From Kineococcus radiotolerans SRS30216 = ATCC BAA-149 (lineage in GTDB: Bacteria; Actinomycetota; Actinomycetes; Actinomycetales; Kineococcaceae): 32,000 bases of DNA. The translations under genes and the position numbers were made by a program. The notes under the pieces were generated by a model. It was not told the origin of the DNA. It was given only the letters and a program-made list of their open reading frames with translations, and did not search any database. Below, piece after piece: positions 1 through 32,000 of this stretch. The DNA lies in contig NC_009664.2 in the NCBI RefSeq assembly GCF_000017305.1, forward strand, positions 4,350,001 to 4,382,000. The letters are read 5' to 3'. The stretch's first letter is position 1; every line of letters starts with the position of its first letter.

Positions 1-579
1 GAGGTGCAGTTGCCTGCCGGCGCTGACGCCGCCCGGGCTGACCTGGCCGCGGCCCGGACCGGGATCCAGGAGGTGCTGCGCGAGATGCAGCAGATCCTGC
101 AGGTGCTGCGGGTGGAGGACGGGCAGACGCTGACTCCGACTCCCGACGCCAGTGGCGTCGAGCAGCTCGTGGACGTGGCGCGCTCGGCCGGCCTCGACCT
201 GGCCGCCGACCTCGGCGATCCCAGCGACCTGCACCGGCCTCTGCCTGCGCAGGTGGGATCGGCGACCTACCGCATCGTGCAGGAAGCCTTGACCAACGTG
301 CAGAAGCACGGGACCGGCAGTGCGCGGCTGCGGCTGGACATCGCCGAGGACGGTGTCCGCATCGAAGTCGTCAACCCGTCGGCCCGCACCGGCCCGCCAC
401 CGACCTGGGGGACCGGGGCCATCGGGGGGATGGGGCTGGACCGGTCCTCCGGTGGGCACGGGCTGATCGGCATGTGTGAGCGCGCCACCGCCGCCGGTGG
501 CCGACTCGAGGTGTCGCACGATGGCGACGTGTTCCGTGTTCGGGCGCACCTGCCGGTGCGGAGAGGAGATGTGGGGTGA
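1..579 (+). CDS. sensor histidine kinase, C-terminal part (5' end lies outside the window)
   Basis: The reading frame is open to the window edge. It carries HATPase_c-type motifs YRIVQEALTNVQKHG and GGHGLIGMCERA, typical of NarL/LiaS-class kinases. The stop overlaps the response-regulator start (GTGA at 576-579). Confidence 0.85.
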   Translation, partial: EVQLPAGADAARADLAAARTGIQEVLREMQQILQVLRVEDGQTLTPTPDASGVEQLVDVARSAGLDLAADLGDPSDLHRPLPAQVGSATYRIVQEALTNVQKHGTGSARLRLDIAEDGVRIEVVNPSARTGPPPTWGTGAIGGMGLDRSSGGHGLIGMCERATAAGGRLEVSHDGDVFRVRAHLPVRRGDVG

Positions 580-1235
580 TCAGCGTCATGATCGTCGACG
601 ATCAGGAGATGATCCGGGAGGGACTGCGCACGATCATCGGCGCCCACCCGGACCTGCAGGTGGCTGCTGTCGCCGGCGACGGGCTCGAAGCGCTGAAGCT
701 GCTGGAGTCGACAGCGGTCGACGTGGTCCTGATGGACATCCGCATGCCCGGCATCGACGGGGTGGAGGCTACCCGCCGCATCCGCGCCACCCGCAGCAGC
801 GCGCAAGTGCGGATCTGCGTCCTGACCACCTTCGACAACGACGAGAACGTCCTGCGTGCCCTGAAGGCCGGCGCCGACGGCTTCCTCAGCAAGGGCGCCG
901 GGCCGACCGAACTGACCGCCGGGATCCTCGACATCGCCGGCGGGGGAAGCGCTCTGTCTCCCACCGCCCTCAGCGCCGTCGTCACCCACGTCGCTGAGGA
1001 CAACTCCGTGCCCGACGACCCCCAGGCCCTGAAGCTCTTCGCCGCCCTCACCGCCCGCGAACGGGAGGTCGTGGAGGCCATCGTGACCGGACTGGACAAC
1101 CAGCAGATCGCCGAGGCGATGTTCGTCTCCCCGTTCACGGTGAAGACCCACGCCAACCGCGCCATGAGCAAGGTCGGCGCCCGCGACCGGGCCCAGCTCG
1201 TCTCGATGGCGGTGCGGGCCGGGATGCGTCCCTGA
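576..1235 (+). CDS. two-component response regulator, NarL/LuxR family
   Basis: There is a receiver domain (VMIVDDQEMIREGL...VVLMDIRMPGIDG) and a C-terminal LuxR HTH (LTAREREVVEAIVTGLDNQQIAEAMFVSPFTVKTHANRAMSKVG). It is translationally coupled to the upstream kinase. Confidence 0.92.
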   Translation: MISVMIVDDQEMIREGLRTIIGAHPDLQVAAVAGDGLEALKLLESTAVDVVLMDIRMPGIDGVEATRRIRATRSSAQVRICVLTTFDNDENVLRALKAGADGFLSKGAGPTELTAGILDIAGGGSALSPTALSAVVTHVAEDNSVPDDPQALKLFAALTAREREVVEAIVTGLDNQQIAEAMFVSPFTVKTHANRAMSKVGARDRAQLVSMAVRAGMRP

Positions 1236-1255
1236 GCCCGGACGCGATCGGCGGC

Positions 1256-2536
1256 TCAGCCCAGCTGCTCGCGGAGGTAGTTCATGCCGATGCTCAGGTG
1301 CGCCTGATTACCGATGGAATCGGCGGCGATCTGGGTGTAGATGTGCCAGCTCAGCGGGATCTCCGCGACCTCGACGTCGACTCCGGCGGCGCGGGCCCGC
1401 TCGGCGAAGTCGAGCACGCTGCGGGTCGGGACGAGGGTGTCGCGGGTGGGTTCGATGATCAGCGTGGGCGGGGCCTGGGGCGAGAGGTAGGTCGCGGTGC
1501 TGACGGCGTCGTAGCGCTCGGGGAACTCCTGCGCGGTGCCCCCGATGTACTGCTGGCTCAGTCCGGCGCCGTTGAGGGGGCCGAGAGAAACGGTGGAGGC
1601 AGCGGAGGCGCGGACGTCGGCGGCGGGGTAGTCGGTGACGACCGCGGCGGGGACGGGAACCGTGCCACCGCACGAGGACAGAGCCGTTCCCTGCGCGGCG
1701 GAGTAGGCGGCGTTCAGGGCCAGGTTGCCGCCGGCGGAATCCCCCCAGTAGGCGAGGCGGTTCATGTCGACGCCGAGTTCGGTGGCGTGCTCGGACAGCC
1801 ACGCCGCTGCGCAGCTCACCTGCGCCGGGGCCTTGTCCCAGGTGGGATTGCTCTCGGTGGAGAGCTCGTAGTTGACCGAGACGACGACGTAGCCGGCGTC
1901 AGCCAGTGCGCGGTGGTCGGCGGCGGTGGTGGTGCCGCTGCCCTGGCTCCAGCCTCCGCCGTGGACGTAGAGGACCGCGGGGGCGAGGTCGGATGCAGGA
2001 TCGTCACCGCGGGTGGCGGGGGTGAAGATGTCGAGGGTGAGTTCCTCGCCGTCCTGCGTGCGGTCGTAGGTGCGGACCTCGTCGGGCGCCGGGGCGCTGA
2101 TGGAGGAGAGGCCGAACGTGGCCTTGGCCAGGTTGACCGAGCCGCCGTGGTCGCTCACCGCGCCCACGATGACGGCGACGACGACGACGTTGGCGACCAG
2201 GCTGGCGGCGCCGAGGACTGCGGCGGTTCCGCCGCTGCGGCGAAGACCCCGCCGCCAGGCGATGACCCCGATGGCGGCGATGACCAGACCCGCCAGCGCG
2301 AACTGCGGGCTGAGGGTGGCGGCGAGGAGGTTGGCGATGGCGCTGAGCAGGCCGAGCCCGGGCACCAGGCTGCCGACCGTGAGCACCGCCACGACCGCGG
2401 CGACGATCAGGGCCAGGGTCAGCAAGATCGCCCAGCCGAGCTTCGCCCCCCGCCCGCGTCGCCGGGCGGGACGAACACCTGCCCCAGCGGCACCGACGGG
2501 TTCGGAGGTACCGGCGGGTTCGGTGGGGCTGGACAC
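1256..2536 (-). CDS. membrane-anchored alpha/beta hydrolase (esterase/lipase, Abhydrolase_3-like)
   Basis: 426 aa ORF. The N-terminus has about 4 hydrophobic helices. The catalytic domain has an HGGGW oxyanion motif and a GDSAGG nucleophile elbow. Confidence 0.85.
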   Translation of the reverse strand: MSSPTEPAGTSEPVGAAGAGVRPARRRGRGAKLGWAILLTLALIVAAVVAVLTVGSLVPGLGLLSAIANLLAATLSPQFALAGLVIAAIGVIAWRRGLRRSGGTAAVLGAASLVANVVVVAVIVGAVSDHGGSVNLAKATFGLSSISAPAPDEVRTYDRTQDGEELTLDIFTPATRGDDPASDLAPAVLYVHGGGWSQGSGTTTAADHRALADAGYVVVSVNYELSTESNPTWDKAPAQVSCAAAWLSEHATELGVDMNRLAYWGDSAGGNLALNAAYSAAQGTALSSCGGTVPVPAAVVTDYPAADVRASAASTVSLGPLNGAGLSQQYIGGTAQEFPERYDAVSTATYLSPQAPPTLIIEPTRDTLVPTRSVLDFAERARAAGVDVEVAEIPLSWHIYTQIAADSIGNQAHLSIGMNYLREQLG

Positions 2537-2692
2537 GGGAACTCTCCGATCAGGGTGAGCGAGGGGGACAGGCGATGTGGCGCGCAGTGGGTGACGGGCT
2601 GATCCCGTGCGAGCCGCACCGGATCCTGCACCTCGCGCCTGCTGCGCCGACGCGCTGCTCGAGGACTTCCCGCGGCGGGACCGAGGGGCGGG

Positions 2693-3145
2693 TCAGCGCA
2701 CCGGCAGAGCGCGGCGGAAGCCGGCGACGGCGATGACGGCGGTCGTGATGTGCATCAGGGCCAGGGCGATGACGCCGCCGGTGGTGGAGCCGGCCATGTT
2801 CGGGGCGGTGGTCAGGTCGGGAACGAAGGAGACCAGCAGCACCACCGGCACCAGGACGCGCAGCAGGCGGGCCGGGCGGGCGGCGGTGCGGCGGACGACA
2901 GCCCAGCCGGCCAGGGCCAGCAGGACGCCGATGACGGTGAGGAAGACGTAGGCGTCGGGGGTCAGCGGGGTGAAGGTGGCATCGGCGCCGGCGGCGAGGG
3001 CGATCTGGGCGATGACGGCGTTGACCGCGGACGCGGCGACGACGGTGGCGGCGATGATGCCGGTGCGGGCCAGCCCGGAGCGCCGGGCAGCGGGGGCACC
3101 GCCAGCGGCGGCGGCGTTGGACGTGGCGGGCGTGTTGATGGTCAC
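2693..3145 (-). CDS. small integral membrane protein (about 4 TM helices; resembles DUF6069-type proteins from memory)
   Basis: 150 aa ORF with four hydrophobic segments. It sits directly downstream of the AT-rich operator pair at 3173-3220. Confidence 0.7.
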   Translation of the reverse strand: MTINTPATSNAAAAGGAPAARRSGLARTGIIAATVVAASAVNAVIAQIALAAGADATFTPLTPDAYVFLTVIGVLLALAGWAVVRRTAARPARLLRVLVPVVLLVSFVPDLTTAPNMAGSTTGGVIALALMHITTAVIAVAGFRRALPVR

Positions 3146-3172
3146 GGGGAACCTCCAGGGCGGGGGACGATT

Positions 3173-3220
3173 ACTTGAAGCTTCATCGGACTCTAAGCGG
3201 TAGGACTTGAACCGTCAAGT
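3173..3220. promoter_or_regulatory. paired palindromic operator-like sites (ACTTGAAGCTTCAt and ACTTGAACCGTCAAGT), homologous to 6683-6731
   Basis: AT-rich island in GC-rich DNA. There are two inverted repeats with half-site ACTTGA/TCAAGT, starting 32 bp apart. They lie 28 bp upstream of the minus-strand start at 3145. The same arrangement is found upstream of doxX. Confidence 0.6.
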
Positions 3221-3389
3221 AAAAGTTCTTGCGGTGAGGACGTGGTGGTTGGGCGTGCGGCTTCGCTCCCGGCGACCGGCCGATCATCGCCCGGGCGCAC
3301 CCCAGGGCCGCTGGCAGCCGGATGCCCTCCGGCCTGCGGCCGGAGGGCATCGCCTTCTTCCGCGTGGACCGCGAGGTCCGTGCGGCAGC

Positions 3390-4262
<873 letters not shown>

Positions 4263-4381
4263 GGATCTCTCCTGGTGCGAGCTGGTTCGGGGCCGCGCAG
4301 CGTTCACGACGTTTCCGGGGGGTCCGAACGGTGGTGATCTAGCGGTGGGTCTGGACACCGGGGTGGACCAGGAGCGGGCGG

Positions 4382-4422
4382 GCCACCTCGTGAGCGGGAA
4401 TGTTCACCGCTCACGAGGTGGC
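4382..4422 (-). terminator. perfect 16-bp stem / 9-nt loop hairpin downstream of the reductase gene
   Basis: GCCACCTCGTGAGCGG-gaatgttca-CCGCTCACGAGGTGGC lies 37 bp after the minus-strand stop at 4459. No U-tract follows, which is common in high-GC actinobacteria. Confidence 0.55.
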
Positions 4423-4458
4423 GCAGCCGGTGGGGGTGCTGCTGGGGTGGTGCTGGGG

Positions 4459-5031
4459 TCAGGAGACGACGGCGAAGCCGCCGGTCCAGCCGATCTGCTC
4501 GCTGGCGGCCAGGCCGATCTGCAGGTAGGCCAGAGCCTCCAGCTCACGGGCGCGAGCCAGCGGGCCGGCGTCGACGGTCTTGAGCCCGGCGGCGGCGACG
4601 ACCGCGACCAGGGCGGCCTTGGCCTCGGCGTCGTCCCCAGCCAGGACGACGGTGGTGGTCTGCCCGCCGACGGTGCCGGCGGCCAGGGTAGGCCCGAAGT
4701 TGGTGTTGAACGCCTTGACGACCTTGGAGTCCGGCAGGGCTTCGGCGATCTGCGCGGCCGCGGAGGAGTCGGCGGGCACGGTCAGGGAGAAGGTGGCGAA
4801 GTCCAGGGGGTTGGTGATGTCGACGACGACCTTGCCCGCCAGCTGGTCCTTGCGGGCGGAGATGATCTCGGCGACCGCGGCGTGGGGGACGGCCAGGACG
4901 ACGATGTCGCCGGTGACGGCCTTGTCGGTGTCGGCGTGGGCGATGACCTCGGCGGTGTTGCCGCCCTTGGTGACCAGGCCGGCGATGGCCTGGCCCATGT
5001 TGCCGGTGCCGATGACGGTGACAGTGGACAT
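4459..5031 (-). CDS. NADPH-dependent F420 reductase-like / NAD(P)-binding oxidoreductase
   Basis: MSTVTVIGTGNMGQAIAG is a dinucleotide-binding motif, and overall the protein resembles the NpdG/F420_oxidored family. The ATG at 5031 has GAGGAG upstream. Confidence 0.8.
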   Translation of the reverse strand: MSTVTVIGTGNMGQAIAGLVTKGGNTAEVIAHADTDKAVTGDIVVLAVPHAAVAEIISARKDQLAGKVVVDITNPLDFATFSLTVPADSSAAAQIAEALPDSKVVKAFNTNFGPTLAAGTVGGQTTTVVLAGDDAEAKAALVAVVAAAGLKTVDAGPLARARELEALAYLQIGLAASEQIGWTGGFAVVS

Positions 5032-5245
5032 GGAGGTCTCCTCGTGGTTGGGGTGGTGCGGGTGTTCGGTGAACCGTCGTCGATGACGGCGACGGAGTCT
5101 TGGGGTCAGGACCACGACTCGGACTCGACGTGGTGGGCGGTCCTGGCGGATCGAGCGGTTCTGCTGGTTGCGACCCAGCTGTGCCTCTGGCCTCGTAGCC
5201 GGTCCAGGCGCCGCGAGTCAGGCGTCGCGGTTCAGGCGACCTGGT

Positions 5246-6124
5246 TCAGGCGACCTGGAAGGAGCGCTTGGCCATGCCCATCGCGTAGTCGCTGATGATC
5301 ATCTTCGGCGCGGCGGTGGCGTCGGTGGCTGCGCCCATGGTGATGAACAGCGGGGTGAAGTGCTCCACCGTGGGGTGGGCGTAGGGCATGCCCGGGGCGC
5401 GGCGGTAGTCGGCGAGGGTGTCGATGTCGCCGCGCAGCAGGGCCTCGGTGCTCCAGGCGTCGAACTCGCTCGACCAGCCCGGGATGGTCCCGTACATGAT
5501 CATGTCGCGGGTGATGTAGGGCAGGCCGTGGGTCATGTACCCGGAGCCGATGACCAGGACGCCCTGCTCGCGCAGCGGGCGCAGGCGCCGGCCGAGATCG
5601 AGCAGCTTCTGCGGGTCGTGGGTGGGCATGCTCAGCTGCAGCACCGGCACGTCGGCGTAGGGGTACATCACCTTCAGCGGCACCCACGCCCCGTGGTCCA
5701 GACCGCGGGTGGCGGAGGTGTGCAGGGACTCGGTGTCGGGCATGAGGGCCGCGACCTGGGCGGCCAGGGTGGTGGCGTCGGGGGTGGCGTAGGTCATCTC
5801 GAAGTAGCGCTGGGCGAAGCCGCCGAAGTCGTAGACCAGCGGGGTCGCTGCGACCGGGGAGGAGAGCATCGCGCTCTGGGACTCCCAGTGCGCGGAGACG
5901 ATGAGGACCGCGCGGGGGGTGGGCAGGTTCTGCGCCCAGCCGAAGAGCTGGTTGATCCAGTGCGGGTCGTCGAACAGCGGCGGGGCGCCGTGGCTGAGGT
6001 AGAGCGCCGGCATCGGCCCGTCGGCGGGGGTCCAGGCGTGGCGGGTCTTGGCGGCCGGGGCGACGGTGCGCAGGAAGTCGTCGAAGGCGCCGGCGGGGTT
6101 GGGGTTGTCGAAGGGGTTGGGCAC
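5246..6124 (-). CDS. class III extradiol ring-cleavage dioxygenase (LigB / 4,5-DOPA-dioxygenase-like)
   Basis: MPALYLSHGAPP...SAHWE...GSGYMTHGL are motifs of LigB-family dioxygenases. The GTG at 6124 is preceded by AAGGAG. Confidence 0.85.
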   Translation of the reverse strand: MPNPFDNPNPAGAFDDFLRTVAPAAKTRHAWTPADGPMPALYLSHGAPPLFDDPHWINQLFGWAQNLPTPRAVLIVSAHWESQSAMLSSPVAATPLVYDFGGFAQRYFEMTYATPDATTLAAQVAALMPDTESLHTSATRGLDHGAWVPLKVMYPYADVPVLQLSMPTHDPQKLLDLGRRLRPLREQGVLVIGSGYMTHGLPYITRDMIMYGTIPGWSSEFDAWSTEALLRGDIDTLADYRRAPGMPYAHPTVEHFTPLFITMGAATDATAAPKMIISDYAMGMAKRSFQVA

Positions 6125-6266
6125 GGTCGGCTCCTTCAGAGTCAGCGCAGGGCGGGGAGGTGCAGAGCAGGGAGGTGCAAGGCGGTGGATCGGTGGGGCG
6201 GTGAGGCGTCGGGGGGTGGATCGGCAGAAGCCGGTCCGAGCGAGAGCCGGTCCGAGCAGGAGCGGG

Positions 6267-6641
6267 TCAGAAGCTGTAGGGGCCGAAGCGCAGGATCGCC
6301 AGGACCAGGGCCAGCACGCCCAGGACGAGGGGGCCGCCCAGGGCCTTGGACTCCCCGCGGCGGGCGTGGACGACGACCGCGCCGAGCATCACGATCGCCA
6401 GACCGGCCGCAGCGAGGGGGGTCAGGATGGTCGCGGTGCCGAGGGCGGCGGGCAGGATCAGCCCGAGCGCGCCCAGCACCTCCAGGGCGCCGATGGCCTT
6501 GACCTTGCCGTCGCTGGAGTCCTCGACCCAGGCCATGCCGGAGGCGGCGAGCTTGGTGCGCGGCTGGGCCAGCTTCATCAGGCCGGCGCCGAGGAAGGCC
6601 AGGGCGAGCAGGCCGGCGACGATCCACAGGACGACGTTCAT
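6267..6641 (-). CDS. DoxX family membrane protein
   Basis: 124 aa with four TM helices. LAFLGAGLMKL and GALEVLGALGLILP are typical of DoxX. Confidence 0.85.
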   Translation of the reverse strand: MNVVLWIVAGLLALAFLGAGLMKLAQPRTKLAASGMAWVEDSSDGKVKAIGALEVLGALGLILPAALGTATILTPLAAAGLAIVMLGAVVVHARRGESKALGGPLVLGVLALVLAILRFGPYSF

Positions 6642-6682
6642 GAGGTGCTCCAGGCGGTGAGGTGCGGGGCGGGTGCCCTACG

Positions 6683-6761
6683 ACTTGAATCTTCAATCGA
6701 CTGTAGACCCCTCCAACTTGAGACGTCAAGTAAAACTGGCCCGGCATCGCATGAAATTTCA
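6683..6761. promoter_or_regulatory. divergent doxX/marR control region with three palindromic operator-like sites
   Basis: The sites are ACTTGAATCTTCAAt (6683-6697), ACTTGAGACGTCAAGT (6716-6731) and TGAAATTTCA (6752-6761). The first two are colinear with 3173-3220. The region lies between the doxX start (6641) and the marR start (6776). Confidence 0.65.
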
Positions 6762-6775
6762 CGTAAGCTGGGGGC

Positions 6776-7258
6776 ATGGACACCCCCGACCAGCCGCGCT
6801 GGCTCACCGACGAGGAGCAGCCGGCCTGGATCGCACTGGCGGGGGCGTTGATGAAGGTGCCCGCCGTCTTGGATGCCCAGCTGCAACGGGACGCGGGCCT
6901 GAGCTACTTCGAGTACGCGGTGCTGTCGTGGCTGTCGATGCAGCCGGAGCGCACCACGCGCATGAGCGACCTGGCCGAGCTGGTCAACAGCTCCCTCTCC
7001 CGCCTCTCGCACCTGGCGCGCCGACTGGAGAAGCAGGGCTGGCTGACGCGCCGGCCCGACCCCACCGACGGGCGCTACACCCTGGCCACCCTCACCGAAG
7101 ATGGCTGGGAGAAGGTCGCTGCGGCGGCCCCCGGGCACGTGGAGGCGGTGCGCCGGGTCGTCTTCGACCCCTTGACCAAGACGCAGGTCAAGCAGCTGCG
7201 CGAAGTCGGTGACCGCCTCCAGCGCGCCGCAGACGATGAGGCCCACCGCCCCGACTGA
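6776..7258 (+). CDS. MarR family transcriptional regulator
   Basis: Winged-helix region MSDLAELVNSSLSRLSHLARRLEKQGWLTRRPDPTDGRYTLATLTEDG. Transcribed divergently from doxX. Confidence 0.9.
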   Translation: MDTPDQPRWLTDEEQPAWIALAGALMKVPAVLDAQLQRDAGLSYFEYAVLSWLSMQPERTTRMSDLAELVNSSLSRLSHLARRLEKQGWLTRRPDPTDGRYTLATLTEDGWEKVAAAAPGHVEAVRRVVFDPLTKTQVKQLREVGDRLQRAADDEAHRPD

Positions 7259-7301
7259 AGCTCCCGGCCACGAGCTGGCAGCTCGTCAGCGCGCGATCGA
7301 T

Positions 7302-7880
7302 CTAGCGCACATCGCCTTCCCCGTTCGCCGGGGGGGGGGCTCGAATGCGAAGCCCCGTGAGCTTCTGATGGGCGCGCTGCAGCTCCTCTCTGGTCTGGTC
7401 GAGCTCGCGGAGGTAGTCGCGGGCGACCTCGCGGGCGGCGGTCAGGTCCTCGTTGCTGGTGGTGATCGTGGTCTCCAGGGAGCGGGTGGTGTCGCGTCCG
7501 TTCATCAGCTGGACCCGGAGCTCAGCGACCTCGCCCTGCGAAGCAGGAAGGCGTGCCTTGAGGGCGTTGTAGGAGGCCGCCGCAGTGGGGTCGGCGTGGT
7601 CGATCGGCGGCCGTTGATGGCTGTTCTCGCGCAGATGCCGGGCCTCCTGGAGGAGGTCTGGCCTGCGGCGCAGGGTGTGTGGGTGGACACCGGCCGCCCG
7701 GGCAACCGACTGGACGTTGATGGGTCGGCCACCACGCTGCAGAGCGGTGATCGCCGCCGTGATCTTGCCGCGGTTGGCGGCGGCCTGCTCCTTCTTGGCC
7801 GCGATCGCCCGGCTCGGGTTCTGGCCGCCTGCCGTCGCCCTTCGTGTTGGGTTGACGCCAGTGGGCGTGTCCGGGCTCAC
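7302..7880 (-). CDS. DUF6262-like HTH / coiled-coil protein associated with tyrosine-recombinase elements
   Basis: ITAAITALQRGGRPINVQSVARAAGVHPHTLRRRPDLLQEARHLRE is followed by a coiled-coil. The start overlaps the integrase stop (GTGA). The gene contains a G10 tract at 7330-7339. Confidence 0.65.
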   Translation of the reverse strand: MSPDTPTGVNPTRRATAGGQNPSRAIAAKKEQAAANRGKITAAITALQRGGRPINVQSVARAAGVHPHTLRRRPDLLQEARHLRENSHQRPPIDHADPTAAASYNALKARLPASQGEVAELRVQLMNGRDTTRSLETTITTSNEDLTAAREVARDYLRELDQTREELQRAHQKLTGLRIRAPPPANGEGDVR

Positions 7881-8722
7881 GAGAGCACCGCCGGACCGGA
7901 GGTGGTCGCGCCGCCTCCGAGGTTGAGGCCACCGGTGCGGACTCGTGTGCGGAAGTCACGCTCGACCGGGGTCAAGGCGTCCAGATGAGCGCTCAGGAGC
8001 GTGAGCATGCGCCGCCACCCGTCCCGGCGGGCGCTCAGAACCGCGACGTGGTGGGGCTCGAGGTCGCTGTCACCTTCGATCAGTAGGCGTTGCAGGGTAA
8101 TCGAGCAGGTGTGGATCTCGGTCTTGATGTCGGCGATGTTGCTGGGGTCAGCGGCGAAGTGATCGCAACTGAAGCACATGCGGTCGTACTCGCAGCCCTC
8201 CCGGCCCAGGGCGAGGACCTGCGGGTCGGGAGCAGTTGTTCGTCCCGATGTCCCGGGCCGGCGCACTGGCCAGCAGCCCCCTGGTCGCTGGTCGCCCGTG
8301 AGTGTTCAGCCGGTGCGCGGCGAGCAGCTCGACGGCTTCGCGAAGCTTCTCGTCCTGGACCCGCACGTAGGAGTCGATCGTGGCCTGCACGTTGGTGTGG
8401 TCGCGAGTTCCTGGACCAGGGAGATGTCGGTGCCGAGGTTGACGAGGTGCTGGAGGCAGGTGTGGCGGAAGAGTCTGACCTGCAGGAGGTCGGGGTTGAT
8501 TCGAGTGCTTCCGAGGTTGAAGCCCGGGATCCCCCGCTCGGATGGTTCGCCGCGATCGGCAACCATCCCGGCCCCAGTGGATCGAACCGCTCGGGCGACA
8601 CCGGAACGAACTCGGTCAGGCGTTTTCCCCTGGTGGGTTCCGTGCCTGGTGAGACGAACGTGTCGGGGAAGAGGCAGGATCCTGGATCGGTGGGGGGTGG
8701 GTGCTGGTGCAGGCCGGTTCAC
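7877..8722 (-). pseudogene. tyrosine recombinase/integrase, frameshifted and N-terminally truncated
   Basis: Consecutive integrase motifs are spread over three minus frames. They are RGKRLTEFVPVSPE, then RLFRHTCLQHLVNLGTDISLVQEL, then HTNVQATIDSYVRV (catalytic Tyr context), then the C-terminal GCEYDRMCFSCDHF module. At least 2 frameshifts are needed. No core-binding domain and no first catalytic Arg region are present. Confidence 0.8.
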
Positions 8723-8783
8723 CGCTCACGGCTTCACCGTAGGCGGCATCCGTCGTCGCACCAGGTCGTCGACGTCATGACCA

Positions 8784-8805
8784 GCAGGATGACCGCACGT
8801 CACGC
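8784..8805 (+). repeat. junction repeat, copy R (variant GCAGGATGACCGCACGTCACGC)
   Basis: First copy of the family. It lies between the truncated integrase 5' end and the MBL gene stop. Confidence 0.6.
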
Positions 8806-8831
8806 AAGACTGTGACGGGTGCCGGTTGGGG

Positions 8832-9491
8832 TCAGCGGTGACCGCCGCGGCGCAGTCGTGCGGAGATGGTGTCGATGCGTTCACGGGTTTCCGCGGTGGT
8901 CGTCGTGGCGAAGCAGGGCCCGCCTTCGGTGGTGCCCCAGGGCACCAGGACGTCGAAGTCGAGGTCGCGGACGAGGGCCAGGCTGTCCAGGTAGTCCTGT
9001 CGCGATCCCGGATCCAGCAACACGGCCTTCCACTCTCCCTCTTCGATCCACAGGAAGTCCCCGGTGAACAGGAAGCGGTGCACGCCGCTGTCCCACAGGT
9101 AGCTGGTCGTGCCGGGTGTGTGCCCCGGTGTGGGGATGATCTCCAGGTCGTCGTCCAGCACCTGGCGGTGATCGAAGGTGGCGGTGATGCGCATCGAGCG
9201 GGCTGCCTCGGCGAGGTCACGTTCGTGCACGTGCACGGGCGCATCCACGGGCGGGTCGCCGTACATCGCCTCGTGCGCATGGTTGAGCAACAGCCGCGAC
9301 ACCCCGCCGAGGTCGGCGATCGCCTCGGCGGCGGCGGTGATGCCGGGGGAGTTGTAGACCACGACGTTGCCTGCAGGTCGCTGCAGCACGAAGGAACGCA
9401 GCAGGACGTTCTGCTGGTAGGGCAGGCGAGCGGTGCCGGTGGCCCGCAGGGTCTCGACGGGCATGTCCAGGGGCGGGGTGGAGGAAGGCAT
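8832..9491 (-). CDS. MBL-fold metallo-hydrolase
   Basis: LLLNHAHEAMYGD and IIPTPGHTPGTTSYL are metallo-beta-lactamase-fold motifs. The ATG is at 9491. It lies 32 nt downstream of tetR, so the two are probably an operon. Confidence 0.8.
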   Translation of the reverse strand: MPSSTPPLDMPVETLRATGTARLPYQQNVLLRSFVLQRPAGNVVVYNSPGITAAAEAIADLGGVSRLLLNHAHEAMYGDPPVDAPVHVHERDLAEAARSMRITATFDHRQVLDDDLEIIPTPGHTPGTTSYLWDSGVHRFLFTGDFLWIEEGEWKAVLLDPGSRQDYLDSLALVRDLDFDVLVPWGTTEGGPCFATTTTAETRERIDTISARLRRGGHR

Positions 9492-9523
9492 GCTGGTGCA
9501 CCGGTTCCGGTCGAAGGAGACGC

Positions 9524-10177
9524 TCAGACGGAACGGCCGAGCGCCGCGGTGGTCGCGTCGAAGGAGAGCGGTCGTGGGGTCAACGCTTCGACATCGTGCG
9601 AGGGGCGGGTTCCGTCGATGAGGAGTTGGGCGTACCGACGCCACACGCGGGGGTCGTCGGAGCGGGTGACGTCAGCGACCTTCCCGACCATGAAGGCGAG
9701 CAGGCACACCTCGTGCGAACTCAAGCCAGGACGCAGCTGCCCGGCCCGGACGGCGCGGTCGATCAGGTCGTCGACGCCGGGAAGCAGTCGGCGCTGCAGT
9801 TCGGCGGTGAAGTGGCTGCGGCCGGTGGGTGAGGTGAGGACCACCTCCAGGCCCCGGTCACCGGCGCGTTGCTCCATGAGCGCCAGCAGGAAGTCGCGAA
9901 AGGCCTCCCCGGGGCCGCGCTGGGCGGGCGCAGCCTCGACGAGCCGCACCAGGGCCTCGACCTTGTCCTCCACCAGGGCGTCGAGGAGGGCGGTCTTGTC
10001 GGGGAACTTGCGGTAGACGGTGGCCACCCCGACGCCGGCGGCGCGGGCGACGTCGTTGAGCGTCGCGTCCGCGCCCACGTCGGCGAACACCCTCGTCGCG
10101 GCGTCCAGGACGCGCCGGCGGTTCCGCTCGGCGTCGGCGCGGGGGGCGCGGGTGGAGGTGGAACTGCTCGGGGCCAT
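9524..10177 (-). CDS. TetR/AcrR family transcriptional regulator
   Basis: N-terminal HTH RRVLDAATRVFADVGADATLNDVARAAGVGVATVYRKFPDK. Confidence 0.92.
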   Translation of the reverse strand: MAPSSSTSTRAPRADAERNRRRVLDAATRVFADVGADATLNDVARAAGVGVATVYRKFPDKTALLDALVEDKVEALVRLVEAAPAQRGPGEAFRDFLLALMEQRAGDRGLEVVLTSPTGRSHFTAELQRRLLPGVDDLIDRAVRAGQLRPGLSSHEVCLLAFMVGKVADVTRSDDPRVWRRYAQLLIDGTRPSHDVEALTPRPLSFDATTAALGRSV

Positions 10178-10194
10178 GCCGTGACCCTACCACT

Positions 10195-10223
10195 AAACGG
10201 AACTGATCAATCCGTATCCGTTT
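10195..10223. promoter_or_regulatory. AT-rich nested palindrome, candidate TetR operator
   Basis: AAACGGAactgatcaatccgtaTCCGTTT has inner arms ACGGA/TCCGT and a central TGATCA. It lies 18 bp upstream of the tetR start. Confidence 0.5.
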
Positions 10224-10227
10224 CAGG

Positions 10228-10450
10228 GGCACCGTGAGGTCTGCGCGGTTCATCGGCACGGTTCGTGTTCGCCCGCTCATCGACGACGTGCGGGTGATCC
10301 TCATGCGTGGATTGCGCTCGCTCGCCGACAGGACCGTGAGGTCGCCAGCCGTCGACGTCCGCCCGGATCGCGGGATGACCGTGACGTCGCACACCGCGGG
10401 ATGACCGGGTCCTGACGCGTTGCCGCTGAGGCTGGATGACGGTTCTGCTC
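10228..10450 (+). repeat. junction repeat cluster A (five full or partial direct copies)
   Basis: The copies are ACCGTGAGGTC (10231-10241), caGGACCGTGAGGTCGCC (10329-10346), GCCCGGATCGCGGGATGACCGTGACGTCGC (10361-10390), CGCGGGATGACCGGGTCCTGACGCG (10395-10419) and GCTGGATGACGGTTCTGCTC (10431-10450). Confidence 0.9.
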
Positions 10451-10686
10451 TCCTGCCCTGGCTGGAACCGTGGTGAGGAGCCGGTGATGGTGGACGGTGC
10501 GGCGCCCGTCGGTGATGTCGGCGGGGCCGACCAGCTGGATCGTTCCGGCGGTGGAGTCGAGGGCCTGAAACTCACGTCGAAGCGGCTGCTTCGCGGTGCC
10601 CGGCGCACTTGTGGTCATCGGTGCGACGGCGAGGTCGTCAGCCGTTCACGACCGCACCCGAGTGAGGCGTGGCCCCACCACCCGCG

Positions 10687-11220
10687 TCAGTCCAGCGTGA
10701 GCCAGAGGGCATCGACCGCGGCCGCCACGTCTTCCTCCGCGGGAGGTCTGGTGAGCACGAAGGCTGAGATGCTGAGCTGCTCGGAGGTCCGCCAGCACAG
10801 CACCTTGCCGCTCAGCGGGGTTCCCGGGGTGTCCACGTCCTCGTCAGCTCCTCGCAGGACGACGTTGCGGGTGCAGCGCGTGCCGCCGATCGAGCGGCCG
10901 CTGTCGCCGAGCAGGTGCAGGTCGACCTTGCCGGTCATGTCGGTCCTCGTCGCGACGACGTTGAGCATCGTGGTACCGGGTGCACCGTAGCTGGTGAGCG
11001 CCGTGGGAGCGCCACCGAGACTCTCCGAGATGCTCTGCAGGAGGGAGGCATCGTTGTGGGGAGAGGTGTTCAGGCCCATGAAGGTCGGCGGCAGGTTCAC
11101 CGTGCGGGTACCGGAGGGTCCAGACGAGACGGTGAGATAGCCGGCGACCGCGATCGTCGCGAGGACGATGGGCATCGCGACGAGGGCGCGTCGGCTCACA
11201 CGGATGATCATCTGCTGCAC
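10687..11220 (-). CDS. hypothetical secreted / membrane-anchored protein
   Basis: 177 aa with an N-terminal signal-anchor (RRALVAMPIVLATIAVAGYL). No family was recognised. Confidence 0.6.
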   Translation of the reverse strand: MQQMIIRVSRRALVAMPIVLATIAVAGYLTVSSGPSGTRTVNLPPTFMGLNTSPHNDASLLQSISESLGGAPTALTSYGAPGTTMLNVVATRTDMTGKVDLHLLGDSGRSIGGTRCTRNVVLRGADEDVDTPGTPLSGKVLCWRTSEQLSISAFVLTRPPAEEDVAAAVDALWLTLD

Positions 11221-11497
11221 CTCCTGCCGGGCGCTGCGTCCAGGAAGTGCGCGTGCGCTCTGCCCATCTCGGCAGCGAGGCCCACCAGCTGTAGCCCAGG
11301 GTTGCTTGTGCTGGTGCGGGTCGAAGCGGCGGCCGACGATGGGCAGGCGGCGGCCGGCGTTCTCCAGGTCGTGCCGCCGCGGCCAGGATCCTCAGGAGCA
11401 CTGTCACGAAGAACGCACCTGCACCGATCGGTATGTCCTCTCCTCCTGGGGTCCTCATGGCAGTCGTGTTGCGTGCTGCTGCTGTAGGCGGTGCGCA

Positions 11498-11521
11498 CTG
11501 CGGGATGACCGTGAGGTCGGC
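11498..11521 (+). repeat. junction repeat, copy B
   Basis: CTGCGGGATGACCGTGAGGTCGGC; exact 12-mer core at 11500-11511. Confidence 0.9.
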
Positions 11522-11554
11522 AGACGTGTGCAGGAAGCTCGCCGCAGTGTCCGG

Positions 11555-12372
11555 TCAGCGCAGCGGGACCGGGCGGGTCAGGTCGTTGTCGTCCACGACG
11601 TGGGTGGCCTGCTGCTGCGGTGCGGCGTCGTCCAGGTACAGCTGCTGACCTTCGACGTAGCGGCGGTTGGAGGCGTCTGCTGGGGCGGGTGAACCGGAGC
11701 CGTCGCGGGCGACGCAGCGTTGCAAGGTGGTGGCCCGCTCGACGTCCAGCCACAGCGACCACGTCCAGTACCCGCGCAGCTCGGGGCGGTGCAGGAAGAT
11801 CCCGTCGACGATGAGGACGGTGCCGGGCGCGGCCTGCTGCTGCTCGGCGACGTCAGGGGTGTCGGTGCGGGCGTCGAAGACGCGGGTGCGGTACTGGCCG
11901 TGGCCGCCGGGGGCGAAGGGGTCGAGCAGGTGCTCCTGGAGGGCAGCGAGGTCGTAGGAGTCGCGGTAGAAACCTTCGGGGTCGCGGGAACCACGGGCGT
12001 GGCGCAGGGCGCGAGGGTGGTGGAAGCCGTCGATGGAGGCGTGGATCACGGGGCGGCCTCGGGTGCGCAGGGCGGTGGTGAGCTCATCGGCGAGGACGCT
12101 CTTGTCGGCTCCGTGCGGTTACCGGCTACGAGCACCGCCCGGGCGAAGTCGGCCGGGACGCGGCCGTGGTCGTGAGCTTGCCGGCCCTCGGCGCTGATGA
12201 GGTGGAAGGCGTCGTGGCTGTACGCCCACGCCGCCTTCTCCTCGACGTCGAGGACGATGCAGTCGTGGATGTCCGGTGAGGAAGTCGTCCCGTTCATCGG
12301 GTGGCGCCACTCGGGGTTCAGATCGGTGCCGAAGTGGACCGAGCCGTGCTTGCGGAGGTGTTCTTCACGCAC
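11555..12372 (-). pseudogene. uridine-kinase-like P-loop NTPase, frameshifted
   Basis: The C-terminal frame (11555..12049) reads IHASIDGFHHPRALRH...VLIVDGIFLHRPELRGYW. The N-terminal frame (12046..12372) has high GC3 and ends in AVLVAGN. Joining them needs a 1-nt shift near 12115-12123. The P-loop reads GADKS instead of GxGKS. Confidence 0.6.
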
Positions 12373-12384
12373 GGACTCCTCGCC

Positions 12385-12932
12385 CTAGCCGATCCGCACC
12401 TGGCCCTGGATGGTGCTGAGCACCCGGGTGACGCCTCGACCGACGTCGATGGTGCGCACCAGCCGGCCCGACTCGTCTCCCACGGCGTGCTCGCGCTGAG
12501 CTGACCATCGCGGTCGTCGTGGCTGAGGTGCGTCGCCCTTTCGCTGGTCTTCCCCCATAAGGCCAGCGCCTCCCCGGCAGGGCCGGAGCCGACGGTCAGC
12601 GGGTCTTGATGATCGGGCGCGCCCTCGGGGCGTCGCAGGTCGGCGGGGTGGCGCACGGGCAGCGTGGGGTAGGTGAGCACCTCTTGCCGGCGCAGCGCCT
12701 GCTGCTCCTCCCACTCGTACCGGACGCTCCGGGGACGTTCTGGACGGTCTTGATGCCACAGCTCCGAACGCTGTTGGGCGTCCCGCTCCGGATCGCCCGA
12801 CGGCGTCCACCTCGGCTCGATCCGCAGCCTCCGCTCTGCAGCCCCTCGTCGTGATCGCTCCCGCTCCGCCAGTCTCCGCCGCTTGTGCTCGCCGAACCAC
12901 TGCCCCCACCGCTGCGGGTTCCAGTGCTTCAT
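12385..12932 (-). pseudogene. hypothetical gene with an apparent frame switch near 12500
   Basis: The frame starting MKHWNPQRWGQWFGEHK has good GC3 down to about 12500. A different frame then carries high GC3 to a TAG at 12385 (…AVGDESGRLVRTIDVGRGVTRVLSTIQGQVRIG). The start is uncertain. Confidence 0.35.
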
Positions 12933-13008
12933 CCCCTCCTGCCACGTGTCCCGCACCCCGCCGTCCTGGCCCGCTCGGCCGGAGCGCGGCCGCGCAATCA
13001 CCGTCATG

Positions 13009-13070
13009 GCCGCGAGATCGCCCGCGCGCGCGATCGCGCCCGGATCGCGGGATGAGCGTGCGTGTCGAGG
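13009..13070 (+). repeat. junction repeat, copy C (bipartite)
   Basis: L box GCCGCGAGATCGCCC (13009-13023), then GCCCGGATCGCGGGATGAGCGTGCGTGTCGAGG (13037-13070). Box spacing is 45 bp. Confidence 0.8.
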
Positions 13071-13115
13071 TATCGATGCGGTACGGGCCGCTCGCTGTCC
13101 TGGCAGGCTGCCGAC

Positions 13116-13697
13116 GTGATCGTCCACGTGGTCTCCCACCCCGAGGTGCTCATCGACCCGGGCGTCCCGGTGCCGCAGTGGGGCTTGTCGCCGGCCGGGT
13201 ATGAGCGGCTGCGGCGGCTGCTGGCGATGCCGTGGGCGCGTTCGGCCTCGTTCGTGGCTTCCAGCGCCGAGCGCAAGGCGGTGCAGACGGCGCAGGTGGT
13301 GGCCGAGGTCAGCGGGTGCACCGTGCACGTCGAGGAGGATCTGGGGGAGAACGACCGCAGCGCGACGGGGTTCGTGCCGCCGGAGCGGTTCGAGGAGCTG
13401 GCTGATGCCTTCTTCGCCGAGCCTGAGCGCAGCGTGCAGGGGTGGGAGACGGCCGTCGATGCGCAGCGGCGGATCGTGGGGGCGGTGGAGCGGATCCTGG
13501 AGCGGGCGCGGCTGGTCGCCACTGCCCCCGAGGACGGCGGTGTGGTGATCGCCACGCATGGTGGTGTGGGCACGTTGCTGCAGTGCGCGCTGCGGGGGGT
13601 GGCGATCGAGCGGCGCTTCGACCAGCCGGGGCAGGGCAGTTGGTACAGCTTCGACAGCGTGACGCGGCACGTCGCGCACGGGTGGCGCCGACTGTGA
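13116..13697 (+). CDS. histidine phosphatase (phosphoglycerate-mutase-like) family protein
   Basis: VIVHVVSHPEV is a variant of the RHG motif, and VVIATHGGVGTLL is the C-terminal His motif. GTG at 13116 is preferred because the ORF-track start at 13062 lies inside repeat C. Confidence 0.75.
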   Translation: MIVHVVSHPEVLIDPGVPVPQWGLSPAGYERLRRLLAMPWARSASFVASSAERKAVQTAQVVAEVSGCTVHVEEDLGENDRSATGFVPPERFEELADAFFAEPERSVQGWETAVDAQRRIVGAVERILERARLVATAPEDGGVVIATHGGVGTLLQCALRGVAIERRFDQPGQGSWYSFDSVTRHVAHGWRRL

Positions 13698-13790
13698 CGG
13701 TTGCCCGAGTCGTGTCGCGTCGTAGCCGGGGACACACCTGTGTGCCGCCCGCCGGTTGACGTGTCGTGCAGTCGTTGGCCGCGCACGATC

Positions 13791-13816
13791 TGCGGGATGA
13801 CCGCGCGGTGGGCTCG
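13791..13816 (+). repeat. junction repeat, copy D (ATGACCGCGCGGTGG subfamily)
   Basis: TGCGGGATGACCGCGCGGTGGGCTCG; exact core at 13792-13803. Confidence 0.9.
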
Positions 13817-14256
13817 TCGCCTGACCCGCGGCAGTTGAGCACAGCGGAGTTGCTAGCTGTTGGTCAGCCCTGCGTGGAGGAAGGTCGCGCCTCGCCATCA
13901 TCACAATCCCTCCGCCTCGCGGGTAGGAGCAGTGGCGGCCTGCGGCTGGCTCTCGGTCCTGGTGGTCTCGGTGGAGCTTGGAGCGGGACTCGTCCAGGAG
14001 CCCGGCCGCCCGGCCAACCCCAGCAGGACGAGGACGACCCCGATCACGGCCACGGGGACGCCCCTCAGCGTCGTCGCTGTCCCTCGCGCCGCGGGACCGG
14101 GCCGAGCTGCTTCACCACTTCCGCTGCCTCCGGTGGATGACGAGAGCAACCACCACGATGACGAGGACCAGCCCCAGCCGAACCGGCAGAAGGAGAGAGT
14201 CGCCGCTCGTTCCCGTGCCCCGTGTCTACCTCGCAGCGTCGCTGACGGCCTGCTGG

Positions 14257-14580
14257 TCACCCGATGGGCTCAACGGTCTTACTCCTGCGTCGAGTGCGCG
14301 GTTCTCGACAGATGAGTGCAGCCGCCAGCGCGTTGCCGTGCCCGTGCCCCATGCCGTACTCGCTCTCGAGCCGAGCGACTCGTTGCACGTGGCGGGAGTC
14401 AGGGTGCTCAGCGCGGTGCTCACGCAGCAGTTGCTGCCAGTGTTCGATGGGATGTCCGTACTCGGCTTCGACGGCGGGGAAGCAGGACGTGGGGCCCTTG
14501 GTGGTTCCAGGCACGGAGTTCTCCCACCGCTGCTCGCGGGTGCCGTCAACCACGGGATCGCCGGCGGCCTGCACTTCCAC
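14257..14580 (-). CDS. DUF4287 domain protein
   Basis: KGPTSCFPAVEAEYGHPIEHWQQLL...ESEYGMGHGHGNALAAAL matches the DUF4287 pattern. The start is a GTG at 14580 or 14574. Confidence 0.7.
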   Translation of the reverse strand: MEVQAAGDPVVDGTREQRWENSVPGTTKGPTSCFPAVEAEYGHPIEHWQQLLREHRAEHPDSRHVQRVARLESEYGMGHGHGNALAAALICREPRTRRRSKTVEPIG

Positions 14581-14589
14581 GCTGGTTGG

Positions 14590-14641
14590 CAGGACCGCAG
14601 GTCGATGACGTCCTTCGCGGCGGCGTGACCGTGAGGTCGCC
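14590..14641 (+). repeat. junction repeat, copy E (two direct boxes)
   Basis: caGGACCGCAGGTCGATGACGTCC followed by GGCGTGACCGTGAGGTCGCC. It lies 10 bp upstream of the DUF4287 start. Confidence 0.75.
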
Positions 14642-14995
14642 TCCGAGCATTGAGCAGGCGGTGCCCACGTCAGGGGACGGCCGAGCTGAGGTTGGTCTCC
14701 TGGCGACGGTGGACAGGAGGGCCTCGGACGTGTGCGGCCCGGCGCGCCCCCGCCGCCGGTACGCGCCCCCGTGCACGCCTTGGATCCGGCGGGTCCAGCG
14801 GATCCTTGACGTGGGCGGGCCCGCACTGGATACCCTGCCCCGGAGCCCCCGATGGGCGAGACGAAGGAGAATCACCTCCCGGCTGGACGATGGTCTGGCC
14901 GGTTCCCCGCCGCCCGGGGGCTCCTCGTCCGGTGCATCTGGCACTGGCCCGTCGCTCCCGTGCACCTCATCCCCGCCCCACGCACAGGAGCACCC

Positions 14996-15370
14996 GTGAC
15001 TGCCGTGTTTAACCACACCATCATCGCCAGCACCGACCGCGAACGATCCGCTGCCTGGTACCGCGACTTCCTCGAAGCTCAAGACGCTCCCTCCTGGGGG
15101 CTGTTCACGAACCTGTTGATCGGGGCAGGCGTCCTCCTGCAGTTCGCCGAGCCACCGGTGGAGATCCAGATGCAGCACTACGCCTTCCTCGTGGACGATG
15201 AGCACTTCGACCGCGCCTACGGCAAGCTCGTCGAGCGCGGCATCGAGCACTGGGCTGATCCTCGACGACGACAGCCCGACCGCTGGAACACCGACCACGG
15301 CGGCCGTGGTGTCTACGTGATGGATCCGGCAGGGCACGGGATCGAACTGTTGACTCGTCCCTACCTCTGA
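14996..15370 (+). CDS. VOC (glyoxalase/bleomycin-resistance/dioxygenase) family protein
   Basis: TAVFNHTIIASTDRERSAAWYRDFL...HYAFLVDDEHFD...VYVMDPAGHGIELL. The GTG at 14996 has CAGGAG 5 nt upstream. Confidence 0.8.
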   Translation: MTAVFNHTIIASTDRERSAAWYRDFLEAQDAPSWGLFTNLLIGAGVLLQFAEPPVEIQMQHYAFLVDDEHFDRAYGKLVERGIEHWADPRRRQPDRWNTDHGGRGVYVMDPAGHGIELLTRPYL

Positions 15371-15417
15371 GGCTGTCGAGCGAGATCGTCGATCGACCGC
15401 CGGCTGCTCGGTCTTCG

Positions 15418-15484
15418 CCACGACCGCGAGGTCCTGGGCCCGTCCTGCTCGCGCGCTCATCGCGGGATGACCGGCAGGTCCGCC
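15418..15484 (+). repeat. junction repeat, copy F (bipartite)
   Basis: cacGACCGCGAGGTCCTGG, then CGCGGGATGACCGGCAGGTCCGCC. Exact core at 15462-15473. Box spacing is 47 bp. Confidence 0.9.
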
Positions 15485-15520
15485 CGCCCCCTCAGCCGGC
15501 TGCATCGGTAGCGTTCCCGG

Positions 15521-16402
15521 GTGTCCCAGCTCGATCCTCCCGCCGTCGATCGCGCCGTGACGGGGCCGCGGGGGCCGATCCCGATGCGCTGCTACCTGCC
15601 CCCGCCCGCCCCCATCGGCACGCCCACACCGACACTGGTGTGGCTGCACGGAGGTGCCTTCTTCGCCGGCGGCCTGGACCAGCCCGAGTCCGACGCCTTC
15701 GCCCGAGCCCTGGCCAGACGCGGCGTGCGGGTGGTGAGCGTCGACTACCCCCTCGCGCCCCTGCTCTCGACGCGGTGGCCGTTCCCGCACCGCTCGGCCT
15801 CCGGTGTGGCGCGGGTACGTTTCCCCGGACAGGTCCACGACCTGTCCGCAGTCCTCACCCACGTGCGAGCCACCTCCGCCGGCCCGGTGCTGCTGGGTGG
15901 GGCCAGTGCCGGCGCCTGCCTGGCGGCCGGGACCGCGGTGGCTGCCGCGGCCGGGGACGGGGGCCAGCGCCTGGACGGCGCCGTCTTGGCCTACGGGTTC
16001 TTCCACGCCCGCCTGCCCCCACGACCGCGGGCGCTGCGGGCGCGGTTGCGGGGTCGGCGCCGCTTCACCCACACGCGCTGGCCGATGACGGCGATGAACC
16101 TCAACTACACCGGATCCCGCTCGCGGCTGGGCAACCCGTCGGCCTTCCCCGGTGGGCACCGCCTGGCCGGCTTCCCGCCGACGCTGCTGCTGGATGCCGA
16201 CCGGGACGCGATGCGAGCTTCCAGCGACCTGTTCGCCGCGGACCTGGCCGCCGCGGGCGTGCGCCTGGAGCACCAGGTGCTGCCCGAGTCCGTTCACGGG
16301 TTCCTGGGTCGCCCCCACGAGCCGGCGTTCACGGCCGGGGTCGACGTCATCGCCGCCGTCATTGCCCGTTGGACGGCGGAGAGGGTCACGGCAACGGCGT
16401 GA
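15521..16402 (+). CDS. alpha/beta hydrolase (Abhydrolase_3 / HSL-like esterase)
   Basis: VWLHGGAFFAGG is an HGG motif and LLGGASAGACLA is a GxSxG motif. A C-terminal D...H pattern (LLLDADRD ... SVHGF) is present. Confidence 0.8.
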   Translation: MSQLDPPAVDRAVTGPRGPIPMRCYLPPPAPIGTPTPTLVWLHGGAFFAGGLDQPESDAFARALARRGVRVVSVDYPLAPLLSTRWPFPHRSASGVARVRFPGQVHDLSAVLTHVRATSAGPVLLGGASAGACLAAGTAVAAAAGDGGQRLDGAVLAYGFFHARLPPRPRALRARLRGRRRFTHTRWPMTAMNLNYTGSRSRLGNPSAFPGGHRLAGFPPTLLLDADRDAMRASSDLFAADLAAAGVRLEHQVLPESVHGFLGRPHEPAFTAGVDVIAAVIARWTAERVTATA

Positions 16403-16703
16403 GCGACGAGTGGTGGCGGTGCCGAGCACCGAGGACCAGGGAGGTGACGCTGAGGACGACGGCAGCGATCAACCAGGCGACGTCGTCGAGGATGTTGCTG
16501 CTGGTTCCCGTCTTATCGGCGTGGACCCCGCCCTGGTAGGACAGCTCGACCCAGACAGCGGTGAGGACGGCGCCGGTGAGGGCGAGGAGGACCGCTGCCG
16601 GTCGCCGTGGTGCTGTGGTCAGGGCGAGGACGACGGCGAACAGGACGGTGGTGCCGCCTGTCGTCAAGGCGGCCAAGGCAAGTAGAGCTACGAAGGAGTC
16701 CAC
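16386..16703 (-). CDS. small hydrophobic membrane protein (hypothetical)
   Basis: 105 aa with 3-4 TM segments. It is convergent with the esterase and overlaps its end by 17 bp. Confidence 0.45.
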   Translation of the reverse strand: MDSFVALLALAALTTGGTTVLFAVVLALTTAPRRPAAVLLALTGAVLTAVWVELSYQGGVHADKTGTSSNILDDVAWLIAAVVLSVTSLVLGARHRHHSSLTPLP

Positions 16704-16842
16704 GCGGTCAGCATGGTCAGTGAAGAGCGGGGCCGACGCCCTCGCTCCTGATCTTCACTGGGTCTGCCGGTGGAGGACACAGGCAGCTCGACGGGGCGAG
16801 CAGTTGCGCAGCACCAGCATGCTCAGTCTGAGACCGCGCCCA

Positions 16843-16866
16843 ACGCGGGATGACCGTGCGTTCCGC
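16843..16866 (+). repeat. junction repeat, copy G
   Basis: ACGCGGGATGACCGTGCGTTCCGC; exact core at 16845-16856. Confidence 0.9.
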
Positions 16867-16935
16867 GCAAGCAGCGAGTGGGCGGATGCGGAGCTGACCC
16901 CGACCGGTCCTGCGAAGCTTGGTGGTGTGAGGACC

Positions 16936-17349
16936 ATGGTCACGTTCCGACTCGTCGGAGAGTCCGGTGGCTCGGCTTCGGCGGTCACCGCCCGGTTGGG
17001 CATCGAGCCCACCTGCTCCGCGGAGGCCGGTGACCCCGTGGGTCGGGGTCGCAGTGGTCATGTGCGCGAGCAGTCGTACTGGTCGCTGCGGAGCAGCTCG
17101 TCGCCGGAGGCGGTGGAGCTGGGGGAGTCCTTGCGGCGGGTGCTGGACCAGGTGGAGCCCCTCGCGCCGCTGCTGTGGGAGCTGGCTGGGCGGGGGTACT
17201 GGGCCAACTGGTTCTGCTACGTGGGCAGTCACGCCACCGAGCATGCTGTCGAGCTGGATCGGGCGGTCCTTGCTCGACTGCTCACCCTGCCGGGGGAGCT
17301 GTGGCTGGACGTCCATGACGACGATGATGACGATGACGAAGGGCATTGA
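16936..17349 (+). CDS. DUF4279 domain protein
   Basis: MVTFRLVGESG...VTARLGIEPTCSAEAGDP...SYWSLRS...WFCYVGS...LWLDVHDDDDDDDEGH follows the DUF4279 pattern. ATG at 16936. Confidence 0.7.
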   Translation: MVTFRLVGESGGSASAVTARLGIEPTCSAEAGDPVGRGRSGHVREQSYWSLRSSSSPEAVELGESLRRVLDQVEPLAPLLWELAGRGYWANWFCYVGSHATEHAVELDRAVLARLLTLPGELWLDVHDDDDDDDEGH

Positions 17350-17365
17350 GATGAGCGGTTCGCCC
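17346..17365 (+). repeat. junction repeat, degenerate copy T
   Basis: TTGAGATGAGCGGTTCGCCC lies between the convergent DUF4279 and 17412..17846 genes. It resembles copies J1 and C. Confidence 0.4.
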
Positions 17366-17411
17366 TAGCCGCGGCGGTCGCGGTGGGGCCGCCACCGACG
17401 CGCGACGTCGA

Positions 17412-17846
17412 TCAAGGGTGCGGCGGGGTGTAGCGCGCGATCCGCTGCTGGCCCCACCCGAAGCGGCTCTCAGCGATCCAGTCCTCGAGGTGACTGGCCA
17501 GACGCTGAGCGCACTCCTGGGCGGTGAAGGAGGAGTGCTGCTCGCTGTCGAGATGGCCGCCGCGCCACGTCGGTGAGCTCAGCAGGTCCTGGAACGTCTC
17601 GCCGGCGGCGGTGACGGTGATCCACACGTCGCCGGGGTCGCCGTCGACGCCCCGGTGCAGGGTGAGTTGCTGCAGCTCCTCCTGGCTCAGCAGCGAGGTC
17701 ACGACGGGCAGAGCCACGGTGTCCTTGAGGGTGTGCAGGTGCTCGTCGTCGGCGTCGGTGGTGTCGCCGGGCCTGGCGCGGGCAGGTCCGCTGGAGGCGC
17801 CGAGGCGAAGAGTCAGCTTGCTGGAGCAGGCCGATCCTTCGTCCAT
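17412..17846 (-). CDS. hypothetical protein
   Basis: About 145 aa with non-repetitive composition (…HLHTLKDTVALPVVTSLLSQEELQQLTLH…FTAQECAQRLASHLEDWIAESRFGW). ATG at 17846. No family was recognised. Confidence 0.5.
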   Translation of the reverse strand: MDEGSACSSKLTLRLGASSGPARARPGDTTDADDEHLHTLKDTVALPVVTSLLSQEELQQLTLHRGVDGDPGDVWITVTAAGETFQDLLSSPTWRGGHLDSEQHSSFTAQECAQRLASHLEDWIAESRFGWGQQRIARYTPPHP

Positions 17847-17882
17847 GGTCAGCACGCTATGTGGGCCGCGCCCTTGCGCTCA

Positions 17883-17907
17883 AGGCGGGATGACGGTGAA
17901 GTCGGAC
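17883..17907 (+). repeat. junction repeat, copy H (variant)
   Basis: AGGCGGGATGACGGTGAAGTCGGAC. Confidence 0.8.
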
Positions 17908-17956
17908 GGTCGCTCATGGTGGCTTCGCGTGGTGCGCCGGTTGTCGTTGCGAAAGC

Positions 17957-19543
17957 TCACCTCCACCAGGTGGTGGCCGCGGGGGGCGTGTGGCGAGGTC
18001 CTGCCGCCCATGCTGGTGAGCCGGGTGGGGTGACGAGGGTGAGGGTGCCCGCGTCGCTGGGCACGTTCACCAGGTACTTCGCCTGATCGCTGTCCTGCGG
18101 GTCTGTCGGTTGGGCGAGCACCTGCGAGGTGGGCATCCTCGGGGCGGTGGGCTGGAGGTCGGGGAGCAACCGCTGCGCCAGTCCCGCCAGGCTGAGCTGG
18201 GCGTGCCAGGGGCCACCGTGTCGTCGGGTGAGGTCGAGAGCGCGCAGGACTGCGGCGGCCAGCAGGTGTCCGCTGCCGTGGTCGAGAGCTTGCGCCGGTA
18301 GCACCCCCGGCCGCCAACCGTGAGGGATCGGGGCTGTTGGAGTGCTCGTGGGGTCGCCCGGTCCCCGGTCCCCGGTCGCGCGCTCTCCGGTCTTGTCGAC
18401 GGTGCGGGTGAGGTGGGCGATGCCGGTGGCGGCTTGGACGGTGGAGTCGAACCCGCGACGGTTCCCCCAGGGGCCGGTGACGCCCCAGGCGGAGAGTGAG
18501 GCGACGACCAGGTGCGGGTGCTCGCGGGCGAGGGTGGCCTCGTCGAGGCCGTGGCGGGCCAGGGCGCCGGGACGGTAGCCGTGGACGAGGACATCCGCCT
18601 CGGCCAGTAGTTGGTCGAAGCGGTGGCGGTCGTTGCGCTGGGTGAGGTCGAGGGTGGTGCAGCGTTTGCCGGGGCCGGTCTCCAGCCAGGTGGCGTGGTC
18701 TTCGGGTAGGTGGGGGTGGTCGATGCGGAGGACGTCGGCGCCGTAGGAGGCCAGGGTGCGGGTGGTCAGGGGTCCGGCGATGACGCGGGTGAGGTCCAGC
18801 ACCCGCAGTCCCGCGAGCAGGCCGGGGAGCAGGCCGGGGAGCGGGCCGCGCATCGGTCGTGCCGGGGAGTGCTGGTCGCCGACGACTGGTCGGGGTGTGG
18901 GTTGCCACCGCGGGCGGGTGAGCTGACCCGGGACGTGACTCGCGGCGTGACTCGTGGTGCCGGCGGTTGAGCGGGGCACCTGGTGCAGGTCCAGCAGTGG
19001 GGCGGCGGCCACCGCGGTGGCGGCGGGATGGGTGGCCCACTCGGTCCGGGTGCGGACGGCGGCGGCGATGCCGCCGGCGGCGGTGACGACGTCTTCGACC
19101 TCGAAGCGGCCCATGTCGGCGATAGTGCGTAGTGGGTCGGAGCCGAGCGCGTGGTGCAGGGCGGTGGCGTGGTGGGGGTAGTTGGCGTGCAGGCGCACCC
19201 AGCCGTCGGCGGCGGGGGTGAAGCGGGACAGGGGCGCGAACCCGGCGCCGGCGGGTGCCCCGTTGATGCGCAGGAGGCGTTCGCTGCGGAAGGAGATCCC
19301 GACGTGGGTGGCGTTCACCACGACCTCGCCCTGCTGGTCTGGGTCGCCGTCGCGCTCTGACGCGCCGGCGGGGGCGGCGAGGGCGGCGGCGGCGAGCAGT
19401 TGCACCGCGACGGTGTCCACGGCCAGAGCTGCGACGGGGAGCGGGGAGGGGAGGTCGGCTTGGCCGGTGACGCGCAGGCGGGTCAGGTGGTGGGGGTTGC
19501 CGTGCAGGGCCTGCCAGGTGTGGTGCAGCAGTTCGGTGCTCAC
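17957..19543 (-). CDS. CoA-transferase family III (CaiB/BaiF-like) protein with an extra N-terminal CoA-transferase-like half
   Basis: The canonical start motif GLRVLDLTRVIAGPLTTRTLASYGADVLRIDHP sits at about residue 245. Residues 1-200 resemble the middle and C-terminal part of the same fold (FAPLSRFTPAADGWVRLHANYPHH…). Confidence 0.85.
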   Translation of the reverse strand: MSTELLHHTWQALHGNPHHLTRLRVTGQADLPSPLPVAALAVDTVAVQLLAAAALAAPAGASERDGDPDQQGEVVVNATHVGISFRSERLLRINGAPAGAGFAPLSRFTPAADGWVRLHANYPHHATALHHALGSDPLRTIADMGRFEVEDVVTAAGGIAAAVRTRTEWATHPAATAVAAAPLLDLHQVPRSTAGTTSHAASHVPGQLTRPRWQPTPRPVVGDQHSPARPMRGPLPGLLPGLLAGLRVLDLTRVIAGPLTTRTLASYGADVLRIDHPHLPEDHATWLETGPGKRCTTLDLTQRNDRHRFDQLLAEADVLVHGYRPGALARHGLDEATLAREHPHLVVASLSAWGVTGPWGNRRGFDSTVQAATGIAHLTRTVDKTGERATGDRGPGDPTSTPTAPIPHGWRPGVLPAQALDHGSGHLLAAAVLRALDLTRRHGGPWHAQLSLAGLAQRLLPDLQPTAPRMPTSQVLAQPTDPQDSDQAKYLVNVPSDAGTLTLVTPPGSPAWAAGPRHTPPAATTWWR

Positions 19544-19610
19544 GAGGTGATCGTGGCAGTCGCGCTGGGGCGCGGCGCCCTCGCCGCCTGGACATCGACG
19601 CCTGAATCAT

Positions 19611-19677
19611 CGCCAGGACCGTGACGTCGCCCGCCTCAGTCGATACAGCCCGGCCCGCTGGATGACTGTGCGGGGTC
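19611..19677 (+). repeat. junction repeat, copy I (bipartite)
   Basis: cgcCAGGACCGTGACGTCGCCCGCC, then GCCCGGCCCGCTGGATGACTGTGCGGGGTC. Box spacing is 47 bp. Confidence 0.85.
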
Positions 19678-19719
19678 AACCGCTGACAGGGAGGGGCTGG
19701 CCGTGGCAGGTTGAGGCAA

Positions 19720-20129
19720 TGGATCACGGGTGTGCCGAAGCTGCTGCGTCGGTGCTGCGGTTCGTGCACTGTGCGTCTGCGCGGGGCGGCGCGCAGGGTG
19801 GTGAGCTGAGTGGCTTGTGGGCAGCCAAGCCGTGGCGCAGAAGCGTGGGTGTGCTCTCTGGAGCGCTGCTGATCGCCGGCTGCGGTGGGACGGCCGATCT
19901 CGAGCCCCGTGAGGCGGCTAGCACAGCGTGTCGGCAACTGGCGGTCAGCCAGTACGGGCGCGAGGACGCTGAGGTCGACGAGGTCGAAGACGTGGATGAG
20001 GCGGCGTCGGGGGCAGTGGAGGCGTTCGAGGTGACGGGTACTGCCGGCGAGGTGGGGTGGATCTGCACGCACACCACGACTCGTACGCAGGTCACGGTGC
20101 AGACGGAGACGTCCATCGACAAGCGCTGA
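19720..20129 (+). CDS. small lipoprotein (hypothetical)
   Basis: The signal KPWRRSVGVLSGALLIAGCGG contains a lipobox LIAGC. The start is uncertain: ATG at 19720 or TTG at 19815. The mature part is acidic, about 80 aa. Confidence 0.6.
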
Positions 20130-20229
20130 GGCGTTGAGGCGGGGAGAGGAGAAGGTCGAGCGGTTGGAACGCTGTCGTTGCTCATCCAGGTCGGCGAAGA
20201 TGTGCCACCTGCGGTGGGGCTGTGCGCTG

Positions 20230-20460
20230 TCAGCGGTGGTGGGCTGGCCTGCCGTGGTGCGGGTCGAGGACGCGGGTGTGAGTGGTGAGCCATCGCATCT
20301 GCTCGTCCCACCACCAGCGGCGCTGCGGCATCGTCGGCGGCTGCTGCGTCTCACCCCAGGTGTAGGCGTACAACCCGTGGACGCCGCGGCGGCCGCTGAT
20401 CGCTTCGGCCGCCAGCGGCCGGTCGAGTGAGGCGGCAGCGTCGAAGAGCAGGTCGTCCAT
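20230..20460 (-). CDS. hypothetical small protein (possibly a gene fragment)
   Basis: MDDLLFDAAASLDRPLAAEAISGRRGVHGLYAYTWGETQQPP…RRWWWDEQMRWL has high GC3. An adjacent frame (…RRWHIFADLDEQRQR) suggests a possible frameshifted continuation. Confidence 0.35.
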   Translation of the reverse strand: MDDLLFDAAASLDRPLAAEAISGRRGVHGLYAYTWGETQQPPTMPQRRWWWDEQMRWLTTHTRVLDPHHGRPAHHR

Positions 20461-20535
20461 CGCGACCAGGCTGCCGCGGGCATCACCGTCTGACCCGTTC
20501 GGCGTGCTGGCCGCGCCGCATCGACCATCCGGAAC

Positions 20536-20592
20536 TCGAGATGACCGTGACGTCGCCGCCGTCCAGCGCCCGCCCGGACCGCGGGATGTTCC
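20536..20592 (+). repeat. junction repeat, copy J (bipartite)
   Basis: TCGAGATGACCGTGACGTCGCC, then GCCCGGACCGCGGGATGTTCC. Box spacing is 45 bp. Confidence 0.85.
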
Positions 20593-20603
20593 AACGGTTC
20601 CGC

Positions 20604-22391
20604 TCACGGCCAGGGCACCTCGGCGAAGGCGGGGTTAACGGCCAAGGCGCGCAGCTGTTCGGTGCTGGTGAGGGGGGAGTCGAAGGAGTTCCCGGTTGCC
20701 AGCTGGGCTTTCGTGGTGGCGTCCAGCCTGGTGTCGGCGCTGACGACGCGTCCGTCGGGGTGGATGACGCTGACGGTGGTGTGCCAGCCCTGCAGCTGAC
20801 CGCCGGGGACTTGATCTTCTCGCACGAGACGGGTGTCGAAGGTGCGGGTGGTGACCAGCCGAGCACCGCCAGGTAGTTGCTCGTCGGTGCATTGCGCCTG
20901 GGGTTGGCAGGTGGTGCGTTCTGAGCCGGGGGTCTCGTCGGCCAGGTGCCCGATCTGCACGGTGAGGGTGGCCTGGGGGGTGCTGCGGGGGTCTTGGTGA
21001 GTCATCCACCAGCCGATTCGTTGCCCGGTGTCGCCGTTGGTCATCGTGCCCACCGCGTAGTAGCGGACCAGGTCCGGGTCGATGCTGAGCAGGGCGTCAC
21101 GGAAGGCGGCGGTGGCGAGGAGCTGCGGGTCGGCGGTGCGGGTGGTGGCGGACGTGGTGAGGGAGGTGGCGGGCGAGCTGGCTGGTGCCGGGTCGACAGG
21201 GTTGAGCTCAGCGGCGACGGCGTGCGCGTGCTGAAGCATCTGACGGTAGGCAGCCAGCTCACCGGCGTGTTCCTCGGCCAGCGGCGCCCAGTGCCGGACC
21301 AGGGCCTGCGCGAAGGCCGATCCCAGGGCGCTGGTGTCCTTGCAGTCACGGTCGGCGCTCGCCAGCGCCGCCTCGGCGGTGGTGAAGGTGTCCAGATCCG
21401 CCTCGGTGGCGCGGGTGCCGTCGGGTTGGTCGGTCAGCAGGTCACGACGCAAGGTCTGCACCTGCACGGGCAGGTCGGCTGGGGTGGCGACCTGGTGGCC
21501 GCGGGTGCCCATGCACTGCGACCACTCCTCCAGCGGGACCCGCAGGGCGCTGTCGCCGGCGACGTCCTCGAGCAGCTGTTCGGGCAGGCCCCGCACCGCG
21601 ACGTAGGTGCGGGTGTAGGTCTCCGCGTCGATGCCGTACAGCTGCTCGACCCCTTGGCCCGCGCAGCCGCTGGTGGTCACGGTCAGGCTGCCGTTGTCCT
21701 CCACGGGCAGGGTCAGCTCCCGCGCCGGGGTTCCGGTCAGGGTTTGGTAGTAGCCGTCGGGTACGCCGTCGATGAAGTCGCCGAGCTGGCCGGAGCCGGG
21801 GTCGGTGAGGACGGCACGGATGGAGCTGGCCACGCCGTAGGTGCTGGCGTGGGTGCTCCACGCCGACAGGTCATCGAGGTCGCGCCCACGGCGGGCCGCT
21901 TCCCCGACACGGTCGCCGGTGTCGACGGCGACGGGGCTGCGCTGGATGGTGACCCCTTGATCGGTCAGGCATCGGTCGATGAGGAGTTGCTCGCTCACGC
22001 CCAGGTCGAGTCCGTCGCGGGTGGCGATGGGCAGCTGGGCGAGGACGTCGTCGACGGTGGCGGCGGCGCGTTGGCCGTCGCGGACCTGGTCTGCGGCGGG
22101 GACGGTGCGCACCTGCTCGCTGTTCCACGGCTGCTGCCAGCTCAGTCCCGCCGCGGCGAGGGCGATGAGGGCGAGGGGGGTGGTGACGGCGGCGCGGCGC
22201 TGCCGGCGTCGGCGCCGGCCCCCGCGCAGAGCCGCAGCAGCGATGCCGGCGGGGGCGTGCAGGCCGCGGCCGGCCGCGTCCAGGCCTGAGCGCAGACGCC
22301 GTGCGGTCGGGTCGTCAGCACCGATGGCCTCGCCGGGGTCCTCGCCCAGGTCGCGGGGGTCGTGGGGGTCGTGGGGGTCGTGGTGGTTCAT
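20604..22391 (-). CDS. single-pass membrane protein with large extracytoplasmic domain; putative anti-sigma factor partner
   Basis: 595 aa. The start overlaps the sigma stop (ATGA). The N-terminus contains (HDP)3. A Arg-rich stretch precedes the TM segment TTPLALIALAAAGLSW. The C-terminal domain is large and uncharacterised. Confidence 0.7.
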   Translation of the reverse strand: MNHHDPHDPHDPRDLGEDPGEAIGADDPTARRLRSGLDAAGRGLHAPAGIAAAALRGGRRRRRQRRAAVTTPLALIALAAAGLSWQQPWNSEQVRTVPAADQVRDGQRAAATVDDVLAQLPIATRDGLDLGVSEQLLIDRCLTDQGVTIQRSPVAVDTGDRVGEAARRGRDLDDLSAWSTHASTYGVASSIRAVLTDPGSGQLGDFIDGVPDGYYQTLTGTPARELTLPVEDNGSLTVTTSGCAGQGVEQLYGIDAETYTRTYVAVRGLPEQLLEDVAGDSALRVPLEEWSQCMGTRGHQVATPADLPVQVQTLRRDLLTDQPDGTRATEADLDTFTTAEAALASADRDCKDTSALGSAFAQALVRHWAPLAEEHAGELAAYRQMLQHAHAVAAELNPVDPAPASSPATSLTTSATTRTADPQLLATAAFRDALLSIDPDLVRYYAVGTMTNGDTGQRIGWWMTHQDPRSTPQATLTVQIGHLADETPGSERTTCQPQAQCTDEQLPGGARLVTTRTFDTRLVREDQVPGGQLQGWHTTVSVIHPDGRVVSADTRLDATTKAQLATGNSFDSPLTSTEQLRALAVNPAFAEVPWP

Positions 22392-23200
22392 CGGGTGCGC
22401 TCCTCGTGCGAGGGAACCGGGTGCGTGCCGGGAACGGCAAGGTCAGGTGGCGTCGCGGCAGATGGCGTCACGTCAGGGGCCGCCGCGGCTGCTGTCACTG
22501 ATGGTGGTGCTGTCGCGGCGGACGAACGGGTCCGCGCTCCCTGGGCGGCTCCGGCACGGGGCGGGTCAACGCGGGGCGGCTCGGAGCCGGGTGGGTCGGC
22601 GCGGGAGGTGTCCAGCAGTTGTCGCAGTCGGCTCAAGCCGCGGGAAGCCTGGGTCTTGACCGTGCCGGTGGAGCAGTTCAGCGCATCGGCGATCTGGGCT
22701 TCGGTCCAGTCCTCGTAGTAGCGCAGCACCAGCACCGCGCGTTGGCGCGGGGAGAGCTGTCGCAGCGCGGTGACGGCCTCGTCCTGCTCGGCGTAGCGTT
22801 CCGCGGTGTCGTGGCTGATGTCGTGGCTGGTGCGGCGGTTGGAGCCGGGGGCTGCGATGTCGTGGCCGCTGCCTTGCTCAGGCCAGAGACCGTCGAGGGT
22901 CACTTCGCGGGGGCGGCGCCCCCGCCGGCGCCAGCGGTCGGTGACGGCTCGGACCATGACGGTGCGGGCGTAGGCGGCGGGTTCCTGCACCCGGCGCCAG
23001 TGCAGGTAGGTGCGCTCCAGGGTGTCCTGCAGGAGATCCTCGGCCAGGTGGTGATCGCCGGTGAGGAAGACGGCGGTGCGCATCAGCTGGTCGGCGTGGG
23101 CGAGGGCCCAGTCCTCGAAGTCGCGATCCCCTCGCGGGGTGGGCTGTGCCCGTGAGGTGGGGTCAGGGCCCTGCTGGGAGTCCTGCCCGAGCTTCTGCAC
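22388..23200 (-). CDS. ECF (sigma-70 family, SigE-like) RNA polymerase sigma factor with Ala/Pro-rich C-terminal extension
   Basis: Region 2 is LAEDLLQDTLERTYLHWRRV. Region 4 is LSPRQRAVLVLRYYEDWTEAQIADALNCSTGTVKTQASRGLSRLRQLL. About 70 further residues have lower GC3. Confidence 0.88.
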   Translation of the reverse strand: MQKLGQDSQQGPDPTSRAQPTPRGDRDFEDWALAHADQLMRTAVFLTGDHHLAEDLLQDTLERTYLHWRRVQEPAAYARTVMVRAVTDRWRRRGRRPREVTLDGLWPEQGSGHDIAAPGSNRRTSHDISHDTAERYAEQDEAVTALRQLSPRQRAVLVLRYYEDWTEAQIADALNCSTGTVKTQASRGLSRLRQLLDTSRADPPGSEPPRVDPPRAGAAQGARTRSSAATAPPSVTAAAAAPDVTPSAATPPDLAVPGTHPVPSHEERTR

Positions 23201-23241
23201 CGGTGCCGTCCTTCACGCTGGTCTGGCTGGGTCACCCTTCC

Positions 23242-23269
23242 AGACGCCAGCGCGTCGTGGACGGTTGAC
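23242..23269 (-). promoter_or_regulatory. candidate ECF-type promoter (GTCAAC-N17-CGTCT) upstream of the sigma gene
   Basis: On the minus strand, AAC-N17-CGTC matches the general ECF -35/-10 pattern. The predicted TSS is about 35 nt before the GTG at 23200. Confidence 0.35.
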
Positions 23270-23370
23270 AGGCAGGCCACAGCTTCTGGTCGAGCCCGCC
23301 CCGCCCGCGGGGCTGCGTTGTGCAGATCGTCGCGCCCCACGACAGCACGCCTCTCGCCAGCCGCGTACGA

Positions 23371-23403
23371 CCGCCCGGACCGCGGGATGACCGTGGAGTC
23401 GGC
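23371..23403 (+). repeat. junction repeat, copy K
   Basis: CCGCCCGGACCGCGGGATGACCGTGGAGTCGGC; exact core at 23382-23393. Confidence 0.9.
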
Positions 23404-23420
23404 GTGGACCGCACGGAGGG

Positions 23421-24188
23421 TCACGTGGGGAGGTCGACCCCGGCCTTCAGCAGGGCGACCCCAGCGACCGGGTCGCTGGAGGTGTCCACGCTGACGGCGA
23501 AGACGTGGCCGGCTGCGGTGGCGCGCCAGGCCATGCGGGTGTCCCCAGGATCCATGTACTGCACCCCGAGCACGTTGCCGTTGCGCCAGCGCAGGGTGGT
23601 GAAGTCCGAACGGGGCGGCTCGCTGGTCGCCGAGGCAGCTGGGTGGCTGGGTGGCTCAGCGATGTGACCGCCGTAGAGGATCGTCATCCACACCAGCCCC
23701 CGGCTGCGGGCCTCGTCGAAGGGCGTGCCGTCGACGTCGACACCTGGGGGCAGGTAGGCGATGGTCACGCCGTGGACGTCGGCCGCCGGGTCGCCCGGCG
23801 GTGCAGGTGGGTCGGCCGCTGAGGGCACCGGGTGCTCGAAGACATCGGTGCCCTCCGAGCTGCCGCAGGTCAGGGTGAAGCCGCGTTCCTGCAGCATCGG
23901 GAACGTCGGGATCGGGATGCCGAGGTGCTCGGCGACCTCATCACACGCCAGGGTGTCGCCTACGAGGTCTTGGGTGGTGCTGAGCAACCCCAGAGGGTTG
24001 CCGCGACGGGCGAACTCCGGGTGAGTCAGCGCTGCGACGGCGCTCTCTTGAGAAGGTGTCAGCACCAGTGCGGGTTGGCTGCTCTCTTCGGGGGAGGTGG
24101 CGTTGGGCGCGCTGCCGCAGCTGCAGAGGGCGTACGGCGCCAGGGTCAGGCCGGCGACCCGCCGCACCGCTCGTGTCCTTCCGCCCAT
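23421..24188 (-). CDS. hypothetical lipoprotein / secreted protein
   Basis: MGGRTRAVRRVAGLTLAPYALCSCGSAP is a signal peptide with Cys. The ATG at 24188 has GGGGA upstream. No family was recognised. Confidence 0.65.
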   Translation of the reverse strand: MGGRTRAVRRVAGLTLAPYALCSCGSAPNATSPEESSQPALVLTPSQESAVAALTHPEFARRGNPLGLLSTTQDLVGDTLACDEVAEHLGIPIPTFPMLQERGFTLTCGSSEGTDVFEHPVPSAADPPAPPGDPAADVHGVTIAYLPPGVDVDGTPFDEARSRGLVWMTILYGGHIAEPPSHPAASATSEPPRSDFTTLRWRNGNVLGVQYMDPGDTRMAWRATAAGHVFAVSVDTSSDPVAGVALLKAGVDLPT

Positions 24189-24290
24189 GTTGTCCCCTCG
24201 CCGGTGATCGCGTCGCTGCGGGGACGCATCAGCAGTCTCGCTGCTGTCACAGCCCGGTGTCTCATCGGAGCGGCGGCGATCGCGTCCTGT

Positions 24291-24314
24291 CTGCGGGATG
24301 ACCGTGCGTCTGTC
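24291..24314 (+). repeat. junction repeat, copy L
   Basis: CTGCGGGATGACCGTGCGTCTGTC; exact core at 24293-24304. Confidence 0.9.
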
Positions 24315-24338
24315 TCGTACTCGGTCGCGGGTACATCG

Positions 24339-24833
24339 TGAAGCGTCAGCGATGCCTGGCCCCGCGATGGCTACCTGCTGCACCCCAGCTCCGGGCTGGT
24401 CCGCTACGAGCAGCAGCTGTTACCGCTAGAGGAGCGTGATCTACCGGAGGCTTGGTAGCTGCTGGCGGACGGCGTCCAGGACGAGCGTTTGGAGCAGACG
24501 TGGCGGCTGGTCCTGGCGTGGGCGCAGCGGTGGCGGGCCGATCGGATTGAGGGCGACGTCACTCGGGCAGATCGGCCGGTGGCTACGGCTGCTGGCTCGA
24601 CCCGGTCGTCGGGCTCGCCCTGCCGCTGGGGCGGCGCCTTCTCAGCATCGGCGTTGGGCGGGTCGCCGGGGGCTGATCCGGAGCGGTTGTGGGGGACGGC
24701 TGACGGTGAGCTGCTCGTCGACGCGCACGAGGCGTGGGGCTCGATCGTCGTGCGTGGTGGCGGTGGCGGCGGTGGTGCGCTGGGGGAACTGCGAGGGGAC
24801 GTCGCCCGGCTCCGGGAGGGGTGGAGCCGATGA
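24339..24833 (+). pseudogene. hypothetical coding remnant with in-frame TAG (24456-24458)
   Basis: A single frame has high GC3 across the stop: …DAWPRDGYLLHPSSGLVRYEQQLLPLEERDLPEAW*LLADGVQDERLEQTWRLVLAWAQRWRADR…. There is no ATG. A TTG at 24489 would give a 114-aa ORF. Confidence 0.3.
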
Positions 24834-24874
24834 GGCCAGTGTCCACCCGTCCCGATGAAGGGCTGATCGCGCGG

Positions 24875-24900
24875 ACGGCGGGATGACCGGGAGGTTGCCC
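24875..24900 (+). repeat. junction repeat, copy M
   Basis: ACGGCGGGATGACCGGGAGGTTGCCC; exact core at 24878-24889. It lies between convergent gene ends. Confidence 0.9.
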
Positions 24901-24945
24901 GACCCTCGGGCCGGTCGGGGGCGGGCGGCCCACGCCGGTTGCGCG

Positions 24946-25944
24946 CTACTGCGTGCGACCTGAGGTCGCGCTGCCGCTGAGGTGCTCGCCGGCGCGGGTG
25001 AAGGCAGCTCGCAGCTCGGATGGTTGCACGTCGGTCATGGGGCTGCCGAAGGTGATGAACAGGCCGGCGAGCCCGATCCAGGACCAGGCACCCATCGACA
25101 GCTCGCAGCGGTCCTCATCGAGGCCGCGCACGACGGCGCCGCCGGGGGCGAACTGGGCGACGAGTTCAGCGGGCAGGGCGAGGACGGCCGAGCCGGTGCA
25201 GGGCCAGGGTGCGAGGCGGTCCCCGCGTGCGGGAGTGCGCTGGACCAGCGCTCCGGGCCCACCCTCGGGCAGGTCGCGTTCGACGAAGGGCACGCCGGTG
25301 AGTTCTGGGTGGGTGATGCGGTCGAGTCGCAGGACGTCCCAGTGCTGGTGCGTGGCCTCGTAGGCGACGAGGTACCAGCGGGCTGCCCAGACCACGAGGT
25401 GGTGGGGTTCCAGGACCCGCGAGGTGGGACCTGCGTCGTCCGTGCTGTCGTCGTCCGTGCCGTCGTAGTCCAGGCGCAGCAGGACTCGTTGACGGACGGC
25501 GGTGCCGACGGCGCGGACCAGGTCGGCCTCGGGTGCGGGGGCGGGGAACTCCCACTGGTTGGGCAGGGCGGTGACGGTGAAGGCGTCGGCGTCCAGGCGC
25601 AGCCGGCGGGGCATGACCTGCCGAACCGTCTGCAGGGCCCGTCGGCTCGTCTCCTCGATCCCGCGCAGCACGGCGGAGGTGGTCTGCAGGGCCACCGCGA
25701 TGGCGACCACTTGCTCCTCGTCCAGCACGAGCGGGGGGAGCGACCCGCCCGGTCCGAGCCGGTACCCGCCACCGGCGCCCTTGACCGGCTCGATGGCGTA
25801 GCCCAGCTCGCGCAGGGTCTCCACGTCGCGGCGCACCGTGCGCTGAGAGACCCCGAGGCGGCGGGCGATCTCCTCACCGGCCACGGTGGAGCCGCTGGAG
25901 AGCATCGAGAGCAGGCTCAGCGCGCGAGCTGACGTCGTAGCCAC
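24946..25944 (-). CDS. YafY-like transcriptional regulator (HTH plus WYL domain)
   Basis: ARALSLLSMLSSGSTVAGEEIARRLGVSQRTVRRDVETLRELGYAIEPVKGAGGGYRL is the HTH region. VWAARWYLVAYE is the WYL motif. The GTG at 25944 has AGGAGG upstream. Confidence 0.85.
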   Translation of the reverse strand: MATTSARALSLLSMLSSGSTVAGEEIARRLGVSQRTVRRDVETLRELGYAIEPVKGAGGGYRLGPGGSLPPLVLDEEQVVAIAVALQTTSAVLRGIEETSRRALQTVRQVMPRRLRLDADAFTVTALPNQWEFPAPAPEADLVRAVGTAVRQRVLLRLDYDGTDDDSTDDAGPTSRVLEPHHLVVWAARWYLVAYEATHQHWDVLRLDRITHPELTGVPFVERDLPEGGPGALVQRTPARGDRLAPWPCTGSAVLALPAELVAQFAPGGAVVRGLDEDRCELSMGAWSWIGLAGLFITFGSPMTDVQPSELRAAFTRAGEHLSGSATSGRTQ

Positions 25945-25982
25945 CGTTCCTCCTGACGTAGTGGCCACTCGGTGACCGCTTC

Positions 25983-26009
25983 GGTGTCCATGGTGGCGCC
26001 ATGGACACC
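25983..26009. promoter_or_regulatory. perfect 11-bp inverted repeat (GGTGTCCATGG-tggcg-CCATGGACACC) in the WYL/monooxygenase divergent region
   Basis: The right arm contains the ATG (26001) of the monooxygenase. The repeat lies 39 bp upstream of the WYL regulator start. Confidence 0.5.
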
Positions 26010-27560
26010 ATCTCGCCGACCCACGACGCATCCACTCGGGAGACGGTCACCGCCCCGCCGCCCCTGCGCGTCGTCGTCATCGGAGGGGGGATCGGCGGGC
26101 TCGCGCTCGCCGCCGGGCTGCGCCGGAGGGGCTTCGACGTCGTCGTCCACGACCGCGACCTCGACCCGGCCGCCACTGGCGGGTACCACATCACCCTCGA
26201 CACCCCCGCGCAGAACGCGCTGCGGGCGCTCCTGGAGCCTTCCCTGTTCGCCAAGCTGCTCGCCTCGGCCTCCGCGGTGCGCCGTCGACCCCCCGACGTC
26301 TGGTTCGACTGGCGAGGCCGCCTCCTCGGCGAGCTGGAGGTCAAAGGGCTGGACCCCGACAGCATCGACATCGACCGCATCAGCTTGCGCCTGCTCCTGG
26401 CCGAGGCCGTCGGCGGCGACCTCGTCCTGGGCAGCACCTGCACCGCCGTCCAGCGCGATCCCGGTCCAGGCGGGCGGGTCCGTGCGAGCTTCGCCGACGG
26501 CAGCACCGCCCACGGCGACCTGCTGGTCGGTGCCGACGGACCGCACTCCCTCGTCGTGCGCCACCTGGCCGGGCACCTGACGAGCCGCCCGGCCGGTCTC
26601 ACCGGAATCTCCGGGCGGACCTCGGTGGCTGATCTCGACCCGGCCGAAGCCGCGCGCCTCGGGCCGCGTTCGAGCTTGACCGTCGGACCCCGCGGCACCG
26701 CCCTCTACACCGGCTACCTCGACCCGGACGGCTTCGCGGTTCTGGACGCCGCTCACGCGCGAGCAGCCATCACCACCGGCCCCACCTACATCTGGGGGGC
26801 GATGTTCCCCGACTCCACCGCACCGGAGGGCCTGCGTGAGCAGCGAGGCAGCCAGCTGCTCCAGACGACCATCGAGGCTCTGCGCGCTGCCGGCTGGGGC
26901 GAGCCCCCCTTGCAAGTCATCGCCCGCACGAGCGTCGAGTCCATGGCCGCCTACCGCTTCAACGTCGGACCCGAGCACGCACGCGACATGGCGCCCTGGC
27001 CGGCCGGTGCCATCACCGCTCTCGGCGACGCCGTCCATGCCACTCCACCGACAGCGGGCAAGGGCGCGGGCACGGCCATCATCGACGCCCACCGGTTGGT
27101 CGAGGAACTGACAACGGTCCGGGCAGGCACCCAGACGTTGCATACCGCCGTCAGCACCTTCGAAGCCGACATGCGCCACCGCGGTAGCGCCGTCACCGCC
27201 TTGTCGATGACCACCGTCAACCGCATCCTCGCCAGCAGCACTCCCGTCGGCTCCGCCATCACCCGCGCCTCACTACCGCTCATGGCCTGGTCCGCGGGGC
27301 TGAAGCGGAAACTCGCCCACGGATCGCCGAGGGCCGACCGAGGCCGGGGCCGACCCCAGTCACCCGTGGTGGCACCTGCTGACCGACCCACTCCACCTGT
27401 GCGGGGTGCTCAGCCAGCCAGGGGTGGGTCGCGCACGCGGCGGCGACGCAGCTCTCGAACGCCGCTCGGGCCACTTCCACCGCCTCGCCCAGTCGCACGC
27501 CGAACCGCCCTCCGGCCACCAGTCGATCGGGCACGGTGCTGGCCCAGTCTCCGGCGCTGA
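26001..27560 (+). CDS. FAD-dependent monooxygenase (FAD_binding_3 family); 3' tail probably non-native
   Basis: VVVIGGGIGGLALAAGLRRRGFDVVVHDRD is the GxGxxG motif. GADGPHSLVR-like and ALGDAVHATPPTAGKGAGTAIIDA motifs are present. After about 27310 GC3 drops and the frame runs antisense through a peptidase fragment. Confidence 0.8.
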   Translation: MDTISPTHDASTRETVTAPPPLRVVVIGGGIGGLALAAGLRRRGFDVVVHDRDLDPAATGGYHITLDTPAQNALRALLEPSLFAKLLASASAVRRRPPDVWFDWRGRLLGELEVKGLDPDSIDIDRISLRLLLAEAVGGDLVLGSTCTAVQRDPGPGGRVRASFADGSTAHGDLLVGADGPHSLVVRHLAGHLTSRPAGLTGISGRTSVADLDPAEAARLGPRSSLTVGPRGTALYTGYLDPDGFAVLDAAHARAAITTGPTYIWGAMFPDSTAPEGLREQRGSQLLQTTIEALRAAGWGEPPLQVIARTSVESMAAYRFNVGPEHARDMAPWPAGAITALGDAVHATPPTAGKGAGTAIIDAHRLVEELTTVRAGTQTLHTAVSTFEADMRHRGSAVTALSMTTVNRILASSTPVGSAITRASLPLMAWSAGLKRKLAHGSPRADRGRGRPQSPVVAPADRPTPPVRGAQPARGGSRTRRRRSSRTPLGPLPPPRPVARRTALRPPVDRARCWPSLRR

Positions 27561-27645
27561 TGCCGAGGTGGCGGTTGGCGGCGTGGGCGGCGAGTCCGGT
27601 GAGGGTGAGGCGGAAGGTCAACGCGCGGGCGTGGGCGGTCGTCAC
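27280..27645 (-). pseudogene. fragment of an M20 (ArgE/DapE-like) peptidase/deacylase
   Basis: LTFRLTLTGLAAHAANRHLGIS followed directly by AGDWASTVPDRLVAGGRFGVRLGEAVEVARAAFESCVAAACATHPWLAEHPAQVEW. These are middle-domain motifs with an internal deletion. Both termini are missing. Confidence 0.55.
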
Positions 27646-27776
27646 CGCACCGAGAGGCTGTGCCGGACCTGTCCGAGCTCTCGTCAGACGGTTGCCGCAG
27701 ACCCGGCCCCTGGAGGTGGTGCCGGTCCCCGCGAGCCTCGGGGAGCAGGAAGATGTAGCTCGATCGACATCGTGGC

Positions 27777-29030
27777 ATGGCCGATCGACGCGTCCTGACC
27801 CTCTGCGCCGCTGTGACCTTCCTGCTGACCGGCTGCACGAGCACGTCGAGCCCCGCCCCCTCCGATGACCGCGCCGCCACGGCCGGCGCCTCCGCGTCCG
27901 GATTCAGTTCCTCGATCACCGTCACCGCTACCCCCGTGCAGCCGTTGCCGCCGCAGGTGCGTACCGCGGTCGACGCCACGGTGGCGGCCGGCGCGGTCGG
28001 CGCGGTCCTGCACGTGCGCGACGGGGACCGGACCTGGGCCGGTAGCGCGGGCACCCTCGCCCCCAGTGCGAGCACGGACGCGGGTGTGGACGCCGGTGGA
28101 GGAACATCGGCGGTGGACGCGCCCGCGCGGGTGGCGAGCACCACGAAGTCGATGGTGGCCACCGTCGTGGTGCAACTCGCCGAGGAAGGGGAGTTCGGTC
28201 TCGACGACCCGGTGGACTCGGTGCTGCCTGGTGTCCTGCCCGCCGAACGTGGCGTCACCGTGCGTCAGCTGCTGAACCACACCAGCGGGCTGCCCTCGGC
28301 GCCGGTGTTCGACACCTCTTCCGCTCAGCGCCTCCTCGACTCCGTGCGGCGCAGCTGGACCCCGCAGGAGCGGGTCGCCGCCGCGCTGGCCCTGCCGTGG
28401 ACGAACGAGGCGGGGGCGGCGTTCTCCTACTCCAACGAGAACTACGCCGTCCTGGGGATGCTCATCGAGCACGTCACCGGCGATGACCTCGCGACGGTGC
28501 TGCAGCAGCGGGTCTTCACCCCGGCTGGGATGCAGGACACCAGCTACCCCTCCGACACCTCGATGCCCACCGACGCGCTGCGCGGCTACCAGTTCCCCGA
28601 TACCGGCCCGGGACCGGGTGGCTTGGACACCACTGAGCAGGAGCCCTCGGCGTGGGATGCGGGGGCGGCCGTCATCTCCACCGCCCCGGACCTCAACGCC
28701 TTCTTCCGCGCCCTCTTCAGCGGCGAACTGGTCTCCTCCGAGGGGGTGGCTCAGATGCAGCAGATCGGTGTCGAGGGCTACGGCCTGGGCCTGCTCGCCG
28801 GCGGGGACCCCTGCGGGACGTTCCCAGTGCCGGCGGGGCAGACGCCGGAGCTGGTGTTCGGTCAGCGCGGCAACGGGGTCGGCTACCGCGCCCTGGCCCT
28901 GTCCTCTCCCGATGGGCAGCGCCAGGCGGCGCTGGTGTGGACGGGGACGGCGGCGGATCCCGCGCGTGACCCGTTGACCGAACCCACCAGTGCAGCAGTC
29001 ACCGCGGGACTCGCCGCCACCTGCGGTTGA
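27777..29030 (+). CDS. serine hydrolase, beta-lactamase / DD-peptidase fold, lipoprotein
   Basis: Lipobox LLTGC. The SxxK motif is ASTTKSM and the YxN motif is YSNENY. Confidence 0.88.
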   Translation: MADRRVLTLCAAVTFLLTGCTSTSSPAPSDDRAATAGASASGFSSSITVTATPVQPLPPQVRTAVDATVAAGAVGAVLHVRDGDRTWAGSAGTLAPSASTDAGVDAGGGTSAVDAPARVASTTKSMVATVVVQLAEEGEFGLDDPVDSVLPGVLPAERGVTVRQLLNHTSGLPSAPVFDTSSAQRLLDSVRRSWTPQERVAAALALPWTNEAGAAFSYSNENYAVLGMLIEHVTGDDLATVLQQRVFTPAGMQDTSYPSDTSMPTDALRGYQFPDTGPGPGGLDTTEQEPSAWDAGAAVISTAPDLNAFFRALFSGELVSSEGVAQMQQIGVEGYGLGLLAGGDPCGTFPVPAGQTPELVFGQRGNGVGYRALALSSPDGQRQAALVWTGTAADPARDPLTEPTSAAVTAGLAATCG

Positions 29031-29215
29031 AGTGACGTCGCTGGGACTCCACTCGATCTTCCGGCGCGGTTCATCGCGGGCGTTCACAGAACCTGATCCA
29101 GTTGCTGCACCGCGGACCTCCGCCTCGCCCCGGGAGCGTCTCGAGCCTCGACCGCGACGCGCCCACCTGCACACACCGGGGTCAGACGCACGACGACGTC
29201 GTTAGAGTCGGGACC

Positions 29216-29725
29216 GTGTACCGCAAGACTGCGTCTGTCGTCTTCGCCGTCACCACCGTGCTCGCGGCCGCGGCGGTGGTGATCGCTGCGGGGCTGCTGC
29301 CGGAGCGGGTGCCGACGCACTTCGGCGCCGGCGGCGACGCCGACGACTGGAGCTCGCGCACCGAGGCGGTCACGTTCCTGGCTCTGCTCACCCTGGGCAT
29401 GGCGGGCTTGTTCGCGGCCCTGGCGTGGTGGATGCCGCGGATGTCGATGGAGTGGGTGAACGTCCCCGACAAGCAGCGCTGGATCGAGGCCGGTCGGGAG
29501 GGGGAGCTGCGTCGCCGGCTGCGTGAGGACGCGCTGCTCTTCGGGGCGAGCACCAACGTGCTGGTGCTCTCGACGACGATTGCGATGGTCCAGGCTGCGT
29601 CGTCGGGGACCGACGCTCTGCCCGTGTGGTGGTTCGTGGTGTTCGCGGGGTGGCTCCTGCTGACCACGGTGCACGCGGTGTTCATCCACGGGGCGCGCTA
29701 CCGCTGGGACCGCGCGGGCGGCTGA
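29216..29725 (+). CDS. DUF1648 domain membrane protein
   Basis: LLPERVPTHFGAGGDADDWSSR is the DUF1648 signature. Four TM segments. GTG start at 29216. Confidence 0.7.
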   Translation: MYRKTASVVFAVTTVLAAAAVVIAAGLLPERVPTHFGAGGDADDWSSRTEAVTFLALLTLGMAGLFAALAWWMPRMSMEWVNVPDKQRWIEAGREGELRRRLREDALLFGASTNVLVLSTTIAMVQAASSGTDALPVWWFVVFAGWLLLTTVHAVFIHGARYRWDRAGG

Positions 29726-29770
29726 CTCCGGCCAGGTGCGAATCATGAACGTCCACGGAACGTCCACGCT

Positions 29771-29795
29771 CGCGGGATGACCGCGCGGTGGTTGG
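29771..29795 (+). repeat. junction repeat, copy N (ATGACCGCGCGGTGG subfamily)
   Basis: CGCGGGATGACCGCGCGGTGGTTGG; exact core at 29772-29783. It lies between convergent gene ends and is preceded by an 11-bp tandem duplication at 29747-29768. Confidence 0.9.
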
Positions 29796-29837
29796 AGGCC
29801 ACCCGCGCTGCCGGCGGCTCCTGCCGTGCAACGAACG

Positions 29838-30191
29838 CTACCTGCCGGTCGAGACGGTGATGAGGAAGTCGGTGCTGTCGGACGGGGCAACCTCACCGGT
29901 CCCAGGGTCCTGCAGGTGCCCGGCATCCTCAGGGTCGTCCCCGCACAAGGCGGCGCCGCTCGGCACACGGAGGACGGGGCGGGTCGCTCCTGCTTGCTCG
30001 ACGACGTGGATGTCGAGCACCCGCCCCCGGATCCGCTCGCTGGGGCCGAGGTCGTGGTGGCTCTCGATGAGCCGTACTCGGCCGCCGGGCTGCAGGTAGC
30101 GGATGCAGGTGAAGGTGACGAAGTCGCCGCGTTCGATGGCGGGTCCGCAGCACTCGTGTTCCCAGCCGCCCACTTCGACGATGACCGTCAT
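29838..30191 (-). CDS. small hypothetical protein with W-x-x-E-CCG motif (resembles DUF6578 from memory)
   Basis: MTVIVEVGGWEHECCGPAIERGDFVTFTC; 117 aa. Confidence 0.6.
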   Translation of the reverse strand: MTVIVEVGGWEHECCGPAIERGDFVTFTCIRYLQPGGRVRLIESHHDLGPSERIRGRVLDIHVVEQAGATRPVLRVPSGAALCGDDPEDAGHLQDPGTGEVAPSDSTDFLITVSTGR

Positions 30192-30247
30192 GAGGAGAAC
30201 TTAGCCACTCGGGCGGCGTCAGCCTCACGCGAGAGGCACCCTAAGCG

Positions 30248-30334
30248 TCTCGATGACCGCGCGTCCTTCGACACGACCGCCGGATCGCAGCCGGCCATGG
30301 CCCAGCCCGGACGTGGGATGGCCGTGACGTCGGG
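30248..30334 (+). repeat. junction repeat, copies O (three boxes)
   Basis: The boxes are TCTCGATGACCGCGCGTCCTTCG (30248-30270), caCGACCGCCGGATCGCAGCC (30272-30292) and GCCCGGACGTGGGATGGCCGTGACGTCGGG (30305-30334). The last two are 45 bp apart. Confidence 0.75.
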
Positions 30335-30493
30335 TGGACGCCGCGGCGCACCGACGATGGTTGCACGGCTCGTCTCCTTCGCTGAGGAGTCTGACCGTGT
30401 TCGTCCCCCCGTCCTCCCTCCTCACCGGCGCCGCGCGCAGCCGTCATGACCGGCGCCAGCCGTGACAGCAGTTCGGCGGGCTTGAAGCCTTCC

Positions 30494-30525
30494 GCACGGA
30501 TCGCGCGATGACCGGAAGTCGCCCC
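30494..30525 (+). repeat. junction repeat, copy P
   Basis: GCACGGATCGCGCGATGACCGGAAGTCGCCCC. Confidence 0.8.
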
Positions 30526-30568
30526 GGCTGCCGCACTCTGGTGGTCACCAGCCCCTAGGGTCGCGGAC

Positions 30569-31373
30569 GTGGCAACCGGTGGCACCGACTCGACCACCCG
30601 TGACGGCCGAGCCTCCTCGACCGGCGGGCGATCGCTGTCGTGGCGCAGCACCGGCCCGACCGGCGCGCCGGTACTGCTGTGGCTGCACGGCAACACCGGC
30701 AGCGCCCGCACCGCCCCTGTCGTGGACTCCGTGCGCGTCCTCTCCTACGACCGCCCCGGCTTCGGCACTTCCATCCCGCACCCCGACCGGGACCTGCTCA
30801 GCGACGCCGTCGACGTGCAGGTGCTGCTGGAGCAGTTCGACGTCGCCCGGGTTCGGCTGCTGGCGTTCTCCGGTGGCGCGGCCGTAGCCTTCGCCGCCGC
30901 GGCCCATCTGGGCCCGGAGGTGGTGCCGCACGTGGGAATCGTGTCCGGCGCGACCTGGCCCACCGCCCCCGGTGGAGGCGTGGCAGGGCGCGGCGGAGGC
31001 GTTGCGCGCTGACCCCGCAGCGGCGGTGGACCGCCTGGGCGTCGAGGCGCCCCGCCTGGACCGGGAGGTGCTGGCCGATCCGTCGCTGCGGGCTGAACTG
31101 CTCGACGGGGTCGCCGACGCGCTCGCGGGCGGTACCGAGGGGTGGGTGCGGGACGCGCTGCTGGTCCGGAGCCCGTGGCCGGTGGCGCCGGCGCAGGTGG
31201 ACGTCCCGGTCACCTGGTGGCACGGGGAGCACGACGTCGCTGTTCCGCTGGTCGCGGCTGAGGCCGCGGTGTCGGCGTTGCCGCACGGTGTGCTGCACCG
31301 GCTGCCGGAGGCGGGGCACATCGGGTGGATGCACGATCGTGACGCGATCGTGCAGGCCCTGGTGGGCGCCTGA
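30569..31373 (+). pseudogene. alpha/beta hydrolase, frameshifted at a C5 run (about 30966-30970)
   Basis: The first frame (30569..31012) reads VLLWLHGNTGS…YDRPGFGTS…LLAFSGGAAVAF. The second frame (30972..31373) reads …WWHGEHDVAVP…LPEAGHIGW. Together they make one complete fold. Confidence 0.75.
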
Positions 31374-31396
31374 CGGGTTTCCTCGAAACGCGGGCA

Positions 31397-31420
31397 ACGC
31401 GGGATGACCGCGCGCTTCGT
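31397..31420 (+). repeat. junction repeat, copy Q
   Basis: AACGCGGGATGACCGCGCGCTTCG; exact core at 31399-31410. It is preceded by a duplicated ACGCGGG. Confidence 0.9.
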
Positions 31421-31689
31421 TCTGCGGCGTGCTCGTGCTTCACTGGAGTCCTTCGTGCCCTGGACCCGGCGCGGTGGCAGCACCACCTGATGACTCGGTG
31501 GGGAGGAGTCTGCGTACGGGTCTCTCACCTCGGGAGCCGGCCGTGCCCGCCCCGCCAGGTCGGCAGGTGGCACTGCGTCGAGCCGACGGCGCGGCGGGAG
31601 GCCTGACCTCGATCGAACAGCCGGAGGGGTCAGGCCTTCGACGTCAGCGGAACCACCAGCTGACACGCGCAGGGGGCGGGCGGCGACTT

Positions 31690-32000
31690 CACGGATGCGC
31701 CCCGTCGACCAGTTCGCTCGCTCCGTCACGTCCACCGCTCCGACTGCCTGCGGTGTGCAGAGCGCGACCGCGCCGCCGTCGACCGACCCCGACGGCGCGC
31801 TGAACGGGCGACCGGACGTGCCTGAGGCGCAGGGACGGTGCAGGGGGTCGAGATCGCCGGTGGTGGGTGTCGGCTCCCACCGCGGGAGGACGTTCAGGTG
31901 GAGTCGGGCGAGTGTCCGAACCGCGGAACCGATCAGCACTGCCGGTCCGGGACTGGTGGCCTTGAGCGTCCTCGGCCGCATCGAGGTCACGAGGGGTGTA
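31690..32000 (-). CDS. possible partial or decayed CDS running off the right edge (hypothetical)
   Basis: One minus frame has clearly higher GC3 than the others from 32000 to about 31690 (…MRPRTLKATSPGPAVLIGSAVRTLARLHLNVLPRWEPTP…AVGAVDVTERANW). No natural stop is seen and no family was recognised. Confidence 0.25.

What the first reader, a model, noticed from the sequence alone, without database searches (positions are those of the whole stretch)
8784..31420. Strand-polarised intergenic repeat family (core GCGGGATGACCG) that cuts 23 kb into cassette-like modules
The 12-mer GCGGGATGACCG occurs exactly 11 times, with starts at 10370, 10396, 11500, 13792, 15462, 16845, 23382, 24293, 24878, 29772 and 31399. 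At least 10 further copies have 1-4 mismatches, with starts at 8784, 13047, 14622, 17346, 17885, 19657, 20536, 20581, 30248, 30313 and 30503. The extended consensus is about GCCCGGAyCGCGGGATGACCGTGAsGTCGCC. Every copy is on the + strand, and I found no convincing reverse-complement copy. Every copy lies outside a confident CDS. Copies occur between convergent gene ends (24875, 29771), between divergent starts (13037, 16843, 19611, 30249-30525) and between tandem genes. That placement argues against a simple promoter, terminator or RBS-linked signal. A rough estimate assuming about 36 percent each of G and C gives far fewer than one chance occurrence of this 12-mer in 64 kb of two-strand sequence. 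The copies partition 8.8-31.4 kb into at least 17 modules of 0.45-2.8 kb, plus one of 4.9 kb. Each module holds one functional unit: TetR+MBL; secreted protein; kinase-like pseudogene; histidine phosphatase; DUF4287; VOC; esterase; DUF4279; a hypothetical protein; CoA-transferase; lipoprotein; sigma/anti-sigma; lipoprotein; and so on. None of the 8 intergenic gaps left of 7.3 kb carries the core. Direct, same-orientation sites flanking unrelated single-function units are what serial site-specific insertion or cassette accretion would leave behind. I know of no described element with this sequence, and classical integrons are reported to be absent from Actinobacteria. The recombination-site interpretation is inference.
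Basis: partly seen in the sequence, partly recalled or inferred. Interest (0 to 1): 0.9.

Follow-up and report, generated by a model that had tools for sequence, protein, structure and literature searches.

The report
Cassette-bounding recombination sites in Kineococcus
A 30-base DNA site, always pointing the same way, separates small groups of accessory genes in Kineococcus radiotolerans and its relatives. Gene modules have been swapped exactly at this site, so it looks like a gene-cassette system resembling an integron in a bacterial group thought to have none.

Summary
GCGGGATGACCG occurs 11 times, all on the + strand (0.03 expected). A matrix trained only on other species finds 17 sites at 10.4-31.4 kb, none on the - strand and none credible left of 8.7 kb.

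The window is Kineococcus radiotolerans. The site is about 30 nt (CgCgCggAcC-GCGGGATGACCG-TGAgGTCG). It is not confined to this island. It occurs in at least 12 Kineococcus species and in metagenomes, in dense arrays on many contigs.

- 182 of 185 sites share the orientation of their locus.
- About 95% of 126 sites are intergenic, with no relation to flanking gene direction.
- Spacing is 26-46 nt or at least 158 nt, with a median of 746 nt.

Homologous modules sit in different contexts, and homology breaks inside the 12-nt core. The variable arms travel with the adjacent module. Every array is G- and T-rich on the site strand.

The sites have no hairpin, no covariation and no integron integrase, and genes face either way. 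I read them as double-strand recombination sites bounding mobile cassettes. The recombinase is unidentified. A replication-polar repeat that merely seeds rearrangements is the main rival.

The parts
8784..31418 (+). Array of co-oriented sites that cuts the accessory region into modules. Inter-site distances here run from 26 nt to 4.9 kb.
   Evidence: GC skew is +0.079 and AT skew -0.100 on the + strand over the array.
10360..10389 (+). Site (exact core at 10370), long form. A degenerate direct half-copy, cAGGACCGTGAGGTCGCC, lies at 10329-10346, about 45 nt upstream.
   Evidence: PWM score 39.1.
10386..10415 (+). Site (exact core at 10396), tandem to the previous one at 26 nt. A third, degenerate core lies at 10431.
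   Evidence: PWM 21.3. The same 26-nt tandem occurs in L176, with a 27-nt one in L192.
11490..11519 (+). Site (exact core at 11500).
   Evidence: PWM 33.2.
13037..13066 (+). Site (core GCGGGATGAGCG at 13047), left border of the histidine phosphatase module.
   Evidence: PWM 20.1. It is conserved in a 98.8% identical relative, L258.
13782..13811 (+). Site (exact core at 13792), right border of the histidine phosphatase module.
   Evidence: PWM 24.9. Homologues of the gene in K. endophyticus and Kineosporia succinea lie in site-free contexts.
14610..14639 (+). Site (core GCGGCGTGACCG at 14620).
   Evidence: PWM 19.0.
15452..15481 (+). Site (exact core at 15462), between the VOC and esterase modules.
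   Evidence: PWM 30.1; Pfam.
16835..16864 (+). Site (exact core at 16845).
   Evidence: PWM 35.0.
17875..17904 (+). Site (core GCGGGATGACGG at 17885), beside the 3' end of the CoA-transferase gene, which is on the - strand.
   Evidence: PWM 31.7.
19647..19676 (+). Marginal site (core GCTGGATGACTG at 19657), with an upstream half-copy at 19615-19633.
   Evidence: PWM 11.2; half-copy GACCGTGACGTCGCC at 19617.
20526..20555 (+). Site (core TCGAGATGACCG at 20536). A truncated core, GCGGGATG, follows at 20581.
   Evidence: PWM 28.0.
23372..23401 (+). Site (exact core at 23382), between the ECF sigma/anti-sigma module and the next module.
   Evidence: PWM 37.0; Pfam.
24283..24312 (+). Site (exact core at 24293).
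   Evidence: PWM 22.9.
24868..24897 (+). Site (exact core at 24878), left border of the 4.9-kb four-gene module (WYL regulator, FAD monooxygenase, beta-lactamase family, DUF1648).
   Evidence: PWM 35.3; Pfam.
29762..29791 (+). Site (exact core at 29772).
   Evidence: PWM 22.8.
30303..30332 (+). Site (core GTGGGATGGCCG at 30313).
   Evidence: PWM 17.3.
30493..30522 (+). Site (core GCGCGATGACCG at 30503).
   Evidence: PWM 18.9.
31389..31418 (+). Site (exact core at 31399). The array may continue beyond the window.
   Evidence: PWM 25.0.
8300..8540 (-). Remnant of a tyrosine recombinase gene at the left edge of the array. It is 5'-truncated and frameshifted, and keeps only the C-terminal catalytic motif (HTCLQHLVNLGTDISLVQEL / HTNVQATIDSYVRV). 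Its relation to the array is unproven.
   Evidence: Six-frame translation. Pfam Phage_integrase E=2.9e-9, profile positions 132-171 of 172. NCBIfam Xer-like matches. No homologue in 27 other Kineococcus loci.

Best explanation
The repeat is a family of directional recombination sites, probably acting as double-stranded DNA. Each site is about 30 bp: a left arm CgCgCggAcC, an invariant 12-bp exchange core GCGGGATGACCG, and a right arm TGAgGTCG. The sites delimit small mobile gene modules (cassettes) in Kineococcus.

Proposed mechanism: a module that carries one complete site as a circle recombines with a resident site. This leaves the module flanked by two direct copies, so arrays grow by accretion and every site in an array points the same way whatever the direction of the genes. 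Exchange inside the core joins the left arm of one module to the right arm of the next.

Shown here:
- the sites, their polarity and their clustering;
- their genus-wide spread;
- homology breaks inside the core;
- inheritance of each arm with the adjacent module.

Inferred:
- the enzyme is a dedicated site-specific recombinase, most simply a tyrosine recombinase acting in trans;
- a circular intermediate exists;
- the process is still active.
For: (1) Polarity. The window has 17 sites on the + strand and 0 on the - strand. Across 44 loci, 182 of 185 sites share their locus orientation, and 26 of 29 arrays with at least 3 sites are pure.

(2) Sites ignore genes. 120 of 126 are intergenic. Flanking gene strands (left, right) are (+,-) 28, (+,+) 28, (-,+) 24 and (-,-) 18.

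(3) Module size. Spacing is bimodal: 26-46 nt, or 158 nt and more, with a median of 746 nt, roughly one small gene.

(4) Shuffling at the core.
- L180 2170-2532 matches L194 6060-6422 (88%, same genome), and L132 4007-4469 matches L189 528-69 (87%, different species). Both modules are bounded at both ends by sites, with unrelated outer flanks.
- 12-13 pairs share only the left flank and 7 only the right flank. No pair shares both flanks, apart from identical re-sequenced loci.
- 27 of 76 homology endpoints lie in site blocks, against 2.2 expected.

(5) Arms travel with the neighbouring module. In pairs sharing only the left flank, left-arm identity is 0.76 (background 0.44) and right-arm identity is 0.48. 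In pairs sharing only the right flank, right-arm identity is 0.86 (background 0.53).

(6) Clustering in accessory DNA.
- There are no sites in the 8.7 kb to the left, in 20.6 kb of K. endophyticus, or in 20.6 kb of Kineosporia.
- Arrays are about 70% G+C, against 72.6% pooled and up to 77% in the DNA flanking them.
- Encoded families are typical of chromosomal integron cassettes: PIN, Phd/YefM, VapB, Fic/DOC, GNAT, AAC(3), MerR, TetR and DUFs.

(7) Two head-to-head site pairs form a perfect palindrome, ATGACCG-CGACGTCG-CGGTCAT. That is the geometry of a tyrosine recombinase core site.
Against: - No recombinase is linked to the arrays. The window holds only a decayed tyrosine recombinase fragment with no relatives in the other loci. 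The genes at array borders are ordinary and differ from locus to locus.
- A Xer-like recombinase (L185, L237) and small serine recombinases (L304, L306) lie in or near arrays but are not recurrent.
- No presence/absence polymorphism was seen for this window. All public contigs of the strain are collinear with it at 98.8-100% identity.
- Tandem cores 26-46 nt apart are too short to have been circles.
- Exchange at 12-30-bp repeats could also come from general or illegitimate recombination.
- The strand asymmetry of the arrays is not predicted by a purely double-strand mechanism.
Confidence: 0.55

Rival explanations
1. The repeat is a small selfish or host-recruited element, like REP or PATE elements. 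It inserts strand-specifically into single-stranded DNA at the replication fork, as elements moved by IS200/IS605-type or RAYT HUH transposases do. Local co-orientation and G/T richness would then both reflect the direction of replication. Module shuffling would be a by-product of ordinary recombination between the many short repeats.
For: - The G>C and T>A asymmetry on the site strand in 29 of 29 arrays is the signature of the strand that is exposed single-stranded during replication.
- The element is short, intergenic and multi-copy across a genus.
- Tandem cores 26-46 nt apart fit repeated insertion or slippage better than cassette capture.
- No dedicated recombinase was found next to arrays.
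Against: - The arms are inherited separately, each with its neighbouring module, which a unitary inserted element would not show.
- The sites have no hairpin or conserved secondary structure. Ten of 12 fold z-scores lie within ±1.1, the two stable folds are upstream hairpins unrelated to the site, and there is no covariation. HUH transposases need such a structure.
- No inverted pairs typical of REPINs were seen; 182 of 185 sites are co-oriented.
- One 190-kb contig carries arrays of opposite orientation 80 kb apart, and the skew flips with them (L194 and L192).
- The skew is stronger inside arrays than in the flanking DNA (0.071 against 0.027 after cancelling the gene-strand effect).
- Sites are absent from about 50 kb of ordinary Kineococcus and Kineosporia DNA.
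Confidence: 0.25
2. The site is a polar chromosome-organising or DNA-translocation signal. It would be read by a directional DNA motor or a repair enzyme, as with KOPS read by FtsK, Chi, or the 8-bp TraB recognition repeats of actinomycete conjugative plasmids. It would be enriched in the accessory arms of the linear chromosome.
For: - The sites show strict local polarity and an association with strand compositional asymmetry.
- In this window the left arm often reads GCCCGGA, which resembles the TraB motif GACCCGGA. That motif is recalled from memory and was not tested.
Against: - Known polar motifs are 5-8 nt and lie mostly inside genes. This site is 30 nt, 95% intergenic and tightly clustered at about one per gene.
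- This reading does not explain why homology between loci breaks in the core, or why the arms follow the modules.
- Arrays of opposite polarity occur on one contig.
Confidence: 0.1
3. The site is a gene-expression signal: an ECF-type promoter (GGAAC-N16-GTC geometry), a terminator, or a 3'-UTR element.
For: - The arms can be read as GGAaC (-5 to -1) and GTC (+16 to +18) with a 16-nt spacer.
- An ECF sigma/anti-sigma pair sits in the array.
- Some modules are so tight that they have no room for a promoter of their own. In L180/L194 the start codon is 31 nt after the start of the core.
Against: - The downstream gene is on the same strand in 54 cases and on the opposite strand in 48. The upstream gene splits 64 to 52.
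- The most conserved part is the would-be spacer, not the -35 and -10 boxes.
- There is no stable hairpin and no Rfam family.
- The ATG in the core does not open reading frames; the median is 26 codons.
Confidence: 0.04

Closest known systems
Sedentary chromosomal integrons and CALIN arrays (attC-bounded gene cassettes, for example the Vibrio cholerae VCR repeats)
   Same: Many co-oriented sites, each bounding one small accessory gene. The same cassettes are found in different contexts, with junctions at the site. The site is split at the junction, so that most of it lies at one end of the cassette and a short conserved piece starts the next. Content is rich in toxin-antitoxin pairs, acetyltransferases, small regulators and DUFs. 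Arrays have a fixed relation to strand asymmetry.
   Different: The site is conserved in sequence, not in structure. It has no R''/L''-L'/R' palindrome and no hairpin. There is no IntI integrase, attI or Pc next to the arrays. Genes face either way relative to the site. Many arrays occur per genome, among ordinary genes. The host phylum is one in which complete integrons were not found (PMC4889954).
Accretion of integrative elements at att sites, and cis-mobilisable elements (CIMEs) flanked by att sites but lacking an integrase
   Same: Direct repeats of a short common core flank DNA segments that lack their own recombinase. Tandem accretion yields co-oriented sites.
   Different: Known cases involve a few elements of tens of kilobases at a tRNA or gene 3' end. 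Here there are up to 10 sites per 8 kb bounding single genes, at many loci.
pdif modules of Acinetobacter plasmids (XerC/XerD sites flanking single-function modules)
   Same: Short recombination sites flank small modules of unrelated function, and the modules recur in different contexts. The recombinase is encoded elsewhere.
   Different: pdif sites are 28-bp dif-like sites that alternate in orientation. Here all sites are direct, unrelated in sequence to dif, and chromosomal. No hit was found in 72,556 plasmids.
REP/BIME and PATE elements mobilised by HUH (RAYT, IS200/IS605) transposases
   Same: Short, intergenic, multi-copy and lineage-specific. An orientation linked to replication is known for IS200/IS605 derivatives.
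   Different: No palindrome or hairpin, no inverted pairs, no associated HUH gene seen. The arms are inherited separately with the flanking DNA.

Membership tests
Integron (attC cassette array) | attC sites are imperfect palindromes (R''-L'' ... L'-R') that fold into a hairpin as single strands. They are conserved in structure rather than in sequence. | tested here: not met
   Folding 12 sites with 70 nt of left flank as DNA gave z-scores within ±1.1 for 10 of 12 and no shared fold. No covarying or complementary column pairs were found among 124 sites. The sequence itself is highly conserved. No Rfam family matched.
Integron (attC cassette array) | An integron integrase (IntI, with its extra domain) lies adjacent and divergent to the array, with attI and Pc. 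| tested here: not met
   The only recombinase in the window is a truncated fragment that scores 28.5 bits against a cut-off of 265 for integron integrase. No tyrosine recombinase motif was found in the 27 Kineococcus loci by regex. A later tblastn probe did find a Xer-like recombinase in two of them (L185, L237); it scores 48 bits against the cut-off of 265. Border genes are ordinary.
Integron (attC cassette array) | Cassettes are mostly co-oriented with the sites and are promoterless. | tested here: not met
   The downstream gene is on the site strand in 54 cases and on the other strand in 48.
Integron (attC cassette array) | Direct, co-oriented sites bound single-gene modules, and the modules recur in other contexts with junctions in the site. 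| tested here: met
REP/REPIN-RAYT or IS200/IS605-derived PATE | An imperfect palindrome forms a hairpin. Copies often lie in inverted pairs. An HUH transposase is cognate to the element. | tested here: not met
   No hairpin. 182 of 185 sites are co-oriented. No tblastn hit to an IS608 TnpA probe in 330 kb.
MITE | Terminal inverted repeats and a target-site duplication flank a unitary insert. | tested here: not met
   The conserved block from -10 to +19 has no terminal inverted repeats. The arms are inherited separately with the flanks.
CRISPR array | Identical repeats of 24-48 nt are separated regularly by 25-75-nt spacers. | tested here: not met
   Spacing is 336-4,894 nt for most intervals, with a median of 746 nt, and the intervals hold genes.
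Polar chromosomal motifs (KOPS, Chi) | Short (5-8 nt) motifs are spread through genes and spacers genome-wide, with a skew set by the direction of replication. | tested here: inconclusive
   Length (30 nt), intergenic restriction (95%) and clustering do not fit. The link between orientation and strand asymmetry does fit. A whole-genome map was not obtainable.
pdif / Xer modules | A 28-bp site has XerC and XerD arms around a 6-bp spacer, and the sites alternate in orientation. | tested here: not met
   All sites are direct. The sequence does not resemble dif; that comparison was made from memory only.
MIRU-type intercistronic repeats | Orientation is fixed relative to transcription of the flanking genes, and the repeat overlaps stop and start codons. 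| tested here: not met
   There is no relation to gene direction, and the core ATG does not open reading frames.

The most novel reading that the evidence does not exclude
Kineococcus (Actinomycetota) carries a second, independently evolved gene-capture system that does the job of an integron with different parts. It uses a sequence-defined 30-bp site with a 12-bp exchange core instead of a folded attC, and an as yet unknown recombinase acting in trans. Arrays lie at many chromosomal loci, possibly concentrated in the skewed arms of the linear chromosome. Cassettes bring their own expression signals and can face either way. The uniform G/T excess on the site strand would then record a single-stranded stage of one defined strand during cassette movement.
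Probability: 0.4. Interest if true: 0.9.

Novelty: new variant of a known kind. Interest (0 to 1): 0.8.

Why it matters
Integrons are the textbook system for stockpiling and shuffling single genes. Complete integrons were not found in Gram-positive bacteria (PMC4889954).

A cassette system in an actinobacterial genus, built on a different kind of site, would show that array-based gene capture evolved more than once. It would offer a simple 30-bp site and a new recombinase to look for. It would also explain how the accessory regions of these radiation-resistant bacteria are assembled, and perhaps the unexplained GC skew near the ends of the K. radiotolerans chromosome.

The claim is directly testable with public genomes and a two-plasmid recombination assay.

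Tried and rejected
- **Known RNA or tRNA:** Rfam and tRNA scans found nothing.
- **Structured single-strand element:** rejected by mutual information and by folding.
- **Coding or leaderless start at the core ATG:** rejected.
- **Promoter or terminator:** rejected because gene orientation is random.
- **Strain polymorphism:** public contigs of the same strain are 100% identical to the window, so they give no information. A 98.8% identical relative is collinear.
- **Extending the window or locating it on the chromosome:** failed.
- **The recombinase fragment at 8.3-8.5 kb:** no homologue in other loci, and protein searches returned only itself.
- **Array border genes:** no recurrent neighbour.
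- **Plasmids and viral contigs:** no site. The first viral scan returned only chance singletons.
- **Literature:** no description of this repeat or of actinobacterial cassette arrays was found.

Full report
**Observation**

The 12-mer GCGGGATGACCG occurs 11 times in the window, at exactly the coordinates given, always on the + strand. Shuffles give 0.03 expected. With up to two mismatches there are further copies, nearly all on the + strand.

I built a position weight matrix from 81 sites of other species only, so it is independent of the window. It finds 17 sites scoring at least 14, all on the + strand and none on the - strand, where 0.1 is expected for both strands.
- 13047, 14620, 17885, 20536, 30313 and 30503 are supported;
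- 19657 is marginal;
- 8784, 17346, 20581 and 30248 are not supported.

No credible site lies left of 8.7 kb.

There is no tRNA and no Rfam family.

**Source and spread**

A window protein is annotated as Kineococcus radiotolerans on a 4,761,183-bp contig, which is the linear chromosome (PMC2587704).

About 27 of the 120 stretches it returned are Kineococcus, from at least 12 species and many contigs. Every other genus gave a single chance hit.

In Kineococcus blocks the core occurs up to 9-10 times per 8 kb. A metagenome scan added 16 more array-bearing contigs. Plasmid and viral collections hold none.

So the family is genus-wide and multi-locus, not a single island. It is nevertheless strongly clustered. 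There are no sites in the left 8.7 kb of the window, in 20.6 kb of K. endophyticus or in 20.6 kb of Kineosporia succinea. The matrix has almost no background: 3 extra hits in 710 kb of other high-GC DNA.

**Anatomy**

Information content is high from -10 to +19 relative to the start of the core, giving CgCgCggAcC | GCGGGATGACCG | TGAgGTCG. The 3' edge is sharp.
- About a fifth of sites carry a degenerate direct copy 45 nt upstream.
- The invariant part is ATGACCG. Core variants GCGCC/GCGGC-ATGACCG exist.
- There is no covariation and no consistent single-strand fold; z-scores lie within ±1.1 for 10 of 12 sites.
- The ATG in the core does not start genes.
- Spacing is bimodal. Seven intervals are 26-46 nt, and the rest are 158-4,894 nt with a median of 746 nt, roughly one small gene.

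**Relation to genes**

120 of 126 sites are intergenic. The four combinations of flanking gene strands are about equally frequent: 28, 28, 24 and 18. This excludes a promoter, terminator or UTR role as the organising principle.

**Polarity**

182 of 185 sites share the orientation of their locus, and 26 of 29 arrays with at least three sites are pure. Two of the three exceptions are head-to-head pairs that form a perfect palindrome, ATGACCG-CGACGTCG-CGGTCAT.

**Exchange at the core**

- In an all-against-all comparison, two modules are bounded at both ends by sites while their outer flanks are unrelated: L180 against L194 within one genome, and L132 against L189 between species.
- Across all site pairs, 12-13 share only the left flank and 7 only the right flank. 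None shares both flanks, except three loci that are identical re-sequenced copies.
- 27 of 76 internal homology endpoints fall in site blocks, which make up 1.95% of the DNA. The expectation is 2.2, and the maximum in 2,000 trials was 8.
- The variable arms follow the adjacent module. Left-arm identity is 0.76 in pairs sharing only the left flank, against a background of 0.44. Right-arm identity is 0.86 in pairs sharing only the right flank, against 0.53.

So the exchange point is inside the invariant 12 bp, and the site is not a unitary insert. One such module is a tight 98-codon gene that starts 31 nt after one core and ends 12 nt before the next.

The histidine phosphatase module of the window has homologues in K. 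endophyticus and Kineosporia that lie in site-free contexts. Similarity there is limited to the gene.

**Content**

Array-encoded families include PIN, Phd/YefM, VapB, Fic/DOC, GNAT, AAC(3), MerR, TetR, GrpB and many DUFs. The window adds VOC, esterases, a metallo-beta-lactamase fold and a beta-lactamase family protein. This is the kind of content seen in chromosomal integrons. That comparison rests on my own knowledge.

**Strand asymmetry (new, unexplained)**

Every array with at least three sites is G-rich on the site strand: 29 of 29, of which 26 are independent. Mean GC skew is about +0.07 and AT skew about -0.06.

The effect holds for genes on either strand (+0.031 and +0.111) and for spacers (+0.064). 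It is weaker outside arrays. One contig has arrays of opposite orientation 80 kb apart, and the skew flips with them.

The genome paper reports no skew at the chromosome centre but a remarkable skew near the ends. The window, at 71% G+C against the genome's 74.2% and with strong skew, may lie in such an arm. That is inference.

**The enzyme**

None is established.
- At the left edge of the window's array lies a truncated, frameshifted tyrosine recombinase C-terminus followed by two orphan ORFs. It has no relatives in the other loci or in the protein database.
- A Xer-like tyrosine recombinase sits inside arrays in two species, with homology limited to its coding sequence.
- Small serine recombinases sit near two metagenome arrays.
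- Array borders are ordinary genes.

**Verdict**

The best reading is a family of directional recombination sites, probably double-stranded, that bound mobile single-gene modules. Co-orientation follows from insertion of circles at resident sites. I give this 0.55.

The main rival, at 0.25, is a replication-polar short repeat whose copies merely seed rearrangements. The strand asymmetry and the very short tandem intervals favour it. Against it are the split inheritance of the arms, the lack of any hairpin, the clustering, and arrays of opposite orientation on one contig.

The system works like an integron but fails the tests that define integron membership: site structure, IntI, and cassette orientation. 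Complete integrons were not found in Actinobacteria (PMC4889954), and I found no description of this repeat.

Noticed in passing
window 7302-8540 (- strand): Remnant of a tyrosine recombinase gene (8300-8540), 5'-truncated and frameshifted. Two orphan ORFs follow it: 7877-8266, with a CxxCxHF motif, and 7302-7880, with an HTH and a coiled coil. It looks like debris of a multi-gene tyrosine recombinase element and sits exactly at the left edge of the array.
   Followed up: partly
window 30569-31373 (+ strand): An alpha/beta hydrolase is split into two overlapping ORFs (30569-31012 and 30972-31373), which suggests a frameshifted pseudogene inside one module.
   Followed up: partly
window 1-32000; arrays in 29 loci: Arrays are G- and T-rich on the site strand whatever the gene direction, and have lower G+C than the flanking DNA. 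The K. radiotolerans genome paper notes an unexplained strong GC skew near the chromosome ends.
   Followed up: partly
window 10370-10442; L176 4667/4693; L192 1346/1373; L206 116/151: Tandem cores only 26-35 nt apart recur in different species. They look like 'empty' modules too short to circularise.
   Followed up: partly
L237 3587-3618; L186 120-150: Two head-to-head site pairs form a perfect palindrome, ATGACCGCGAC|GTCGCGGTCAT: 7-bp arms around an 8-bp centre. Ordinary sites keep only one arm and the centre.
   Followed up: partly
L185 952-1938 (-); L237 1874-2800 (+): A Xer-like tyrosine recombinase, 86% identical in DNA between two species, lies inside site arrays in both. Homology stops at the ends of the coding sequence. 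It is a candidate enzyme or simply another mobile gene.
   Followed up: partly
L306 3122-3685 (+); L304 4299-4838 (-): Small serine recombinase genes lie near site arrays on two metagenome contigs. The L304 copy appears broken.
   Followed up: no
window 14440, 19345, 27591, 31471: Independent public assemblies of the same strain all break at these coordinates. None of them is a site; the cause is unknown.
   Followed up: no
window 20604-23200 (- strand): An ECF sigma factor gene (22388-23200) overlaps by 4 nt a 595-residue ORF with no Pfam match, presumably its anti-sigma partner. The pair is carried as one module. The site arms themselves have a GGAAC-N16-GTC geometry like ECF promoters.
   Followed up: no
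L259 11809-13269: A DUF222/HNH protein, of the kind encoded by mycobacterial 13E12 repeats, lies next to the site-free histidine phosphatase homologue in K. endophyticus.
   Followed up: no

Follow-up and report, generated by a model that had tools for sequence, protein, structure and literature searches.

The repeated boxes in this region of Kineococcus radiotolerans DNA are probably bipartite recombination sites that form the junctions of a mobile gene-cassette system, one that follows an integron-like logic and yet is not an integron. From comparisons among related loci, we infer that the cassettes are mobile. In what follows, the window means the whole stretch of 32,000 nucleotides that was analysed, whose G+C content is 70-72%.

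The repetition described by the earlier note is real. When GACCGTGASGTCGCC is searched with no more than two mismatches, nine matches are found in the window compared with 0.94 expected, and none of 100 shuffled sequences reaches that number. A 14-mer had been taken as the conserved unit, but the invariant part is instead GCGGGATGACCG. This core sits within an asymmetric conserved unit of about 30 bp, cgCnCnnAnC-GCGGGATGACCG-TGAnGTCG, of which the window carries about 17 copies. Positions 0 to +11 are invariant across 68 copies, and conservation in the profile extends from -10 to +19. Each site can be read as a variable left arm (cgCnCnnAnC), the invariant 12-bp core and a right arm, which comes in two types, TGAnGTCG or GTGCGnTCC. 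The GCGGGAT element, previously placed after the box, is in fact directly 5' of the R box (GCGGGAT-GACCGTGAsGTCG). The following R sites were located with the profile:

11490..11519, + strand: R site with its core G at 11500, between two minus-strand genes
13782..13811, + strand: R site with its core G at 13792
16835..16864, + strand: R site with its core G at 16845 and a class-B right arm, GTGCGTTCC
17875..17904, + strand: R site with its core G at 17885, between two minus-strand genes
24283..24312, + strand: R site with its core G at 24293
24868..24897, + strand: R site with its core G at 24878
29762..29791, + strand: R site with its core G at 29772, between convergent genes
31389..31418, + strand: R site with its core G at 31399

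Contigs assembled from short reads of this strain stop shortly past the R site at 31389..31418.

Every copy in the window is carried by the + strand, over a span from 10.2 to 31.4 kb. A profile built from the window copies and run with nhmmer returns 18 hits on the + strand and none on the - strand, all within 10.36-31.42 kb, and the profile search gives no copy in the first 8.7 kb of the window, which is occupied by core genes. There is one copy per gene or small gene group, independent of gene orientation, and divergent, convergent and co-directional intergenic gaps are occupied alike.

The boxes are direct rather than inverted, as had been claimed, since the best inverted match to the core upstream of the site scores 8.68 versus 8.64 for a control placement. 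The claim that they do not resemble the hairpins of attC or REP elements also holds. When both strands of four long-form junctions were folded, the z-scores ranged from -1.35 to +1.38 relative to shuffled sequences, which is within about 1.4 standard deviations, and RNAalifold reveals nothing beyond a 4-bp hairpin in the core. An attC-like inverted repeat is ruled out by the inverted-match control and these two folding results. Likewise, a dyad-symmetric core for a tyrosine or serine recombinase was rejected because the dyad symmetry of the 34-bp site is not significant (p ~0.3). The lack of dyad symmetry is unusual for the core sites of these enzymes.

Other searches for a familiar identity were negative. 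The site has no match in Rfam at gathering or permissive thresholds, the window contains no tRNA or tmRNA genes, and a promoter and terminator scan of the 10228-10450 region found none. Phage and plasmid collections yielded only chance matches or single genes related to the window. The literature on the sequence, and on Kineococcus repeats, integrons or cassettes, provided no description of the site.

An exact-pattern scan of one genome per species identified at least 120 loci. Among the matches listed, 22 loci are from Kineococcus and carry up to 11 copies per 8 kb when scored with the profile; the other 98 have a single lower-scoring match each, as chance predicts. Within a locus, copies keep to one strand with no exception above 14 bits, and a few weaker hits fall on the opposite strand. 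Segments shared by the window and the Kineococcus loci are 77-83% identical, and the array segments are lower in G+C than their flanks. A metagenome scan uncovered further arrays, at 66-69% G+C. One array resides on a small plasmid-like contig of 13.3 kb (L169) that encodes ParA, a resolvase, MobC, a relaxase and a replicase.

The strongest reason to regard these boxes as cassette boundaries comes from where homology between loci begins and ends. An all-against-all BLAST comparison of the loci gave 26 distinct matches with 97 internal endpoints. Among these endpoints, 33 are located within -15 to +22 of a core, whereas placing the endpoints at random yields 2.5 and, in 2000 trials, never more than 8. 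BLAST matches between loci also reveal that inter-site segments recur whole beside different neighbours. For example, L004:4007-4469 corresponds to L087:528-69 with 87% identity in two species, L072:2170-2532 corresponds to L093:6060-6422 with 88% identity on two contigs of one genome, and L011:1-421 corresponds to L084:449-869 with 96% identity and also matches L072.

Alignments anchored on the core place the crossover more precisely. When a pair of loci shares the downstream cassette, the two sequences are identical from core position 0 on and are unrelated upstream. When a pair shares the upstream cassette, identity continues through +11 and the sequences diverge after this point. The crossover is therefore bracketed between 0 and +12, inside GCGGGATGACCG. 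These alignments show that the left arm moves with the upstream cassette and the right arm with the downstream cassette. Recombination through short homology could likewise produce exchange at a conserved motif of 20-30 bp. One non-consensus left arm, cacgctgat, travels with its own cassette and differs from the arm at the other side of that cassette, which argues against target-site duplication. On the same grounds, we rejected a CRISPR- or casposon-like model in which the repeats arise by such duplication. Neighbouring copies are spaced 739 bp apart at the median (range 214-4894 bp), and there is a separate 'empty' class of 26-35 bp. We saw no excision circle, empty site or within-strain polymorphism, and all short-read contigs of the window strain have one and the same gene order.

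The earlier note had likened the boxes to multi-site protein-binding arrays, such as transposon-end or recombinase sites, or iterons. The first part of this guess points in the right direction, since the comparative data identify the sites as the points where cassettes appear to be exchanged. The iteron part finds no support in the window, where there is neither a replication gene nor an origin.

Some junctions are bipartite. A second, partial copy (the L box) is present 45-47 bp upstream of the R site at 5 to 7 junctions of the window (P<0.0005). In the window, 5 of 16 R sites have an L box at an offset of 45-49 in which 11 or more of 15 bases match; random anchors average 0.2 and never exceed 4 in 2000 trials, and other offsets give 0 to 2. 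In the Kineococcus loci, an L box occurs 44-48 bp upstream in 21 of 85 copies. With a threshold of at least 12 of 15 bases, an upstream and direct L box accompanies 19 of 79 copies, versus 3 to 5 in three control placements, and in related loci the enrichment is seen only upstream and only in direct orientation. The proposal that L boxes exceed chance at a conserved offset is borne out both in the window and in the related loci. The bipartite junctions of the window beyond the array head are as follows:

13008..13066, + strand: bipartite junction with L box 13008-13022 and R core 13047, upstream of a His_Phos gene
15422..15481, + strand: bipartite junction with L box 15422-15436 and R core 15462
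19608..19676, + strand: bipartite junction with L-type site CATCGCCAG-GACCGTGACGTCGCC (box 19617-19631) and R core 19657 (GCTGGATGACTG)
20543..20600, + strand: bipartite junction with L box 20543-20557 and R core 20581, whose right arm is lost (GCGGGATGttcc)
23341..23401, + strand: degenerate L box (23341) and an intact R site with its core G at 23382
30275..30332, + strand: bipartite junction with L box 30275-30289 and R core 30313 (GTGGGATGGCCG)

The box pairs reported previously are largely where they were said to be. Those at 10332/10377 (45 bp), 15422/15469 (47 bp), 19617/19664 (47 bp) and 30275/30320 (45 bp) are confirmed, and the pair at 23341/23389 is degenerate, as described. The pair assigned to 13009 exists, but its box starts at 13008 and its spacing is 46 bp. 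The pair assigned to 20541/20586 has the 45-bp spacing claimed for it, but its coordinates are 20543/20588.

The L-type site differs from the R site in its left half, having the consensus CATCGnCAn-GACCGyGAnGTCGCC, and solitary L-type sites are found at some cassette boundaries (L066 at 2833, L027 at 670 and L113 at 390). As a second type of site, the L box is part of the upstream cassette, at its 3' end. In the long form, the spacer holds a short palindrome, GTCGC-N8-9-GCGAC. In the corresponding spacer helix (43-47/57-61), both partners have changed in four of the five pairs, and 8 of 500 shuffles do as well. The L box is absent from two thirds of junctions, which shows that junctions can exist without it. 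Because the L-R distance is 45 bp at some junctions and 47 bp at others, any reading frame that spans the two boxes would be broken. A conserved peptide or leader was rejected for a further reason: ATGA and a TGA-CCG-TGA run are present in the core, but the ORFs downstream either lie out of frame or end after 6-7 codons.

The stretch from 10224 to 10444 comes directly after the start of a TetR gene and a palindrome (10195-10223) that is probably the operator of this gene. In the array of the window, positions 10228-10450 are located at the upstream end or close to it. Five full or partial boxes had been counted at 10.2-10.45 kb, and five core-type copies are indeed present, at 10224-10244 (degenerate), 10290-10300 (variant), 10370, 10396 and 10431 (degenerate). 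To these can be added L-type units at about 10250, 10278 and 10323-10346. The stack is composed of the following parts:

10224..10244, + strand: outermost degenerate site, cagggg-CACCGTGAGGTCTGC, in which the box matches 12 of 15 bases and caGGGG takes the place of GCGGGAT
10250..10300, + strand: two degenerate L-type units (tCATCGgCAcGgttCGTGttcGCC and tCATCGaCgaC), then a variant core, GCGGGTGATCC, at 10290-10300
10323..10346, + strand: L-type site made of cgCCGaCAg and the L box GACCGTGAGGTCGCC at 10332-10346
10347..10369, + strand: L-R spacer with the short palindrome GTCG...CGAC and the left arm of the R site (cgCCCggAtC)
10370..10389, + strand: R site 1, with the invariant core GCGGGATGACCG and right arm TGACGTCG (profile, 26.6 bits)
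10396..10415, + strand: R site 2, with a degenerate right arm, 26 bp past the start of R site 1 (profile)
10431..10444, + strand: degenerate core GCTGGATGACGGTT (profile)

R sites 1 and 2 enclose an empty mini-cassette of 26 bp, and doublets of 26-35 bp also occur in L066, L067, L091, L111 and L222. Stacks of this kind are located at the same array end elsewhere. L179 and L125 start with a doublet 34 bp apart, and the array head of the metagenome contig L222 carries at least 10 tandem L-type units of 26 bp followed by 4.5 tandem R-type units of 29 bp. The 10250..10300 part of the stack shares the motif GCGGGTGATCCTCrTGC with L093. At the head of the window's array, sites both intact and degenerate are thus piled up together with empty cassettes 26-80 bp long.

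The cargo of the arrays consists of accessory genes, including those for GNAT, APH(6)-type kinase, TetR, MerR, SDR, MFS, ECF sigma and glyoxalase proteins, together with many small hypothetical proteins. TetR genes are frequent. An ORF that appears PIN-like, judged from its sequence only, is also present, as is a Phd-Doc-like pair in which Pfam recognizes a Fic/DOC domain and in which the antitoxin is RHH/FitA-like according to its homologues. Homologues of the Phd-like antitoxin reside mostly in array-free contexts, and one of the search results is the metagenome array L222.

Relative to the site, 36 cargo genes are co-oriented and 27 are anti-oriented, and some cassettes hold more than one gene. 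The GC skew of the coding strand in arrays is +0.066 for co-oriented genes and -0.115 for anti-oriented genes. Independent of coding, the array top strand has a GC skew of +0.090 and an AT skew of -0.080 (p=4e-11). Genes located more than 300 bp outside the arrays exhibit an effect of the same sign and about half the size (+0.043 and -0.065; p=1e-5). The excess of G and T on the top strand indicates that the top strand of the site is leading-strand sequence. The arrays are co-oriented with the replication strand skew, and the asymmetry is stronger inside arrays.

We looked for the responsible enzyme near the arrays. Pfam searches covering the genes of about a dozen array borders and of a sample of cassettes detected no recombinase or transposase, and a crude six-frame motif scan of all loci detected no recombinase within arrays. 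The borders adjoin mutually unrelated genes coding for TetR, MFS, MCP, histidine kinase, MerR, GGDEF-EAL and nuclease proteins. Nearby candidate enzymes are encoded only on the two plasmid-like metagenome contigs, L169 and L222. A small serine resolvase is located about 2 kb from the array of L169, and MobA/VirD2-type relaxases that are 31% identical to each other are located 1.3 to 3.5 kb from the arrays of L222 and L169. The resolvase and the relaxases may serve plasmid housekeeping only. By default, we prefer a conventional site-specific recombinase over an enzyme that nicks and joins single strands.

In the mechanism that we favour, a cassette would comprise a right arm, one or more genes, an optional L module and a left arm, a layout suggested by the movement of the left arm with the upstream cassette and of the right arm with the downstream cassette. 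An excised circle would then hold one composite site, in which the L box is followed by a palindrome-bearing spacer of about 30 bp, the left arm, the core and the R box. The L box can be regarded as a probable second copy of the right-arm box (AnGACCGyGAnGTCGCC), in which CATCGnCA replaces GCGGG and which is positioned 45-47 bp upstream. Most likely, the same protein uses it for accessory or arm-type binding or as an alternative place to recombine. Cassettes would be excised and re-inserted, always in one orientation, by a recombinase whose gene is located elsewhere in the genome. One-way insertion of this type would build single-orientation arrays with a G- and T-rich (leading-strand) top strand.

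A more ambitious proposal, which we put forward tentatively and hold to be somewhat less than an even bet, is that Kineococcus and related uncultured actinobacteria possess a new, integron-independent gene-capture system. Its cassettes of accessory genes would be delimited by the asymmetric 30-bp site, with the accessory box 45-47 bp upstream as an option. Its arrays would be many and polar with respect to replication and would also be carried on small plasmids, and a new or unexpected enzyme, possibly one acting on single-stranded DNA, would drive it. There is a substantial chance that the machinery moving the cassettes is new.

Several other explanations must be weighed against recombination by a conventional enzyme. 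The closest of these is a single-strand variant, in which an HUH-type nuclease (relaxase-, Rep- or Y1-like) would nick the top strand in the core. A single-stranded circle formed between direct sites would be re-joined at a site exposed on the lagging-strand template, and the palindrome upstream of the core in the long forms would be used as a hairpin handle. The sites are asymmetric and all are direct repeats, the arrays are polar relative to the replication skew, and the top-strand excess of G and T is doubled in arrays, as expected from time spent single-stranded. Moreover, mini-cassettes of 26-29 nt are too small for double-stranded circles, the core can fold as CGCGG-GATGA-CCGyG, a hairpin whose G-T pairs are possible on the top strand only, the spacer palindrome exhibits some compensatory changes, and two plasmid-like contigs carry MobA/VirD2-type relaxases 1.3 to 3.5 kb from their arrays. 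However, the hairpins are just 4-5 bp, the invariant core hairpin gives no covariation evidence, the fold energies are no better than those of shuffled sequences, and the palindrome is missing from two thirds of junctions. Our enthusiasm is further dampened by the sampled chromosomal loci, where no HUH gene was seen, and by the relaxase-proximal part of L169, where an origin of transfer would be expected and no copy of the element was detected. Given the asymmetric site, the polar arrays, the single-strand-like mutational signature of the top strand and the 26-29 nt units, we consider a single-strand enzyme possible but unlikely. Less probable again is a passive conserved motif with a regulatory or structural role, for which shuffling would be a by-product of recombination through short homology. 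In T4-type phages, repeated promoter stem-loop motifs shuffle genes in a parallel manner. Exchange is bracketed within the conserved 12-30 bp, which is where homologous exchange would also fall, and no dedicated recombinase was found at array borders, in sampled cassettes or in the motif scan of the loci. However, the motif keeps one orientation regardless of the genes and is also found between convergent genes, and so it cannot be a promoter or operator that serves them. There is also no promoter- or terminator-like pattern and no Rfam match. The 12 invariant bases shared across many species and flanked by variable arms are what would be expected of a crossover core, and homologous exchange leaves unexplained the empty units of 26-29 bp, the stacks at array heads and the fixed L-R distance of 45-47 bp. 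We therefore judge a passive motif to be improbable.

Explanations that assign the boxes no part in moving genes fare worse. The copies are short, intergenic, numerous and, among the matches listed, confined to one genus, as might be expected of a small selfish intergenic repeat of the REP/BIME or MITE type. We find this very improbable because the copies lack terminal inverted repeats, a palindrome, target duplication and alternating orientation, and because they are restricted to low-GC accessory arrays and absent from the adjacent core genes (window 1-8700). In addition, homology between genomes breaks at the core rather than around it, and the element does not behave like an insertion into collinear DNA. 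At least as improbable are binding arrays for a regulator, partition protein or replication initiator, similar to iterons or centromere-like sites and with no recombination role; this is the explanation to which we give the least weight. Direct repeats with fixed spacing, the tandem units at one metagenome array head (at least 10 of 26 bp and 4.5 of 29 bp) and the frequency of TetR genes in arrays would be in keeping with such a function. However, the window has no replication or partition gene, its copies, roughly one to a gene, extend across more than 21 kb instead of being clustered at one locus, and the cassette boundaries inside the core are left unexplained.

Much rapid gene gain takes place through integron-type cassette arrays. 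If the cassette-junction interpretation is correct, modular gene capture has evolved more than once, here with a different site architecture and with no linked integrase. It would also point to a new recombination enzyme and would provide a compact 30-bp site with possible value as a tool. Such a system could help explain the turnover of accessory genes in these actinobacteria. The site, a bracket for the crossover and many natural cassettes are now defined.

Site-bounded cassette arrays are a known kind of structure, of which the present one is a variant lacking description in the searchable literature. A number of known repeat types can be set aside. REP/BIME elements, which are palindromic units of 20-40 nt that often cluster in alternating orientation, do not fit, as the site has no dyad and copies of a locus are on one strand above 14 bits. 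Nor do MITEs, which have terminal inverted repeats and a target-site duplication, as there are no inverted termini and the two arms that flank a cassette are unlike and move with it. A CRISPR array, with its short regular spacers, palindromic repeat and cas genes, is inconsistent with spacing of 26 to 4894 bp, with genes in the intervals and with the lack of cas domains among the sequences seen. Iterons or centromere-like repeats would be tandem sites beside a replication or partition gene, but the copies of the window are scattered across 21 kb without any rep or par gene, and tandem units of 26 and 29 bp were found at a single metagenome array head only. Integration in tandem at the end of a tRNA or other gene, where the repeat would be a piece of the flanking target, was rejected because there are no tRNAs and the borders adjoin unrelated genes. 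A dif-like Xer module, whose 28-bp site has XerC and XerD arms on either side of a 6-8 bp spacer, was rejected because the site has no dyad.

Other mobile systems offer partial parallels. IS200/IS605 elements transpose by single-strand 'peel and paste', with direct end boxes, no target duplication, a specific adjacent sequence and a replication-biased orientation. Like these elements and their gene-less derivatives, the cassettes have direct boxes near both ends, no target duplication, a specific adjacent sequence and an orientation bias. Subterminal hairpins at both ends and a Y1 HUH transposase characterize IS200/IS605 elements, but the boxes described here form stems of at most 3-4 bp without covariation, no Y1 transposase was seen in the sampled loci, and the cargo consists of ordinary accessory genes in long head-to-tail arrays. 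The tycheposons of Prochlorococcus reportedly hold island cargo between direct attachment-site repeats (partial tRNA genes beside an intact tRNA) and encode tyrosine recombinases. Direct site repeats separate the segments in both cases, and many segments have no recombinase of their own, but the arrays described here have no tRNA in the window, no common flanking gene and no recombinase at the sampled borders. The pdif sites of Acinetobacter plasmids are 28-bp XerC/XerD sites with dyad arms and alternating orientation. By analogy with pdif/Xer modules, the arrays may be seen as accessory modules between short conserved sites, occurring in varied contexts and served by an enzyme encoded elsewhere. 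In contrast to pdif, the site is asymmetric, GC-rich and always direct, and its sequence seems unrelated to the AT-rich dif consensus.

The most instructive comparison is with integrons. The site has neither the imperfect palindrome of attC (R''-L''...L'-R'), which folds into a hairpin, nor RYYYAAC/GTTRRRY boxes. An integron has IntI and attI at one end of its array, but no IntI was detected in the sampled cassettes or at the dozen or so array borders searched. Also unlike integrons, gene orientations are nearly equal and cassettes with several genes occur, and unlike sedentary chromosomal integrons there are many arrays per genome. A large survey reported that complete integrons are absent from Actinobacteria (PMC4889954). 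Large chromosomal integron arrays are oriented relative to replication (PMC8946536, PMC4889954), and the orientation of the present arrays is likewise tied to the direction of replication. In the integron site attI1, extra direct-repeat binding sites, DR1 and DR2, are located upstream of the crossover (PMC8946536), and the L box, being upstream of the crossover, may be a counterpart by analogy. As in sedentary integrons and CALIN, short cassettes (median of about 0.74 kb) are parted by a recombination site in one orientation, the site sequence is homogeneous within the lineage, shuffling distributes cassettes between genomes, the cargo includes toxin-antitoxin and acetyltransferase genes, and many arrays have no adjacent integrase. 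As in integrons, too, the homology endpoints, the recurring cassettes and the 0 to +12 bracket reveal the exchange of units with a crossover inside the repeated site.

Some cores of the junction repeat are preceded, at a distance of 75-85 bp, by a second conserved motif, ATATGyGGGTGATC(C). Copies were found in the window and at three of the other loci compared, as follows.

Window 10287-10300: motif copy
Locus L093, about 4532: motif copy
Locus L027, about 4290: motif copy
Locus L112: motif copy, inverted

An alternative cassette-end module of 85 bp (gtgtctcaGGACaTCGGTGACgGTCG...) is common to three junctions at two compared loci. In this module an L-like box precedes the core by about 62 bp rather than 45-47 bp.

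Locus L050, 3520-3604: 85-bp cassette-end module
Locus L050, 5835-5920: 85-bp cassette-end module
Locus L011, 3331-3405: 85-bp cassette-end module

At or near the head of the window array, the stretch that separates the first degenerate site from the start of the TetR gene (10177, minus strand) contains the palindrome AAACGGA-N15-TCCGTTT (10195-10223). The palindrome is unrelated to the junction repeat family and is probably the operator of the TetR gene. Outside the array, the gap after the MarR gene includes a run of 10-11 G nucleotides (7331-7341), which is a possible slippage tract.

The largest cassette of the window (24878-29772) carries four genes, coding for the following products.

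Window 24878-29772, minus strand: WYL-domain regulator
Window 24878-29772: FAD monooxygenase
Window 24878-29772: serine beta-lactamase-family protein
Window 24878-29772: DUF1648 protein

A homologue of the DUF1648 protein (83% identity) is encoded at another compared locus, L079, where no site adjoins it. Another cassette (20604-23200) combines an ECF sigma factor gene with an overlapping ORF of 595 amino acids that follows it. This ORF is without a Pfam match, and its product could be the anti-sigma partner of the sigma factor. ECF sigma genes recur in further arrays, such as that of L134. The alpha/beta hydrolase at 30569-31373 is split between one ORF at 30569-31012 and a second, overlapping one at 30972-31373, and is probably a frameshifted pseudogene within its cassette.

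Among the Kineococcus loci, the near-identical assemblies L216 and L217 differ by an 834-bp segment that carries a glyoxalase gene (L216 6749-7582 against L217 7550-7582). No site of the junction family is present in the flanks of this segment, and therefore indels in the genus also arise by another mechanism. In L093, two neighbouring cassettes of one array (4663-5001 and 5625-6029) code for small proteins of no known function that appear by eye to be related.

Numerous public read sets (SRR58872xx, SRR94368xx) contain the sequence of the window. Logan contigs of the window strain are L121-L123 and L213-L215, of which L121 terminates shortly past the site at 31399.

The array on the plasmid-like metagenome contig L222 has tandem 26-bp L-type units on both flanks (14429-14880 and 7169-7232). 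The block at the contig end comprises 10.1 or more copies, and the shorter block on the opposite side, which a relaxase gene abuts, comprises 2.5. The head of the array carries 4.5 tandem 29-bp R-type units. A second plasmid-like metagenome contig, L169 (13.3 kb), codes for ParA, a small serine resolvase, MobC/NikA, a relaxase, and a replicase, and carries three array sites. This combination of genes and sites suggests that mobilizable plasmids can serve as vehicles for cassettes.
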